From: Candidatus Hodarchaeota archaeon
GTDB taxonomy: Archaea; Asgardarchaeota; Lokiarchaeia; Sigyniarchaeales; SOKP01
Length of the DNA stretch: 64,000 nt
Direction of reading: 5' to 3'
Assembly: GCA_048886685.1 (NCBI GenBank)
Contig: JBHLKM010000013.1
Location: 32,001 to 96,000, forward strand
Positions 1 to 64,000 of this stretch are shown here, one piece after another. Below the pieces are notes generated by a model. That model did not search any database. It was not told the DNA's origin and saw nothing but the letters and a program-made list of their open reading frames with translations. Numbering within the stretch: the stretch's first letter is position 1; each line of letters opens with the position of its first letter. The position numbers and the translations under genes are program-made.

Positions 1-35
1 AGATTAAAAAAATAAACACTATTTAGGTTTGGGGG

Positions 36-1043
36 CTATTTCTCTCTCCATTGAATCCCACAATTACCGCAGAGGTATTTTTTTCCATAAACTCTGGGGT
101 AGTCTAAAATCACATTTGATTTATCAACACTCTCATGAATCATGTGGGGATCATCGTTTTCACACTCTGGACATCTTCTACGCCCTTCCATTTTCTCAAC
201 GGTTAAAATCGAAGTGTCTGTTCTTCCAGGAATTCCTGGAGCTGCAGCAGAGGCTCTTACTTCTGAAATATCCGCTTTCACATCTGCTGGAGTTACTTCT
301 CTGACTTCTGATTTAAATTCTGGTTGGATTGCTGCGGCAATTCTATCATCTTCATCAATCCCTTCTAACACCGATTCAGCTTTTAATTGTACAGCATCAG
401 ATTCTTTATAATCTTCCCCTCTATCAATAGCAGCAAGAAAGTCAGCATCATTACCTTCTTCAAAGATTGTTTCTTGTTGTAATCCGGCTCTATCAGCGTC
501 TATTGATCGCGCCCATTGACCCGCTCTAACTTTTTCTGTCGTAGTACATGATTTTCCCTGCCAGATATATACTTTATTTCCTAAATCAGCAACAAAACAA
601 TCTTCTGATTCAAGTGAATCTTTAGAAAAGGGTACCTGAATCATTTTCATAGCATTTATATCTTCGAATTCTTCCGACGAAACTCGATAAAGAATATTTT
701 TCCATTCGTGAAATTGTGCAAAATCGCCAGTAGTTACATCCTTAAGTAAAGTTTTAGCATAATTTTTCTCTACAATCTTCATAGCACCCATAGTGGCAAT
801 TAATGCTAGAAAATCTTTTGTTTCAAAACCTTGATCTACAGTAATTATTTTTGCAGCTCCACCACGTTGTTGGTCTAATGTTCTTGCTTGAGCAGCTCCA
901 GCAGTTTTTTCATCTACCGAGCATTTATTTCCAATCCATACGAATATTGTTTTTTCTGCGTCGACGAGGTAAACGTCCCCGCTGGAAAAGATGGGTTTAT
1001 TGATTTCTTTTAATTGACCTTGATCAACTAGGAAAAGTTTCAT
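36..1043 (-). CDS. Two-domain gelsolin/villin-like actin regulator with C-terminal Zn ribbon
   Basis: Two gelsolin repeats (FSSGDVYLVD..IFVWIG; LESEDCFVADLGNKVYIWQG), acidic linker, C-terminal CPEC...CGNC. Confidence 0.9.
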   Translation of the reverse strand: MKLFLVDQGQLKEINKPIFSSGDVYLVDAEKTIFVWIGNKCSVDEKTAGAAQARTLDQQRGGAAKIITVDQGFETKDFLALIATMGAMKIVEKNYAKTLLKDVTTGDFAQFHEWKNILYRVSSEEFEDINAMKMIQVPFSKDSLESEDCFVADLGNKVYIWQGKSCTTTEKVRAGQWARSIDADRAGLQQETIFEEGNDADFLAAIDRGEDYKESDAVQLKAESVLEGIDEDDRIAAAIQPEFKSEVREVTPADVKADISEVRASAAAPGIPGRTDTSILTVEKMEGRRRCPECENDDPHMIHESVDKSNVILDYPRVYGKKYLCGNCGIQWREK

Positions 1044-1139
1044 ATAAAATTCTCACTATTTTTTTTTTTTAAAATTTTCTTTAAATGCATTATAAAACTA
1101 GGCTTATAAAAATTTGTGTGAAAAAATACTCTCCTTAAA

Positions 1140-2531
1140 TTAAAAATCATCTAGAGCGAGATTTATTCTTCTTACCAATTCAGGTATATCATTAAGATCT
1201 ATTGAACAATATGCAATTCGAATCCCATTTATGTTTTCTTCTGGTTTTTCGATAGGAATTATTCCCACTTTATATTTACGTAGTAACTGGTCACCAAAGT
1301 GATTTGCCTTTATTTTATTCGGATTTAAATTTAAAAATAGGAAAAATCCTCCCGAATTTGGATCAATTGAAATATTAGGATTATTGATCTTACTAAGTTC
1401 AGAATTTATTTTCTCATATCGTTTTTTAAGTAAGTCATTTACTTTCTTCCGTGAGGAAAGAAATTGTTCGATTCCTTTTTCTTTAAATAGTTTTTGAGTA
1501 ATAGCTTGATAAAAGTGGTTACAATTAGATATTGTTGCACGATTGAATCCTTCTAATTTGTTATGAATTTCAGTCTTAAGAATCTCCAGTTCCTCCTCAC
1601 TTTTAACCCAACTTGGCTTTAACCCAAAAGTTATAAATCCAATCCTTCCTCCATATATTAAAAGCTCTTTAGTAATTCCATCAAGTTTTATTGGGATGAC
1701 ATTCTCATCTAATTCAAGTAAATCATAGAATATTGACCTATTTGAAGCATCCTCTTCATAAACATAAGGTTCATATGCATCATCTACTATTACAATTATT
1801 GGTTTTTTCAGGGTTTTTTGCTTTTTCTGCAAAAGTGATATAATTTCATCAACTTCTTTTTTAAGAGGGACGTATCCTGTAGGATTATTTGGAAAATTTA
1901 AAATAAGGATAATCTTTTCCTGGATTTGTACAACTTCATCAATAGCTAATTCTAAGCTTTCCAAGTTAAAATTTTGATCCTTAAAAAATTCAAAAGATTT
2001 AATCTTAGCACCAATAAATTTCTCAATTATGTTGTCATAATTGCCCCATCTCTTATTAGGGGCAATAATAGTTTCACCAGAGTTTAGAAATAATGAACAA
2101 CTATGGTAAATTCCATTAGTGACTCCAGCAGTAATAATTGGTGTTGTAATATAATTCTCTAATCTTAATAATAAATGTTTTTCCTTTTCTTTATCATAAT
2201 TTGCCTTTCTTAAGATCCAGTTTTTCCAAATTTCTCTTGTTTCATTTAAGCCTCCAATAGACGCATACGGGACAATTTGCTCAACATTTAAGCTAGTGTA
2301 TTCTGATATTTCTTTAAGATAACATGGCAACCAATCAGAACTTCCCCCTTCAATGAAATCTTTTTCATATCCAAAGGCGGATCCTATAGTTCCTATTAAT
2401 TCTGCTTCCTTTTTTGCTCGTCCAGACCAAAAGAAAATTCCCTGTGGTAAAAAAAGTCTTCTGCCTAATTTTGAATACGCATTATAAAGTGGAGTTTTCT
2501 TAAGAATAGTAAATTCCATATTTTTTCTCAT
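1140..2531 (-). CDS. PLP-dependent aminotransferase class I/II
   Basis: NFPNNPTGY, VDDAY, ITKE..YGGRIG motifs. Confidence 0.9.
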   Translation of the reverse strand: MRKNMEFTILKKTPLYNAYSKLGRRLFLPQGIFFWSGRAKKEAELIGTIGSAFGYEKDFIEGGSSDWLPCYLKEISEYTSLNVEQIVPYASIGGLNETREIWKNWILRKANYDKEKEKHLLLRLENYITTPIITAGVTNGIYHSCSLFLNSGETIIAPNKRWGNYDNIIEKFIGAKIKSFEFFKDQNFNLESLELAIDEVVQIQEKIILILNFPNNPTGYVPLKKEVDEIISLLQKKQKTLKKPIIVIVDDAYEPYVYEEDASNRSIFYDLLELDENVIPIKLDGITKELLIYGGRIGFITFGLKPSWVKSEEELEILKTEIHNKLEGFNRATISNCNHFYQAITQKLFKEKGIEQFLSSRKKVNDLLKKRYEKINSELSKINNPNISIDPNSGGFFLFLNLNPNKIKANHFGDQLLRKYKVGIIPIEKPEENINGIRIAYCSIDLNDIPELVRRINLALDDF

Positions 2532-2633
2532 CCCGTATTGAAATTCATTCTAATCTTATACTATTAATAAATAATGTATATTAATGAAATTTATTTAGTG
2601 AATTTAAATAAAAATAAATATTAAAGAAGAAAT

Positions 2634-3104
2634 ATGAATGAGGAAAATAATTTAGGAGAGTCTGAACAAAAAGAAACAGATGAAAAGCCATTTCGAAAGG
2701 GTTGGAATAACCTAATTGAAGGGTTTAAAGGAGGATTTGAAAAATTACAGCACTCATTAGAAGAACAATCGAAGAAAAACAAGGAATTGTGGGAAGAAAA
2801 TAAAGAAAAGTTTACTAAATTCTTTAAAGATGCCAAACAAGAATGGGATAATAAAGTAGAAAAATGGAAATCTAATATGGAACAAAAGCAAATAGAATCA
2901 AAAGAACAGTGGGACGCTTATAAAAATAAGATTAGTCAAGATTTTAAAAATTGGCAGGAAAAAACAAAACAAGATTGGCAGGATGGCGTTAAAGCCTTTA
3001 GAAAGGGATTTTTCAAAGCTTATTTTTGGTTTTTGCTTTTAACTATTCCGATTCTTATTATAGTTATAGTTATATTGTATGTGGTAAATAGATTAATCGG
3101 TTAA
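2634..3104 (+). CDS. Amphipathic helical protein with C-terminal TM anchor
   Basis: Periodic W/F in a K/E/Q-rich helix; hydrophobic C-terminus. Confidence 0.7.
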   Translation: MNEENNLGESEQKETDEKPFRKGWNNLIEGFKGGFEKLQHSLEEQSKKNKELWEENKEKFTKFFKDAKQEWDNKVEKWKSNMEQKQIESKEQWDAYKNKISQDFKNWQEKTKQDWQDGVKAFRKGFFKAYFWFLLLTIPILIIVIVILYVVNRLIG

Positions 3105-3135
3105 AGAATTCACAGTTTCTTATTTATCTTAAAAA

Positions 3136-3795
3136 ATGATTGAAATTTTTCTAATTTCTTTTGTGGTTGGGATTTCAGGAGCGGTAACCCCTGGACCAGT
3201 TTTAACATTTACAATATACAAATCCATTAAAGAAAAAAAAGGATATCTTGCAGGATTCTTCATAGTTTTAGGTCATCTTGTTTTAGAATTAGCTTTATTG
3301 ATTACTCTATTAATAGGAGCATCCTTGCTTTTTCAAAATTTGATCTTTCTAATAATATTAGGAATAGTCGGGGGGAGTTGCTTAATAACATTTGGTATCT
3401 TAACCATAAGGGATGTATATAATCGGCGTTATGAAATTAAAATTGATTTAGACAATCAAGATGTAAATAATTTTAGAGGTAATAGTTTTATTGGGGGGAT
3501 TTTCTATTCTGTTACTAATCCATATTGGGAATTTTGGTGGGCCACTGCAGGTATCAAAATAATGTATGATTTAAATGTGTCGCTTAGTCAACCATTAGGT
3601 TTTTTATTATTCTTTTTGGGACATGAATTATCAGATTTCGTTTGGTATGTGCCCATTTCTATTGGCCTCTTTTTAGGGGGGAAAGCTCTAAATCCTAACA
3701 TTTATAAGTATGTTCTAATAACGTGTGGTGCTTTTATGATAATTTTCGGAATATATTTATCTTTTAACACAGTCCTATTTCCTCCTAGTGTATGA
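3136..3795 (+). CDS. LysE-family transporter
   Basis: TPGP motif, NPYW..WW, multiple TM helices. Confidence 0.85.
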   Translation: MIEIFLISFVVGISGAVTPGPVLTFTIYKSIKEKKGYLAGFFIVLGHLVLELALLITLLIGASLLFQNLIFLIILGIVGGSCLITFGILTIRDVYNRRYEIKIDLDNQDVNNFRGNSFIGGIFYSVTNPYWEFWWATAGIKIMYDLNVSLSQPLGFLLFFLGHELSDFVWYVPISIGLFLGGKALNPNIYKYVLITCGAFMIIFGIYLSFNTVLFPPSV

Positions 3796-3888
3796 TCTAG
3801 ATGTTATTCATATATTTTAGAACTTTTTAACGATTAATTCTCAGCAATCAGATTCTCAATTTAAATAAGGTTTGTTTTTCTGGTCAAT

Positions 3889-4164
3889 ATGGAAGAAAAT
3901 CTAGCAGATAATGAATTTCGCAAATTTCTCATAAGAAAACTATTAACTGTATGTCCAATATGTCAAAAAAAAATCTACGGTAAAGATATTGACATATTAA
4001 ATATCGATACTTCTAAAATAAATCATTGGCCATTAAGATATGTTTATTGCCATGCAAGTAATAATGTACCCTTACATGCCTTAACTCTTTATCTTGACTC
4101 TGGTTTTTCCGTTAGGGGAAATGATGTGTCAAATTTTATCAAAATTGAATATCAGGAAAAGTAG
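3889..4164 (+). CDS. Small putative Zn-binding protein
   Basis: CPIC plus two His (YCH..PLHA). Confidence 0.65.
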   Translation: MEENLADNEFRKFLIRKLLTVCPICQKKIYGKDIDILNIDTSKINHWPLRYVYCHASNNVPLHALTLYLDSGFSVRGNDVSNFIKIEYQEK

Positions 4165-4360
4165 CTTAATACTTCTCTAATTCTTGATCTTCTTGCCCCT
4201 TATATAAATCTGAATGCTTCTCAATGCCCAAATCTAATCAGAATTAGAAATTTTTTTTTATATAAATATAAGGAATTGTAGTTACAATTGCTAAAGTCTT
4301 ACGAAAGATCAATAATAGTTTATGGACGAATATACTTTAAATTATTTCACAAATACGATA

Positions 4361-6418
4361 TTATAGCTCTTGATCTTCTTGTCTTTCATATAATTCTGAA
4401 TGAGGTTCAAGGAAATGATTTTGACACATCGGGCAAGTATTATACTTAGATACCCACCAAACTATGCATAAGTAATGATATGTACTACCACAGAAAGGAC
4501 ATGTTATCACTTTATCTTTAACAAAATCAATAAATTTGTGGCAAACCGTGCATTGTACTTCTGAAGCTGAGATTCCTTTGCTCAATTTTACTCGATTCGC
4601 TAAAATCGTTTCTAATTTTGATAATTCTACCTGATAGAGTCCAAGAGAGTTATTTAAATGACTAATTTTTGAATTTATTTCAGCGATTCTTTCTCTCAAT
4701 TCATTCTCAGTTAACTTTTCAGCAAGGAACGCTGATAATGCAAAATTTAGCGGTAGTTCTTCAAAATTTTCAGTTTGTTCAGAGATTTCAGTGATGGTTG
4801 CAAATAAAAATCCTTCTTTATCAAGTAATTCCTTAAAGCTTTTAAATAGCTTATTTATCAGAAGAGATATAAGAAAGGTTAATTGCTGTCTTTTACGATT
4901 AAAATTTTCTTCCCATAATTTTATTATTTGATAAATATCAATATCTTGACTCTTTTTAGAATCAAGCATTTTATATACTTCATCTTTAATATTTTGAATT
5001 TTTGCTGTATATCGGACCAGAATCTCCCTAATCTGTTTTAATTGAGGAAATTCTTCTTTAATTATTAATGATGTTTCATCTTCATATGATATGATTAGTT
5101 CATTAAGTTCTGAGATTTTTCCCTTGATGAATTTTCTAATATTTACTCTAACTTCTTCATCTTTGACAGTTTGAATGAAGGATAAATATTCATTTTTTCT
5201 ACGATATATTTCAGATGATACATTTCCAAAGATCTTCCTATATGATTCTGTTATATTATCATATGGAATAAGAAAATTTTCTAACATTAGAACCCAATCT
5301 TCGACTTCTTGTATCTTTGAATAAAATCTATCTATTTTTGTATAATAAAAGTTTGCAATCTTCTCGAATTCTTCGGTTTCAGTGTCATCATGGATCTTCT
5401 CTTGGAATTTCTTTTCTAGTCCTAAAATATAGTAATCCACAATTTTCGGTAGGAATATCCTAATTTTCTGGTCTTTTAATGTTTTGAGTTCAATATCTAC
5501 ATTTTTATCCTTTAAATCAAATTCCTCAATTTCTACAACAATATCATGAAATTTTTCCAAAATTAACTCTTTAAGAAGGGGTTTTACAAATTGTTTGAGA
5601 TTTTGAATAATTTCTTTCCTTTCAAGGATGTTTATAAATTCGTCCCCTTGATATTCTTCAATGATCCTATTAAAATTTAGGAGATACGTTAAATCAAAAT
5701 ATAGATTGACCTTTTTTTCATTTTTAGATAAAAAAAATTGATAAAGCTCATCAAAATGAAATGTTAATATAAATTCTTCCTTATCTTTTTTCCGTTTTTT
5801 AATAAATGCTTCATTTAAACTTTTAATAAAAGTGTATACCTCTTTAATCTCATCCCAATCTCCCAATACTGCTGGGATTTCATTTAATTTGAAGTTTAGA
5901 TTTTTATTTTTATTTATTTCAACCCATAAATGTAGTTGATCGTCATAAAGTTTCTGAGTTTCTTTTAATGCAGTTATTATCTTAGACGCAATATCATTAC
6001 TTTGGCGAAGTAGATCGAGTATATTTGATATTGTATTGTTTAAAATTACATTACCATTTTTTATTAAACGTTTTATGTTCGAACAATTTGAATTAAAATT
6101 TTGTAAATTGTTAATTATTTGATTTAATTCCGTTAGAATCCCAGATTTTAAATGATAATAATATTTATTATTAAGTTCTGTTTCAGAATTGATTATATAC
6201 GTATTCAAGAAAGTGGTTATTTCATCTAAATATTTAGAATATGAATCCAATATTGTGGATGATAAATTTAACTTTGTTTCTATGAATTGAGTAATTTCTG
6301 ACTCTTCAACCTTCTCTGCTTTGAACTTTGTTAATATGTCTTTAATCTCAAGAATTTCTTCCTTGGTAAAGATCATTACTTCTGTAGTATCATGGAAAGT
6401 GTTATTAATTAAATTCAT
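4361..6418 (-). CDS. Long helical/coiled-coil protein with C-terminal RING-variant finger (candidate E3)
   Basis: CTVC-x13-CPFC-x4-H-x2-C-x2-WW...CPMC at the C-terminus. Confidence 0.75.
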   Translation of the reverse strand: MNLINNTFHDTTEVMIFTKEEILEIKDILTKFKAEKVEESEITQFIETKLNLSSTILDSYSKYLDEITTFLNTYIINSETELNNKYYYHLKSGILTELNQIINNLQNFNSNCSNIKRLIKNGNVILNNTISNILDLLRQSNDIASKIITALKETQKLYDDQLHLWVEINKNKNLNFKLNEIPAVLGDWDEIKEVYTFIKSLNEAFIKKRKKDKEEFILTFHFDELYQFFLSKNEKKVNLYFDLTYLLNFNRIIEEYQGDEFINILERKEIIQNLKQFVKPLLKELILEKFHDIVVEIEEFDLKDKNVDIELKTLKDQKIRIFLPKIVDYYILGLEKKFQEKIHDDTETEEFEKIANFYYTKIDRFYSKIQEVEDWVLMLENFLIPYDNITESYRKIFGNVSSEIYRRKNEYLSFIQTVKDEEVRVNIRKFIKGKISELNELIISYEDETSLIIKEEFPQLKQIREILVRYTAKIQNIKDEVYKMLDSKKSQDIDIYQIIKLWEENFNRKRQQLTFLISLLINKLFKSFKELLDKEGFLFATITEISEQTENFEELPLNFALSAFLAEKLTENELRERIAEINSKISHLNNSLGLYQVELSKLETILANRVKLSKGISASEVQCTVCHKFIDFVKDKVITCPFCGSTYHYLCIVWWVSKYNTCPMCQNHFLEPHSELYERQEDQEL

Positions 6419-6533
6419 AATTATTTTCCCCGTAATATGGATTCTAATTCATAATAAAAGGAAGAAATCATGTAATAAATTATTAATGATTATTAGGCAA
6501 TATATTAAATTTTAAGAAAAAGACTTGTGAAAG

Positions 6534-7151
6534 TTATTCACCTAATTCTTTAACCTCTAAATACTTTTCTTTTGATCCATCCTTAGTTATCGTCAAAATA
6601 TCAATTCCATTACCAGACATTACATCCCGTGAAATTGAATTCCTTATTGCTTTCTCTACTAATTTTTCACCAGAAGCAACAGTCATATCAAGTTTATATT
6701 CAGCTTCTAAAATACCAATTGACAACAGCATTCCAGTTCCAGTAGTTCCATAATCATCCGGCATTAAACTCCCAATCGCGTCCAGTGTATATAATTCAGG
6801 ACCACCGATATCCATACCCGCAACAACCAAATTTGTATATAGCGGCATCATTTTCCTTGAATATAAATAATTTGATACCATTTTTCCCATGCTTCTAGTA
6901 GAAATTCTCTCCCCAGCATCTAAAAGATATAAATTAGCTTGTGCTCTTAAAATTTTCACAAGAATCTGAAAATCACCAATCAAACCATAAGCTGCCATTC
7001 CAATATATTCTGTTATTTTAAACACTTTTTTTGTGGATTTGTTTGTAACTGTATATCCCCAAGTTGCCCTTCGATCATTTCCAAGAACAACGCCATCTTT
7101 ACATTTGATAGCTACGCCACAAGCGCCAGGAACCATAATTTGCTGAGCCAT
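6534..7151 (-). CDS. psmB: Proteasome beta subunit (probably non-catalytic)
   Basis: Ntn-hydrolase motifs (DGVVLGNDRRAT, KVFKIT, RDVMSGNG); GACG where active subunits have GTTT. Confidence 0.9.
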   Translation of the reverse strand: MAQQIMVPGACGVAIKCKDGVVLGNDRRATWGYTVTNKSTKKVFKITEYIGMAAYGLIGDFQILVKILRAQANLYLLDAGERISTRSMGKMVSNYLYSRKMMPLYTNLVVAGMDIGGPELYTLDAIGSLMPDDYGTTGTGMLLSIGILEAEYKLDMTVASGEKLVEKAIRNSISRDVMSGNGIDILTITKDGSKEKYLEVKELGE

Positions 7152-7319
7152 AAAATATTCACTTATAAGTATTGAATTATTATGTTTATTTTGTTATTAT
7201 AAATAAACAGAGCTAATTAAAATTTGTGCTTTAAATTTATAAAATTTAACACTTTACACCCAAACATAATGAACTTTTATTCTTCTTCAACAGCTATTAT
7301 TTTTCATATCACAATTACT

Positions 7320-7770
7320 AATATGATCTCTAGATTGAAATCAAATTTTACTTCTAAATTCAATTATGATATAATGATTATGATCACACAAATCATCTTA
7401 TTATGTTTAGTAGGGATCGTTTGGTTTAATTAGAAATTTTTTAGTTCTCCTCTAAACCATAAAGAAATAGTGTTTATAGAAATTTTTCTCACTATTACCA
7501 TTTGAATTATTGTGTGTACAAAAAAATTACTTCATATTTTTTGAATGATTTTCCCGTATATGATCACATAATTAACAATAACCCACTTGATTGGGATTAT
7601 CATTTTTAATTAAAAATTTTTTAATTCCCCATTAAATTATAGTAAAACCAATTATAACAACCAATTAACCAACATTGGATTCCGAACCATTGTGATTCTA
7701 AAAAAATTACTTCATATTTTTTCAATGATCAACCATTGCATGATCATGGGTGATGACTCTTTAATTAAAA
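7320..7770. repeat. Degenerate tandem repeat, 180-bp period, about 2.5 copies
   Basis: 7520-7549 vs 7700-7729 identical at 29/30; TGATCA at 7381, 7561, 7741; 7411-7460 similar to 7591-7640. Confidence 0.85.
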
Positions 7771-7830
7771 CCCCAATTTTTTGTCGTGATTTTTTTTTCA
7801 TTTAACTCTTCATAATCTGCTGATTTTGTC

Positions 7831-7941
7831 AAAACATTTAAATAACTCTTCAAACATTATATTATCTAAGACACTTTAAAAATAACCAACAAAAAAATTA
7901 AAAACTTAAATTTTAAGATTTAAATCTAAAAATTTTGGAGG
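7831..7941 (+). promoter_or_regulatory. Putative TATA box and Shine-Dalgarno of the histone gene
   Basis: TTTAAATA at 7837-7844; GGAGG at 7937-7941 before ATG 7950. Confidence 0.55.
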
Positions 7942-7949
7942 AATAAAAA

Positions 7950-8168
7950 ATGGCTAAAAAGAAACATTCGTTTGCGTGGTCTCCAATCAGGAGATTAATG
8001 AAACAACAAGGTGCTAGCATTGTGGCTCGCAACGCAGTAGATTTATTGATTGATCATTTAGAGAAGACTGCCACCGCATTAACCGAACAAGCAAGAACCT
8101 TCACCATGCACGCGAACCGCAAGAAGATAACTAAGAATGATCTACTCTTATCCATCAAATATAAGTAA
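7950..8168 (+). CDS. Archaeal histone (HMf family) with short Lys-rich N-terminus
   Basis: PIRRLMK..GA..V, HANRKKI...D histone-fold signature. Confidence 0.95.
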   Translation: MAKKKHSFAWSPIRRLMKQQGASIVARNAVDLLIDHLEKTATALTEQARTFTMHANRKKITKNDLLLSIKYK

Positions 8169-8263
8169 ACAGTAAATTAATGGGTAAGATAAATTTTTAA
8201 TTTTTTTCCTTTTTTTTCCTTTTTCTTTTAATTTCTATTATATAGAGTATAATTTGTATAATC

Positions 8264-9058
8264 TCATTTAGTAGGATTTAATTTCCAAATTTTAAATGAC
8301 TCAATAATAAAAACTATTGTTCCAAAAATCAAAAAAAACAACAAAAACAAACTCAGTGGTTCTGAAATAAATTTATCACCATGGAGTAGAGCAAGGATAG
8401 AATAGACAATAAAACCCAGAATATAGATTATTAGGTATAGTGAAATTCGAGGGATCACTCGAGTTCCAATGCGTATAAAAAATTTGAGTATCCTTATTTT
8501 GACTTCTTTATTTATTGTATATTTTCCTTCCTCAGGGCTTTTTAATATAACTCCATCATTCAGTAATTTTGTTATTTGATAAGCTACTGTTCCAGATGAT
8601 GAAAAATTCAATGCTTTCTGGATTTCTCTAATTCCAGCATGGTTATGAGTATATATATACCAGTACACTTGAAGTGCTTTGCCTTCTATTGAAGTTTCTG
8701 TTATTTCGGTTTTTGCTTGCTTTATCAGTTTTATTGATTCTTCAGATTCTTGAATGATAGCCCCATAATAAGACTTAGAGAGAAAATGGATAACAAGAAT
8801 CAAAAATCCATAAAGAACAAACAAAATAATAGAGAAAAAGAGAAAAAATTCTATAACACTCTGGTTGTAATCCGTTTGACAATATTGAAATAAAGAAATA
8901 ATTGTTATTATCCCATGAAAAATAGTCAAATAATAAAAAATTCTTTTGAGATAGAACATTACAAATCTTTTAACACGTAAAATTTTAGATCTAGGCTCGA
9001 AAAATGCACTAAGTTTTTCATCTGGAATCTTAGTTTTTTTGGATGTCATAATTACCAA
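8264..9058 (-). CDS. Membrane-embedded winged-helix transcription regulator
   Basis: 2 TM - HTH (AGIREIQKALNFSSSGTVAYQITKL) - 2 TM. Confidence 0.75.
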   Translation of the reverse strand: MVIMTSKKTKIPDEKLSAFFEPRSKILRVKRFVMFYLKRIFYYLTIFHGIITIISLFQYCQTDYNQSVIEFFLFFSIILFVLYGFLILVIHFLSKSYYGAIIQESEESIKLIKQAKTEITETSIEGKALQVYWYIYTHNHAGIREIQKALNFSSSGTVAYQITKLLNDGVILKSPEEGKYTINKEVKIRILKFFIRIGTRVIPRISLYLIIYILGFIVYSILALLHGDKFISEPLSLFLLFFLIFGTIVFIIESFKIWKLNPTK

Positions 9059-9163
9059 TAATTTTCCCTAATATTGTTTATCCATTTTCAATTATTAAAT
9101 GTTATTAACGTTATTTAAATCAGAATCCAAATAAAAATGTTAAAAAAATGAAATATATTACAT

Positions 9164-9181
9164 TGTTCAGAATTCTGAACA
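9164..9181. promoter_or_regulatory. Perfect 18-bp palindrome, candidate operator
   Basis: TGTTCAGAATTCTGAACA between divergent genes. Confidence 0.7.
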
Positions 9182-9266
9182 GAAAAACATATTTAACGAT
9201 AGAATGGATACTTATTAATGAAGTAAATGTATCCAAAAAACTAGTTTCTATTATTTTTTTAAGAGA

Positions 9267-9743
9267 GTGGATATCTTAAAGACAGAAAATGGCATTTTTA
9301 ATGAGGATAGATTTAAAAATAATAGAGTAGGTAAAGTTAAACGCTTAAAAACTGGAATGATTGTAGCAATTATAGTAGGAACCTTGTTTATAGCAAGTCA
9401 AAGTCTTATGTTAGTTAATCAAAACTGGTATTATGCAGCTAAACAGAGAATATATATAGATTATAATAATGGAGAAATAGATTATGACACATATTATAAC
9501 AAACGTGAACAACTAGAGCTCAATTTCTATGATAATTTATTAACTGTCTCAATACTCAGTACTATAGCATCAGTTAGCACATCTATCACTTTTATATTCA
9601 TAATTATCTGTTTATTATCAATTGTTTTGGATGAATCATTTAATAGAAAAATGAGGAGATTGGCTTTAGGTTTAGCGGTGATAACGTTATTTTTCGTGTT
9701 GTATCCTATGTTTTTATCTCCAAATATTTATATAGAAATATAA
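9267..9743 (+). CDS. Hypothetical membrane protein (about 3 TM)
   Basis: Hydrophobic segments. Confidence 0.7.
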   Translation: MDILKTENGIFNEDRFKNNRVGKVKRLKTGMIVAIIVGTLFIASQSLMLVNQNWYYAAKQRIYIDYNNGEIDYDTYYNKREQLELNFYDNLLTVSILSTIASVSTSITFIFIIICLLSIVLDESFNRKMRRLALGLAVITLFFVLYPMFLSPNIYIEI

Positions 9744-9895
9744 GAACAATCACTGACAGATTAGATTAAATCTTTAAAAAAATTCCTCTTTTTTTCTCTT
9801 TATTTCTAAAATATTAATAAGATTTGAATTAATGACATTTTTAAGAATTACTCAAAAAATAAAATTGATAAAAAAGGATTAATGTGCAAGTTGAA

Positions 9896-10398
9896 TTACT
9901 TAACATTCCACATCATTGCGCATTCGCCGATACCGCCTTTTTGAACACCCTCATATCTTAGATTCCTAAAACCGAACTTATTTTTTACCTTCGATAAAAC
10001 ACCCATGATTACTTGTGGAAACATGCAAGATGGACTACCTTATCATGAAATCTATAATAAGTGTTTGCGAAGCACATTTTACAACTGTCTTGTTTAGCAA
10101 TTAATTTTATTACTTCGCCATCTTCATCTTTCACCACTTCTACTTTCGCATTATCTGTTATTGCCCATTCTTGTTCTAAAAATTGTTCTAATCGCTTCAT
10201 GAAATCATCTATCGTATTGACTCCTTTTTCATCGAATTCTCTTCCAATTGTACGCCCAATTTTTGTGAAAATTTCTCCTTTCTTATCCGCAGGGAGCGCC
10301 TTTTGTAAAGCATACCAAAGTTTGAAGAATGTACTATAAGGGACAGTATCAAAACGTGTAGTTAAATTTTGAACTTGGTTTTCTGTTAATGTTGTCAT
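9896..10398 (-). pseudogene. V4R-like Cys-rich small-ligand-binding protein with a single frameshift
   Basis: After ..CKMCFANTYYRFHDK a 1-nt shift near 10039 gives GSPSCMFPQVIMGVL...GECAMMWNVK* (stop 9896). Confidence 0.7.
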
Positions 10399-10720
10399 TC
10401 TATTTCATAACCTCTTTTATCTTCTTATAAAGATTTAGAATAGAAATTGGTAATCATCATATTCTATAAAAAAATGCCAATTACTGTATATATGATAACG
10501 GCTGAGCTATCAGATTTTTTATAACGTATAAATTATAGATATATCATAATATAATAGTATTAAATTAGGCTCTTTATAACAAAACTATATTAAATTACAG
10601 ATTAACTCTTTGATAATGGAGTTTAAAAACATTAGTAAGGAACTATTATTATACCGTAATCTATATTTTCTTTCTAAAATTATTTAAAATATAACCTAAA
10701 GAATTGAATAAATATTAAAA

Positions 10721-11350
10721 ATGACAAAAACTAATGAAACATTAGTAAATGGCGAAGCGAAGAGAGTTCTTTTTCAGTCAATGGAACTAATAATGAATAA
10801 TATTCAGGCTAACATTGACCACTTAGATAAAAATTTCAAGTATACACAAAAATTTATAGATTTAGTTCATGATGGTTTAATAAATAAACGTAGGTTTTTC
10901 TTATTAGCCTCAGGAAGAAGTGCCTTCATATTGCAATGCTTTGCCACTAGACTCGTTCATTTAGGTGCAGAAGTTCACATAGTTACCAATCTTGCAAGTA
11001 TGCCTGCCCTTCGAAAAAAAGACATTCTGATTGTGTTGTCTGGATCTGGTACCACGAGTATTGTCGTAAGTTTATTGAATAATTATGTAAATACAATTAA
11101 ACCGTATGGAATAATAACAATAACATCTCATCCAGAAACCGTTATTGGGCGTCTAGGAGACATTACTATCAAGCTAAAAGGCAGAACTAAAAGAGATAAA
11201 GCTGTGGGTGATACTGCTGTTCTTGCCCCAGAAGGAACTATGTTTGAAATAGCCGCCTTTGCCTACTTAGATGCAGTTATTGCAGAGTTAGCCATTAAAA
11301 TGGGAAAAACTAATGATGAAATGTTAAAAAAGCATTCACAAGCCACATAA
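10721..11350 (+). CDS. SIS-domain sugar-phosphate isomerase (6-phospho-3-hexuloisomerase-like)
   Basis: SGRS, RLVHLG, SGSGTT, APEGTMFE. Confidence 0.85.
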   Translation: MTKTNETLVNGEAKRVLFQSMELIMNNIQANIDHLDKNFKYTQKFIDLVHDGLINKRRFFLLASGRSAFILQCFATRLVHLGAEVHIVTNLASMPALRKKDILIVLSGSGTTSIVVSLLNNYVNTIKPYGIITITSHPETVIGRLGDITIKLKGRTKRDKAVGDTAVLAPEGTMFEIAAFAYLDAVIAELAIKMGKTNDEMLKKHSQAT

Positions 11351-11467
11351 TCACTTTTACTAATACTTTCCCTTAAAATTTAAATAACATTTAACATGCG
11401 CCGATTTATAGTGTTTTTATGAGAATTATCAATTCGATGACTAATAATCTCCAAATCGGCGCACACT

Positions 11468-12337
11468 TTATAAACAGAGTGCGCCAATTGCAGCACAAAA
11501 TTCAGAATTCTTTATAAATATAGCTTTATTTCCATTAACTTTACACATTACAGACAAAATTTTCTTTACTATCCTGTTTTCTTTTAAAAAGCCACCACAG
11601 AAAACAATAGTATAAATATCATTGATCCTGGCCATCAAGTTAGCAATCATGCCTATATTTTCACCAATCATACATATCAATGAATTAATAAAATCTTCTT
11701 TTTTTAGATTATTTAAGTTATAATTTAAATCAATTTTCCCAAAGGTTGCTGCCGTAAATTCCCTGAATGACAAATCAACTCTATCGTCTTCAGGCTCATA
11801 GATATCAGAGACTTTTAAATCAATTTTATATCTATTGCCACTATTAGCCAAGTTTAATGCTTCTTTGAAATCATCTAAATTAAACAGTGCTTTAAGGATG
11901 CCCATAAAAAAGCCACCTCCCAAAGCTGTACCACCTAAGTGTTCAATTAAATTTTTTTTAGAAACCATAGAAGTTCCAGTTCCGATGGTCACGATTAATG
12001 ATTCTGATAATTCTTTCTTTTTTTCTAATAAATGAAGTATTTCAACTCCCTTAACATTAGCTTCAAATTCATTTATTATTTTTGTTTCAAAATTTTTTGA
12101 ATATGTTTGAAATAAGTTGAAACTTTTCCCTCCTGTAAAATTTACTTTTTTATAATGCTCTATTCTTGACTTTATGGCATCTTCGAAATCTGTTGACTCG
12201 TTTTGAGTATGATAGTACGAGCAATTTAATATCTCATCCTCTAAGAATACCATTTTTGAAAGGCTTTGTCCCATATCTACTCCAATTGTATCTAATGGAA
12301 TTGTAGCATCCAAATTGTCTATATTAACATTAATCAC
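11468..12337 (-). CDS. Type II (Fumble-like) pantothenate kinase
   Basis: GVDMGQSLSK, TGG, INEFEA, IGTGTS, GGTALGGG, GENIG, AIGAL. Confidence 0.85.
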   Translation of the reverse strand: MINVNIDNLDATIPLDTIGVDMGQSLSKMVFLEDEILNCSYYHTQNESTDFEDAIKSRIEHYKKVNFTGGKSFNLFQTYSKNFETKIINEFEANVKGVEILHLLEKKKELSESLIVTIGTGTSMVSKKNLIEHLGGTALGGGFFMGILKALFNLDDFKEALNLANSGNRYKIDLKVSDIYEPEDDRVDLSFREFTAATFGKIDLNYNLNNLKKEDFINSLICMIGENIGMIANLMARINDIYTIVFCGGFLKENRIVKKILSVMCKVNGNKAIFIKNSEFCAAIGALCL

Positions 12338-12420
12338 CTAATTCATCACTTAACTTAAAATTCAATTCATTCATTATTTAATATTATTAATTTAATTAAT
12401 GAGTTATCTAAATCATTTTC

Positions 12421-13893
12421 ATGAAAGATCAGTCAGACTTACTTAACACAGAGGTTGCGATAGTTAAGGGTGATACACCGAAAGAAACTGTTTTAAATGG
12501 AATTGAAGTACTTGGGGGGATACATAAATTCATTAAAGAGGGAGATCAAGTATTTATTAAATTTAATTTGAACTTACCCACTGGTTTTCCCACGAATACT
12601 AATTTTGATGTACTTGTGTCATTGATTACTTCATGTAAAAAAGCTGGAGCAAGTAAAATATACTTGGGTAGTTTTCCATTTAAGGGTATTTCAATCGATA
12701 CGATTTCTAATATTTTAAATTTAAAGGATCATTTTAATAGCTTTGGAGCAGAATTAGTATTTTTAGATAATAGTGATATTTTTAAAGAGAAAAATTTCAA
12801 GAAGGAACAGTTGAATCAAATAAAGGATAAGTCTTTTACAAAGGTAAACATTAATGAAAAAAAATATTTTGTCCCAAAAACTATAATTGATTCAGATAAA
12901 TTCATTATTGTGAATCAAGTAAATGTAGATCCGTTATTTAAATTGAATCTATCTCTTTTAAATTCATATTCAATAATCCCTCCAAAATATCAAGAAATTA
13001 TATGTAATGAAAATCGAGATCCTGATTATATCCCTTTTGATCAATATAAAAACGATTTAATCTCTAACGTTATTGATGTTTTTACTATTAAGCAACCGGA
13101 TTTAGTAGTAAATGATCTTTTTTATTTATTAGAACGTGCTGGACCATATATTTATAGGGATTCTAACTTAAAAAAAACGGGAATAGTAATTATTGGAAAT
13201 AATGCTGTACCTGTTGATTTAACCACTTTAAAATTATTAAATATAGATATTCAAAACTATAACTTGATTTTGGAAGCAAATCAAAGAGGTTTAGGTACAA
13301 TAGATCCTCAGAAAATAGAAATTCTTGGTGAAAAAATCGAAGATAACAAAATTAATATAAATCTATGCATATCCAAACTCGAAAACATCAATGTAAAAAA
13401 CATAATAGTAAATACAGGTCATATTTGTTCTGGATGTTTTAAACAGGCATATCATCTGTTAAATTTTATGAAAACATATATGACTAAAGATCTAAAATAT
13501 AATTCAAAAAATGCTTTTTTGGTTGGTCAAGATCCTTTAGAACCAGAACATTTTACGAATGTTTTATTATTTGGTGATTGTGCTATAAAAAGTACGAATG
13601 CTAGTAATTTTAGAAAGATAGAAAAGGTTTCAAGAAAAAATACTGCAAGTAAGAAAAAATCTAAGAAATCAAAAAAACATAGTTCTCATAAACAGGAAAA
13701 AGTTAAGGAAAAAACAAATAAAAAAATATTAGAATTCCAAGGATGTCCACCTGATATTCTGGATTGTTTAGAATTACTATTTAAATATTACGGAAAGAAA
13801 AATCTACCTAATTTATTTTTTATTAGAACAATTTTGGAAACAATTGTTAATCCTAAAGAACAAGAAAAATTTAGGATGATGGGGGTTATTTAG
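12421..13893 (+). CDS. DUF362-family Fe-S protein
   Basis: GDQVFIKFNL, D..I.VN, CSGC, GDC, GCPP. Confidence 0.75.
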   Translation: MKDQSDLLNTEVAIVKGDTPKETVLNGIEVLGGIHKFIKEGDQVFIKFNLNLPTGFPTNTNFDVLVSLITSCKKAGASKIYLGSFPFKGISIDTISNILNLKDHFNSFGAELVFLDNSDIFKEKNFKKEQLNQIKDKSFTKVNINEKKYFVPKTIIDSDKFIIVNQVNVDPLFKLNLSLLNSYSIIPPKYQEIICNENRDPDYIPFDQYKNDLISNVIDVFTIKQPDLVVNDLFYLLERAGPYIYRDSNLKKTGIVIIGNNAVPVDLTTLKLLNIDIQNYNLILEANQRGLGTIDPQKIEILGEKIEDNKININLCISKLENINVKNIIVNTGHICSGCFKQAYHLLNFMKTYMTKDLKYNSKNAFLVGQDPLEPEHFTNVLLFGDCAIKSTNASNFRKIEKVSRKNTASKKKSKKSKKHSSHKQEKVKEKTNKKILEFQGCPPDILDCLELLFKYYGKKNLPNLFFIRTILETIVNPKEQEKFRMMGVI

Positions 13894-13897
13894 AGAA

Positions 13898-15478
13898 TTG
13901 ATAAACAGGAAATTCCAAGAAAATTGGTTAAAAATACTTAAATATAATTCTAATATTGAATTAGGAGACAAATTCAAATTAGTAGAAGATATAGTAAGAA
14001 TACCCCTCACACCAATAGGAGTTAATCCATATCTTTTATATTATCTTTTCGAAATTTTTTATCCAAAGTTTATCAATTCACAGCAGAATATCTTGGATAT
14101 AATAATATCTAATAACGGAAGAAATATTATTAAGTCATATTTATACAGGACAAAGAAAGCCGGTATTCATGAATCAATAGAAATAGTTCCACATGACATT
14201 ATTAAAATTCATAAAAAAGACTTTGAAGATATTGAAAGATTTTATAATAGAGTATTAGAAAGTCTGATTAAAAAGAAAGGAGTGAGAGTTTCATCAATTA
14301 GAGTTTTCAAAGAAAAAGCTATAAGTTATATTAATCAGCATTGTGTAGGTATTGAAGATTTACCTTTCGATGTATTTTTATTGAAATTCCTTGATTTGAT
14401 CCAAAAACTGATTGAACAAGATTTATTTATAATGTATCCAGAGCCGAAAATATTTAGATTCTTAAAAGAGATTATCAGTTTTTTAAATGGGTATCGAATT
14501 AATAGTATTTTTAACGTGTTGTACCCTCTATTACCTGAATTTAACATTGCATTTACATTTGGTTCTAAAGACATACTTATTATTTTACATTTACAAAAAT
14601 TATTTGTTTCAAACTCTGAGACACCGTATTTAAGATTAAAAATAATGCTCCCGAAAGAATTGGATATTAATGTTGATAATTTACACGAAAATGAAATTTT
14701 GGAGCTCGTTGGAGAACGTTTGCAAACAGAGAATGCATACTTTATAAAACAAAGTGATATAATTTTACTCTTTACAGATTTAATTAACTTGCCTGTTCAA
14801 CTTAAGGAGGAAGATCTGCTACTCTTTTTTCAGAAAATCTTATTTGCATATCGAAGTTATGAGAAACATTGGTATGTAAGACCAAAACCAATAGTTTATA
14901 ATAATCTACTGAGATTTATATTTAGGATTTTTGGATACAATTTAAGCCTTCGAAAAGTTTCCCATTGGGCAATACCTTATTTAATTTCTAACCTATTTGA
15001 GAGCTCGTTTGGATTAAATTCAAAGATTTTATTAGTAATTTCAGATTCTGGAAAATATAAAAAGCTTAAAATAAATAATTTAAACTATTTAGAGAAGGTT
15101 TCTGATTATATCCTCCTTTTTGAAATTGAAAATAAGACGTTAATAAAAATCAATAAAATAAATAAGGAGGATTTATTTACCGATGGGGAAATCAAAGGTT
15201 TAGGGTCAATTCGAAAAAAATTTTCTGAAAAACATGGTTTTCTTTCAAATGTAATTATAATTGATAAACTTTTAATCCAAAATCTTATTAAACATTTTAT
15301 ATTTAGACATTCAGAATATGCTCCTATCTCAAAGATAAGAACACTAAAGATGTTAAAAAGGCAAAAGTTCTTTTATATATTTCCTGAAATACCTCTCTAT
15401 AAATTAATCCAAAAAAAAAGTCCACTTGCTCTCTTAAAACTTGTTCTGCCAATATTCATCGATAAGCATGAATTTTAA
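13898..15478 (+). CDS. Hypothetical protein
   Basis: 526-aa ORF 4 bp downstream of the DUF362 gene. Confidence 0.7.
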   Translation: MINRKFQENWLKILKYNSNIELGDKFKLVEDIVRIPLTPIGVNPYLLYYLFEIFYPKFINSQQNILDIIISNNGRNIIKSYLYRTKKAGIHESIEIVPHDIIKIHKKDFEDIERFYNRVLESLIKKKGVRVSSIRVFKEKAISYINQHCVGIEDLPFDVFLLKFLDLIQKLIEQDLFIMYPEPKIFRFLKEIISFLNGYRINSIFNVLYPLLPEFNIAFTFGSKDILIILHLQKLFVSNSETPYLRLKIMLPKELDINVDNLHENEILELVGERLQTENAYFIKQSDIILLFTDLINLPVQLKEEDLLLFFQKILFAYRSYEKHWYVRPKPIVYNNLLRFIFRIFGYNLSLRKVSHWAIPYLISNLFESSFGLNSKILLVISDSGKYKKLKINNLNYLEKVSDYILLFEIENKTLIKINKINKEDLFTDGEIKGLGSIRKKFSEKHGFLSNVIIIDKLLIQNLIKHFIFRHSEYAPISKIRTLKMLKRQKFFYIFPEIPLYKLIQKKSPLALLKLVLPIFIDKHEF

Positions 15479-15483
15479 CATAT

Positions 15484-16572
15484 TTAAATTATGAATCCTT
15501 TAGCTACTAACAGTTCTGCACTTAAAATACTTCCCCCAGCAGCACCTCTTACAGTATTATGACTTAAAGCTACAAATTTAAAGTCAAATACATTATCCTC
15601 CCTTAGCCGTCCTACTGTTACTGCCATTCCTTTATCGTTATCTCTATCTTTTTTTGGCTGAGGTCTATCGATATTATTTAAATAAATAATTGGCTGCTTT
15701 GGAGCGAATGGTAGGTCCAATTCTTGAGGAACCGATTTAAAAGAACTCCAGATATCAATGATCTCCTCTTTTGATGGAGTAGAATCTTTAAATTTTACAT
15801 TTACACTAGCAGTATGGCCATCGGATACTGGAACTCTTGTACATGTAGAACTTATATCAATGGAATCATCATTTTCAATTCCATTTTCACCCACTTTTCC
15901 CAAGATTTTCAAAGGTTCTTTTTCAGTTTTTTCTTCCTCTCCATTAACATATGGAACAACATTATCAACGATATCTAAAGAAGGAACACCAGGATATCCT
16001 GCTCCAGAAACTGCCTGTAGAGTTGTCATAACTAATTTATCAACTTTATAACCTGCTTGTTCTAAAGCATATATAGGAGTTAAAAAACACTGAACTGAAC
16101 AATTCGGTTTTACAACTATAAAACCTTGTGTAAAACCCATGTTTCTTTGTTGGATCGGTATAACATTTATATGTTCATGGTTGATTTCACCAATAAGTAC
16201 AGGCACATCTGGACTCCAGCGATGAGCGGAATTATTGCTTATTACAGGGATCCCTCTTTTAGCATATTCAACTTCGAGCTCTTTAACTTGCTCTTTAGTG
16301 GGCATGTTGATAGCAGAAAAGACAAAACTAAGATCTTCTGGAACTTTTTCAAAATCCTGTACATCTCTTACCATTAATTCCTTGACAATTTTAGGGATCG
16401 AAAATGACATTTGCCATTTTGTCTTTACGGCTTCTTCATATGTCTTATCTGCTGATCGTGGCGATGCTGCTACATCAACTATCTGAAACCAAGGATGATT
16501 TTGTAATAAATTAATATAATTCTGACCTACAATTCCCGTGGCACCTAATATTCCTATCTTATATTTTTTCAT
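15484..16572 (-). CDS. asd: Aspartate-semialdehyde dehydrogenase
   Basis: GATGIVGQ, PNC, QAVSGAG, RVPVSDGH, HNTVRGAAG. Confidence 0.95.
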   Translation of the reverse strand: MKKYKIGILGATGIVGQNYINLLQNHPWFQIVDVAASPRSADKTYEEAVKTKWQMSFSIPKIVKELMVRDVQDFEKVPEDLSFVFSAINMPTKEQVKELEVEYAKRGIPVISNNSAHRWSPDVPVLIGEINHEHINVIPIQQRNMGFTQGFIVVKPNCSVQCFLTPIYALEQAGYKVDKLVMTTLQAVSGAGYPGVPSLDIVDNVVPYVNGEEEKTEKEPLKILGKVGENGIENDDSIDISSTCTRVPVSDGHTASVNVKFKDSTPSKEEIIDIWSSFKSVPQELDLPFAPKQPIIYLNNIDRPQPKKDRDNDKGMAVTVGRLREDNVFDFKFVALSHNTVRGAAGGSILSAELLVAKGFII

Positions 16573-16759
16573 AAAAGAACCTTCGTTTGTTATTTAATTT
16601 TATTAAAAATATGAATGTTAAATTATTTTTAGTATTGTATATAATTAAATTTGTTGATTTTTGTCATAAGTTTTTGAATTTTGATACATTTTTATGTGTT
16701 AGAAACTTTAATCTATATCGTATTTATGAATTTATTTGAAAAAAAATTAATGTGATATC

Positions 16760-17290
16760 ATGCCAGGACCTTATGATGAGTTAGAAAAAGAAGCTGAAAA
16801 CTATGAAAGACGATCAAAAGACGAATTTAAACAGAAAAATTTCATTTCAGCAATATCATTACTAGGAGAAGCACTTGAAATTTATTCGAAACTAGGATTT
16901 CAGGGCAAAATTGGAATGATTAACCAAAGAATAGCTCAGTTAAAAAACTTGGTTAAATATGAAAAACAAGATTCAGTTGTCAGAATAAGAGGAGATGTAG
17001 AGTTCCAACAACGTGTTGATACTGTTTTAAAAGAAAAAGAAAAGTATGTAGATCAAAAATTATCAGAGCAGAAAGCCCTACCTCCAGAAATGAAAAGAAA
17101 ACTTGAACAAATTGGATTAGTGGTTGAAAAGGCAGAAAAAGAAGAAAAACTAGGTAAAATTTCAAGAGTATTAGGGAGATATGAATATATTTTAGAGATA
17201 TATAAGTCTATACCTAAAGATGTAATGAACTTTTCTAATGAAATCTATGAAATTGAAAAGAAAATATCAACGCTACGTTCACAAGAATAA
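16760..17290 (+). CDS. Helical-repeat protein (TPR/MIT-like units)
   Basis: Two helix-hairpin units resembling the repeat of the 60865 protein. Confidence 0.6.
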   Translation: MPGPYDELEKEAENYERRSKDEFKQKNFISAISLLGEALEIYSKLGFQGKIGMINQRIAQLKNLVKYEKQDSVVRIRGDVEFQQRVDTVLKEKEKYVDQKLSEQKALPPEMKRKLEQIGLVVEKAEKEEKLGKISRVLGRYEYILEIYKSIPKDVMNFSNEIYEIEKKISTLRSQE

Positions 17291-17338
17291 TTATAATTCT
17301 TTCTCTTATTTTAAATTAAAAAAATTATCGAAATATTT

Positions 17339-18376
17339 ATGAAAAATCCCTTTAATGAGTTTTATCATGTCCCAAATTCAAAGGAATTATTGGATATGGC
17401 TTTTAAGAAAGGTATGAAGAGTTCTGCTCAAGTTTCAAAAAACGCTCCGATTCTAATAAAAGCAATAAAAAAAGAATCAAAACGTATAAAGGTTGCAATT
17501 GAGGTCTTAATTAATCGGATTTTAAATATTATAAAGATGGTTCCAATTATAGATGATCTTCCTGATTTTTATAAAGAATTGGCATCAATTTTAGTAGATA
17601 TAGACAAATTGAAACTAAATTTAGGTAAATTAAACGGAATTTTACCTATTTTAAGTAAAATAGAAAGAGAGCATTTAAACCGATTAAAAAAAATTGAGTT
17701 CCCGAAAGAAGGAGATAATATTAGAAGAGCTGCTTTTGGTAGAATATCTTCTATTATTAACAAACAAGGTAAAAATCTTAAATATTTAAACGATATTAGA
17801 GGTAGTTTGAGAAAGATTCCCACAATTGATTATACTCTACCATGTATAGTAGTTGCAGGTTATCCAAATGTAGGTAAAAGTAGTATTGTAAAACATATAT
17901 CAACGAATAAGAAAATTGAAGTTAAGGAATATCCTTTTACTACTAAACAATTAAATATGGGGCATTTAGAAATAGAACAGAGATTTGAGACAATTAAAAT
18001 ACAATGCTTAGATACTCCTGGTATATTAGATCGCCCTATGTCAAAAAGAAATAAAATTGAACTTCAAGCAATATTAGCTTTAAGATTGATCTCTGATTTA
18101 ATTTTGTTTATTTTTGATCCTACACCTGCATGTGGTTATGATATCGCATCTCAAATTGAATTGTTTCATGAAATAAAACAAAATTTTTCTAAAGAAGGAA
18201 AAATCGAAATTATCATTATATTTAATAAGATTGATTTAGCTAAGGACTCAGAAATTACATATTTAAAGGAAAAATTAAAACTAAAAGATGATGAATTTCA
18301 TTTAACAAACGCTTTAACCGGGGAAAATTTAGATAAGTTAATTAATGTATTAAAAAATAGATATCGGGGGAATTAA
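17339..18376 (+). CDS. nog1: NOG1-family GTPase
   Basis: GYPNVGKSS, YPFTT, DTPG, NKID; N-terminal helical domain. Confidence 0.92.
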   Translation: MKNPFNEFYHVPNSKELLDMAFKKGMKSSAQVSKNAPILIKAIKKESKRIKVAIEVLINRILNIIKMVPIIDDLPDFYKELASILVDIDKLKLNLGKLNGILPILSKIEREHLNRLKKIEFPKEGDNIRRAAFGRISSIINKQGKNLKYLNDIRGSLRKIPTIDYTLPCIVVAGYPNVGKSSIVKHISTNKKIEVKEYPFTTKQLNMGHLEIEQRFETIKIQCLDTPGILDRPMSKRNKIELQAILALRLISDLILFIFDPTPACGYDIASQIELFHEIKQNFSKEGKIEIIIIFNKIDLAKDSEITYLKEKLKLKDDEFHLTNALTGENLDKLINVLKNRYRGN

Positions 18377-19449
18377 TAATAATTTTAGTAGGTTTAGACA
18401 TTGGTGGGGCTAATTCTAAAGCAGCACTAATCCATTTTAAAGACGAACAAATCTTAGATTCATATTCATATATAGAATATTTTCCCTTCTGGGAAAAGAC
18501 TAAAACAGAGATTCCAGAAATGTTATACGCAATTATCGCGAAGTTAATTGAAATGAATGACTATCAACTCGAAGATATTGATTATTTCGCAGTAGCTATT
18601 ACTGCTGAACTTTCTGATTTATTCCAAACAAAGAAAGAAGGAATTTTAACAATTTTAGATGCATTAGGAAGTGTATTTAACAAGAATAAACTACAATTTA
18701 TTTCAAACAAACAAACATTTCTTGATTATAATATTGCTAAATCTGATCCTTATTCGATCGCAGCAGCTAATTGGGTATCTACAGCTCTGTTTTTAGGTCA
18801 ATTTGTGCCTAATTGTATTTTAATTGATGCAGGCTCAACCACAATTGATATTATTCCGATTATCGAATCAAAACCTGCTGCTCTCGGTAATGATGACATT
18901 TCTCGTCTAATTAATCACGAATTAATCTATACTGGAGGTTTAAGGGCGACTATCCCCTCCATAACTCATCATGTTCCTTATAAAGGTAAAAGTGTACGTG
19001 TTTCGTTTGAAAAATTTGCTTTAGTTTCTGATGTTCATAGAATATTAAATAATATCTCAGAAAAGGAGTATATAAATGATACTGTTGATAATCGTTCAAA
19101 ATCACTACAAGATTGTTATGCTCGACTCTCTAGAGTAATATGTATGGACACAGAAACACTTTCAAAGGAAAATTTAAACAAAATTGCTAATTATATTTAT
19201 GAAAAACAATTAAATATTATTTCTAGAGAAATTAAAGTATTTATGGATAAATTAATAATTAGATTTAAAGAATTTGAGAATAATCCGAGATTCGTTATAA
19301 CTGGTTTATCAGCTGATTTCTTAATTAGAAAATCTCTGCAAGAATTAGGGTATCAAAATGTTAGTAATTATGAAGAAATAACTAATATCCCTGACAAAAT
19401 CAGCTCATCTGCTTTTGCTGTAGCGGGATCATTCTACTATCAATTATAA
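18376..19449 (+). CDS. Hydantoinase A-like methanofuran biosynthesis protein (MfnF-like); probable ATA start
   Basis: In-frame LVGLDIGGANSK upstream of the tracked ATG 18520; TAELSD, AAANW, DAGSTTIDIIP. Confidence 0.8.
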   Translation: MIILVGLDIGGANSKAALIHFKDEQILDSYSYIEYFPFWEKTKTEIPEMLYAIIAKLIEMNDYQLEDIDYFAVAITAELSDLFQTKKEGILTILDALGSVFNKNKLQFISNKQTFLDYNIAKSDPYSIAAANWVSTALFLGQFVPNCILIDAGSTTIDIIPIIESKPAALGNDDISRLINHELIYTGGLRATIPSITHHVPYKGKSVRVSFEKFALVSDVHRILNNISEKEYINDTVDNRSKSLQDCYARLSRVICMDTETLSKENLNKIANYIYEKQLNIISREIKVFMDKLIIRFKEFENNPRFVITGLSADFLIRKSLQELGYQNVSNYEEITNIPDKISSSAFAVAGSFYYQL

Positions 19450-19464
19450 TATGTACAGAGGATT

Positions 19465-20190
19465 ATGAAATACAAAACAGCTTTATTTAAAATTGGCGGT
19501 TCAATTTTAGAAGATTTTGAGAATCTTAATTCTACAATAACTCAATTATCACAATTATTCGAGGATGATGTAATCCAAAGAATAATTCTGATCCCTGGTG
19601 GTGGTTCCTTCGCAAACTTTATCAGAAAGGTATATAGTGAATTAAAATTCACTGATGAATTGGCACATTGGATGAGTATAATTTCAATGAACTATAATGG
19701 CTTAGAATTAAGTAAAAAATTTCCTAAATTAGAGATTTTTGAAGATTATGATAAATTAAAAGAAATTGGTAAAAATTTCTGTATATTTTTACCATACCAG
19801 TTCTTAAAAGAAAATGATAAATTACCACATAGCTGGGATGTAACTTCTGATTCAATAACTCTCTTTTTGGCAAAAAAAATCGGTTTAAATGAATGTTTCT
19901 TAATAAAAGATGTTGACGGTATTTTAAATGAAAAGAATCAAGTAATTAAAGAAATATCTGCATTGGAATTAAGAAAAATGAAAGAATCTCGTAAATTATT
20001 TGAGCTAGAAACTTCGAATGATAAGTTAAAAAGCCAATCAAGACCAATAGATCCATATATAATAACTTTAATCGAGAAATGGAAAATCTCATGTGTGATT
20101 CTAAACGGCACATATGAAAGTCAAAGAATTGCAGACTTTTTTGATGATTCAAAATCCCTACTAGAGAAAGGTTACACTAGAATTAGTTAA
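19465..20190 (+). CDS. Amino-acid-kinase family protein (MfnE-like)
   Basis: KIGGS, PGGGSFAN, LPHSWDVTSDS, KDVDG; adjacent to the MfnF-like gene. Confidence 0.8.
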   Translation: MKYKTALFKIGGSILEDFENLNSTITQLSQLFEDDVIQRIILIPGGGSFANFIRKVYSELKFTDELAHWMSIISMNYNGLELSKKFPKLEIFEDYDKLKEIGKNFCIFLPYQFLKENDKLPHSWDVTSDSITLFLAKKIGLNECFLIKDVDGILNEKNQVIKEISALELRKMKESRKLFELETSNDKLKSQSRPIDPYIITLIEKWKISCVILNGTYESQRIADFFDDSKSLLEKGYTRIS

Positions 20191-20302
20191 AATATTGTAG
20201 TATTTATTCATCAAAAAGTATAGACTAATCTTTTGTAATTAAAGTTTTAATTGAGTTGATTCTAAATTATTATTAATACAATTAGAAAAAAAAGAAATCA
20301 AG

Positions 20303-20806
20303 ATGTCAAGTATTGAAGAAATGAAAAAGAATGCTGAATTCTTAATAGAAAATCTTCCTGGTAAGGATTTACCTGGTACTGCTAAAATCAGCGTACGTTA
20401 TAGGAATTTAGTTAATTTCGCTAATTGCTTCGGTATCACTGATCCAAAATATGTTGGTCCTGAAGAAGAGGGCATCGTTGCTTGCCATGCTTATGCAAAC
20501 GCTTATACGATAAAAAGCCTATATACTTTAGCTCCAGGGGCAAAATTTGTTCAAAATGGGGAGGAACGTATGCTTGTAAAGAATCCTAGAATGATACTTC
20601 ATGCTGGCAATAAATATAATTGGGAAGGTTGTGTAGATGTAAAACCGGGAGATAAATTAACTGCTACTGCGAAATTTGGAAAAGTATGGTTAGTTGAAGC
20701 AAATATGATGTTATTTGTAGAATTGATAACTAAGATTGTAAACCAAAATAATGAACCCGTCTGTAATGTGGTGGTAACAGCTGGATTAAGAAAAGGAGGT
20801 TATTAA
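20303..20806 (+). CDS. MaoC/hotdog dehydratase N-terminal-type subunit
   Basis: FA..FG..DP.Y, ILHAG, VKPGD. Confidence 0.75.
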   Translation: MSSIEEMKKNAEFLIENLPGKDLPGTAKISVRYRNLVNFANCFGITDPKYVGPEEEGIVACHAYANAYTIKSLYTLAPGAKFVQNGEERMLVKNPRMILHAGNKYNWEGCVDVKPGDKLTATAKFGKVWLVEANMMLFVELITKIVNQNNEPVCNVVVTAGLRKGGY

Positions 20807-20810
20807 TTAA

Positions 20811-21359
20811 ATGGTTAAAATATCAGATTTAAAGATTGGACAAGTTCTTCAAAACGAATTTGAAGGAATAACAAGAGATTTATTAAAAGATTATGCCAAA
20901 GCTTCGGGAGATACTAATCCCATACATACTAATGACGCTGTAGCAGAAGCAGCAGGATTAAAAGGAGTTATTGCGCATGGATTATTTTCATTTGGTTTTA
21001 TTTCCAAGCTCTTTGAAGACTTTCTTGAACATGGAAAGTATGGTAAAATTATTGAGTTTCTAGTGGAGATGCGTGGGATGGTAAGGGTCGGAGATCGACT
21101 TGTGACAGAAGCTACAATTGAAAAAATTGAGGGAAAAAAAGTTTTTTTTAACGTCAACCAAATTACTTTTACTAATGTCGACATTAAAGATAAAGAGGGT
21201 AATATAGTAAAACAATTCGAAGCTGGTGAAAGAGGATATATCTCTGAAAAAGATATTGAACGAGGTTTAGTAAAAACAAAAGAAGTTGAGGAAGGTACCT
21301 TAACATATCGAGAAAGAGTTGCAACTCCTGGTACTGCTGTTATTGAACTTTTTAAATAA
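20811..21359 (+). CDS. MaoC-family (R)-enoyl-CoA hydratase
   Basis: YAKASGDTNPIH...GVIAHG. Confidence 0.9.
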   Translation: MVKISDLKIGQVLQNEFEGITRDLLKDYAKASGDTNPIHTNDAVAEAAGLKGVIAHGLFSFGFISKLFEDFLEHGKYGKIIEFLVEMRGMVRVGDRLVTEATIEKIEGKKVFFNVNQITFTNVDIKDKEGNIVKQFEAGERGYISEKDIERGLVKTKEVEEGTLTYRERVATPGTAVIELFK

Positions 21360-21519
21360 TTAAAAAATCTCGTTCACTACTTTTTATTTTTTTTTAAAAT
21401 TTTACAACTAGTCTCTTTTTTTAGATGGTTTGAAAGATATTTATACTAGATAAAAGATATTTTTAATAGAAGAGAACTTTGAGATAAAAAAATCTAATAA
21501 TATTTTTTTAAAAACCACA

Positions 21520-24444
21520 TTGACATCTTTAACTTTAGACACTGAAAAAATTGAAACATTGATCCTTAATGGATATAATGAAGAGGCAGCTGAAGATATA
21601 TTTAGTTTTATTGAAGATTATCAAAATCATCATGATAAAGAACTCATTTACAGATGTCTTAGTTTATTAAACCTGATTTGTGATAAATCTCCTTCAATAG
21701 CAGAAAGAACTGTAAAAAATGTGAAGAATTTCATTAATGACTCGGATTCTTGGATAAGATTGGTTTCTTTGGAGATCTTATATCAAATCAGTATGTTTAG
21801 ACCAAACTTGTTAATAGATTTAATCGATAAAATCAGAGGACGATTATTTGATCAAGATCCAACTGTGAGAAGATTAACTGTAAAAATTATTGGAAATTTG
21901 ATATTAACACTTCACATTGATTTAGAAGAAATTCACGAAATAATCGAGGAATACACAGAAAAATTGATGGATAATGATTGGAAAGTAAAACTTAATGTAA
22001 TAAAGACTATACAAAAAATACTAAATCAAGATTATACTAAAATCAGAAACTTGGAACCACTACTATCAATGGTAATAATCAATCTTAGAGATGAAGATGA
22101 TGATGTTGCAAAAGCTGCCACTGAGCTCCTTAAGATTCATGGCACATACTTCTTATCTAAAGAAAAATTATTCTATATTCTACTCAACCTTCTTTATAAT
22201 GAAAAAAATAGAGTCAAAGAATTAATTATTTGGTTATTTGGAGAAATTGGTAAAGAAAAATCTTCTGAAATAATATCGATTATCCCAAAACTAATAAATC
22301 TCTTAAAAGAAAATGATTATCGCATCCAATCAAAAGTAATAGAAGCTCTCGTAAATATCGCAGAAAATAATTTTGACCAAATATGGGCTAATTTATTAAA
22401 TTCAATGTCAGAAACGGGAGATTCTTATTATAGAAATTCATTAATAAATGCGTTATATCAGCTCTGTCAAAAAAATATTACAGAAATATTTCCTTATTTC
22501 TTCGAAGAATTAGAGAATCCTTCTGAAAACATTAGAGAAGGAATTGCCCTTGTGTTTAAACGTTTATTTGAAGAATATCAAATTGAAATTGAAAATGAAA
22601 TAACGAGAATATTATATCGATTAGAGTCGCGTTATTGGAGAGAGAGAAAACAAACAATTAATCTTTTAAACCACATATGTTTCATTTTAAAAAATCATAA
22701 AATTGCTGTCTGGATTACAATTGAATTGAATAATTCTTTACAAATTGAAAAAGATCCAGAAGTGAAGGAAGAGATCTATTTCACATTAGAAAATATTAAT
22801 AATAACTTTAAAAAAATTGATTCTACAATAAAACGAATAAATTATGAATTAGCATTATTTCATAATAAAATTTTAAAGTTTCAAAAAATTCCAGCACAGT
22901 TCAGAGAAAAACTAAATTCCTATATTGAGAATTTTAAATTTAACGACACAGAAGTTCAATTAAATCGAAAATATAGTAAAATTCTTAAGAAAATCAAAAA
23001 GTTTGATAATCTAATTAATAAATTTGACTATAAAAGGTTAGCTTTTGAATTAATTGAAGAATGGGAAGATACTAAAGTCCAGATTATTGAAGAATTAAGC
23101 ATTATAAAAAGTTTCATCTCTCAGATATGCGAAGAGAAAAAACAAGAGTTTATCTCTGATTTACATCAAGAAATTAAGTTATTAGATAATCGCATAAGTA
23201 TCCTAAAAGCTGAATTTGATTACATAAAAGAAAATGAACTTGAAATGAATGTTAACACTGGTGAAAATGAAACATTTACTTATATAACCCAAATAAGAAG
23301 GAAGCTATTTAAGTTAGATGGAGAAATAAGAGAATTAATGATAAACAATGTAGAGTTTGATGAGATCTTTAAAGATCTGGTAAGAAAATGGGTTTCAATA
23401 AAAATTGAAATTCAGGAATATTTAATTGATTTAGACAGACAATTTAAGACTATAAAAGATGATTTAGTCGACTATATGCTACAAAGTAGAGTCGCAGGGG
23501 AAATATCTGATACTGAAGAAATAAACGGGATTGATAATGTACTTAGATTTCAACTCCTTCAGGGACATATCCAATCGATTATTACAGAAAGAATCGAAGG
23601 AATTAAAAAACTCAATGATAATTTTGAAACACTCTTATCAAAATTAGAATTTTTAATAAAAACTAATGAGTTTAGTGATGGTCAAAAGTTATTAGAAATG
23701 AATTCCAGACAAATCCAGAATTACATAGCGGAAACTGATAAACAAATTGAAAATATACTCGGTAAAGAGAAATTATTGGAAGATAATAATGTATTTAACT
23801 TATATGTGAGACCATACATTAACAAATTAAACACTTCAAAAGAATTATTGATAAATCGACTTAAAGATTTCATGCGAAAGGGAAACGATAAACTGTATTT
23901 AAATCAAATTAAGTATTATTCGAAGATTAGTAATCCGATAAATTTAGATTTACTCTCGAAATTTTTAAATATTAACACAGAGCAACTAAAAGAAACTGCT
24001 CTTAAATTCATCAACAATAATAAGCTTAATGCCAAAATTGTAAATGAAAAATTATTATTTGATCAAATCGAATCTGATATTACAGATTCTAAAGACGTTT
24101 TATTTTTTAAAAATATTAAGACAATTGGTAATGAAATATATTTGAACTTCAAACTAACTAATCCTTCAAATTTTGATTTTCGAGATTTTCAAATTTCTCT
24201 AAAAGTACCAACTTATGTTAATATACAGAGAAAACAAAGCTTCCCAAAATATCTACAGTTAAATGAGTTAAAACCTGGTAGCGCATTTAAATTTAATTAT
24301 GTCTGTAAGATTGATAAACAAAAAGAACTTAAGAAAAATCTGTTTGATCCGACAGCAGATGAAATTAAACTTGAATTATTCTACAAAGATCAATTCAACA
24401 ATACAAGAAAGACAACTAAACATATCGATTTATTTATCCCATAA
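21520..24444 (+). CDS. HEAT-repeat / helical / PCI-like wHTH / Ig-like appendage protein
   Basis: HEAT repeats (D.DSWIR, DQDPTVR, DNDWKVK, DEDDDVA, ENPSENIR); INLDLLSKFLNINTEQL..FINNNKLNAKI; C-terminal beta-sandwich. Confidence 0.75.
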   Translation: MTSLTLDTEKIETLILNGYNEEAAEDIFSFIEDYQNHHDKELIYRCLSLLNLICDKSPSIAERTVKNVKNFINDSDSWIRLVSLEILYQISMFRPNLLIDLIDKIRGRLFDQDPTVRRLTVKIIGNLILTLHIDLEEIHEIIEEYTEKLMDNDWKVKLNVIKTIQKILNQDYTKIRNLEPLLSMVIINLRDEDDDVAKAATELLKIHGTYFLSKEKLFYILLNLLYNEKNRVKELIIWLFGEIGKEKSSEIISIIPKLINLLKENDYRIQSKVIEALVNIAENNFDQIWANLLNSMSETGDSYYRNSLINALYQLCQKNITEIFPYFFEELENPSENIREGIALVFKRLFEEYQIEIENEITRILYRLESRYWRERKQTINLLNHICFILKNHKIAVWITIELNNSLQIEKDPEVKEEIYFTLENINNNFKKIDSTIKRINYELALFHNKILKFQKIPAQFREKLNSYIENFKFNDTEVQLNRKYSKILKKIKKFDNLINKFDYKRLAFELIEEWEDTKVQIIEELSIIKSFISQICEEKKQEFISDLHQEIKLLDNRISILKAEFDYIKENELEMNVNTGENETFTYITQIRRKLFKLDGEIRELMINNVEFDEIFKDLVRKWVSIKIEIQEYLIDLDRQFKTIKDDLVDYMLQSRVAGEISDTEEINGIDNVLRFQLLQGHIQSIITERIEGIKKLNDNFETLLSKLEFLIKTNEFSDGQKLLEMNSRQIQNYIAETDKQIENILGKEKLLEDNNVFNLYVRPYINKLNTSKELLINRLKDFMRKGNDKLYLNQIKYYSKISNPINLDLLSKFLNINTEQLKETALKFINNNKLNAKIVNEKLLFDQIESDITDSKDVLFFKNIKTIGNEIYLNFKLTNPSNFDFRDFQISLKVPTYVNIQRKQSFPKYLQLNELKPGSAFKFNYVCKIDKQKELKKNLFDPTADEIKLELFYKDQFNNTRKTTKHIDLFIP

Positions 24445-24654
24445 ATTTGTATAACGAATTAAACTCTTCTCGATTTTAAATATTGTTATAAATTTGAAAT
24501 AGCATTTTTTCCTCCATATAACTTTTTATAAGAAATTTGCTTATCTTTTTAGTGAATTTATTTATTTTTTCAATAAATTATATGAAAAAGATTAATATAT
24601 TCATAATTCTAAATTAAGATACTAATCATATGATTTAAAAAATTGAGGTGAAGG

Positions 24655-25686
24655 ATGCAAGAGTTAGAGAGTTATCGATTAACATTGCAAACGAAACTTT
24701 TTGGCTGAAATTGTAAACTCGACGCGGAAAAATTAGACAAGCTACTGTCCAACGTTGGATTAAAAGGTGATATTGAGGATTCTTCTGTAATTCTAGTACC
24801 TGGTACTGATCTTGCCATGGTAAAAAACATTGATATTTTCACTCCAATCATAGATGAGCCAGAAATCATGGGAGAGATCGCTGCTGCCAATGTAACTAAC
24901 GACATTTTTGCACTAAACGTATTAAACGTTTCAGGAATGCTTGTATTCTTAGGAATGAAGAAAAATATGCCTATGTACATCGCTGAAGGCTTATTAAAGG
25001 GAATCAAAAATTTCATGGAAAACAAGATAAACTCCAAAGTCCTTGGTGGTCATACTATATATTCAGAATGGCCGTTAATAGGTGGCGAGGCTTCTGGATT
25101 TGTAGATAAAAACAAGATTATTAGAAAAAACTATGTTGATAAGGGAGATATACTAATACTAACCAAACCTGTAGGAAATCAAGCCATCATGGCAGCATAT
25201 CGTCTACAAAAAAACAATCCCGCTCTTATAGAGAATTATTCAACATCAGAAATTGATACTTCGATTGATTTAGCAGTTGAATTAATGACTAAACCACTTC
25301 AAGATGTAGTAGAAGTTATACATTCTTACTCTGACGTTAAATTTGTTCACTCAATGACAGATGTCTCTGGATTCGGTTTAGCAGGTCATTTAAAAGAGAT
25401 GCTACAAAATTCTAAACTTTCAGCGACTATTAACCAAGTGCCTATTATTAAATTAACTAGAGAATTGGCTGATGATTTTGGCTATAAATTTAATTCATGC
25501 GAAATGCCAGAAACTGCCGGTGGAATGCTCCTCTCTGTAGATCATAAACAAGCAGAAGAGTTCTCAGAACGACTCATAAAGTTTGGTGTCCCAAATTGGA
25601 TTATTGGATCAATCGATAACGTTCACGAGGCTAAATATGTTCACGTTTCTGAAGATGTTGAACATATTGAAATAACAAAATTCTAA
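24655..25686 (+). CDS. selD: Selenophosphate synthetase, selenoprotein (Sec at codon 18, TGA 24706-24708)
   Basis: GAGGTG SD, ATG 24655, YRLT...FG-TGA-NCKL in frame with DIFTP, NDIFA, GGHT, TDVSGFGLAGH, ETAGGML. Confidence 0.93.
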
Positions 25687-25758
25687 CGATGTCGAGGAAA
25701 TAAGCAAAAACACATCATTGTGGGTGCTTATTGAGAATTCTGTTGCCCAACAGCATCG
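25687..25758 (+). promoter_or_regulatory. SECIS element (eukaryote-like, AGGA/GA core)
   Basis: AGGA-A-ATAAGC-AAAAA-CAC..GTG-GGT-GCTTAT-T-GA-G; near-identical to the element after the second selD. Confidence 0.8.
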
Positions 25759-25984
25759 AAAAATATTGATAGCTTTTGTTATTTTATTATTTTACAACTT
25801 TCTTTTCTTCCCGTAAATTATAAATTCAATTCTATTTATTCTTATTTATTGAAATTATCGATAGATAATATCGAAAAGATTAATTAATATTTCCTATTAT
25901 TTAAGAAATATATTAAATGGATTTAATAAAAAATAATTGTATAATATTACATACTCAAAATCTTAATTTCAGTGTGAGGTGATT

Positions 25985-27013
25985 ATGCCTAAAGAGTCAG
26001 ACTATAGATTGACAAAACAAGTGAAAATTTTCGGATGATCGTGTAAGTTAGGTGCAAATGAATTAAATGATTTACTTGAGAAAACTGGTCTAGCTGGAGA
26101 TATCGAAGATGCTGCTATTGTTCCTGTTCCGAATTCTGATATCGTTCAAGTGAAGAATTTAGATATCTTTACCCCTATCGTTGATGAACCGGATATTATG
26201 GGGCAGATTGCAGCATGTAATGTAACAAATGACATATTCGCTATGAATGTTCCTGAAATTTCCGGAATGTTGGTATTTTTAGGGATTAGTACAAAAACTC
26301 CAATGAAGATAGCAGAAGGAATATTAGAAGGAATTAAATACTTCATGGAGAAAAAAATCAACTCGAAAGTTGTAGGAGGTCATACAATCTACTCAGAATG
26401 GCCATTAATTGGCGGAGAAGCTTCGGGATTCGTCAATAAAAACGCCATTATTTATAAACAAGGAGCTAAAAACGGAGATAAGCTATTATTAACTAAACCT
26501 ATAGGTTTACAACCTATAATGGCATCCTACAGGATTTTAAAAGATATGCCAGAGATGCTTGAAACATATTCTGAAAAGCAACTTAGAAAATCAATAAAAC
26601 TCGCAATAAAAATAATGACAAGTTCGAATCAAGATGTTGTAAAAACGATTCATTCCTTGGATGATTTTTCATTTATTCATTCAATGACAGATGTTACAGG
26701 GTTTGGTCTGGCGGGGCATCTATTAGAAATGCTTCAAAACTCTGATTTATCCGCAATTATTGAGACCATACCCTCCATTAAGCACTCTCAAAGCCTTGCT
26801 GAGGATTTGGGTTATGCATTTGATGAATGTGAATGCGCAGAAACTGCTGGTGGTATGCTTATGGCTATTGATCCTTCAAATATAGAAGAATTTTCTGACA
26901 TTCTTTCAGAAAAAGGAATTTCAAATTGGATTGTAGGTACAATTGATACAGTAACTCCTGGACTTGTGAGAATTTCAGAGAACGTTGAGAATATAGAAAT
27001 TACTAATTTTTAA
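25985..27013 (+). CDS. selD: Selenophosphate synthetase paralogue 2, selenoprotein (TGA 26036-26038)
   Basis: GAGGTGA SD, ATG 25985, YRLTKQVKIFG-TGA-SCKL in frame with ORF 26150..27013. Confidence 0.93.
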
Positions 27014-27081
27014 CGATGTTGATGATATAAGCTAAAACACATTATAGTGGGTGCTTATTGAAATTTCCACCTGCGAGGTGG
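27014..27081 (+). promoter_or_regulatory. SECIS element (eukaryote-like, AUGA/GA core)
   Basis: ATGA 27022-25, stem ATAAGC/GCTTAT, unpaired AAAA, apical CAC/GTG, TGA 27059-61, then hairpin CCACCT/AGGTGG. Confidence 0.88.
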
Positions 27082-27095
27082 CTTCAAATTTGCAA

Positions 27096-27890
27096 TTATA
27101 TTCTTTCTTTAATTTCCCCTTTGAGGTTTAAAACTATTTCTCTTATTTCAGATAAAGCTTTATCAACCAATTCTTCACCATGTTCTAAATTAAAAGCAGT
27201 AATAGAAACCTCAACCAAAACGGAGAGACCAATTTTAGGATGGGTTTTGATCCATAATTGAGGATATTTTTCTTCTAACTCACTAGTATATGGAGCAATT
27301 TGGCTTTCTCCAATACCGGAGAAAAGAAATCCTTTTTCGATGAACTTACCTTTCTTTTCTTTTAAAATTGGATTAATAATATTTCTAAACATTGACTTCA
27401 TCTCTGCTGGTACTCCTGGAAGTATAAAAATTGTTGTATTTTTTTCTTTAATTTTCACCCCTGGGGCAGTACCTACCGTATTTGGTAAAGGTATGGAGCC
27501 TTGAGGGAGATATGCCATTTTTTTTCGTTCTTTTGTCATTCCCTCAAGTTTTAAAATTCCTCGTTCATACGCATGTTTGTAAGTTTTCTTTATAGAATTG
27601 AGAGCATGTTCATTAAGTACCAATTTTCTTTTTAAGCCAAATGCTATTCCCTCCAAAGTCATATCATCAAAGGTTGGGCCCAATCCTCCCGAAGTAATAA
27701 CCAAGTCTGGACTTCGACTCAAAATTTCTTGTATTGTACTAGAAATTACATTCAGGTCATCTCCTACCGTTGAAATTCTTTTTAGTTGATGACCATAGCG
27801 AGCAATCCTTTTTGCCATCCAATTTGAATTGCTATCAAGAGTTTTCCCGATTAAAATTTCGTTTCCAATTACGAGTATTTCTGTATCCAT
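27096..27890 (-). CDS. CinA-like molybdopterin-binding-domain protein
   Basis: IGNEIL.G...DSN, GGLGPTFDDMT, GTAPG, LPGVP.EM. Confidence 0.9.
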   Translation of the reverse strand: MDTEILVIGNEILIGKTLDSNSNWMAKRIARYGHQLKRISTVGDDLNVISSTIQEILSRSPDLVITSGGLGPTFDDMTLEGIAFGLKRKLVLNEHALNSIKKTYKHAYERGILKLEGMTKERKKMAYLPQGSIPLPNTVGTAPGVKIKEKNTTIFILPGVPAEMKSMFRNIINPILKEKKGKFIEKGFLFSGIGESQIAPYTSELEEKYPQLWIKTHPKIGLSVLVEVSITAFNLEHGEELVDKALSEIREIVLNLKGEIKERI

Positions 27891-28035
27891 TTTTTACCAA
27901 CTATAAAGAAGTTTAAAACTTATAATATTTAATAATTTCATTTATTTTTCTTAACAATTTAATTTTATAAAACTTGATATTTATTAATTAATTTAACCAA
28001 GTACCTTTAGATAAAAAAGATACTATTGAAAATCA

Positions 28036-28581
28036 ATGACAATAGAAATCGATGATGCTGGAACAGGGGATCTTGTAGGAGATGCCTTTATTGGACTTCT
28101 AAGAAAGGAAACAGGGGAACTTATCTTTAAATCTTTACCTGTTGACTTATTTAGAGCAGAAAATTGGAAAGATAAGGAACCATTTAAAGAAGCAGTCAAT
28201 TTGATTAAAGATGGATTAAAAGAATTAGACTTTCAAAAGGATAGTGAACTCATTAAACTCTGTAGAGGGAATATATTCGATCAAGTGCGGGAATATTTTT
28301 TGGAAGAAGGTATAAATTATGAAGATGCTATAGTTGAAGGTAAACTTCAAGATGCTGTTGAAGGTAAATTACTTGAACACCTTCGACATGACTTAAATGT
28401 AAGGTCTAGAAACTTGACAAAAAAAAGTGGGGCAAAACGATTCTTTGTTTTATTTAATTGGGTTTGCTATGATTTCTTTAATCGAGAAAAATATGTGAAA
28501 ACTGGATTTAAGAAGTGGAATACAGTTTGGAGAGAACGAGCTATTAAAAAATATAATAAAATAAAGAAAGTAAAGAAATAG
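28036..28581 (+). CDS. Conserved hypothetical protein, RNase H-like fold suspected
   Basis: N-terminal IDDAGTG resembles RNase HII IDEAGRG. Confidence 0.6.
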   Translation: MTIEIDDAGTGDLVGDAFIGLLRKETGELIFKSLPVDLFRAENWKDKEPFKEAVNLIKDGLKELDFQKDSELIKLCRGNIFDQVREYFLEEGINYEDAIVEGKLQDAVEGKLLEHLRHDLNVRSRNLTKKSGAKRFFVLFNWVCYDFFNREKYVKTGFKKWNTVWRERAIKKYNKIKKVKK

Positions 28582-28632
28582 AAATATTCCTAAATTTCTT
28601 CAATATTATTAATAAATTATCTTAACATATTT

Positions 28633-29331
28633 TTAGTTTAATTCAGTTCCACAATTTTTACATTTTTTGGCGTTTTTAGGGTTTTTATCATATCCACACG
28701 CAAAACAAATCACACTTTTACTATCTTTAGATTGTTCAAAATCAAATCTTTCTTGCTTTGATAATGATGGTTGTTTGTGAGTTGAATCTGCTTCAGATCC
28801 TAAACGCTTTTTTACATAATCTTCGTCATGAGGAGTAACTATTTTAAAATCTGTTGAAGTCTGAATCTCTTTGAATCCCTTTGGGATATTTTTAAATTCT
28901 GATTCTTCTATATCTGTAATATCATTTCTATCCATAGCTTTACTAGCTTCAGTCTCTTCTTTTTCATACTCATGAGTCGTTAAAATCTTATTTTCATTTA
29001 ATTCAGAAGTAATATTTTCTTGAATATCTTCTTCTTGTATAAAAGTCTCTTCTTCAAACAAAACTTTTTCTATTTGACCAGCTTTCAAATCTTTTATATG
29101 AGCCATGATACCTTTAGTTCTATTGATTAGCATATTCTTATAAGTAGCGTCAATGTTACGAGATTTTGAAAAATTCAGTGTCATTTCAGAAATCTCTAAC
29201 CAAATTTTAATAGCAGATTCAATTTCATTTCTTCTTTCGTAGCCTTTAGCTAATGCAACCTTAGTTTTCAGCGCTTTATTAAATTTTTCAACATCCATAT
29301 GTGATTTTACCCATTCTTTTAAATACTTCAA
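28633..29331 (-). CDS. MIT-like three-helix domain + acidic linker + Zn ribbon
   Basis: ALAKGYERRNEIESAIKIW...KNMLINRTKGIMAHIKDLK; CFAC..CKNC. Confidence 0.6.
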   Translation of the reverse strand: MKYLKEWVKSHMDVEKFNKALKTKVALAKGYERRNEIESAIKIWLEISEMTLNFSKSRNIDATYKNMLINRTKGIMAHIKDLKAGQIEKVLFEEETFIQEEDIQENITSELNENKILTTHEYEKEETEASKAMDRNDITDIEESEFKNIPKGFKEIQTSTDFKIVTPHDEDYVKKRLGSEADSTHKQPSLSKQERFDFEQSKDSKSVICFACGYDKNPKNAKKCKNCGTELN

Positions 29332-29466
29332 GTTTTACATGTAAATTAAAATTTTTAAATATTTATTTGATTATTTCCCAAAAATTAAAATTTCTTAACA
29401 CTACTATTTCTTTAAGATTAAGTAAGAATTTAATTTCTCTCTTTTAAAGCATTTAAAATAACTAAT

Positions 29467-31356
29467 ATGTCGCTAAACCCATTTTCATCTAATGAAATAA
29501 AAAATCTTCGAGAAGCAATTGAAAAAAATGGATGGAAAATAAATGGTGTTATAGAAAATTATTTTCGATATAGCTTGAAAAAGGAGAAAGTTATTATATT
29601 TACAATAAAATTTCCTATAACCTTACCTTTAAGGTTAAATTTTCCATTTGAAGTTGTAAGTTTTCGAGTTTCATTAGCCTTTCAAATTTGGAACTTGAAT
29701 CAAAATTCTTTTACGACAATCCTCTATTTAATGAAAGCTCTTAGAAGTTTAGCAATATCTCTTACTTTGGAACATTCATTTCCAATCACGGGAAAAGAGC
29801 AGAAAATTATTAGTTTACTAAATTTGATGATTCCAGAATTAATAAGAGGAGAAAATGAGAATACTTGGTTAAATCGCATCAGAATTTCCCTCTTAAATAA
29901 GAGAGACCAATTAAAAGATTTTACAATTGATCAGCATGAAAGCCTTATAGAATCTCTTAAAAACATTGGATTAGAATCCAGCTTTAATTTACCCTGGGAA
30001 TTAAAGGATGGAGTTCCTAAAATCAGAACATCAGAAACTTTATTCTTTTCAAATGAGGATGAATTTAATGAATTCTTCGTCTTAGAAAAGGGCTTTTTTT
30101 CATATTTCAAAGATCTTGAATATAAAAAATTCTACATTAGAAGTTCTTTTGATACTTATTCACCATACTTATTAATCGACTTATTTAATGATTTTTCTGA
30201 TTTTAAGTTAGAAGAATTAGTAGAAAATTGGATTAAATTCTCCAGAATCATTTTAAATTCGATATTAAAGATTATTGATGTTGATAAAATCAATCATAAT
30301 GAACTTCTAAACTTTAGACCTTCAAAGGAATTAATTTTCCGAAGTAAAAATTTTATCTTAGACCAAAATAATTTTCCATTCTCGGCGCTTTGTTATGAGA
30401 GTTCAATCGCAAAAGAATTATTTCCTTTTCATAATGATTTATTTAATAAACCACCAACAAATTTCGAAGAAATTGAAACTATAAATCAGTATACAGATGC
30501 AGAAGAGCTTATTAAGAATTATAGTTTTGAAGAAGCTACAAAACTTTTGAATGAATCTTTAAAAATCTTTAATAAGAATCAACAAAAAAAAGTGGTTGTT
30601 TCAATTCTTTTGAAATTAAGGAAAATTGCTGCTCTTTTAAATAATGAAGAATTGGCACACAATTACTTGGAAAGCGCTCTTGGTGTTGCTAAATCAGGAG
30701 AGGTTCCTATAGATTATATAATAAAAATACATTATAAATTGGGAATTAGTTATTTCAAGAAGAATGATTACAAGAAGGCTTTAATTCACTTCAATATAAT
30801 TATCAATTTTTTACAAAATGAAAAAATTCCTTCCATTAAAGAAGATTATGTTGGAAAAGCATATCTACACATAGGGTTAATCTATTTAGAACAAAATAAG
30901 ATAGTTGAATCAAAAGACTATTTTAGACGAGTGGTTGAAATCGGAAATAAAATACCTAAAATTAGATTAAATTACTTTTTAACTCGTGCTATTCGATTTA
31001 AAAATCAAGGAAACCTTTCACAAGCTCAGAGATTCCTAAAAGCTGGCTTAAATAATACTAATTTCAATCTTAATGATGAACAAAATCTAAATATTTTTAT
31101 AGATTATGTACTAGAATTAGGTGAATTCTATCTCCATCATAGAAAAGATTCCAAGAAAGCAATTTACTATTTGAGCAGCGTAGAAAACTATCTTTCTCCT
31201 AAAGAAATTAAAGGTATAGAGAGAACTATACGGTGGAACTTATTAATGAGTGATTATTATAAAATTATTGAAAGAAATAATGTGAAATCACAATTTCATA
31301 TCAACCAAAGTCGAATCTTAAAAAACCAACTTCAGAAAATAGGAGTAAGTGAATAA
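29467..31356 (+). CDS. TPR-containing protein
   Basis: HYKLGISYFKKNDYKKAL, YLHIGLIYLEQNKIVES. Confidence 0.75.
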   Translation: MSLNPFSSNEIKNLREAIEKNGWKINGVIENYFRYSLKKEKVIIFTIKFPITLPLRLNFPFEVVSFRVSLAFQIWNLNQNSFTTILYLMKALRSLAISLTLEHSFPITGKEQKIISLLNLMIPELIRGENENTWLNRIRISLLNKRDQLKDFTIDQHESLIESLKNIGLESSFNLPWELKDGVPKIRTSETLFFSNEDEFNEFFVLEKGFFSYFKDLEYKKFYIRSSFDTYSPYLLIDLFNDFSDFKLEELVENWIKFSRIILNSILKIIDVDKINHNELLNFRPSKELIFRSKNFILDQNNFPFSALCYESSIAKELFPFHNDLFNKPPTNFEEIETINQYTDAEELIKNYSFEEATKLLNESLKIFNKNQQKKVVVSILLKLRKIAALLNNEELAHNYLESALGVAKSGEVPIDYIIKIHYKLGISYFKKNDYKKALIHFNIIINFLQNEKIPSIKEDYVGKAYLHIGLIYLEQNKIVESKDYFRRVVEIGNKIPKIRLNYFLTRAIRFKNQGNLSQAQRFLKAGLNNTNFNLNDEQNLNIFIDYVLELGEFYLHHRKDSKKAIYYLSSVENYLSPKEIKGIERTIRWNLLMSDYYKIIERNNVKSQFHINQSRILKNQLQKIGVSE

Positions 31357-31368
31357 TAAAAAAAGATT

Positions 31369-31572
31369 TTATCTTGAAAATTGAGATCTTTTAGCACCAA
31401 GACTATCCTGTTGACCTCCAAATCGACCGTTAACAAATCGTGCTTTATATAATTCCCGAAATCGCATCCTTGGAGGTTTTTTCTTTTGAGAATTAACTCC
31501 TGATTTTTCAATTTTAGGAGTCTGCATCTTAACTTTTCCAGCTTTTGTTAATGAACCATGAGAACCAGGCAT
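31369..31572 (-). CDS. rps30e: Ribosomal protein eS30
   Basis: HGSLTKAGKVKMQTPKI. Confidence 0.95.
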   Translation of the reverse strand: MPGSHGSLTKAGKVKMQTPKIEKSGVNSQKKKPPRMRFRELYKARFVNGRFGGQQDSLGAKRSQFSR

Positions 31573-31735
31573 TTTCTTTTAATCAACTTGTTTTTATTAT
31601 CAATAATATGATTATATAAATAAATTCAAATTCTTAAATTTTGCTGTCAAACGCGAATCTTAAAGATCGGACTCCAATTTTTTATTAAATTTATTAATAA
31701 TTTTGTTAATTAAACTAAAGCTTATTTTGTGCATT

Positions 31736-31906
31736 ATGTCTGAAAAGGGATTTAATAATAGTATTGTTAAAAAGGATGACGAAAAAATATTGTACGGGAT
31801 TAAAAAAATAGTCTGTTTTGCTTGTGGGGAGCAGATTGAGAAAGATACAGAAATTTGCCCCTATTGCAAAACGTCTATTGATAATTCCTTCACCCAAATA
31901 TCTTAA
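31736..31906 (+). CDS. Small Zn-ribbon protein
   Basis: CFAC-x10-CPYC. Confidence 0.65.
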   Translation: MSEKGFNNSIVKKDDEKILYGIKKIVCFACGEQIEKDTEICPYCKTSIDNSFTQIS

Positions 31907-31979
31907 AACTAAAGAAATATTATAATTTATGCTATTTAAATTATAACGTTGTGGCATCTCTGTGAGCTTCAGTAAAAGG

Positions 31980-32450
31980 ATGAAGAAAAAAAGTTTCTTA
32001 GGTGTGTGGATGTTAATATTCATTTTAATTATATCCCTAACTATTATATTATCTTTACTAATCAACCCCTTTTGGTGGATCTTGCTTCCTGTATCATTTT
32101 TCTTGATTTTCGTAATTCAATTGACTTCGCGTTATTTCTGGTTAGAAAAAGAAACATGTCCACGTTGTAATGCTCCTATAAGTAAATATGGTGAGTTTTG
32201 TAGAAATTGCGGCCTTAAACTATGGTTTAAGTGTCTTTCATGTGGTAAATATATGCGAGCTGATACTAAATTCTGCGATAATTGTAATATTGAGCTTGAA
32301 CATTCTGAGAAAGAGAAAGAATCATTTCAGTATGAAATAATAAAAAAAGGTTCACCTTTGCCTAAACCTAATTTTTGCGCTAATTGTGGTGCTGAATTGC
32401 GAAATAAAGAAAATATTAAATTTTGTGAAGAATGTGGAGAAAAAATATAG
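31980..32450 (+). CDS. Membrane protein with multiple double-Zn-ribbon motifs
   Basis: 2 TM followed by six CxxC. Confidence 0.8.
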   Translation: MKKKSFLGVWMLIFILIISLTIILSLLINPFWWILLPVSFFLIFVIQLTSRYFWLEKETCPRCNAPISKYGEFCRNCGLKLWFKCLSCGKYMRADTKFCDNCNIELEHSEKEKESFQYEIIKKGSPLPKPNFCANCGAELRNKENIKFCEECGEKI

Positions 32451-32457
32451 CAAGCAT

Positions 32458-33042
32458 CTAACTATTCAACTTATTTTCTTTCTTAGAATTTAATAAAAAT
32501 GATAATACGACCCATAGGATTAAATAAACAATAATATTTCTTAGAAAAATTAGGAAATCCTCGTTATAATAAGCCAATTTAAAAAAATAGACGATAAATA
32601 ACCATGCTATATTTAATGTAATAATATGTGGGGCAAGCTTCCTGAAAAGAGTTTCTCTTCCCTTCCAAATTAAATATATATCAACAATAAGTGGAGTAAT
32701 ATGAATATAATCGTAGTAGAGAAACAAAACAATAAATTCATAGATTACAATAATTCCCAAAGGCACGATAGAATAAATCAAGAAATTGTTTAAATAGGGA
32801 TTTTCGCGATAAAAAAACCATGCGATTGAAAGTGAAAAATACCATTGACTAATTGTAAAAATTATAATGTTTGCTCCCGGATCTCCGTGTTTCTTGGCAC
32901 CATATTGGAAAGTATCTAATGGTTGCCATGAAAATGGAATCAAAAACTGGAACAGTAGAGATATTGTTGTCGCAATACCTAACTGGATAATCGTTATAGT
33001 TCGAAGATTCAAGTTTAAGGGCATAATAATGGGTTTATTCAT
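32458..33042 (-). CDS. Hypothetical polytopic membrane protein
   Basis: About 6 hydrophobic segments. Confidence 0.65.
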   Translation of the reverse strand: MNKPIIMPLNLNLRTITIIQLGIATTISLLFQFLIPFSWQPLDTFQYGAKKHGDPGANIIIFTISQWYFSLSIAWFFYRENPYLNNFLIYSIVPLGIIVIYEFIVLFLYYDYIHITPLIVDIYLIWKGRETLFRKLAPHIITLNIAWLFIVYFFKLAYYNEDFLIFLRNIIVYLILWVVLSFLLNSKKENKLNS

Positions 33043-33170
33043 GATGTTTCATATAATTTTTCTTGTTAAAATAAATAAATCCTATAACAATTGAATATTT
33101 TTAATAGTTATAAATTAAAAATGGTGTTAAAACAATTTCAGAAAAGAATAAAAAGATATTCAATAAAAGT

Positions 33171-33755
33171 ATGGGTCAACGAAAATCAATATATCTTTCC
33201 AAACCAAGAATTCCTCCCTTAGAGGAATCAAAGTGGGATGATGATGCTCGAAGTTTGATTGAAGGGTGGCGAAATTTGAATAACAGAAAAGATGTGATAA
33301 ATATTTTGGCCACAATGGCGAACTATTCGAAATTATATAATCGGTGGCGCGTTTTTGGCAATCATGTTTTATACAAATCCTCACTTCCTATTAGAGAGAA
33401 AGAAATCCTTATTTTACGTACAGGATGGCTCTGTAATTCGAAGTATGAATGGGCTCAACACACATTTATAGCCAAGCGAGTCGAACTAAGTGAGGAGGAA
33501 ATATTACGGATTAAGGAAGGCCCAGATGCAGAAGGCTGGAGTTCTTTCGAATCTACACTACTTCGTGCTGCAGATGAGCTATATGCGGATTCCTTCATTA
33601 GCGATTCTACTTGGGATGAACTTGCTAAAAAGTATAATACTCAACAACTTATGGATGTAGTTTTTACTGTTGGTCAATACAATTTAACCGCAATGGTACT
33701 CAATTCTCTTGGTATTCAACTCGAAAAAGGTATGAAAGACTTTCCGGAGTTTTGA
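33171..33755 (+). CDS. Carboxymuconolactone decarboxylase/AhpD-like protein
   Basis: REKEILILRT..LC.S.YEWAQH. Confidence 0.85.
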   Translation: MGQRKSIYLSKPRIPPLEESKWDDDARSLIEGWRNLNNRKDVINILATMANYSKLYNRWRVFGNHVLYKSSLPIREKEILILRTGWLCNSKYEWAQHTFIAKRVELSEEEILRIKEGPDAEGWSSFESTLLRAADELYADSFISDSTWDELAKKYNTQQLMDVVFTVGQYNLTAMVLNSLGIQLEKGMKDFPEF

Positions 33756-33871
33756 ATTTTTAACCCTAATATTTAATTATTTTTCCTTTTACTCATTAAT
33801 TAACCTCAAATAAGATGATTAATTAAAAAAATATAAATTTCACAAAGTCTTAAAAAACTTAATCGTGCAAT

Positions 33872-34003
33872 GGGGACTTAGTATAGCCCGGTAGTACGTC
33901 AGGCTCCAGATCCTATAAGCAAACTGTACGTGCAGAAACCTGAAAGTCGGGGGTTCAATTCAGGATGCATTTCGCGTCCTTTGGATATATCCCTCAGTCC
34001 CCA
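33872..34003 (+). tRNA. tRNA-Trp(CCA) with two introns (37/38: ~33910-33937; T-loop: ~33959-33988)
   Basis: GGGGACT/AGTCCCC acceptor, TCAGG-CT-CCA-G...A-CCTGA, GGGGG-TTCAA...AT-CCCTC; 74 nt after removing 28+30 nt. Confidence 0.9.
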
Positions 34004-34096
34004 TTTATTTAAACCTTAATTCTTTAGTTCTATAAAAATTTATATTATCTATCTATTGAAGAGACAAAAAAAAAGAAAATTTAATTTATGAAATTG

Positions 34097-34555
34097 TTAT
34101 TTTAGTAAGAAAAGAATTTGAGTTTTTAGTTCTTCGGGAGGTGCTACTCTCGGATCGTCTAAGTATAATTCATAAGCAATTCCAGATGTCTCATATCCAT
34201 TCTTTTCAGTCCATTGAGTAAGTGTGTTATATGCAGGTTCAATTTTGTCATAGGGGCCGGTATAAATGCAACCTGCATATTTTCCAGCGGGAATTTCACT
34301 TACCTTGATATCCCCTTTTTCAGGAAGTTTTTTAGAGACAGGGATACCAATTTCTAAATCCAGATTCTGCAAATCCATATTAAAGTATCCAGCAAAAGGC
34401 GCACTTGCAGGAATTTCTCCTTGTTCACCTAAATACTGCATAATTTTCATATAAGATTCTCCCAGCAGTTGAGGTAATTGTTGTACTGAAGTTTTTGTAC
34501 GTATAGATAAAACTATTTGAGCATTTCGTTCTAAAATTTCACAATAATACGACAT
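34097..34555 (-). CDS. GyrI-like small-molecule-binding protein
   Basis: PAGKYA..YTGPYD, YELYLDDP. Confidence 0.88.
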   Translation of the reverse strand: MSYYCEILERNAQIVLSIRTKTSVQQLPQLLGESYMKIMQYLGEQGEIPASAPFAGYFNMDLQNLDLEIGIPVSKKLPEKGDIKVSEIPAGKYAGCIYTGPYDKIEPAYNTLTQWTEKNGYETSGIAYELYLDDPRVAPPEELKTQILFLLK

Positions 34556-34809
34556 AGGATTTTCCCTTATATTTTTTGATACTATTTTCAATTATTATAA
34601 TTAACAAATTAAGAAGATGCAAATTTCAAAATTAAATAATATTTTTTAAATGAATCTCTGTAAAAAATAAGTGATTTACTAAGCTTGACGAACAAAAATT
34701 ATAACTAGTACATGAATAAATTGAAATTTGATTTCAATCTTATTAAAAATAAGATAAAAGTGGAAAAAATAGCACAATAAATGATACGACAAATTATTGA
34801 ATAGATGAA

Positions 34810-36729
34810 TTATAAGTTTTTCAACCGTTCTTGTTCTTTTTGCTTCTTTTTTTCGATTTTTTTCTTCTGCTTGTCCAGCTTTTTTCGTCTTTTTGTTTCT
34901 TGTTTCATTTCTTTTTCCTTTAATTTTCTCTCTTGTTTCAGCTTTTCAAGTTCCATTTTTTCTTTTTCAATAGCTTCTATTTCTGCTCTTTCTCTTTCTA
35001 ATCGTTCCCTTTCTAATCTGATCTCCTCTTGTTTTTCTTTTTCAATTTTTTCTAATCGAGCTTTTTCCGCTTGTTCTTCCATTAACCTTTCCTTTTCTTT
35101 TCGTTCTCTTTCTAAACGTTCTCTTTCTTCCCGTTCCCTTTCTTGTTTTTCTCTTTCCTTTCTTTCTTTTTCTTCCCTTTCTTTTCTTTCCTTCTCCAAG
35201 CGAATTTTTTCTAACCTTTCCCGTTCCTTCCTCTCTTCTTCTTCTATCTCAAAGTACCATGAATCAATTTTTTGACTTAATTCTTGTTTTTCTTTTACTG
35301 GCAATCCAAGTTGGGGTTCTTTTTTCAGGTAGATATTAGTATATTTACTCATTTCCCATACTTTTGCCTGATGTGTTGTGGTTGCGCTGACCCCTATCTC
35401 TCTCATTTTCTCCCTAGCAATTTCAAAAGCTTGCCCAATCGATCTCATCTCATAATTTTCAACAATAACCTTTTTTAAATAGGTTAAAATTTGTTTAACA
35501 TCCGCTATAGGTGGATTGGGTAATGGTTTAAATTCTACTTTTTCAGATTTTAATGTGTCTAGCTCAAATTTTTTTTGTTTGTATTCAGGTATTTCCGTGA
35601 TTTTAATTTCAGGATTTTGAATAACCTCTTGTTGAATATATACAGGTTGTTCTACCATTTTTGGAGTAACTGGTAGTTCCTTTTTTGCTTTTCTCTTAAA
35701 TTCTATTGGCCAACTTGTAAATGCATAGGAACGATCTTCTGCAGAAACAAAAATAGAATGTTTAGATGACTTTCTAGTAATTGAATCTTGTTGTTTGTGA
35801 GGAATTTGTGAAACAGCAGAGCTTAACATCGTTGACGCTTTTTCTATAATTGAGAAAAGATACATCGGGTCAAACTCAAGATTAGAATAAATACTTTTCA
35901 AGGAATTGATATTACTTTCAATTACGGTGAGATTTACAGGAGATAATGTTTCTTGTAACAGTTGATCAGCTCCAAAAGCTATCCCATTTAAACCTGCTAC
36001 TGAATTTAAGTATGAAGAATCGGATTTATTTCTCAATTTATCAGAAACTAAAATTTGATTGTAAAAATCCCAATGAGTGCTGAGAAGCATATGTCCATCT
36101 TTTGCAATTTGATAGGAATAATCTCTACGGATTGTTTCCATCATCTCCAAAAATATATCTTTATTAGGTATGAATATATTTCTCATTAATACTCCCTTTA
36201 TGAAAGTTAAATGTTCCTCCGACTTCAAAGTTAAGTCAACTGGAACTTTAATCACTTTTTCTGCAATAATAACCTCTTGATCCTCTACTAAAGTTACATT
36301 TCCTGAGGTAGCCATATGGTCATAAATAAAGTCCGATAGAATTAATCCTGTTAATATCCTATTATCAGTAATATATTTCCCTGATTCTAATTCAAATTTT
36401 AGAAAATAATATCCTAATCCAAAGAGAAAATGAAGGGTTCCTCTTCCCACTTCAATGGAATAGTCATATCCACTGAAAAAAGTAACTGAATCAGAGATAA
36501 TTTTTGATACTTCATGATGGACGTAAGTGCCTAACGTTGGATAGCCTAATAATTCACTCCAACTAGGTATCATAAAAAGAGAATTGTTGGTAAATAATTT
36601 ATTCTCCATTTTCTGTTTTTCAATTCTCTCTTTTTCAAGTCGTTCTTTTTCTAACCTTTCAATTTCTAATTTCTCTTTCTCGAGTCTTTCTTTTTCCAAT
36701 TGGTCTTCATTTATTTTTTCTATCCCCAT
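34810..36729 (-). CDS. Hypothetical protein with E/R/K-rich charged helical repeats at both ends
   Basis: ERLEK pentad repeats flanking a globular core. Confidence 0.75.
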   Translation of the reverse strand: MGIEKINEDQLEKERLEKEKLEIERLEKERLEKERIEKQKMENKLFTNNSLFMIPSWSELLGYPTLGTYVHHEVSKIISDSVTFFSGYDYSIEVGRGTLHFLFGLGYYFLKFELESGKYITDNRILTGLILSDFIYDHMATSGNVTLVEDQEVIIAEKVIKVPVDLTLKSEEHLTFIKGVLMRNIFIPNKDIFLEMMETIRRDYSYQIAKDGHMLLSTHWDFYNQILVSDKLRNKSDSSYLNSVAGLNGIAFGADQLLQETLSPVNLTVIESNINSLKSIYSNLEFDPMYLFSIIEKASTMLSSAVSQIPHKQQDSITRKSSKHSIFVSAEDRSYAFTSWPIEFKRKAKKELPVTPKMVEQPVYIQQEVIQNPEIKITEIPEYKQKKFELDTLKSEKVEFKPLPNPPIADVKQILTYLKKVIVENYEMRSIGQAFEIAREKMREIGVSATTTHQAKVWEMSKYTNIYLKKEPQLGLPVKEKQELSQKIDSWYFEIEEEERKERERLEKIRLEKERKEREEKERKEREKQEREREERERLERERKEKERLMEEQAEKARLEKIEKEKQEEIRLERERLERERAEIEAIEKEKMELEKLKQERKLKEKEMKQETKRRKKLDKQKKKIEKKKQKEQERLKNL

Positions 36730-36929
36730 AATATCAACTATAAATTTGTAGGTATAATTTCTTTATAATTAATAATTTTGATTTTTTTATCATGTTTTGA
36801 TATAGTCTATAATAAATTTATTTCTAGTGTATAATTAAATCTAAATAGATCACTAATATATATAATAAAATTAATATGAACAATTAGCAATTATTTAATT
36901 TAGGATTAAATTAGTTTGAGGTTTCACTA

Positions 36930-37307
36930 ATGTATCGAATCGAGAACATTGGAGAGAATCAATTTTATATAAAAGCATTAGGCACATTCCCACCATCAGT
37001 ATCAAAACGTTTTATGAAAGAATTTAATAAAAAAACAAAAAAATCAAAGGAATTTTCAGTAATCGTAGATGGTGTCGACTTTATTCTACTCAATCTTGAA
37101 TCATTTGAAATAATTTTGGATTTCCTGAAAAAAAATAATGAGAGATTGCATAGATCTGCTTGGATTATTACCAAAAATCCACCATTGGATACAGAAATCC
37201 AAATACTTCTTGATAGAGCTAAATCTCCTAAAAGGAAAATCGTCCAAAATCTTAATGATGCAAAAAAATGGATTGGGGTAAAGGATATTATTATAGAATC
37301 AGAATAG
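36930..37307 (+). CDS. STAS/SpoIIAA-like small protein
   Basis: VIVDG.DF, SAWII, AKKWI pattern. Confidence 0.55.
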   Translation: MYRIENIGENQFYIKALGTFPPSVSKRFMKEFNKKTKKSKEFSVIVDGVDFILLNLESFEIILDFLKKNNERLHRSAWIITKNPPLDTEIQILLDRAKSPKRKIVQNLNDAKKWIGVKDIIIESE

Positions 37308-37316
37308 TTAATTTCA

Positions 37317-38114
37317 TTAAATATTCAATCTCTTTTTACATAAATCGATAGCTTTTGAATTATTATCTACACCAATCCATTTTCGATTTAATTTGTTAGC
37401 TACAGCTAAAGTTGTACCTGTTCCACAAAAAAAGTCAGCAACAATATCTCCTTCATTTGAAGATGCTAAAATTATTCTTTCAAGCAATTCTTCAGGTTTT
37501 TGTGTTGGGTATCCTAAATATTCTTTTGATCGAGTTCTTGTTTGATATGAATATATATCATTCCAAACATCTCCTAATACATTTCCAGGCTTTTCATCCA
37601 AGTATTGTTTTCCACCTCTTCTCTTCCTATAGAGACGTCCATCATCATCTTTATATCGAAACATCTTTCTAATATATTCTTCCTTATAAGGAGTAAATTG
37701 TTTATTGAAGGTATACTGATCGGATTTGGTATAAAATAAGATTGTATCGTGTTGCCGCACCCATCCTTTAACCTGACTTTTAAATCCGGATACACTTCGA
37801 ACATTCCATATTATTTCCCTTCTAAAAAACTGTCTTCCAAAGATTCTATCACATATAAGTTTAAGATCAAATACAGCATTCGCATCACTGTGACAATAAA
37901 AACTACCAGAATTTTTTAAAACTCGGTGTATTTCTTTTAATCTCTCTTCCATGAAGTTCAAGTAATCCTCTAATGAATTCCAGTCATCCAAAAATTCTTT
38001 ATAATCTACTCCTGTGTAAAAGGGAGGATCTATATAGATTAGATCAATACACTCCGAATCGAGTTTTCTTAAGAATTCTAAATTTTCTGCGAAATAGACA
38101 GTATTTAATTTCAT
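37317..38114 (-). CDS. Orphan N4-C/N6-A DNA methyltransferase (beta class)
   Basis: IDPPF, YPTQKP..L..RII, DFFCGTGTT. Confidence 0.9.
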   Translation of the reverse strand: MKLNTVYFAENLEFLRKLDSECIDLIYIDPPFYTGVDYKEFLDDWNSLEDYLNFMEERLKEIHRVLKNSGSFYCHSDANAVFDLKLICDRIFGRQFFRREIIWNVRSVSGFKSQVKGWVRQHDTILFYTKSDQYTFNKQFTPYKEEYIRKMFRYKDDDGRLYRKRRGGKQYLDEKPGNVLGDVWNDIYSYQTRTRSKEYLGYPTQKPEELLERIILASSNEGDIVADFFCGTGTTLAVANKLNRKWIGVDNNSKAIDLCKKRLNI

Positions 38115-38152
38115 GTGAGAGTTAAATAGAACTGATGATTTATACAATTATT

Positions 38153-38539
38153 ATGAGTAAGGAACGATTAAATAAGAATTTCTTGGATGAGTTTAAGGAT
38201 TATAATTTTTCCAAAATTCGAGAAAATAAAATATATTTAGTTGGATCAATTCGTTTTAAAGACTATTTCATCAAAATTGAGTCTATTTTGCAAATTTTAT
38301 ATAATAAAGTCGTGTATATTTGTTCGGTTGATGGATTATTAAACAAAAAAAAGTTTTCTCCAGAAGAATGGGAGAAATTACAAGAAATTGCTCTTAGGAA
38401 ATTACAGGATCAAGATGCTATGTTAGTCTTGGATATAGATGGTTATATTGGAGACCATTCTATGGAAGAAATCGAGATTTTTCAGAGAAAATACAAAAAA
38501 CCAATTTATTATTTATCTAAGTTAAGAAATCATAAATAG
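38153..38539 (+). CDS. Nucleoside 2-deoxyribosyltransferase-like protein
   Basis: IYLVGS.RF, D..LVLD.DGYIG..S.EEI. Confidence 0.6.
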   Translation: MSKERLNKNFLDEFKDYNFSKIRENKIYLVGSIRFKDYFIKIESILQILYNKVVYICSVDGLLNKKKFSPEEWEKLQEIALRKLQDQDAMLVLDIDGYIGDHSMEEIEIFQRKYKKPIYYLSKLRNHK

Positions 38540-38894
38540 CATCTTAGACAAATCATTAATTTCATAGTATTAGTGCGCCTAAGATTGCTTGAATTCTCAT
38601 TAATTTTATGGCTCACAATATATGAATGACATTTCAACTCTAATAAAAATCTATTGATTAAAAAAAGATTACTATACCTTAAAGCACCTGATTTAAAGCG
38701 GTTTTAATGCTATTCAGATTAAAGATTGAGATATGATATATGCCAAATGGTGCACTGTTCTTTTCTAGTAAAGGTTCAATTTTTTCCAAGAATTTTCCCT
38801 TTAAATTTCGAATCATATCATCATAACCAGGGCTTACTTTATGAAAAAGAAAAAAAATATAACATTGATATCAATATTAATACCCGGATATGAA

Positions 38895-39794
38895 ATGAAA
38901 CCATTAATACTTTTAGTAGACAATGATCCAAAATTCCTAGAAATTACCAAGACAGTCTTAGAATTTAACGAAGCCAAAGTTCTAACAGCAAAAAATGGAA
39001 AAGAAGGATTAAAAATTCTCGCCGAGTTAAAAAAGGCACCTGATATTATAATCAGCGAGATAATGATGCCAGAAATGAATGGCTATGACTTTTTTGAAGC
39101 AGTTTCTAATGATCCTAATTTTAGTCATTTACCCTTCATTTTCTTATCAGAACTTGATTCTCCTGAAGAAATTCGAATGGGAAAAATGCTTGGAGTGGAC
39201 GATTATCTTACTAAACCAGTTAATGATGATGATTTACTTGCAATTGTTGCGGGAAAAGTAAAACGTAAACTGCAAAACGAACTTTTTGATATTAAGATTA
39301 AGGAAAAATTTACTTCGAAAAAAGAAGGAAAACTACTTGACTCTAAAGAACAGAGAGATTTTCTATTAGTAATTGAAGTCAATTGGGATGATAGATTAGG
39401 ACCAAACTTGGTAGATCATTTCCCTAAAGATATTTTGCTAGACTTTCCTCTCAGCCACGTTGCTGGTCAGCTTTACGCTACGATTAGCTCAATTTACGGG
39501 CAGGAACGTATCACAAAAGCAGAAAGTCTTTTGTTAAAAGTCAAAAATTTCAATATTATGGCGTATGTTTTTTTCGATTCTTATCCTGATGAAACATACA
39601 GAGGAGGAAATAAGGATTATATGTTTTCGGTTATTGCACCAAAAATTACCTATTTCCAGTCTTTACAAATAAAGCCTGTATTTAAGGAAATTTCCTCATT
39701 GTATAAGAAAATAAAAAGTTGGGATATAGAAGCATTTTGGTATAGATTTTCAGATATTTTTACGCAAGAAGCAAATAGTATCAATTTAGAATAA
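38895..39794 (+). CDS. Atypical receiver domain fused to a uDENN/longin-like domain
   Basis: LLVDND, IISEIMMPEMNG, YLTKP; then VNWDDRLGP...FP. Confidence 0.75.
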   Translation: MKPLILLVDNDPKFLEITKTVLEFNEAKVLTAKNGKEGLKILAELKKAPDIIISEIMMPEMNGYDFFEAVSNDPNFSHLPFIFLSELDSPEEIRMGKMLGVDDYLTKPVNDDDLLAIVAGKVKRKLQNELFDIKIKEKFTSKKEGKLLDSKEQRDFLLVIEVNWDDRLGPNLVDHFPKDILLDFPLSHVAGQLYATISSIYGQERITKAESLLLKVKNFNIMAYVFFDSYPDETYRGGNKDYMFSVIAPKITYFQSLQIKPVFKEISSLYKKIKSWDIEAFWYRFSDIFTQEANSINLE

Positions 39795-40047
39795 ATAATC
39801 ATATGATCAGAAGGGAATTGATGATTATTTAAAAAATATATGAGCTTTACTTCTGTTTATTGGACATGGAATATTATAAATATAGGATGAGTTTTTCTTC
39901 TATATGAGTTCACAACCAACTATACTTAATTTTCTTTGTGAATAAATATCTCAACGATAATCTAATTAGAAATTCAATTCAGTCCAAATAGTTATATCGC
40001 GCTTATTCCATTTTGTAAATAATCATTATTAAGGGTTTAAATGGAAA

Positions 40048-41028
40048 ATGGAATTGTTCCAAGTTTTTTGGGACGAGGGAAAAAGACTTTTTTTAGAATT
40101 CAAGAAAGATAAAAATGAAAATCAACTTCTTCTCCCTAAAAGAATTAAACGTTTAAACATAAAATTTGAGATATCAAAAGCAATCAAACATGATTTATTT
40201 TCTAATCAACCTCCTTATCTTGTTTCTATTAAAAAACTCTACTATTCAGATGAACATCTCTGTTTTTCAATTGATTTAAACGAGGTATATGGATATGACG
40301 ATTTACAAATAAGAATTTTAAAATTAACAGTATTTATGAGTTCTGGGCAGCGTATTGAATATAAATTCGAAGAAAAATTTAATATTTCAGATATTGGGAT
40401 TAATGAGGAATGTTATGCTGGATTTCAGTTCATTGACTTAGATATGAAGAAAAGCCAGCATAGCACTTTTACCAGAGAAAAAGTATTTCAGGAGGTAAAA
40501 ACCGATTTCAATAATGAAAAACGAGAGAGCACAGTTATCTATGAGAAGAATAGTATTAAAAGTATATCTTCAGATGAATCAATTATCTCAATGATTAGTG
40601 AAAGCAACAGAACTTTGAAAAACATTGAAAGCCATCTAAAGAATTTAAATCTAACACTTCAAAACATGCCATTGGGAAATATTTCATATGGTGTACGTAC
40701 TCGTCTTCCTAAGAGTACATCAGAACCTGCAATTGAGAGAAAAAGACTTCCAACAAAACCAACATTGATTCAAAGTCAAATGTCTTCGAATAAATTAATG
40801 GTGATTAAAGAAATGAAAACAATTTTTCAACAAAATATTGATAAAAATGAAATTTTTAATGTAAAAGAAATCTTAAAGCCATTGACAGAAGAAGAACTTA
40901 AAGAAATGATGGTGGAGGACGAAATTTTGAGGGAGAAAGAAGAAGAGGCAATTAATAATCAAATAAAAAGGCTTAAAAAACAGCAAGAAAAGAAAATTAA
41001 CTTGGATGATCTTAAAAAGCCTAAATAG
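40048..41028 (+). CDS. Hypothetical protein
   Basis: 326-aa ORF, beta-rich N-terminus, helical C-terminus. Confidence 0.65.
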   Translation: MELFQVFWDEGKRLFLEFKKDKNENQLLLPKRIKRLNIKFEISKAIKHDLFSNQPPYLVSIKKLYYSDEHLCFSIDLNEVYGYDDLQIRILKLTVFMSSGQRIEYKFEEKFNISDIGINEECYAGFQFIDLDMKKSQHSTFTREKVFQEVKTDFNNEKRESTVIYEKNSIKSISSDESIISMISESNRTLKNIESHLKNLNLTLQNMPLGNISYGVRTRLPKSTSEPAIERKRLPTKPTLIQSQMSSNKLMVIKEMKTIFQQNIDKNEIFNVKEILKPLTEEELKEMMVEDEILREKEEEAINNQIKRLKKQQEKKINLDDLKKPK

Positions 41029-41171
41029 AAGATGAATTTGAATTGGAATAATAGAATAATATGATTTACTGATTTTTTGACAGTTAATTCAAATCAATAA
41101 GTAGCAAATCTTTAATTATTTTCTAATATTGGATATAAAAGAGGAAATATATTCAAGCGAGGTTATCTAAA

Positions 41172-41948
41172 ATATTATTAAATTATTTCATAGGTACAGC
41201 CGGAAGTGGTAAGACTACTCTCACGGGTGAGTTAAAAGAATATGTTGTAAATCGAGATCCAGAGATTTCAGCAATTACTTTAAATCTCGATCCCGGTGCT
41301 AAAATCATTCCTTATGCTCCTGATATTGACATAAGGGATTACATTGTTTTAGAGGAAGTTATGGAGGAATATAGTTTAGGACCTAATGGTGGAATGATTT
41401 TAGCATCTGATTTGATGGTAAATTTTTTAGATGATATAAAAGATGAAATTGATGAATATAACCCGGAATGGATATTTGTAGATACTGCAGGACAACTTGA
41501 GCTATTTGCATTTCGAGAAACTGGACCTTTAATAGCTAGCGCATTAGGATTTGGTGATGTCCAAAGAGCTGTGAGTTTTCTCTTTGACTCGAGTTTTGTT
41601 CTCAGACCTAATGGTTTTATTTCAACTTTACTTTTAGCAGCTTCTGTACAATTTCGTTTTAGAAATATCTCGCAAATAAATATTTTATCCAAAGTTGATC
41701 TTATTGATGAAGATCAAATAGATATGGTTATTAATTGGAGTCAAGACTTTCAAGCGTTAGAGGATTCCACAAGCGAAAGAGAAAAGGGATTAATCAGAGA
41801 ATTATCAATGCTAGTTTCTGAGGTATTTATTCAAATGGGATCCACAAGTGAATTAATTCCATGTTCGGCAAAAGAAGATCATGGTTTGGATATTCTATTC
41901 GGCCATTTACAGAGAGTTTTTGATTCAGACAAATCAAAATTTTATTAA
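41172..41948 (+). CDS. GPN-loop GTPase; probable ATA start
   Basis: In-frame IGTAGSGKTT and NLDPG upstream of the tracked ATG; LGPNGG, DTAGQLELF, SKVD. Confidence 0.88.
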   Translation: MLLNYFIGTAGSGKTTLTGELKEYVVNRDPEISAITLNLDPGAKIIPYAPDIDIRDYIVLEEVMEEYSLGPNGGMILASDLMVNFLDDIKDEIDEYNPEWIFVDTAGQLELFAFRETGPLIASALGFGDVQRAVSFLFDSSFVLRPNGFISTLLLAASVQFRFRNISQINILSKVDLIDEDQIDMVINWSQDFQALEDSTSEREKGLIRELSMLVSEVFIQMGSTSELIPCSAKEDHGLDILFGHLQRVFDSDKSKFY

Positions 41949-41996
41949 TCAAGTTTAAATTCCAAAAAATTGAAATAGAAGATTATACTAAGAAGC

Positions 41997-43097
41997 ATGA
42001 AAATTATTGGGCCTATCGCAGGCATCGGTTCAAGATTAAGACCGTTTACTTTAAGTAAACCAAAAGCTTTCCTAACAGTTGCAGGTAAAACAGTCTTGGA
42101 TCATATTCTTGAAAAATTTAGTAATACTTTTGATCCAAATACAGAATTAATACTTATTGTTGGGTATAAAAAGAGACAAATAATTGAATATGTAAAAAAG
42201 AAATATTCTGATAAGTTTAAACTCATTTTTATTGAACAAATTCCTCGAGGCTATTCCAATGATGACATTCCTTTTTATTGGGGATTAGGCGAGGCAGTTT
42301 ATCTGTCAAATATAAGATTTAAAAAACAACATTTTGAAACAAAAGAGCAAGATAAGAGAGAAGGAGCCCTTATTTTCTTAGGAGATATGCTCCCTGTCGA
42401 TGAAATCTCATATTTTATGTATCGTTTTTTTGAATCTGATGTAGATGGAATTATCGCAGTTATAGAAGTTCCAAATGAAGATGCAAGCTCATATGGTGTA
42501 GTAACTGTAGATGAAAACTCAATTATACAAAGTCTTGTGGAAAAACCACAAAATTTTATATCAAATTTAGCCATTATGGGTCCTTACGCTTTTTCAAATT
42601 CAGCTATAATGGCACTCTTTGAAAATATTAAATATTATTTAGATCAGAAGTCAGAAACTACAAAGGAAATATATTTAACACAAAGTTTGCAAGATTTAGT
42701 AGATAAAGGATTTAGAATCGCTGCTATTAAACTAAAAAAAGGAAATCTTGATTTTGGTAGACCTTCTGAATTACTTAAGGGTAATAGATATCTACTAACG
42801 CAAAATTCTGTTAAAAGAGAAGATTTTCCAGATTTGAACATAACAGTTGATAAATCTTTTTTAAAAAATCCTGTGTTTATTGGAGAGAACACTAAAGTTG
42901 TAAATTGCGTTATCGGCCCATATGTTTCAATAGGAGAAAATTCATATATAGAAAATTGTATTTTGGAAAATAGTGTTATCGAAAAAAGAGCACAGCTAAA
43001 AAATATTATAACTAAAAACTCAATCATAGGGAGTGATGTAATGGTTGAGAATATTAGTAAAAATAATTTAATTATTGGAGATAAAAGCAGCTCATAA
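41997..43097 (+). CDS. Sugar-phosphate nucleotidyltransferase
   Basis: AGIGSRLRPFT..PK, YGVV, VEKP, C-terminal left-handed beta-helix. Confidence 0.9.
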   Translation: MKIIGPIAGIGSRLRPFTLSKPKAFLTVAGKTVLDHILEKFSNTFDPNTELILIVGYKKRQIIEYVKKKYSDKFKLIFIEQIPRGYSNDDIPFYWGLGEAVYLSNIRFKKQHFETKEQDKREGALIFLGDMLPVDEISYFMYRFFESDVDGIIAVIEVPNEDASSYGVVTVDENSIIQSLVEKPQNFISNLAIMGPYAFSNSAIMALFENIKYYLDQKSETTKEIYLTQSLQDLVDKGFRIAAIKLKKGNLDFGRPSELLKGNRYLLTQNSVKREDFPDLNITVDKSFLKNPVFIGENTKVVNCVIGPYVSIGENSYIENCILENSVIEKRAQLKNIITKNSIIGSDVMVENISKNNLIIGDKSSS

Positions 43098-43258
43098 TAA
43101 AATTCTTTATCAGATCTTTTTCATCCAAAAATCTAGAAATTAATAATTTCTATAAAATATAGTTAAATATTAATTGTAGAAAGATTAAAATAGTAATTAA
43201 TAATATCAAGATTTTGAATATATAAGAATTTTAAATTATACTCGTCTTATTGTTTATC

Positions 43259-44635
43259 ATGTCATATCACATCGCATTTGATGTTGCTCATAAACCAAGA
43301 GGTCGAATTGATGATAATTTAACTGAAATTCGAGATCAATTAAATTCAAATGATTTTATATGTTATAATTTTTTAGAAGTTCCAATTACAGAAGAATCAT
43401 TAATGGCTTATGATATATTAGTATTTGTATGTCCTGATTTTTCAAGAATAACTGCTAATGAAATTACACATATAGTTAAGTGGGTTAAAAATTCTGGAGG
43501 TGGACTCCTATTGTTATCACATGCGGGAGGTGATAGGGGTCGTGGTAGCAACTTATCCGAAATATCGGAACAATTTGGAATAATTTTTGAAAATGATCAA
43601 GTTTTAGATGAAAAAGTTAATTTAGGAATGGAAAACATTCCATTGATTTCGACATTTAATATCCCTCATCCGATTACGTCTGAAATAGACACATTATGTT
43701 ACAGAACAGGGTGTTCTCTTTCAATTGTTGGGAGTGGAGCATTCTCTATAGCTGATTCGAACGAAACCTCAGAACCTTTTTCTTGCCCTCTAATTTGTGT
43801 ATCAGAAATAGGAAACGGAAGAGTTTGTTGTATTGGTAGCTATGAAATGTTTAGAGATAAAATCGGAGGGGGATTTCAGTGTTATGATCATCCTACGTTA
43901 GCATTAAATATCTTTAAATGGCTTGTTTCGGATTATCGGATGGAATTGAGGTCGACTCTGGATATCCCAACTCCTATTTCCCGTTCAGTTGAAGAAACTT
44001 TACAAGAGCAATCTGAAATATCAACCACACCGACTCCAAGTGAAGGAAGAAGAATCAACATAGACTTTTCTATGAAAATTTCTAAAAAGAGTGAATTGGT
44101 AGAATTATTGAAGATTTTTCAAAATCAAATAAACATAATTAAAACTACAATTGATAAATTAATAGATACAGCATCAGAGTCAGATGGAGATATAATTGAT
44201 TACAACCAACTCAAGAGTTATGAATCACAAGAATTTGCTCAAGACATTCAGGCTAATGACCAAGAGGTTCCTTCTATACCAGAATTAACTAGTGAAATAG
44301 CTGCTATCAGCAAAAATGAAGAAGACGAAGACACTCTTACAGCCTTACCACCTAAACCTGAAAGCTTGATAGAAAAAGAAGTTGAAGAGACAGGTTTAAA
44401 ACCAGTACCTAAACTTAAAACAAAAGATAAGACAAAAAAAGAGCTAAAAGACGAAAAAGAGGGATTAGTATCAAAACTTACTTCTGTTGAGGACTTACTA
44501 GAATTTATTGACAAAAAACATTCATCCGGAACGATTGACGACGAAGAATATTCAAAAAGAACAAAAAAACTGCAGAATGATGTAAAGAAAACAAAGAAAA
44601 AGATAAGCGTTATTGATAAGCTATTAGAAAAATAA
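43259..44635 (+). CDS. GIFT (GldG/IFT52-like) domain protein with acidic/coiled-coil C-terminus
   Basis: FDVAH, YDILV...P, WVKNSGGGLLLL, FGI.FEND.V.D, GNGRVCCIGSYEMF.D. Confidence 0.75.
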   Translation: MSYHIAFDVAHKPRGRIDDNLTEIRDQLNSNDFICYNFLEVPITEESLMAYDILVFVCPDFSRITANEITHIVKWVKNSGGGLLLLSHAGGDRGRGSNLSEISEQFGIIFENDQVLDEKVNLGMENIPLISTFNIPHPITSEIDTLCYRTGCSLSIVGSGAFSIADSNETSEPFSCPLICVSEIGNGRVCCIGSYEMFRDKIGGGFQCYDHPTLALNIFKWLVSDYRMELRSTLDIPTPISRSVEETLQEQSEISTTPTPSEGRRINIDFSMKISKKSELVELLKIFQNQINIIKTTIDKLIDTASESDGDIIDYNQLKSYESQEFAQDIQANDQEVPSIPELTSEIAAISKNEEDEDTLTALPPKPESLIEKEVEETGLKPVPKLKTKDKTKKELKDEKEGLVSKLTSVEDLLEFIDKKHSSGTIDDEEYSKRTKKLQNDVKKTKKKISVIDKLLEK

Positions 44636-44660
44636 ATATTCGAAAAATTCTTAAAGAAAT

Positions 44661-45983
44661 TTAATCTTTAGGCTTCACTGGGTGCCCTTCTGGAATATAA
44701 GGCTGTGCATATTTATTAACGATTTCAAAAAAATCTTTATCACTAACTCCTTTAGTAACCTTCTTTAACTCTTCTTTAATTGTATCGAATGATTTTCTTA
44801 GTTCTTCTTTCGACGTCGTCTCGTGCTTCCTCTTAACTTCTGTAGAGATTTTTCTTATTATTTCTATAGGGATATCTAGATCTAATACTTTTATCTTCTG
44901 TTGTAATGCATGGGAGACTGATTTTGTTCCTGAAAATTTTCCCAAATAAAACTTTCTTCTCCTACCTACCATATGAGGATTTATTGGTTCATAAGTTAGT
45001 GGGTGAGCAAGAATTGCAGCAATATGGAGTCCGCTTTCATGAGAAAATGCATAATCTCCTACTATTGGTTTATATTGTGATAAAGGTTTACAGAAATATT
45101 TTTCACAAACTTCACTTAATTCTGGTAACCTAGTTAGATCAATTCCAGTTCTTATTCCTATTCTTTCTAAAATTGTAGCTACTTCTTCTAGCGCTGCATT
45201 TCCTGCGCGTTCTCCATATCCATTTATACAGGTATGAGGATATTTACATCCTTCTATAACACCTGTTATAGTATTTGAAACAGCTAGACCAAAATCATTA
45301 TGAGTATGTATTCCTATTGGAATTTTTTCCTTTAGGGGTGAAATGACTTCCTCTTTAATACGTTTTATTAGGTATGAAGTGGAGTAGGGTGTTAAAACAC
45401 CAACAGTATCTCCTAAAACTATACGTTCTGCTCCTGATTCTATTGCTGTTGAAAAAACATTTTTTAAATGACTAAAATCGCACCTAGTTCCATCTTCAGA
45501 AACCCAATTAACTTTAAATCCATTATCTTTTGCATATTGAATAGATGCTTTAATCTGTTCCAATTGTTCTTTTTCATTTTGTTTTAATGTTTTTCTAAAA
45601 ATCGGAGATATTGGCATAAAGATAACAATTTCTTTAAGATCTGTCTCTATACATGCATCGATATCATCTTTTCTTGGTCGAGCTATGCCTAATATTGTAG
45701 CATTATTAATATTTTCATTAACGATTGTTTTTACTATATTCTTTTCCGATTCTGAAACTGCTGGAAATCCTACTGCAATAAGGTTAACTCCTATTTCATC
45801 CATTAATTTTGCTAAATGTATTTTTTCATCAAGGGTTAAATATACAGTTGGGCTTTGTTCTCCATCACGTAATGTTTCATCCCAAATTTCGATACTATCA
45901 GGTAAGTCATAATTTTCCAAGGCGATTTTATTGTAATCAATAAGGAGTTCCCGAAGCTCTTCCTTTGAGAATTTGTACGACAT
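44661..45983 (-). CDS. DRE-TIM metallolyase (homocitrate/isopropylmalate/citramalate synthase family)
   Basis: DETLRDGEQ, HTHND, GERAGNA, HESGLH; no recognisable regulatory domain. Confidence 0.9.
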   Translation of the reverse strand: MSYKFSKEELRELLIDYNKIALENYDLPDSIEIWDETLRDGEQSPTVYLTLDEKIHLAKLMDEIGVNLIAVGFPAVSESEKNIVKTIVNENINNATILGIARPRKDDIDACIETDLKEIVIFMPISPIFRKTLKQNEKEQLEQIKASIQYAKDNGFKVNWVSEDGTRCDFSHLKNVFSTAIESGAERIVLGDTVGVLTPYSTSYLIKRIKEEVISPLKEKIPIGIHTHNDFGLAVSNTITGVIEGCKYPHTCINGYGERAGNAALEEVATILERIGIRTGIDLTRLPELSEVCEKYFCKPLSQYKPIVGDYAFSHESGLHIAAILAHPLTYEPINPHMVGRRRKFYLGKFSGTKSVSHALQQKIKVLDLDIPIEIIRKISTEVKRKHETTSKEELRKSFDTIKEELKKVTKGVSDKDFFEIVNKYAQPYIPEGHPVKPKD

Positions 45984-46129
45984 ACTTTTATCCTTATATA
46001 TTTTAATGATTATTAAAATTATTGAATACAAATAAATTTCATTTATAGAAAGACTATATATTGATTAAGTAACAAGAAGAGGACTAATATTATAAAGAAA
46101 ATTCACGAATTTAATAAAAAAGACAGAAA

Positions 46130-46549
46130 TTATTTGATTACATCAGTAATAAAACATGTTTCAACAATTTTAACGCCCTTAATTTGTGAGATCTTCTCTT
46201 CGATGAGAGGATTAAATTGTTCAATAGAAGGTATCTCAACTTTCATAAATAATCCACAATCTCCTGAAAGTCTCCAGAGATTGGTAATTTCTTCAATCTC
46301 TAACAATTCCTTTAAAATTCTCTTGATTTCTTTAAAATCCGGCTCAACTTTCACAGTAGCTCGAGTTCGAGGTTTGTTATCTATAGCGTAATCAATAGTA
46401 AACTTTCTAATTACTCCTTCTTCTGTTAATTTTTTTACACGTCTTCTAACAGTTGCTTCAGTTTTGCCTACACTTTTAGAAATCTCATTAAAGGACATTC
46501 TACTATCATCTTTTAATAATTCCAAAATTTTTAGATCAACAATATCCAT
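46130..46549 (-). CDS. Lrp/AsnC transcription regulator
   Basis: D.KIL..L.DDSR...EI...VG..EATVRRRVKKL. Confidence 0.92.
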   Translation of the reverse strand: MDIVDLKILELLKDDSRMSFNEISKSVGKTEATVRRRVKKLTEEGVIRKFTIDYAIDNKPRTRATVKVEPDFKEIKRILKELLEIEEITNLWRLSGDCGLFMKVEIPSIEQFNPLIEEKISQIKGVKIVETCFITDVIK

Positions 46550-46893
46550 AATATCGAAATCACGAATTTTTTATATTTTTTTTATAAAAATAATTTAACT
46601 TTATTATTAAATGTGATGAAATCTGTATATAAAAACTTTAATGAAATTCTCAAATTCAAATATTTTTTTGCGAATTGAAAATAATATTGTCAGAAAATGT
46701 TTATCAATCTATTAATAAAGAAATAAGTAAGTACAAATACGGTAAAAGGAACTAAAATTTGGGATTTGTTGATAATTAATATTAATAAAAAATGCTTTCA
46801 GCATTTAATTTTTAAAAGAAATTGTACTGCCATTAATATTATTAGAGATGCATCAATTTTTCAATATATAATCATATAGAAAGTAGTAAAATA

Positions 46894-47691
46894 ATGTCAA
46901 ATGAAATTCCAGAAAATGTGAAGGATTCTTTAAGATCAATAGGTCTTACAGATTATGAAATCTCAATTTATCTTACTTTGATCTCAAAAGGTCCAATGGA
47001 TGCTCGAGAGTTATCAGATGCATCAGGTGTTCCTTATTCACGGATATATAACATACTTACACAGCTAGAAAAAGAAAAAATGTGGATAATCAAGGAAGAT
47101 TCCAGACCTAGTCGTTATTTTGCCAAATCCCCCGATGAAGCTTTAGTTATTGCTAAAAAGCAATATAGTGAAAACTTCAATGATCATTCAAACAAAATTA
47201 TGCAATCTCTTACACCCATTTACCAATCACATGATACTCCTATCAAGATCGCTCTATATGTTCATAGAGGCAGAGATGTCTGTATCAATAGAGCTCTTTC
47301 TTTAATTAATTTAGCAAAAACCTCAATATATTTTACTTCAACAGAATTCGAACTGTTGGAATTGTTTTTTGATGACATAAAAAAAGCAAGAGCTAGAGGT
47401 GTAACTGATATAAAACTCCTAGTTGAATCAAAAGCTTTAGAAGCAAAAAATTTTAAATCATTACTGAAGAAATATAATCCCATCAGTGAAATTAGATGGA
47501 GAGACCAAATTTTTGGCAGTTCGGTTATAATTGATGAAGGAGAAGATGCTTTTATTATTCTTTCTGAAAGTTTTTTTCCAAAAAAAATGTCTTATTTCGG
47601 TATTGTTACGGATCATGTAGCTTTTGGCCCTTCTTCTTTATATTATTATGATTATCTCTATAAAAGTGCAAAAGAAGTAAAATTGGATTAA
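46894..47691 (+). CDS. TrmB-family transcription regulator
   Basis: GLTDYE..IY.TL, ELSDASGVPYSRIY. Confidence 0.9.
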   Translation: MSNEIPENVKDSLRSIGLTDYEISIYLTLISKGPMDARELSDASGVPYSRIYNILTQLEKEKMWIIKEDSRPSRYFAKSPDEALVIAKKQYSENFNDHSNKIMQSLTPIYQSHDTPIKIALYVHRGRDVCINRALSLINLAKTSIYFTSTEFELLELFFDDIKKARARGVTDIKLLVESKALEAKNFKSLLKKYNPISEIRWRDQIFGSSVIIDEGEDAFIILSESFFPKKMSYFGIVTDHVAFGPSSLYYYDYLYKSAKEVKLD

Positions 47692-47732
47692 CAAATAATT
47701 TTAATTAATTAATATAAAATAAAGAGTTTCTT

Positions 47733-47987
47733 TTACCATTTAATCTGTATTGCTTGTTCTGGACAAGCTTCAATGCACTTAAAACAACGTGTACATACAG
47801 AAGGCCATACAGCTGTAATTTTCCAATGCTGAGGATCGTATATATTTTCTTCCTTGTATTTAAGATCTTCATGTCTTAAGAATACACATGGATCACATAC
47901 ATTAAGGCATCTTCCACATTCTCTTGGATCCACATCGCTCTCAGGACCACATTTTGAATAATCTATTTTAATCTTTGTTTTCCCCAT
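47733..47987 (-). CDS. 4Fe-4S ferredoxin
   Basis: CGRCLNVC, CTRCFKCIEACP. Confidence 0.85.
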   Translation of the reverse strand: MGKTKIKIDYSKCGPESDVDPRECGRCLNVCDPCVFLRHEDLKYKEENIYDPQHWKITAVWPSVCTRCFKCIEACPEQAIQIKW

Positions 47988-47995
47988 AAAATCAC

Positions 47996-48865
47996 CTAAA
48001 AATGTCCATTAAACCCAGGAAATTCCTTTCTTGGGATAAGATTTAACGCATCATGTTTACAAACATGACGGCAAACACCACATCCAAAGCATTTATTATA
48101 ATCTATAATAACTCTATTTACTGATGGAATAAATCTGATCGCATTCCATTGACACGTAGCCACACATGACTTGCACCCTTGACAATTATCCTGATTTAAA
48201 TTGATGATATATTCCGCTTTTGACATTACCATTAAATTAAAATCATTTCTCAATCGTAATGCCCCGCACTCAGGACTTTCGCAATTGCATATAGCATTAA
48301 TATATGGAACTGGTTGATACCATACAGTTGAAACCAATCCATTTTTATTATGTTCTTCTAATCTTTCAACTGCTTCCTCTCGAGAGATTCTATATGCTCT
48401 CTCTTTTGGAATAAATCGAGGGAGTTTTTCTATTATCTCTGAAAGTACTCCAAAATTAATACAACTCTGAGTTTTTACCCCTCTTTGCATCATTCGACAC
48501 ATGCAATAGGTTTCAACAATAGGTTCAGTAGCTAACTCAGATAGAATGATTTTCGCATCCTCCATAGGAATTACTTGTCCAATATGACCATCTGCTCTTA
48601 TAGGTTTTGGGTGCCTAACAGTACCATGGATCATCTTTTCAGCAGCATGGCGAATTATTTTTCCAATAAGTGGTATTTCTAGTTTGTATCCTAATCCCTT
48701 GGATGATAATCCTGCAATTTTTCGAATAAAGACTGTTTCAAAATTCATCCATTGTTCTGTTAGATATTCTTTCATATCTAACTCTTTCGCAAGTTGATCA
48801 GAATAATTTTTTGCATTCATGTACCATTTCTGACCGATTCCATGCTTAAAACACCATTTACACAT
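47996..48865 (-). CDS. Fe-S protein with C-terminal 2[4Fe-4S] domain
   Basis: CMCR, ICNC, CQGCKSCVATC, CFGCGVCRHVC. Confidence 0.85.
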   Translation of the reverse strand: MCKWCFKHGIGQKWYMNAKNYSDQLAKELDMKEYLTEQWMNFETVFIRKIAGLSSKGLGYKLEIPLIGKIIRHAAEKMIHGTVRHPKPIRADGHIGQVIPMEDAKIILSELATEPIVETYCMCRMMQRGVKTQSCINFGVLSEIIEKLPRFIPKERAYRISREEAVERLEEHNKNGLVSTVWYQPVPYINAICNCESPECGALRLRNDFNLMVMSKAEYIINLNQDNCQGCKSCVATCQWNAIRFIPSVNRVIIDYNKCFGCGVCRHVCKHDALNLIPRKEFPGFNGHF

Positions 48866-49015
48866 AGAACAGATCCCCTATATTTATCAAAATTTTTTAT
48901 GTTTTATTTTTGATTAAATATTAAATAAATTTTAAAATCTACTAAATTTACCTAAAAGTACGTAAATGTTCCATCATTCCAGAACCAACTTCTCCCGTAA
49001 CCAAGTTTTTCATAA

Positions 49016-49981
49016 CAACCATTTGTTCAAATAACTCAGTATCCATCATTATTCGGTGGAAAGGGTTCTAACCTAATAAAACTCATAAATTCCAATATTA
49101 ACGTCCCTCCAGGATTTATTATAAATACAAAATCCTATAAAAATTTTTTAAAAACATCCCAAATAAAGGAAAAGCTCCTTCATATTTTATCAAACGGCTA
49201 CCATGCAAAAGATATTATAGGTATTTCTAATAGAATAAAAGAATTATATCTTCGAGCACAAAGTACACAAGAAATTACTGAGGAAATAAAGATTGCCTAT
49301 ACCAAACTAGTTAGAAAAACTAGTAAAAACACCTCGTTTTCTGTTAGATCATCTACAGATATTGAAGATTCAAACTGTTTCTCCTTTGCTGGACAAGCAG
49401 AAAGTTATTTGAATATCAAAACTTTTAAGGGTATTATAAATTATATTAAAAACTGCTGGATATCATTATACAGTCCACAGGCATTACTAAATTTCCTTAA
49501 AATGAATAAAGAAAATAAAAAAATTTCTTTAATAGAATTAAAAATGGCAGTAATAATTCAAAAAATGATTAACTCTCAAAAATCAGGTGTTTTGTTTACA
49601 GTAAATATATTAAATAATGATAAAAATGAAATGCTGATTAACTCAACCTGGGGTCTTGGTGATACAAATACCAACAATATTTTCGTCCCTGATATGATAA
49701 ATCTTGATAAGAAGCAATTCAAAATTGTAAAAATAGTGATTGTGAAAAAAGAAAAAATGTCCCTTATCAACTCTAATAGGCCATTAACTGGACTATCAAA
49801 AATAAAACAAAAGCTTAAAGAAATTTGTTCTTTAAATAACCATCAGCTTTTCCAGCTTTATAATCTAGGGTTAAATATTGAGTCAGTCTTTAATTACCCT
49901 CAAGATATTGAATGGGCTATAGAAAAGGATATCTTATACACCCTCCAAAGTCGCCCCATTATAACTCTGAGAAAAATATAA
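49016..49981 (+). pseudogene. Stand-alone PEP synthase/PPDK N-terminal (ATP-grasp) domain, start unclear
   Basis: Frame open from 49016 with GGKGSNL, VPPGF, VRSS..ED..FSFAGQ, PQDIEWA, LQSRPI; no ATG after TAA 49013. Confidence 0.7.
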
Positions 49982-50004
49982 TAAGAAAAGAATAAACTTA
50001 TTAA

Positions 50005-50460
50005 TTACTTCAGAAATGTTCTCTTTCCTAAATAAATAAAAAGTTCTGATAACTCAAAGAGCGTCAATGGCATTACTAAATTTGCCATATCAGTACGAAG
50101 CTCTTCTTTGTCTTTTCCTGCAAGTATTAAAGTCCGTATATCTTCGACATAATCATCCATATTTAAGAATAATATTTCTATCTTATCTACTCCCGTCAGC
50201 TCTTCAATATCTTTATCTAAATGTTGTTCAACATCATTAAGTAAGCCCAACTTCAATTTAGGATTAAGATTATATTTAATAATAAGTTTATTCATTTCTT
50301 CGATGATGATATTCAAAGATAAATTCCAATCTGCATTTTCTTTATATTTAGGAATAAGAATATCACTAATAATAATTTCAAAAAGGGTTGTTGGTGCCTT
50401 TTGGTCAAAATCTACTTCAATCCCTGTACTTAATTTTATCTTTTTGGTATCTTCAGTCAT
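50005..50460 (-). CDS. Hypothetical protein
   Basis: Helical ORF. Confidence 0.6.
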   Translation of the reverse strand: MTEDTKKIKLSTGIEVDFDQKAPTTLFEIIISDILIPKYKENADWNLSLNIIIEEMNKLIIKYNLNPKLKLGLLNDVEQHLDKDIEELTGVDKIEILFLNMDDYVEDIRTLILAGKDKEELRTDMANLVMPLTLFELSELFIYLGKRTFLK

Positions 50461-50632
50461 ACCCAATCTCAACTTGAATCTAAAATTATAATATCCTTAA
50501 TAATTAATGGATTACGATTTAATAAATATTTTTAATCATCATTCCATTTGAAAAATTTACAATTAATTTTTTAAGGATCGATAATAATTCAATCAGTAAA
50601 TTATATATCCAAACTTAGCTTTATTACGGTAT

Positions 50633-51901
50633 ATGGGACTAAATATATTACTAGTAAATCCTAATAGGTTTCACAGTCCTCCAGTAATCCCAATAGGTTT
50701 AGAATATTTAGCTACTGCATTAGAAAAACACAACCATGATGTTGAGATCTTAGACCTATGTTTTTCAGATAAACCAGAAAAGGATTTGGACAATATCCTT
50801 AAGAAGAAATCATTTGATTTAGTAGGATTTACTATTCGTAATATTGATTCAGCAATTTACTTTAATAACGAATTTTTTTTACCCGACTTCAAGCCTCTAG
50901 TCCAGAGTGTTAAGGAACAAAATATTCCTGTAGTACTAGGAGGTTCAGGATTCTCTGCCATGCCTAACGAAATTCTCAACTTTCTTAAAGCTGATTATGG
51001 TATTATTGGTCCAGGGGAGATAATTTTTCCGAAGTTTTTAGAGTTAATGCAATCTAATAGTACAACACAAAAAATATTCGATGGTTGGGAGTCAGGTGTG
51101 GATAACTCATTAGTAAATATAAGGGGAAATAGAGTAGATTATCCCCAGTATTTAAAGGAGGAAGGTATAGTCGGATTTGAAACTCACACTGGCTGTAATA
51201 ATCAATGTCCCTACTGTATAGAAGCTAATACCCGAGTACATTTCAAAGGTATTTCAAAAATTATAGAAGAACTAGCTCATCTTGTCAGTCAAGGGTATAA
51301 TCATTTCCATACCTGTGATACTGAGTTTAATACTAACTTAAAGTTTTCAATAGATTTTTGTTTAGCGTTAATTAAAAGAAATTTAGATATGAAATGGGCT
51401 CTTTATATGAAACCAACCCCATATAACGAAAAATTTTTTGAACTTTTACATAAATCAAAAGCTTATTTAATTACTCTTTCAGTTGATAGTGATGAGAGAA
51501 TTCAGAAATCAAATAAATATAATTATGATGATTTAAAGAAAATTGTAAACTATTGTCACAAATATGACCTTACATTGGCTATAGATTTATTAATTGGATA
51601 TCCTAATGAACCATTAAAATCAATAAAAAAAATTATAGACTTCTTTAAAAATAATCGCCCTTTTACAGTCGGAATAAGTTATAATTATCGCGCTTATAAC
51701 TACACACCACTAGCAACCTTAATAAAGGAGGATCTTTCCTTACAAAAGAACTTAAATAAACAATATAGAGATGGTGAAACCTTTTTGGAACCAATTTTCT
51801 ATAACCAACTGTCTCAGGAGACAATAGAAGAATTAATTGACAACGATGATCTGTTTAAGATTGCTGGAATTACCCCTGGGGTGAATTATCAACAAATTTA
51901 A
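50633..51901 (+). CDS. B12-binding radical SAM protein
   Basis: PIGLEYL, RNID, VLGGSGF, GCNNQCPYC. Confidence 0.9.
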   Translation: MGLNILLVNPNRFHSPPVIPIGLEYLATALEKHNHDVEILDLCFSDKPEKDLDNILKKKSFDLVGFTIRNIDSAIYFNNEFFLPDFKPLVQSVKEQNIPVVLGGSGFSAMPNEILNFLKADYGIIGPGEIIFPKFLELMQSNSTTQKIFDGWESGVDNSLVNIRGNRVDYPQYLKEEGIVGFETHTGCNNQCPYCIEANTRVHFKGISKIIEELAHLVSQGYNHFHTCDTEFNTNLKFSIDFCLALIKRNLDMKWALYMKPTPYNEKFFELLHKSKAYLITLSVDSDERIQKSNKYNYDDLKKIVNYCHKYDLTLAIDLLIGYPNEPLKSIKKIIDFFKNNRPFTVGISYNYRAYNYTPLATLIKEDLSLQKNLNKQYRDGETFLEPIFYNQLSQETIEELIDNDDLFKIAGITPGVNYQQI

Positions 51902-51951
51902 AGATTTAAATTAAATAAAAAAACCGCAAAATTTTGATCGAGATCTAGAAC

Positions 51952-52856
51952 CTATCCACCAATCTGAGCCTTTACTCCACAAGATTCAACAATCTTCTTG
52001 AGTCTTATCATATGGTCGTCGCTAGGGGGTTTAACATTTATAAGTTTATAATCTCTATCAAGTTGACCATATATTTGTGTACCAAAAATATGGTAGGGTA
52101 AAAGTTCAATCCTTTTGAGGTTATCTCCTAATTTAAAAGCGAATTTCGCTGTATTTAATATGTTATCATCTGAATCATTACATCCTAGTACCAAGGGTAT
52201 ACGAATTATAATAGGACGGATAACAGAAGCTTTCCTTGCGTTTTTTAGGATTAATTCACTAGAAACACCAGTGAGCTCTTTGTGCGCAAGAGTATCCATA
52301 TGCTTTATGTCAAAATATATGAGATCTACATATGAAAGAAGTTTCTCCAGATATTCCCACTTCACATATCCACAGGTTTCTATCGCAGTGTGTATATAGC
52401 TCTGCTTACACCTTTTAAGAAAAGCTGTAATAAATTCATGTTGCATTGTGGGCTCACCACCACCTACAGTGATCCCTCCATTTGAACGCCTATAAAACGG
52501 GCTATCTTTGATAACCTCTTGGAACAGTTCCTCAACTGTCATATATTTTCCCACAAGATTCAGAGCTTGGTTAAGGCAGGTTTCAACACATTGACCGCAA
52601 CTTGTACAGACCTCTCTGTCAATTATAATACCTTCCTCTTCGAATAATGTAATCGCATCAAGAGGATATATCTCAATACAGCGTCCACACATTTTGCAGT
52701 TAAGCCTAATATGAAGAATCTCAAAGGACGGTTTCTGGGTTTGGGAGATGAACACCGTAGGCACATTAAGGGATATCCTTTCATATATATAAGGGTTCGA
52801 ATTCCAGGACCATCATGGATGGCGAACCTTTGTATATCGTGTATTAAGCCTTTCAT
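51952..52856 (-). pseudogene. Glycyl-radical enzyme activase, inactivated
   Basis: IQRFAIHDGPGIRT N-terminus in another frame (shift near 52742); CxxxCxxC reads YPLMCLRC; ferredoxin motif CKMCGRCIEIYP also has C to Y. Confidence 0.85.
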
Positions 52857-53043
52857 TTCTCCACAGTGTATGCTCCTTATTATTTTGTAAAAATCTTTTC
52901 CCCTATTAATAACTTTTATTTTGAAATTAATGATTTTTTTATGATTATGAAATCTGGATTATTTACATCTTCTTATTTAAATCAATAATTTCTCGTATTT
53001 AAAATGGTATATTCTTATTCTGGGTAAGTAGAATAGAAAAAGC

Positions 53044-53194
53044 AAAAAATCGGAAACCATGAATCTTAAAAAATTAAAAAGAGGAGACGTATTTATCTAA
53101 TAACAGGGTTAAGGGTTGAGGTATTTAGCCGATTGCTCGACTTTAGGTATAAGAATATATTGTCGTTTCATGGTTCTCCGATCTTTTATTTTTG
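53044..53194 (-). ncRNA. Candidate structured small RNA
   Basis: Upstream TTTAAATA, ~15-bp terminal stem, internal GCAA-tetraloop hairpin, 3' U-tract. Confidence 0.45.
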
Positions 53195-53326
53195 ACAATA
53201 TATGTTGAATTTTTCTACTATTTAAAAATTTCCTTTTTTTCATGTGAAAAAATTGAAAATTGTGTAAACAAGTATTCTCTAAATTTTGGAAAATTCTGAA
53301 AAATATATCAAAATAGAATAGAGGAT

Positions 53327-54544
53327 TTATAAAGATCCATAAACATTTTTTAAACCTTTATTTAAACCGAAGAGAAATTTTTCATTAGAATGCTCTATTA
53401 GAGAATTTGTATACTCAATGATCTTTTTAGCAATTTCAGGGTTTCGAAGCATTTGAACCTCGACCTTTTCAGCTCTATCCCATAATAGGTATGGCGTATC
53501 TTCATATGGAACCTCTTTTTTAACTTCTTTTATCCAACTATCTGGTAATTCATTAGTTAATTCTACATCAAGCATTTTTGCTAAAAAAATACTCCAAGCT
53601 CTAGGGACAACAGTTATTAAATATCCTCCTCCTCCGAATGCAACCCATTTATCTTGACAATATTCTTTTGCACAAGTTTTCATCGTCTGGGCTATATCTC
53701 TATAAACTGCTAATGAAAAGCCCATCTGTGTTAAGGGATCATCAAAATAGGTATCTACTCCTAACTGCGTTATTAAAATATCTGGGCTGTATGCTTCTAA
53801 TAATTTTGGTGCTGTTTTCCTGAATAATTTTATGAAAGATTTATTATTTGTCCCTGGCAGTAATGGGAAATTAATAGAATAACCATTCCCATCTCCTTCT
53901 CCAGTTTCATTAATAAATCCCGTTCCAGGAAAGAGAAACCTTCCATCTTGATGGTATGATATTGTTAAAACGTTAGGATCGTCATAAAAAAGCCATTGAA
54001 CACCATCACCATGATGACAATCAATATCAACATAGGCAATTTTAATGTCTTTTTTCAAAGTTTTTAAATGCTGAATAGAAATGGCAATGTCATTAAAGAT
54101 ACAAAAACCGGAAGCTTTTTCTCTCATTGCATGGTGAAGACCGCCTGCTGGATTGAATGCCACTTTTACCTCTTCTTCATTCCACACTTTATCTGCGGCA
54201 ATAATACTTCCTCCAGATATTAAAGCAGAAGCTTCATACATTCCTTTGAAAATAGGGTTATCTCCTGGTCCTAAACCATATATATAAGGAGATAATGATT
54301 TGTCGTTAGGATTTTCACTTAATTTTTTTACGACATCAATATATTTCGGAGAATGAACTCTTTCTAACTCTTCTCTGGTGGCCATTCGAGGCTCCAGAAT
54401 ATCTAATCTTTCATTTTCTAACAATTTTAGCTTATCCATAAGACTATACGTCAGCTTTAGCCTTAAGGGTCTCAGGGGATGATCTTTTCCAAAATTATAC
54501 TTTTGATATTCTTTGGTATAAACAAGCCCGACTTTATCCACCAT
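53327..54544 (-). CDS. Histone deacetylase family protein (AcuC/class I-like)
   Basis: HPLRP.R, GGLHHA, GFCIFND, DIDCHHGDG, GGGGY. Confidence 0.93.
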   Translation of the reverse strand: MVDKVGLVYTKEYQKYNFGKDHPLRPLRLKLTYSLMDKLKLLENERLDILEPRMATREELERVHSPKYIDVVKKLSENPNDKSLSPYIYGLGPGDNPIFKGMYEASALISGGSIIAADKVWNEEEVKVAFNPAGGLHHAMREKASGFCIFNDIAISIQHLKTLKKDIKIAYVDIDCHHGDGVQWLFYDDPNVLTISYHQDGRFLFPGTGFINETGEGDGNGYSINFPLLPGTNNKSFIKLFRKTAPKLLEAYSPDILITQLGVDTYFDDPLTQMGFSLAVYRDIAQTMKTCAKEYCQDKWVAFGGGGYLITVVPRAWSIFLAKMLDVELTNELPDSWIKEVKKEVPYEDTPYLLWDRAEKVEVQMLRNPEIAKKIIEYTNSLIEHSNEKFLFGLNKGLKNVYGSL

Positions 54545-54741
54545 TATAGTAAGTAAAATTAGGAGTACTATAAATTTTTTTTACATATTTTATAAGACAT
54601 GATTTCAAAATTGCTTTATCTGTTTGATAATTTTAAGAAAAAAAAAGTAATATATAAGAGAACTTGTATTATCAAAATATCATAAGAAAAAATAAATATA
54701 TAATATATAGTTCATACAAAATTATTTTATCACTTTAAAGA

Positions 54742-55296
54742 ATGAGTGTTATATTTCGAAAATTTTTAACTCGGGTTGGGCAACAGTCTGAATTTAAGCC
54801 TTTGAAGAATCAATTACTTAATTATTTGAAGAAGGAAAGTGAAAACAAATACAGGAATTACCCGAGATTAATAAAACTCATGAAGGATTATTGGCCTGAA
54901 TATCAAGACCGTTCACGTATTTCTCATCTTTTAAAAGATCACCACGAGGAAATTTTTAAATTGTATTTAAATACCTTTTTTCATTTCCGTAAGCGAGGGC
55001 TTTCTTTTGAAGATCCAGAAGCCCCTACCCCTGTTGATTTTAAGTTAGTGTTTAAATACAGATATAATTCTAAAGAAATTGAAGTAGTAGAAGAAGTAAT
55101 AAAGGATTTGAATATTGAAGCTAATACTGAATCAATACTGAAAAGGGTTTTTATATTTGCCATAAGCTCTTTCGGCTTTTTAGTAGAACAAATTTTTGGG
55201 AGACCATTTGCCTTTCAATTTTTCGATATAACAGCAAATCCTCTTCCTAATGATGAGTGTGAAGTAGTAGCTATAATATCAGGAAGAGAGCAATAA
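54742..55296 (+). CDS. Hypothetical protein
   Basis: 184-aa ORF. Confidence 0.6.
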   Translation: MSVIFRKFLTRVGQQSEFKPLKNQLLNYLKKESENKYRNYPRLIKLMKDYWPEYQDRSRISHLLKDHHEEIFKLYLNTFFHFRKRGLSFEDPEAPTPVDFKLVFKYRYNSKEIEVVEEVIKDLNIEANTESILKRVFIFAISSFGFLVEQIFGRPFAFQFFDITANPLPNDECEVVAIISGREQ

Positions 55297-55307
55297 TAAT
55301 TCCATTG

Positions 55308-55733
55308 TTATTTAGTTAAAAATGATCCAAGGTCCATCAGATCATCACCACGTTTTACTTGGATCTTGCCTCTTATTCCTTTAACTTTCCGCTCTAAATA
55401 TATTATGGCATCAAGAGGAATTTTTTTGGGAACCCCTCCTCTTTGTTGAATAATTGCTAATAAATAATCTATGTTTTGTATGACCTCGGGATTTATTAAC
55501 TCATTATAAATTGCGTGATATACATTCGGTTGCTTGTTTTTCAGACCATTCAAGTAATTATAAGCATCTGGAGCTAACACCACCTTGAGAACATATTCAA
55601 CTTTTTCTGAAATTGTAACTACTCTATCTTTTACAAGTTCCTGATGTTTCTTCGCATCTATTATTGCTTTCATTTTTCTCATACGTATTTTTTCTAACTC
55701 ATGCTGTTCAAAATCTTTATCGCTTTCATTCAT
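55308..55733 (-). CDS. PDCD5-like DNA-binding protein
   Basis: ELEKIRMRKM, VL..VLAPDA..YL..LK..P......NELI. Confidence 0.65.
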   Translation of the reverse strand: MNESDKDFEQHELEKIRMRKMKAIIDAKKHQELVKDRVVTISEKVEYVLKVVLAPDAYNYLNGLKNKQPNVYHAIYNELINPEVIQNIDYLLAIIQQRGGVPKKIPLDAIIYLERKVKGIRGKIQVKRGDDLMDLGSFLTK

Positions 55734-55897
55734 TTTATTGATTATCTCTGCTTATTTAATCGTATATCTAAATAATTATATTAATAATTAATGGAGGTTA
55801 AAATAATAATTTTTTGAGAAATTTAATTCTAAATGAAAAATAATAATGATATCTTTACATCTTCTTATAAGAAGTTACATGAAAAATTAGAAAAAAA

Positions 55898-56081
55898 TGG
55901 TCCCTCCCCCCGGATTCTAGCGTGATCCGATATGGACCCTTATTTCGAGCCGGGGACCGTTCCCGGTATGGTCGATATGCACCATAACTCTCGGTTACGG
56001 CTGACGTAACTTCATTAGCTACAAGCTTTAGTACGCGACATTATCTACAGCCGAGCACTCTGACCACTGAGTTAGGGAGGG
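55898..56081 (-). tRNA. tRNA-Tyr(GUA) with three introns (~56044-55996, ~55989-55960, ~55944-55916), encoded CCA
   Basis: C1:G72 acceptor CCCTCCC/GGGAGGG-A-CCA, CTCGG-CT-GTA-G...A-CCGAG, T-stem CCCGG/CCGGG; 76 nt after removing 49+30+29 nt. Confidence 0.85.
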
Positions 56082-56369
56082 GATATGTTTTAAAATAAAA
56101 TAATAATCTAATTAATTTATGTTTTATGTTTTTAGATTTAGACTAAGTAATAACAAAAAGAAATCGATAGTTTTTTTGTACCCACAAAATTCTACCTTTT
56201 GATTAAGAAAACTTCAAATATGTTTACTTTATAAGAATATTAAACAAAAAATTTTCCAATAAAAAAAAGCAAATTACTTTTGTTGTGAAAAATTTTTATT
56301 GTCATAATTAATATTTTTATAAAAATTAACTATTATAATAATTACAATTTAAATGTAAATTTTTTAAAG

Positions 56370-56888
56370 GTGATTATCATCAGGGAAGAAACTGATTATA
56401 CTGAAGCAATCGAGGCGTATAAGAACGAACCTACTGTCATTCTAGAACCATGGGGTAGAAGTATCGATCACTTACGCTTAACAATCATCGGTAAAAAAGG
56501 AACTCCTTATGCAGATGGCAAATTTGTGTTTGAAATTAAATTTCCAGACAATTATCCTTTCGCCCCTCCATATGCTTATGCTGTTACTCTAATGTGGCAT
56601 CCTAATATCGATAGCTCTATTCCACCAGGAAAACTCAACATTTGTTTAGATTTGATTAATCCAGATTTAGTTGGAAAAGTAGATGCATCAACTGGAGCAA
56701 GTGGTTGGACACCAAGTAAAACATTAACTAACATTATCGAAGCTCTCAAGGGAATGATGCATGTTGAACCTCCATTCTTTAATCCCGGAGATCCATTGAA
56801 TCACGAGGCAGGTGAGCAATATTTTAGGGCTCAGAAAAAGTTTGAGGCTAAAGCAACTGCTTGGACTAAGAAGTATGCCATGGACTAA
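56370..56888 (+). CDS. Ubiquitin-conjugating E2-like enzyme
   Basis: GTPYADG.F.F.I.FP.NYPF.PP, HPNI, catalytic ICLDL, WTPS. Confidence 0.93.
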   Translation: MIIIREETDYTEAIEAYKNEPTVILEPWGRSIDHLRLTIIGKKGTPYADGKFVFEIKFPDNYPFAPPYAYAVTLMWHPNIDSSIPPGKLNICLDLINPDLVGKVDASTGASGWTPSKTLTNIIEALKGMMHVEPPFFNPGDPLNHEAGEQYFRAQKKFEAKATAWTKKYAMD

Positions 56889-57074
56889 AAGATTTCAACC
56901 ATTTTTTATATTCTATTTTTATTTTTTAAGTTATGAGATTTTAAACTTAGGAAATTTCATTTTTCTAGATTTTATCAAATAGTTAAACATCCCAAATTCT
57001 TATAAATTTAGGATACCTATTTTTTTTCAATCAGAAATTTTAACAATTTTATCATGCTCCCCTAATAAAGGCGT

Positions 57075-57470
57075 TTGATATTAAGATTTAAGTGGTATGA
57101 TGTGAAGGGCGTAATAGGAATAGCTGATTCAATACCTGAGGAAATAGAACGAGGATGGCGCCTATTAAACGAAGGGAAAGAAGATGAAGCGTATGATTTA
57201 ATAACTGAATTCGAAAGTAAAGGAAACTTAACTCCAGAGGAGATTCTTAGATCCCTTTTAGAACCTATTGCAAACTTTTCAGTGTGTTATTTATATAAAG
57301 GACAGACTTATCTTGTTAAACAAAAATTAGCAAATTTTAAAACTCTCATCCAAGAGAATGCATCAATAGAACAAATTCTCGAGAAATTCGAAAAGACTAG
57401 TCAAGTACTTCAAATAGAGGATTTTCCTTTTCTTAAACCATTAATTACACAAATCTTTATTAAAAAATGA
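57075..57470 (+). pseudogene. Internally deleted remnant of a TPR-family protein
   Basis: One TPR-like N-terminal helix pair joined directly to a VCYLYKGQTY C-terminal module. Confidence 0.45.
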
Positions 57471-57616
57471 ATAAAAGATCTAAATGACATTTTTGCCGTA
57501 GTCTAATCTGATATATTTATTTTTTCATTTTATATCATTCTTCTTGTAATTAAAATAAAATTATAAACCAAATATTTAAAATGATAAATGGATTAACCTA
57601 ACTACTTAATCTTATA

Positions 57617-58498
57617 GTGGTTCGATTGATTAAAAAATCAAAAGGATTAAAAGCAAAGTTTATTGACAATACTAAATTCAAGATTTCTGTATTTCAGGAC
57701 GAATTAGCAAAGGATGCCTCACAGATAATCCCTAAAATTTTTAAAGGGATTCAAAAAGCAAGAAAAGATTATAGAGAAGAGACTAAGGACTTGCCTCAAG
57801 AAACGAAATCAGCCCCAGAGGAATTATGGGATGAGATTATTCATATGGCAGAATCATTAGGCATCGATCTCATTGGATTTGCTCCTATAGAGGAGAATCT
57901 AATTTTTGAGAATGATTATGTAGGTGGTATTGAGCTATTATATGAAAATGGAATTGTTTTAGGGATGGAAATGGATTATGATGCTATTAATACTGCTCCT
58001 AATCCCCCTGCTGGTTTGGAATCGTTAAGAATATATGCAGAATTAGGAGAAGCTACAAATAAACTGGCAGATTTTATAAGATCGAAAGGTTATAGAGCTA
58101 TAGCATGCCATCCATTAGGTGGCCCTATTCTTTATCCTGCTATGGCAACTAAGGCTAATTTAGGGCAAATTGGTAGCCACGGCCTATTGATTACAAAGAA
58201 ATTTGGACCAAGACAGCGATTATCATTGATCTCAATTAATGCAGGACCACTTCCAGAAACGAACCACGAAGAATTTGAAATTTCTAAGTTTTGTGAGAAA
58301 TGTAAAAGGTGTATTAATTTTTGTCCCGTTAATGCTATTTTCGATAAACCAATTGCTAATGAAAATGGAACAATAACAAGAATAGATAGTGAGAAATGTT
58401 TTGAGTATTTTTATGAAACGACTGGATGTTCTGTATGCATAGAAAAATGTCCTTTACATAAAGTTGGGTACAAAGTACTGTTTTATAGGCAGATATAA
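57617..58498 (+). CDS. Reductive dehalogenase/QueG-like 2[4Fe-4S] protein
   Basis: A.KANLGQIGSHGLLIT..FGPRQRL, FCEKCKRCINFCP, CSVCIEKCP. Confidence 0.8.
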   Translation: MVRLIKKSKGLKAKFIDNTKFKISVFQDELAKDASQIIPKIFKGIQKARKDYREETKDLPQETKSAPEELWDEIIHMAESLGIDLIGFAPIEENLIFENDYVGGIELLYENGIVLGMEMDYDAINTAPNPPAGLESLRIYAELGEATNKLADFIRSKGYRAIACHPLGGPILYPAMATKANLGQIGSHGLLITKKFGPRQRLSLISINAGPLPETNHEEFEISKFCEKCKRCINFCPVNAIFDKPIANENGTITRIDSEKCFEYFYETTGCSVCIEKCPLHKVGYKVLFYRQI

Positions 58499-58525
58499 AA
58501 GAGTTAAATACTTAGGAGAATAATC

Positions 58526-59128
58526 ATGAATAATATCTCATTCACAGGCAAAAAACTCATAGTATTTGATCTTGACGGTACTATCGTTAAACTATCAGCA
58601 GATTGGATGATTTTAAAAAATATTTTAGTTGAAAAATACAGAGAAATATATAAAGAACAATGTGATGTTGATAGGGTTTCAAAATGTTTAGATAAAATAG
58701 TAGAAAAAAATGATGAGCAAGTATTAGAGAAATTCTTTGACGAAATACGTAATTATGAGCAAAAATTTCTAAAAGAAACCCAATTAATAGAAGAGACGAT
58801 TTTTTTCATAAAGAATAAGAATTTGTTTAATGTAAAAAATGATGTTAAATTTGCAATTCTATCACTTAACACGAGAAACACAATAATCCAGGCTTTGAAA
58901 TTAGCAAATATACAAGATAAAATAGATTACATTATAGGTAGAGAAGATGTAAGAAAATGGAAACCAGCTCCAGAGGGTCTCATAAAAATTAAAAATCACT
59001 TCAATGTAAAAAAAGAAGAAATGGTGTATTTTGGTGATTTAAAAATTGACCTTTTAACAGGAGAAAATGCAGGAATTGATACATATGTAATAAATGTTTT
59101 AATAAATCTAGTAAAAGAAATTGGATGA
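58526..59128 (+). CDS. HAD-superfamily phosphatase
   Basis: FDLDGT, KPAP, GD...D. Confidence 0.9.
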   Translation: MNNISFTGKKLIVFDLDGTIVKLSADWMILKNILVEKYREIYKEQCDVDRVSKCLDKIVEKNDEQVLEKFFDEIRNYEQKFLKETQLIEETIFFIKNKNLFNVKNDVKFAILSLNTRNTIIQALKLANIQDKIDYIIGREDVRKWKPAPEGLIKIKNHFNVKKEEMVYFGDLKIDLLTGENAGIDTYVINVLINLVKEIG

Positions 59129-59148
59129 AAAATAGAAAGAAATATTAT

Positions 59149-60732
59149 TCACATAAAAGCAATAACAACATTAAACTTTTTAATTTCTGATTCTGCTAAT
59201 GCTTTTCCTAATGGACTCAGTGTAATTATGTCATTGCTTTTTATTTTGAGAGAAGTCAGTTTAATATTTGGGTCCTTTAATGAGGGCATATAGGGATTCC
59301 AATAGATTTCTTTAGTCATAGGATTTGTAATCATCCATAATTCTGAATCTAAGGTGTGTCCTGATATTTCCATTGCTTCGAATATATAACCTACATTTGC
59401 ATCAAATGGAACTACAATTTGAACATTTTCTTCGCCTTCTATTTTTCCACAGGCAAGACAATCATCCCTTTTCAGGATATTTAAGTGATCAAATTGACCA
59501 TATATGCCATTATAATTGACATATGGTGGATCCATTGGAGCACCAATATTTCGTCCATTAACTCTAAATAAAAGTTTTAGCGCTTCTTGAGATTGAATGC
59601 TAGAGATGACAGAGCTAACTGTTTGTATCGCAGCTATTTTATTTCCTAAAATATTTTCCATCTCCTCAAATTTATAATTCGGTCCGAATGTTTCTCTAAT
59701 ATTATTTTTCCAATCTTCAATTTGTTCTTCGGTTAAAGAATCTCTTTCTTCTAGAGGGACGTTCTCATCAAAAACTCTTTCTCTTAATTTTTCCAATTCC
59801 ATTTGGGCAATCTCTTTTAACTTAAGCACCTCATCATTTAAATTCAGATCTGGCTTATGACCATATTTTTTTTCAAATTCAACCTCAGCTTTAATAACAC
59901 AATGATTTCTGTTGCGGGGTAATCCTTTTAAAGTGCACGCAGCAACTAACTTATCATCAGCAGGAGGAATTGGAACTAAACACCTATAACATGGGGTTTG
60001 ATCTAATAATTCAGGTGCAAACTTCCAATCAAAAACCAATTCTATTTCTTTTCTTATTTTATTGACAATAGGATCGATTCTAGTGGATTTTATTCGCTCA
60101 ATTTCTTCTTCTAATAATTCAATTTCTCTTTGAGCTCTATAATAATCGGGATATTCAGTATCGGTAATTTCCCAAAGTCTTGCTTCTACTAAATTTTCGA
60201 TTTCATTTTCTCTGCTTTTATATTTTAATCCTCCACCCTCAGGAATTACGATTTGTACATGTCCTTCAAAACCAACTGTTCCTCCCTCAACCATAGGTTT
60301 TTTCATTCTAAGGCATATTTTATTCAAATCTAATCTAGCATTAAAATTATCTAACGCAGCAACAATAACATCTGATTCTTCATAAACTGACATAGGTAAT
60401 TTCTGAAGTTTTTCAAAATAAAAATCAACATTTAAATACGGATTCATTTCTTTCAATCGTTCTGCGGCAACTTCTGCTTTTGGGCGTCCTTCATCTCCAG
60501 GTCTAAATAGCATTTGACGCGATAAGTTAGAAGTCTCAATTGTGTCAAGATCGACTAATATCAATTTACCTATTCCCATGAGTGTAAAGTCTTTTGCAAT
60601 TTCGCATCCTAAAGCCCCAACTCCAACGATCATAATGCAACCATTATTGATTACTTCTTGATCCCATCCATCAATGAGCTGCTGTCGAGCATACATACGT
60701 GCTTTAACAATATCTTCGATTTTTTCAGTCAT
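59149..60732 (-). CDS. Ubiquitin-activating E1-like enzyme (UBA3-like)
   Basis: GVGALGCE, D.DTIETSNLSRQ, TPCYRC, catalytic CTLKGLPR..NHC, CLAC, C-terminal UFD-like region. Confidence 0.9.
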   Translation of the reverse strand: MTEKIEDIVKARMYARQQLIDGWDQEVINNGCIMIVGVGALGCEIAKDFTLMGIGKLILVDLDTIETSNLSRQMLFRPGDEGRPKAEVAAERLKEMNPYLNVDFYFEKLQKLPMSVYEESDVIVAALDNFNARLDLNKICLRMKKPMVEGGTVGFEGHVQIVIPEGGGLKYKSRENEIENLVEARLWEITDTEYPDYYRAQREIELLEEEIERIKSTRIDPIVNKIRKEIELVFDWKFAPELLDQTPCYRCLVPIPPADDKLVAACTLKGLPRNRNHCVIKAEVEFEKKYGHKPDLNLNDEVLKLKEIAQMELEKLRERVFDENVPLEERDSLTEEQIEDWKNNIRETFGPNYKFEEMENILGNKIAAIQTVSSVISSIQSQEALKLLFRVNGRNIGAPMDPPYVNYNGIYGQFDHLNILKRDDCLACGKIEGEENVQIVVPFDANVGYIFEAMEISGHTLDSELWMITNPMTKEIYWNPYMPSLKDPNIKLTSLKIKSNDIITLSPLGKALAESEIKKFNVVIAFM

Positions 60733-60864
60733 TTAAAATATCCTCATTTCTTACAAATATACTATTATAATTTAAACATCTAAATATAAACTCTTTCAGT
60801 TGATTAATTAAACTATAAGGATTATAGTTAAAATTTGAATTGTAATACAAAATAAAATGAGTTA

Positions 60865-63800
60865 TTATTTTTCTTTCCTTTTCTCGGCTTCCTTAATCAT
60901 CCGTTTTAAATTATCTACTTCTTCTCTCTCTTTCGCCATTTGTAACTTTTCTTGGAATTCTTGTCTTTTATTTTCTTTTAACTTTAATTCTTCAATAAGT
61001 TCTTCTTTGATTTTTATCATGTCTCCCATCATACGTCTAAATTCTTTTGCCTCATACTTTATCTCCTCCCTTTTCTGGGTATCTGCAATTTCCTGTTGTT
61101 TTCTCCTTTCTTCAATTAGATTAATAACTTCATTAGCAAGGGTACTAACTTCTCCGATAGTTTCTTTTAATTGCGCTTCCTCTGCTTTTCTGCGGCTTTC
61201 TTCAGAGGTTCTCTGCTTATCTAGTTGTTCTTGAATGCTTTGAATTTTTAATTCTTCACTTTCAACTCTTTTTTCGAGTTCTTTTGTATTTCTTATTTCA
61301 GTTTCAATATATTTTGTTTCTTCAAGCCAACCAATTTCTTTAAACTTTTCTTTTGCAGTCTCAAAATTCTGATAAGCTCTCTCAAAGTCATGATATGCTG
61401 CCCACTTTTTGCCCTCATCTATTAATTTTAATCCCTTGTCTCTAATTTCTTCCATTCGACGTTTACTCAGGATTAATTCTCTATATTGCCTTTCCTGTTC
61501 TCTCTTTAGCTTTTCTTGTTCTATTCTTCTTGCTTTAATTTCCTTTTGAAAAACTTCATACTCTTTTTGCCTTTGAATAAGAGTTTGTTCTTCTAAACGC
61601 TTCTTTTCTTGAAAACTAACTTGTTCTTGTTGTAGATCTTTGATTAATGCATTTAGATTATTTATTTCAGGTTCCCATCCAATATTATCTGCTAAAAGAT
61701 TCCTAGCTTCAATATACAATGATATAGCTTTAGTATAGTCAGGACTTAATTGTTTCAAATATTTCCCAGCTTCATCTAACATGGAATATGCTGATTCTCT
61801 TATACTAGCTTGTTCTTGGACGATTCTTTCTCTTTCCTGAAGTGCTAACAATTGAGCTTTTTTCTTTTCCCTTTCTTGTCCTTGTCTTTCTTCAATAAGT
61901 AACTGTAAATCTTTTTCTTCTTGAATTTTTTCTATTTCTCTCTGAAATTGAAATTCTTGCATTTCTTCTTTTTGTTTCATTAGCTGTTGTACTTTTGTTA
62001 CCATGCCTTTAATGGAATCTGTGGGGAAATGCAACTCATTTAATATTAATTCTGCTTTTCTATAACTTTCGATAGCTTTATCATATTCAAAATTCTTTAG
62101 TAATTCCTCAGCAGCATCTAATATCTTGAATGCATCTTGTTTTGTTAATTCAAGTTTCTCTTTCAATTTTTCCATTTCTTCAAGTTGAACTTGCTTTGTT
62201 TGTAATCGCCCTGATTCTTTTTTAAACTCATCAGCGATATTGCGTTGGAATTCCCATTCTTCTTTTTCCTTTTGGATACTTGATTCTAGCTCCTTCTGTT
62301 TTTGTATTTGATGTTGTTTTTTCTTCTCTTGAACTTTTTGGATCATTTCGCGAATTACTTCGGTTGGAAAGGCTATTTCATTTAAAATAATTTCAGCAGA
62401 GTGATAAGATTCAAGTGATTTATCATATTGAGCTTGATTCATATAGATTTCTGCTTCTTCAAGGAGGTTAAAAGCTTCTTCTTTTCTTCTTTCCATGTAT
62501 TCATAAGACTCTCGTTGCTTTTCAAGCTTTTTCTGTTTAGATTTCATTTTTATCTCATTTATTTTTACATTTTCAGCGATTTTTCTCTGAAATTGAATTT
62601 CCTCTCTCTCTTTTTGTAAATTTATCTCTAAATCTTTCTGTTTCGACATAATCTCTTCTCTACTTTTTGATTGAATTTTATTTATCATTTCCTTAATTGC
62701 TCCAGTAGGAAATCCGATTTCGTATAAAATTAATTCTGCTTGACGATATTTTTCAATTGCTTTTTCATATTGCCTTGTATTTAAAGCTTTTTGAGCATTC
62801 TCTATTAATTGAAATGCATCTGACTTCTTTCTTTCAAAAATTGTTAGTAAATCCTCACGCTTTTGGATTTGGACTTTTTTTTCTCTTAATCTATTATTTT
62901 CACTCTGTATTAATTCATAAACCTTCCTCTGGAATTTTTCTTCCTCTTCTTTTTGGTTAAGTAATAATTGTTGCTTAGCTTTTTCACTTAATTCTAATTT
63001 TCTTTTCCTGATCTTAATAGTCTTGATAGTATCATTTAACAATTTTAAATAGGACTCAGTCCAACCAATTTCGGTTAAAATATTAATAGCTTCGTTGTAC
63101 TTGTTTAAAGCATCTTCAAAACTACTTTGTTTAAGAAATACTTCAGCATCCTCAATAATCTTAAATGCTTCTTGTTGCTTAATTAGATTTTGCGCAGACA
63201 TTTTTCTTTGCATTTCTATTGACTTTAATTCTTTCATAGCTATTTCTTTTTCAAGTTCTTTATGTAGATTGATTTGTTCTATAAATGAATAATTAGCCTT
63301 TTCTTCTTCAATTGCTTTTTCTAATTCTCTTTGTTGAATGATTATCTCTTTTCTTTTTCTCTTCTGGATATCATTTATAGCCTCTTGAATTATAGGTATT
63401 TCATCAACCCATTGTATTTGGGCAAATATATTAGTTACCTCATTATATAATCTGAGTGCATTATCATAATTACCTTGTGAAAGATGTACTTGAGCTTCAT
63501 CTAATAATTTGAATGCGAGGTTCTTTTTTTCTTCGCGAAAAGCAAGTTCTTCTTCTTGCTTTCTGAGTTTAATTTCTCTTTGTTTTAATCGTTCTTGCTG
63601 AGTAGAAATTTCAAGTGCAATTTGAGCTTGAAAAGCCTTTTCAAGTTTTTCTTTTTCCAAAAGTTCTTCTAAATCTTTCTGTTTCTTTAATTCTGCTTCG
63701 CGCTTTTTATCTTCAACAGCTCTAATTGAATTCTGAATTAATTTTATTTCATCATCCCAATGAATTTCTTTAAAGATTTTTAATGCCTCTTGATATAACA

Positions 63801-64000
63801 CAATTGCTTTATCAAATTCTCCTGTGCCAATTTTGGTTTGTGCTTCTTCTAATAAATGAAATGCTTTTTCTTCCATTTTTTCAGTTTTTACTCTAATTTC
63901 TTCCTGTTTTTTTAGTTCCTCTTGCTTTTCCCTCATTTTTTCCTTTTCGATTCTTACTTTTTCAGAAATCTGCTGTTGAAACCTTAGATCCTCCTGTTCT
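60865..64000 (-). CDS. Giant tandem-repeat helical protein (5' end beyond the window)
   Basis: Frame open to 64000; 8 units of ~115-120 aa (AF.LL..A...Y..A...Y..A...IGW/F + coiled coil). Confidence 0.85.
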   Translation of the reverse strand, partial: EQEDLRFQQQISEKVRIEKEKMREKQEELKKQEEIRVKTEKMEEKAFHLLEEAQTKIGTGEFDKAIVLYQEALKIFKEIHWDDEIKLIQNSIRAVEDKKREAELKKQKDLEELLEKEKLEKAFQAQIALEISTQQERLKQREIKLRKQEEELAFREEKKNLAFKLLDEAQVHLSQGNYDNALRLYNEVTNIFAQIQWVDEIPIIQEAINDIQKRKRKEIIIQQRELEKAIEEEKANYSFIEQINLHKELEKEIAMKELKSIEMQRKMSAQNLIKQQEAFKIIEDAEVFLKQSSFEDALNKYNEAINILTEIGWTESYLKLLNDTIKTIKIRKRKLELSEKAKQQLLLNQKEEEEKFQRKVYELIQSENNRLREKKVQIQKREDLLTIFERKKSDAFQLIENAQKALNTRQYEKAIEKYRQAELILYEIGFPTGAIKEMINKIQSKSREEIMSKQKDLEINLQKEREEIQFQRKIAENVKINEIKMKSKQKKLEKQRESYEYMERRKEEAFNLLEEAEIYMNQAQYDKSLESYHSAEIILNEIAFPTEVIREMIQKVQEKKKQHQIQKQKELESSIQKEKEEWEFQRNIADEFKKESGRLQTKQVQLEEMEKLKEKLELTKQDAFKILDAAEELLKNFEYDKAIESYRKAELILNELHFPTDSIKGMVTKVQQLMKQKEEMQEFQFQREIEKIQEEKDLQLLIEERQGQEREKKKAQLLALQERERIVQEQASIRESAYSMLDEAGKYLKQLSPDYTKAISLYIEARNLLADNIGWEPEINNLNALIKDLQQEQVSFQEKKRLEEQTLIQRQKEYEVFQKEIKARRIEQEKLKREQERQYRELILSKRRMEEIRDKGLKLIDEGKKWAAYHDFERAYQNFETAKEKFKEIGWLEETKYIETEIRNTKELEKRVESEELKIQSIQEQLDKQRTSEESRRKAEEAQLKETIGEVSTLANEVINLIEERRKQQEIADTQKREEIKYEAKEFRRMMGDMIKIKEELIEELKLKENKRQEFQEKLQMAKEREEVDNLKRMIKEAEKRKEK

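Follow-up and report, generated by a model that had tools for sequence, protein, structure and literature searches.

The closest described systems are selenophosphate synthetase genes of other Asgard archaea. The study of Mariotti et al. 2016 (PMC4989117) describes a Loki-like selenophosphate synthetase (SPS, or SelD) that is itself a selenoprotein and is followed by an element named SPS lokiSECIS; a single SPS was found per genome, assembled from fragments. Huang et al. 2024 (PMC11227280) report type II eSECIS-like elements for selD genes of Asgard archaea, and 51 Loki- and Thorarchaeia with two or more selD genes. A selenocysteine (Sec)-containing SelD followed by a type II SECIS has thus been in the literature since 2016, and the presence of several selD genes in Asgard archaea since 2024. 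The combination of Sec-SelD with a type II-like SECIS is a proposed bridge from the archaeal to the eukaryotic Sec systems. SECIS elements with a GGA/GA core have been described for SelT of Toxoplasma gondii and Neospora caninum (Novoselov et al. 2007, as cited in PMC2647825).

The window analysed here is a stretch of 64,000 nucleotides from the genome of an uncultured Promethearchaeota (Lokiarchaeial) archaeon. It contains two selD genes arranged in tandem, termed c1 and c2, which are 60% identical. We consider, with a probability of roughly 0.78, that these are two functional SelD genes derived from an old duplication, and that the AGGA core in the SECIS of c1 is private and recent and not an evolved design. 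The coding features of the pair are as follows:

24645–24651, forward strand: Shine-Dalgarno-like GAGGTGA of c1, recognised from the sequence, with the ATG at 24655 3 nt downstream
24655–25686, forward strand: selD c1, selenophosphate synthetase of 343 aa, GUNCK type (ATG at 24655, TAA at 25684–25686)
24706–24708, forward strand: UGA Sec codon 18 of c1, assigned by alignment with Cys17, the catalytic residue of E. coli SelD
25976–25982, forward strand: Shine-Dalgarno-like GAGGTGA of c2, recognised from the sequence
25985–27013, forward strand: selD c2, selenophosphate synthetase of 342 aa, GUSCK type, ancestral-type copy (ATG at 25985, TAA at 27011–27013)
26036–26038, forward strand: UGA Sec codon 18 of c2, in the same alignment column as U18 of c1

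Both products exceed the cut-off of 125 bits for the TIGR00476 selD profile (179.2 bits for c1 and 198.5 bits for c2) and contain the AIRS (PF00586) and AIRS_C (PF02769) domains. As an earlier note on this DNA had claimed, each gene has a Shine-Dalgarno sequence and an ATG, with GAGGTGA located 3–4 nt 5' of the latter, and an in-frame TGA at codon 18. This TGA is the only one in frame in either gene, and translation with TGA as Sec places it in FGUNCK (c1) or FGUSCK (c2). The same note had put it at the catalytic position and had named a misaligned TGA as grounds for giving up its reading. HMMER alignment to 3u0o pairs U18 with Cys17 and K21 with Lys20 of E. coli SelD, and no such misalignment was seen. 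The U18 column of c1 holds Thr in human SPS1 and Cys in Leishmania SPS. The 17 codons 5' of the c1 UGA18 are conserved at the protein level among relatives. Plain ORF calling recovers 24817–25686 for c1 and 26150–27013 for c2, the truncation that had been attributed to the ORF track.

Across 47 aligned sequences, 53 residues are invariant. They include G17, U18, C20, K21 and the residues D60, D67, N79, D83 and D236, which we take to be the ATP/metal-site Asp/Asn residues of SelD. All 53 are retained in c1 and in c2, including Sec18, Cys20 and Lys21. The suggestion that one copy is specialising in the manner of the eukaryotic SPS1/SPS2 split is unsupported because both copies keep the Sec and every invariant residue.

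The genome carries a gene for tRNA-Sec (63 bits) that adjoins a SepSecS gene (483 bits), both exceeding their cut-offs, with the tRNA-Sec on a different contig from the selD pair. An EFSec-like gene lies 4 kb away from these two (237 bits against a cut-off of 242), and a PSTK-like gene, at 136 bits, is below its cut-off of 290 but is still the best match in the genome. The archaeal Sec-decoding trait (tRNA-Sec, SepSecS, PSTK, EFSec) is present, and the genome is not one that lacks tRNA-Sec, SepSecS and EFSec, as it would be in a case that the earlier note had held against itself. Its central observation, two diverged and intact Sec-SelD genes in an Asgard archaeon with Sec machinery, is confirmed. 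In the window itself, ARAGORN found zero tRNAs. A third selD candidate (C1:48561–49310) was rejected as a HypE/ThiL-like relative of AIR synthase without the Sec/Cys motif.

A survey for the tandem pair, which had been suggested as a check, found it in two genera of the family. Both copies, with one TGA each, were present in 20 of the 23 genus relatives first sampled. The pair occurs in most of 51 genomes of the genus and in about half of 42 genomes of the second genus; the remaining genera of the family are single-copy. In the phylogeny, the 28 c1 orthologues form a clade (SH-aLRT 100) confined to these two genera, which belong to the same Promethearchaeota (Lokiarchaeial) family, and c2 forms a clade with the single-copy selD of the family's other genera (SH-aLRT 95). 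The stem of c1 is long (0.25 vs 0.07), and 12 nearly fixed differences separate c1 from c2, for example N/D19 vs S19 and L215 vs N215. U18, C20 and K21 are retained in every intact c1 or c2 sequence that was examined. A nested clade of three genomes (G012, G014 and G022) has no c1, and in G019 c1 is frameshifted by a 31-nt insertion, for which folding gave no support as a bulge-helix-bulge intron. These observations suggest that the duplication predates the split of the two genera, that c2 is the ancestral-type housekeeping copy and that c1 is accessory, evolves faster and can be lost. Some division of labour between the two is possible because the paralogues are long-lived and diverged.

Another view of this divergence is that c1 has been neofunctionalised and supplies some use of selenium that is not the making of Sec-tRNA. 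The distinct clade, its long stem and the nearly fixed differences would suit such a change, and a possible "new function" has also been raised by Huang et al. 2024 (PMC11227280). However, homologues of SelU and YqeC, which stand for pathways that might explain a second selD, were not found in the genome, for which marker genes indicate 100% completeness; the genes flanking the selD pair have no selenium link, and all the invariant residues persist, among them the catalytic Sec, Cys20 and Lys21. Neofunctionalisation of c1 is regarded as quite improbable.

The earlier note had claimed a eukaryote-like SECIS in the 3' UTR of each gene, and this claim is supported. Both genes carry a conserved element in this position, and a scan with a covariance model made from relatives (model R1) gave 98 and 84 bits. 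Across the 4.4 Mb genome, this model matches the c1 and c2 sites and nothing else. The elements and, for c1, their parts are:

25687–25758, forward strand: SECIS of c1, with the AGGA core at 25695–25698 (98.2 bits under model R1; helices backed by covariation in 39 relatives)
25687–25691 with 25754–25758, forward strand: helix P1 of the c1 SECIS
25692–25693 with 25735–25736, forward strand: C-stem of the c1 SECIS
25694–25696, forward strand: bulge G-A-G of the c1 SECIS
25697–25698 with 25733–25734, forward strand: tandem G.A pairs of the c1 SECIS
25699–25705 with 25726–25732, forward strand: helix P2 of the c1 SECIS, followed by the A-run
25711–25713 with 25720–25722, forward strand: mini-stem of the c1 SECIS
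25740–25753, forward strand: side hairpin of the c1 SECIS
27014–27086, forward strand: SECIS of c2, with the AUGA core at 27022–27025 and the side hairpin at 27067–27081 (84 bits under model R1)

The closing helix P1 begins 1 nt past each stop codon, and that of c2 has one U.U mismatch, common to the genomes G017 and G003. A stem-loop had been described about 8 nt past each stop, and it is found there in the order xxGA, AUAAGC/GCUUAU, A-run, CAC/GUG and UGA, then a second hairpin. This hairpin exists, but covariation makes it a third arm within the SECIS and not a separate element. Similarly, the range 24655–27081 that had been given for the locus contains both genes, but the SECIS of c2 runs ~5 nt further, to roughly 27086. 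No Rfam family matched at its gathering score in the window, and at E values up to 10 the region 25600–27200 gave no SECIS family, just chance snoRNA-like matches.

Among the 39 relatives, pairing holds in 95.6% of cells, and both sides have changed at 9 pairs; shuffle and slide controls gave far lower scores. The C-stem pair 13-55 is C-G in 28, U-A in 9 and U-G in 2 of the 39 sequences, and is unpaired in none. The GA/GA of the core is invariant in the same set, and the pairs of the side hairpin alternate between CG/UA and GC/AU across relatives. The same three arms, with unrelated sequence, can be read in selected 3' UTRs of selD genes of other genera and in the c2 element of G011, which is divergent; four of these elements score only 19–26 bits under model R1. 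A descriptor scan of the genome returned six type I SECIS candidates, most of which fold into the same architecture.

The SECIS reads as a canonical kink-turn beside a three-way junction, a prediction in which the AU of AUGA would be the kink-turn loop positions L2 and L3. The predicted element is closed by a helix, GAUG/CAUC. Next come a C-stem of 2 bp, a bulge of 3 nt (N-A-U), tandem sheared G.A pairs, helix II (AUAAGC/GCUUAU), the unpaired A-run and the mini-stem. The third arm is the short hairpin that separates the 3' GA from the closing helix. Most likely, UGA18 of each mRNA is recoded as Sec under the direction of that mRNA's own 3' UTR SECIS, the core of which may be read by a kink-turn binding protein. 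Co-transcription of c1 and c2, with the SECIS of c2 serving both genes, is also conceivable.

The lower stem, helix II, unpaired adenines and apical mini-stem of type II eSECIS-like elements are present in both c1 and c2. The AUGA..GA/GUGA..GA core is present in c2, whereas c1 has all other features and departs from it at the U alone. The two cores are those given in the earlier note, AGGA for c1 and AUGA for c2, and the variant is the following base:

25696, forward strand: private U-to-G substitution, AUGA to AGGA, at kink-turn loop position L3 (U in 74 of 75 distinct complete elements of the genus)

The 75 elements comprise 72 with AUGA and one each with GUGA, UUGA and AGGA. The core tolerates A, G or U ahead of UGA, and the U itself has been replaced once in about 75 elements. 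AGGA is unique to this genome among the elements surveyed in the genus. The nearest relative, the metagenome contig L051 (c1 protein 91% identical), has AUGA, as do G017 (87% identical) and all the other c1 orthologues examined; AGGA is found in none of them.

The earlier note had proposed that SECIS elements of different strength could make the Sec-SelD pair a selenium-responsive module, acting as a hierarchy or by feedback, a reading in which the strengths would differ by design. It fits this proposal that both paralogues have been kept over long times, that a Sec-containing SelD is inherently self-dependent and that GGA/GA cores exist in Toxoplasma. Conservation would be expected among close relatives, yet both L051 and G017 have AUGA, and AGGA is limited to one of the 75 distinct complete elements and to none of the other c1 orthologues sampled. 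A designed module of strong and weak SECIS elements is unsupported because AGGA is private and the nearest relative has AUGA, and we hold it to be very improbable indeed. The note had itself counted an AGGA unique to this genome against the idea, which is what the survey of the core returned. AGGA is a natural point mutant at most and does not amount to evidence of a regulatory device.

The AGGA core would instead stem from a U-to-G substitution at L3 that is recent, private to this genome and placed on its terminal branch, and that may still be polymorphic within the source population. The G at L3 is most likely neutral to mildly weakening. Against this explanation, the otherwise invariant U argues that the G is harmful and that c1 is perhaps not made in this strain. 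In the extreme case, the substitution would kill the SECIS, translation would end at UGA18 and c1 would be an incipient pseudogene, newly disabled here, while c2 works. Elsewhere c1 is dispensable, having been lost in one subclade and interrupted in G019. The ratio of non-synonymous to synonymous changes is slightly raised on the c1 terminal branch (16 and 28, against 5 and 18 on the sister branch), although the difference is non-significant (Fisher p=0.27). On the other hand, c1 retains a complete ORF and every invariant residue, dN/dS is about 0.1 (0.10 for c1 vs L051), and the same terminal branch has seen a compensatory replacement of C-G by U-A in the side hairpin of the c1 SECIS. Natural GGA/GA cores also exist in SelT of Toxoplasma and Neospora. 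A very recent change would escape all of these counter-arguments. A disabled c1 is considered unlikely.

The G at 25696 could also be untrue or non-dominant, either through an assembly or sequencing error or because the assembler settled on a minor allele of a mixed population. It occurs once, at a site that is invariant elsewhere, and the Logan contig L052 (run SRR30758825), which equals window positions 24655–25695 exactly, ends one base before the variant, as a k-mer-graph branch there would produce. Contigs in short-read graphs end for many reasons, and this coincidence loses force because the Logan contigs L052 and L112 have four ends between them, three of which coincide with a start or stop codon or are no more than ~10 nt from one. 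Look-ups for a second assembly of the strain gave a single contig for the c1 ORF, the one that ends just before the variant, none for c2 from an internal ATG and, for the downstream gene, a contig that begins at 27012. An erroneous or minority G is rated as rather unlikely.

A more far-reaching possibility, which we put forward as speculative, is that AGGA is an active archaeal kink-turn SECIS core segregating against AUGA, and that c1 is a specialised Sec-SelD that does not serve bulk Sec synthesis. If true, the AGGA/AUGA allele pair would help to ask which factor recognises the SECIS core of Asgard archaea, from which, to our knowledge, no SBP2 is known. A genome-wide descriptor scan for GGA cores gave one match with type I features (C16:43756), which was rejected as chance because an ATPase-like ORF on the opposite strand contains it.

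With the pair read as two functional SelD genes from an old duplication, the locus adds three points to the described systems. First, the second selD would be an old orthologous lineage with a GUNCK signature that lies 5' of the ancestral copy, has its own SECIS and has been lost repeatedly. Second, the predicted kink-turn at a three-way junction has covariation support and constrains models of the SECIS-binding factor. Third, the base in front of UGA in the core varies between A, G and U, in contrast to the single replacement of the U itself.

In comparison with the SPS lokiSECIS, as far as the searchable text of PMC4989117 goes, the genes reported here share the Sec at the catalytic position, the SECIS directly past the stop, the kink-turn AUGA..GA core with a short main stem and the extra apical stem, which is type II-like; the difference is one SPS there and a tandem pair here. 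The closing helix and the 3' side hairpin are not mentioned in that searchable text. With the systems of Huang et al. 2024 (PMC11227280), the locus shares several Sec-selD genes per genome and the type II SECIS form, and the lower-stem motif G[A/U]G_C[U/A]C of that paper corresponds to the GAUG/CAUC of these elements. The core variants of its main text are AUGA_AA and GUGA_GA only. AGGA and UUGA cores are absent from the main text and from those supplementary files available as text, and in these supplements the string AGGA occurs in protein alignments only. In the accessible parts of the paper, no mention was found of how the tandem genes are ordered, of two clades of orthologues or of a third arm.

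The SelT elements of Toxoplasma and Neospora resemble the c1 SECIS in having a G at the position before the sheared GA, where U is otherwise invariant. They differ in that the variant is conserved in two species there and is reportedly active in cells, whereas it belongs to a single genome of an archaeon here. The eukaryotic SPS1/SPS2 pair (SEPHS1/SEPHS2) is similar in having two SelD-family paralogues per genome and asymmetric divergence after duplication; however, the catalytic Sec/Cys is replaced in SPS1 (by Thr in human SPS1), while c1 and c2 both keep Sec, Cys20 and Lys21. Finally, the c1 and c2 elements resemble the canonical kink-turn (L7Ae-type site) and the k-junction, an assignment made from sequence and covariation, in the covarying C-G or U-A pair that ends the C-stem, the 3-nt bulge, the tandem G.A/A.G pairs and the three-way junction right at the C-stem.

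The selenophosphate synthetase locus consists of two selD genes in tandem, which are described below from their translation with TGA read as Sec.

24655-25686, + strand: c1, the upstream selD, 343 aa, sole in-frame TGA at codon 18 (FGUNCK)
25985-27013, + strand: c2, the downstream selD, 342 aa, sole in-frame TGA at codon 18 (FGUSCK)

Both genes have a GAGGTGA ribosome-binding motif upstream of the ATG, and both are cut short by plain ORF calling, as the earlier note had observed in its ORF track. The two proteins are 60% identical, contain two AIR-synthase-related domains each, and score 179 (c1) and 198 bits (c2) against TIGR00476 (SelD), for which the curated cut-off is 125. A HMMER alignment to E. 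coli SelD (3u0o) pairs U18 with the catalytic Cys17 and K21 with Lys20, so that the TGA does occupy the SelD catalytic position, as had been claimed; the U18 column holds Thr in human SPS1 and Cys in Leishmania SPS. All 53 residues invariant among 47 aligned sequences are retained in both paralogues, including G17, U18, C20, K21, D60, D67, N79, D83, and D236, while nearly fixed differences separate c1 from c2 at twelve positions. The earlier description of the locus was accurate throughout, including the AGGA at 25695-25698 and the AUGA at 27022-27025.

As Sec machinery, tRNA-Sec, SepSecS, an EFSec-like gene, and a PSTK-like gene have been found in the genome, which has 100% marker completeness. 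Three of these are clustered.

G000:C1:219573-226340 (host genome): SepSecS, tRNA-Sec ~200 nt away, EFSec-like gene ~4 kb further

The tRNA-Sec (63 bits) adjoins SepSecS (483 bits), and the EFSec-like gene scores 237 bits, slightly below its cut-off. A similar linkage of tRNA-Sec and EFSec was described in 2016 from Lokiarchaeum. A third SelD-like match in the genome is a HypE/ThiL-like protein and was rejected as SelD since the motif is absent. SelU and YqeC, possible users of a second SelD, were both searched for in this genome and not found. None of the genes flanking the pair is linked to selenium; they encode a HEAT/adaptin-N-like protein, a MoCF-domain protein, and dehydratases. Directly 5' of c1, 21520-24444 (+) encodes a 974-aa protein that has HEAT/armadillo repeats and matches the adaptin N-terminal region, a eukaryote-like repeat protein of the sort typical for Asgard genomes.

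The named relatives are metagenome-assembled genomes labelled Promethearchaeota or Promethearchaeia, i.e. Lokiarchaeial Asgard archaea. In a first sample, 20 of 23 relatives in the genus carry both genes in the same order with one TGA each, and other families of the order have one Sec-selD only. In a class-wide survey of 159 genomes, most of the 51 genomes from the window's genus have two copies, as do about half of the 42 from a second genus in its family, with a single copy in all remaining genera. The pairs of the second genus have the same motifs in the same order, GUNCK upstream and GUSCK downstream. A tree of 73 selD sequences unites all c1 of both genera in a single clade (SH-aLRT 100) and places all c2 with the single-copy genes that other genera of the family carry (SH-aLRT 95); c1 is therefore an old lineage, orthologous between the two genera. 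The stem branch of c1 is the longer one, at 0.25 versus 0.07 for c2. Three species with c2 alone branch within the c2 clade, and no trace of c1 is left within 1.5 kb; c1 is the copy that can be lost. In one relative (G019), c1 has a 31-nt insertion right behind the UGA Sec codon (L040:1470-1506) that shifts the frame, yet the downstream ORF is unbroken and the SECIS intact at 92.6 bits. Folding gave no clear bulge-helix-bulge intron in this insertion, which could reflect either a disruption of recent date or a fault of the assembly.

Two further observations concern individual relatives. In G017, the closest genome relative (L022), c1 groups with the host genome and G003, yet c2 joins G002 in a c2 subclade that is only distantly related (SH-aLRT 97-98), which suggests within-genus recombination or transfer of one copy, or a chimeric assembly. 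The c2 orthologue of G109 (G109:C1:758848-759897) is reported with two in-frame TGA codons rather than one.

The 3' UTRs of 39 c1 and c2 genes were aligned over ~75 nt and support a five-helix structure, with 95.6% of cells pairing and both-sided changes in nine pairs; every slid register and every shuffle scored far below it. The elements of the SECIS alignment are as follows.

Columns 7-11 with 75-79: P1, closing helix, GAUG/CAUC
Columns 12-13 with 55-56: 2-bp stem
SECIS alignment: 3-nt bulge N-A-U
SECIS alignment: tandem G.A/A.G pairs
SECIS alignment: helix II, AUAAGC/GCUUAU
SECIS alignment: A-run and 3-bp mini-stem
Columns 60-62 with 72-74: side hairpin, between the 3' GA and the 3' strand of P1

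The second pair of the 2-bp stem is C-G in 28 sequences, U-A in 9, and U-G in 2, with none unpaired. Judged by sequence and covariation, the layout matches a canonical kink-turn with a three-way junction at the open end of its C-stem, and the AU of AUGA would then be bulge positions L2 and L3. The pairs of the side hairpin alternate between CG/UA and GC/AU. The same three arms, with unrelated sequence, can be read in the divergent c2 element of G011 and in selected selD 3' UTRs from other genera (four such elements score only 19-26 bits with model R1, a covariance model of selD SECIS built from relatives). Since this hairpin covaries and the three arms recur elsewhere, what the earlier note took for a separate second hairpin of different sequence is an integral side arm of the SECIS. 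A scan of the 4.4 Mb genome with such a covariance model matched the two selD sites and nothing else. In the subclade of the window's c2, the closing helix of the c2 SECIS (27014-27086) contains a conserved U.U mismatch and reads GAUG against CUUC instead of the GAUG/CAUC of most species; the mismatch is common to c2 of four relatives (G017, G003, G104, and G089).

Some selD genes have a type I-like SECIS of unrelated sequence, as in c2 of G011 (L026:79-161) and in single-copy genera (L102, L107, L109). Unlike the type II form, these have a long helix II, an AAAA loop, and no mini-stem; one has an AUGA..AA core, and the closing helix and side hairpin are present in all. An exchange of SECIS type has thus taken place inside a single gene family. 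A descriptor scan of the host genome gave six type I candidates (on C1, C2, C6, C7, and C14), all with AUGA. For most of them, folding gives a 3' side hairpin and a closing helix as well, and selD is thus not alone in having the three-armed layout. In the sister genus and other genera the first core base varies and U-G-A is constant. UUGA is frequent in the sister genus and two other genera (L095, L096, and L097, which are second-genus c2; L105, L108, L110; also L066:1427-1511).

The AGGA core of c1 is a different matter. Across three pooled alignments, the 75 distinct complete selD SECIS of the window's genus have AUGA in 72 cases and GUGA, UUGA, and AGGA in one each, the last being c1 of the window. 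Every other c1 orthologue examined has AUGA, including a metagenome contig whose c1 protein is 91% identical and the closest genome relative (87%), in which U for G is the sole difference in the core stretch. AGGA would therefore be a private substitution on the terminal branch of this genome, and the expectation that it is conserved among relatives fails. The core survey likewise contradicts a designed pair of strong and weak SECIS elements. Despite AGGA, c1 is still intact and constrained: its dN/dS is 0.10 at dS 0.46 against the nearest relative, non-synonymous and synonymous changes number 16 and 28 on its terminal branch and 5 and 18 on the sister branch (Fisher p=0.27), and a compensatory change of a side-hairpin pair from C-G to U-A also falls on the terminal branch.

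The genome probably does carry the G at 25696 as a real variant. One Logan contig (run SRR30758825) is identical to 24655-25695 and ends one base before the variant, which is what a k-mer graph branch there would give. This is a weak hint of heterogeneity, because three of the four ends of the strain's two Logan contigs (L052 and L112) fall at a start or stop codon or no more than ~10 nt from one. If the G is real, the chance that the element retains some activity is slightly better than even. Activity is conceivable by analogy, since eukaryotes have a natural GGA/GA core in Toxoplasma and Neospora SelT, the sole exception to the invariant UGA/GA listed in PMC2647825. The substitution may weaken or abolish the element, and on a joint c1-c2 transcript the SECIS of c2 could rescue c1.

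The locus would thus hold two working Sec-SelD genes, the product of an old duplication, each presumably recoded through its own kink-turn/three-way-junction SECIS, with a putative private point substitution in that of c1. The suggested parallel to the SPS1/SPS2 split is contradicted because both copies keep Sec. The default role for c1 is dosage or robustness of selenophosphate supply; its specialisation is possible given the twelve nearly fixed differences and the long stem, though supporting context is absent.

Sec-SelD together with a type II-like SECIS has been known from Lokiarchaeota since 2016 (PMC4989117), and at least two selD genes in 51 Loki-/Thorarchaeia, with type II eSECIS-like elements, were published in 2024 (PMC11227280). 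The main text of the 2024 survey gives AUGA_AA and GUGA_GA as core variants, and UUGA was not found there. An apical extra stem and a lower-stem motif, G[A/U]G_C[U/A]C, appear in the texts of Mariotti 2016 and Huang 2024 (PMC4989117, PMC11227280), the searchable parts of which do not mention a side hairpin or junction. The locus belongs to this published kind, with its Sec-SelD, type II-like SECIS, and multiple selD genes. It is well resolved and its additions are modest: the orthology and polarity of both selD copies, the repeated loss of c1, the kink-turn register and third arm of the SECIS with covariation, the frequent UUGA core variant, and one AGGA mutant.

Follow-up and report, generated by a model that had tools for sequence, protein, structure and literature searches.

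Two tRNA genes of a genome of Lokiarchaeia carry, outside the canonical position, three inserts that are members of a lineage-specific family of hairpin introns of about 30 bases, found both in tRNAs and in mRNAs, and whose apical loop often ends in the dinucleotide UC. The UC loop is kept in T-loop introns and in mRNA introns and is rare at other positions; this suggests that a recognition signal, so far unreported, exists in addition to the known bulge-helix-bulge (BHB) shape. To our knowledge, archaeal intron recognition is held to rest on BHB shape alone.

Two tRNA genes and their introns

Neither ARAGORN nor Rfam detects a tRNA in the window, that is, the whole stretch of 64,000 nucleotides that was analysed: both host tRNAs are missed. 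The genes were found with a purpose-written tRNA aligner that tolerates inserts, some of its calls being corrected by hand. In coordinates of the window, they are composed as follows:

33872..34003, + strand: tRNA-Trp(CCA) gene with two introns, matched in 22 relatives
33910..33937, + strand: canonical 37/38 intron of tRNA-Trp, 28 nt, without UC loop
33959..33988, + strand: T-loop intron of tRNA-Trp at 58/59, 30 nt, with junctions from intron-less orthologues and predicted folds
33968..33974, + strand: apical C-AUUUC-G loop of the Trp T-loop intron
55898..56081, - strand: tRNA-Tyr(GUA) gene with three introns, CCA encoded
55996..56044, - strand: canonical 37/38 intron of tRNA-Tyr, 49 nt, strongly conserved within the genus, without UC loop
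55960..55989, - strand: variable-region intron of tRNA-Tyr at 43/44, 30 nt, carried by 6 of the 20 nearest Tyr loci, with a predicted fold
55915..55943, - strand: T-loop intron of tRNA-Tyr at 59/60, 29 nt, carried by 17 of the 20 nearest Tyr loci

Excising the inserts yields normal cloverleaves, the same as those of the intron-less orthologues, which also set the exact junctions. These junctions confirm the initial annotation, which had placed three non-canonical introns at these sites of two different tRNAs. The same annotation could fold no textbook BHB at the junctions, and this is corrected here: with junctions fixed by the orthologues, a relaxed BHB can be drawn from the sequence at all three. 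The central helix of Trp 58/59 pairs exon GUUC with intron GGAU in 4 of 4 positions, two of them G-U, and those of Tyr 43/44 (ACCG/CGGG) and Tyr 59/60 (CUCG/CUAG) have 3 of 4 pairs each. Minimum-energy folds of the three introns recover the apical stems, but the BHB only in part, and the relaxed class is also frequent by chance according to a preprint (10.64898/2026.10.13.758758).

The genome encodes an intact RtcB and two EndA paralogues that appear to be of the (αβ)2 type. The alpha paralogue most resembles A. pernix 3p1z/3ajv and retains the K-P-R of the CSL, whose role in the splicing endonuclease is documented (PMC12397907, PMC2724299); the second paralogue lacks the catalytic motif. Judging from this geometry and these enzymes, the three inserts are almost certainly EndA-type tRNA introns: the (αβ)2 endonuclease would cut the relaxed BHB, and RtcB would join the exons.

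The common size that had been noted for the three inserts (30, 30 and 29 nt) is real but not special to them: genome-wide, 21 of the 27 non-canonical introns are 28-32 nt long, versus 1 of the 11 canonical ones. The family has a fixed build, approximately 1 + 9 + 5 + 9 + 4 + 2 nt, for a bulge base, a stem, the loop, the returning stem, one strand of the central helix and two bulge bases.

A loop that ends in UC

The three introns had also been credited with a common C-AUWUC-G pentaloop. The heptamer CATWTCG is present in all of them, at 33968 (Trp), 55973-55979 (Tyr 43/44) and 55928-55934 (Tyr 59/60). Nucleotides 11-15 of the intron form the pentaloop both in Trp 58/59, where C-AUUUC-G closes a 7-bp stem, and in Tyr 59/60, where C-AUAUC-G closes a 5-bp stem. 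In Tyr 43/44, the heptamer is there but the predicted fold has an 8-nt loop, and the alignment of its orthologues gives a hexaloop with terminal UC: a loop of 6-8 nt ending in UC is more likely, and the C-G-closed pentaloop is doubtful. As had been observed, the canonical introns of both genes are free of the heptamer, which is absent from all 11 canonical introns of the genome.

The match exceeds chance: none of 2000 dinucleotide shuffles places the fixed motif in at least 3 of the 27 introns. Taken post hoc and unanchored, some 7-mer with one free position and at least 3 G/C is common to three introns in 84% of shuffles, a proportion that falls to 0.4% when the match is anchored at intron positions 9-11, or 8.9% without the G/C condition. 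A search of the whole genome for CATWTCG hairpins returns 691 matches, mostly due to chance. Among 244 related introns, there are 10 occurrences of the exact heptamer versus 0.9 expected. C-AUWUC-G as such is no more than the most frequent version, with C-AUUUC-G at the top, of a looser motif R-N-N-U-C, and it is for this looser motif that the idea of a conserved tag holds.

Of 132 T-loop introns, 66 have a loop ending in UC (weighted by site, 0.42 versus 0.096 by permutation, over 29 T-loop sites); such loops occur in 12 of 78 introns at other tRNA positions and in 0 of 56 canonical introns, counts that carry kinship since the sampled genomes are related and the sites not fully independent. 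A test free of any folding agrees: UC stands at nucleotides 14-15 in 36 of the 77 T-loop introns of 30 nt, whereas the other offsets average 5; at other tRNA positions the count is 3 of 42. Some D-loop and 43/44 introns, such as Trp 15/16 and Tyr 43/44, also have UC-ending loops, so that the position rule is a trend. The UC loop was not found in 23 T-loop introns of other Asgard families, nor in 27 mostly non-Asgard ones.

In the 17 orthologues of Tyr 59/60, the U and the C are present 17 times out of 17, while loop positions 2 and 3 take four and three states and the closing pair varies between U-A, U-G and C-G. More generally, in the Tyr, Trp, Ser, uL11 and pfk sets, UC persists longer than the adjacent loop bases and the pair that closes the loop. 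The motif lies in forward orientation in 56 cases and is reverse-only in 1, and stem pairs are G-U in 67 cases versus C-A in 38. We consider it highly probable that UC is under selection, and that this selection acts on the RNA strand.

The same loop is seen outside tRNAs, at 7 of 9 mRNA insert sites. The insert in the uL11 gene of the host genome has the exact C-AUAUC-G; inserts at 5 sites have UC in 18 of 22 distinct sequences (site-weighted, 0.75 versus 0.095), homology by itself led to 4 further sites, 3 of them with UC, and the cobO insert is without it. De novo scans for mRNA introns are noisy, and only uL11 and pfk were retained after comparison with orthologues. UC recurs in unrelated stems of mRNA introns that were found without using the motif.

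About half of the T-loop introns of single-copy tRNA genes lack UC, and in the host genome those of Lys(CUU), Arg(CCU) and Gln(UUG) are without it; UC is therefore not required, and a tag, if there is one, is optional. The proposal that the tag is needed to splice relaxed BHB sites fails on this point, and also because UC does not correlate with weak BHB central helices (site-level rho 0.12, p 0.47). A structural mimic of the T-loop (U-U-C-R-A with a U·A closing pair) was considered and rejected, since offset +4 is an A in only 25% of cases and the base after the C is paired in the stem.

Gain, loss and copying of introns

Intron presence is patchy between species, in essential genes, and the junctions are clean in orthologues. 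Each gain or loss involves the whole intron and nothing else. The D-arm introns show the same patchiness, and mostly have no UC. In Loki_b32, the introns of the neighbouring Ser(UGA) and Lys(CUU) genes have 21 of 22 nt in common at their 3' end, and near-identical T-arm flanks. Cross-isotype pairs of T-loop introns with a score of at least 28 number 11, versus 0 and 0 in two nulls; once loops are masked, the cross-isotype counts are 18 versus 12. A common core unites the introns at Ala(CGC) 32/33 and Trp 15/16, and base 57 of tRNA-Tyr is G wherever the T-loop intron is present (17 genes) and A where it is absent (3 genes). Occasional copying between tRNA genes whose T-arm flanks are nearly the same, for which exchange of a short patch of DNA is the simplest route, may extend beyond the one clear case.

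The family of mobile mini-introns that had been suggested is partly borne out, by the patchy introns and the clear copying in relatives. The three focal introns have 50-57% identity, and the maximum for any pair among the 38 introns of the genome is 67%: there is no recent copying burst in the host genome, and copying does occur in relatives. Comparison with orthologues shows no target duplication at the insert junctions; within the flanks retrieved, 154 T-loop-intron matches include no displaced tRNA 3' end; the 8 flanking ORFs have no nuclease or transposase Pfam domain; and a search for a viral carrier of tRNA introns found none. Integration of a 30-nt unit of the CRISPR type was also rejected as an origin, for lack of a duplication and because a BHB would not result.

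What the loop may do

The reading we prefer, about as plausible as not, makes the loop a recognition tag, selected in the RNA, that would help processing and be read by a putative protein. R-N-N-U-C would be an optional protein-recognition tag some 9 bp from the cut sites, improving processing where the substrate is without an intact T-arm, as in T-loop and mRNA introns. A more specific conjecture, which we hold with greater reserve, is that in Lokiarchaeia this sequence-specific and ruler-positioned tag, about 9 bp from the BHB and read by EndA or a putative cofactor, lets one tRNA-splicing machine process dispersed 30-nt introns in tRNAs and mRNAs alike.

The UC could instead serve spreading rather than splicing: the loop would be where the intron, once cut out and probably circular, or else its DNA, is recognised as it is copied or homes; UC introns would keep re-invading the same sites, and UC-less ones would slowly be lost. 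Patchiness in essential genes, the Loki_b32 pair with its matching flanks, the cross-isotype excess, the common core of Ala(CGC) and Trp, the Tyr base 57 that goes with the intron, and UC-less introns that are evidently still functional all suit such a process. However, the excess becomes small when the loop is masked, identity within the host genome stays at or below 67%, neither displaced ends nor mobility domains nor a viral carrier were found, D-arm introns are as patchy with mostly no UC, and no general copying route was found for other Asgard families by 10.64898/2026.10.13.758758, which leaves this explanation somewhat unlikely. A purely structural loop, in which an R·C cross-loop pair caps a three-base turn for fast hairpin nucleation or nuclease resistance and no protein reads it, seems unlikely. 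Of 127 pentaloops, 60 have A·C and 22 have G-C at bases 1 and 5; both could pair, so that the constraint may be geometric. But the invariant U, the restriction to a single lineage and the lack of the loop in canonical introns and in most of those in the D-arm would be left unexplained, and the stems of UC introns are not weaker (mean -5.6 versus -5.9 kcal/mol, p 0.67). The last reading, a neutral relic of one ancestor that happened to have the loop, or plain luck in the three-way match, draws on the ease of unanchored post hoc matches and on counts inflated by genome kinship. Neutral unpaired bases are expected to decay before stems, yet UC outlasts its neighbours in the five sets named above and recurs in unrelated mRNA-intron stems found motif-free: this reading is largely refuted, and we regard it as very improbable.

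The recognition tag, if real, would be a cis-acting intronic splicing signal, positioned by a ruler, in close prokaryotic relatives of eukaryotes. A family of fixed length with a selected loop, which tRNAs and mRNAs share and which is confined, in the sample, to a single lineage, gives experimenters two bases to mutate in a simple cleavage assay. The loop is also a marker with which to trace the spread of introns and to uncover hidden ones, which disrupt the annotation of genes and tRNAs.

Relation to known introns

The preprint 10.64898/2026.10.13.758758 names the arrival of Asgard tRNA introns as the central open problem. The non-canonical BHB introns of Asgard archaea (Valentin-Alvarado 2024, PMC11291895; 10.64898/2026.10.13.758758) resemble ours in several respects: multiple introns per gene, sites in the T-arm, D-arm and variable region, failure of standard software, repeated gains, an (αβ)2 EndA, and few near-identical introns across the tRNA types of a genome. 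Those studies concern Jordi-, Freyr- and Atabeyarchaeia, with a median of 22-23 nt versus about 30 here; their accessible text describes no fixed 30-nt build or loop sequence, and that of the preprint mentions neither 'hairpin' nor Lokiarchaeia.

The transposed introns of Thermoproteales (Fujishima 2010, as summarised in PMC4033280 and 10.64898/2026.10.13.758758) likewise include related introns across tRNAs, a CSL-type enzyme and many non-canonical positions. There, 28% of introns belong to cross-isotype families of at least 80% identity, according to the preprint, versus 0 of 38 here, where size and loop are common rather than the whole sequence. Finally, the cbf5 pre-mRNA intron of Crenarchaeota (Yokobori 2009, PMC2738675) is an EndA-type intron outside tRNA, but in one gene; the loop-tagged family described here extends to coding genes such as uL11 and pfk, and its many sites have a single architecture and a common loop.

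Junctions of the three introns

The two genes that host the non-canonical introns lie on contig C13 of a Lokiarchaeia (Promethearchaeia) genome of 4.4 Mb and 31% GC, and neither ARAGORN nor Rfam detected them in the window:

33872-34003, + strand, tRNA-Trp gene
55898-56081, - strand, tRNA-Tyr gene

Orthologues with and without each insert set the junctions at positions 58/59 of tRNA-Trp (30 nt), and at 43/44 (30 nt) and 59/60 (29 nt) of tRNA-Tyr. The initial annotation could fold no textbook bulge-helix-bulge (BHB) motif there, but a relaxed one can be drawn at all three sites: GUUC/GGAU at Trp 58/59, with 4 of 4 central pairs, and ACCG/CGGG at Tyr 43/44 and CUCG/CUAG at Tyr 59/60, each with 3 of 4. 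The heptamer CATWTCG is indeed present in all three introns, as first noticed, and absent from the canonical ones at 37/38. The further claim, that all three share one pentaloop closed by a C-G pair, is doubtful for one of them: at Tyr 43/44 it is poorly supported both by the fold, with 8 unpaired loop bases, and by the orthologues, which suggest a hexaloop with a UC end.

The canonical Tyr intron (55996-56044, - strand, 49 nt) is near-invariant in the genus, in contrast with the 30-nt introns. Its internal loop is conserved, the anticodon-stem strand is repeated within it, and four relatives have 7 extra nt at its 3' end; it is possibly a modification guide or a protein site. Two distinct tRNA-Tyr exon types exist within one genus (matched loci L001-L020 versus L021-L030), with unrelated-looking T-loop introns and a similar 43/44 intron. 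A gene for an E2 (ubiquitin-conjugating) protein (56370-56888, + strand) adjoins tRNA-Tyr, and the stretch matching the E2 region in one relative (L007) holds a BHB insert of 30 nt whose loop reads AUAUC.

A common size and build

A hand-curated census of the whole genome, with perhaps a few genes missed and a few boundaries 1-2 nt out of place, yields 27 non-canonical and 11 canonical tRNA introns. The size shared by the three focal introns (29-30 nt each) turns out not to be special to them: 21 of the 27 measure 28-32 nt, versus 1 of the 11 canonical introns (Fisher p = 1.5e-4), and the hairpin is centred at nucleotide 13 in most of the non-canonical ones. Lengths from the first T-loop searches are uninformative, since these were restricted to 28-33 nt, and length was tested by a phylum-wide search allowing 16-40 nt. 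In the archaeal family to which this genome belongs, 92 of the 93 matches listed are 29-32 nt long and 74 exactly 30; in other Asgard families, T-loop introns span about 18 to 33 nt. A typical intron consists of one bulge base, a hairpin with a 5-nt loop between two 9-nt arms, 4 nt of central helix and two bulge bases.

Three introns occur together in tRNA-Phe (contig C1:17818-17985, - strand; 30, 29 and 28 nt, all non-canonical), which ARAGORN miscalls as His, in a tRNA with a UAU anticodon (Ile; C1:218424-218599; about 25, 45 and 30 nt), and in a Val(UAC) gene of the same-genus relative Loki_b32 (L228:4600-5720; each exactly 30 nt). In many Thermoplasmata (L174-L280) the T-loop of tRNA-Ser(GCU) is interrupted by a G/C-rich intron that has a 9-10-bp stem but no UC loop and measures 30-33 nt, a range bounded by the search window.

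A loop ending in UC

The exact heptamer is found in 3 of the 27 non-canonical introns, and within this genome alone the three-way match, made post hoc, is weak. A comparable unanchored match occurs in 84% of shuffles, and one anchored at the apex in 0.4% when the motif must have at least 3 G/C and in 8.9% when the G/C condition is dropped. A wider sample of introns is decisive. The proposed check on enrichment bore out the expectation, with 10 heptamers against 0.9 expected in a set of 244 non-canonical introns 27-33 nt long, two of the 10 lying off the apex.

The apex consensus of T-loop introns is C-R-N-N-U-C-G. Of 132 T-loop introns, drawn from 29 sites, 66 have a hairpin loop ending in UC (site-weighted 0.42 versus 0.096 by permutation), as do 12 of 78 introns at 49 other sites (0.12 versus 0.045) and none of 56 canonical hairpins; the sampled genomes are akin, isotype labels are partly automatic, and the signal is diluted because Promethearchaeota-titled records include some other Asgard classes. 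Folding is not needed to see the pattern: UC stands at nucleotides 14-15 in 36 of 77 T-loop introns of 30 nt, with a mean of 5 at other offsets, and in 3 of 42 introns outside the T-loop. All 17 orthologues of Tyr 59/60 keep the U and C; their first loop base is A or G, loop positions 2-3 are variable, and the loop is closed by U-A, U-G or C-G. No UC loop was found in 23 T-loop introns of other Asgard families or in 27 mostly non-Asgard archaeal ones, two partly overlapping sets from few sites.

Inserts in mRNAs

Frame-breaking BHB inserts, missing from many relatives, are present in the following genes of the genome:

C1:204867, uL11, 35 nt, exact C-AUAUC-G loop, on an A/U-rich stem unrelated to tRNA introns
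C16:51445, pfk, 30 nt, UC loop in 5 of 5 carriers
C17:95397, cobO, in the 30-35-nt range, loop without UC
C4:207110, unnamed small gene, BHB insert in the 30-35-nt range

Relatives have two further insert sites in uL11, with near-identical loops. The UC loop occurs in 18 of 22 distinct insert sequences from 5 sites (site-weighted 0.75 versus 0.095), in 3 of 4 extra sites obtained by homology comparison with relatives without using the motif, and at 7 of 9 mRNA sites in total. Restored reading frames and junction geometry suggest that these inserts are spliced. A second pfk piece (C5:244048-244245, 94% identical) has the same insert. In-frame TGA codons at C6:146211 and C11:123677, in ORFs resembling HdrA and MvhD, are presumably selenocysteine codons, not introns.

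Splicing, and what the loop may do

The genome encodes two paralogues of the splicing endonuclease EndA, one catalytic and one structural, and the ligase RtcB. The catalytic paralogue is closest to A. pernix alpha and has the K-P-R of the EndA specific loop (CSL); CSL-type enzymes cut non-canonical introns (PMC12397907, PMC2724299). From junction geometry and these enzymes, EndA and RtcB would splice out the focal introns, and as far as sequence can tell their removability is explained without an extra factor.

The UC loop has very probably been retained by selection. It cannot be the tag needed to splice relaxed BHB motifs that the initial annotation envisaged: UC is missing from half of the T-loop introns and is therefore dispensable, and we found no relation between UC loops and weak helices. 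We tentatively favour an optional recognition tag, which would aid processing. This reading is preferred because UC is enriched where an intact T-arm is absent, keeps a constant spacing to the cut sites and shows strand bias; on the same observations it is unlikely that the loop is a signal for spreading, a little less likely that it is a purely structural cap, and quite improbable that it is a neutral relic.

Mobility and known systems

Orthologue comparison shows introns gained and lost as exact units, and they would spread by patch exchange. In Loki_b32, the T-loop introns of a Ser(UGA) gene and the Lys(CUU) gene in tandem with it (L228:4600-5720) are near-identical, with 21 of 22 nt in common at the 3' end, and are flanked by near-identical T-arm sequence, a likeness that fits copying via short homology. 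Base 57 of tRNA-Tyr is G with the T-loop intron and A without it, a pattern that may reflect the exchange of patches or selection acting on the central helix. Pairs of similar T-loop introns across isotypes number 11, versus 0 and 0 in two hairpin-preserving nulls; the excess is mostly due to the loop and shrinks to 18 versus 12 when it is masked. A displaced tRNA end (near 154 matches to T-loop introns), a flanking nuclease (in 8 neighbouring ORFs) and a viral carrier were looked for, and none was found. In a same-class genome (G059), about 20 tRNA matches lie within 4.3 kb (C3:627500-631800, L333), an array that possibly sits on a mobile element.

The focal introns are ordinary in their chemistry. 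Of the lineage-wide 30-nt build with its position-dependent loop we found no description in the literature searched, most subscription journals being outside its scope. The idea of a family of mobile mini-introns is partly supported by the probable Ser/Lys copying in the relative. In the present genome, intron pairs reach at most 67% identity and the focal three 50-57%. That maximum differs from the high-identity intron families of Thermoproteales, and the low identity agrees with an Asgard preprint (10.64898/2026.10.13.758758).
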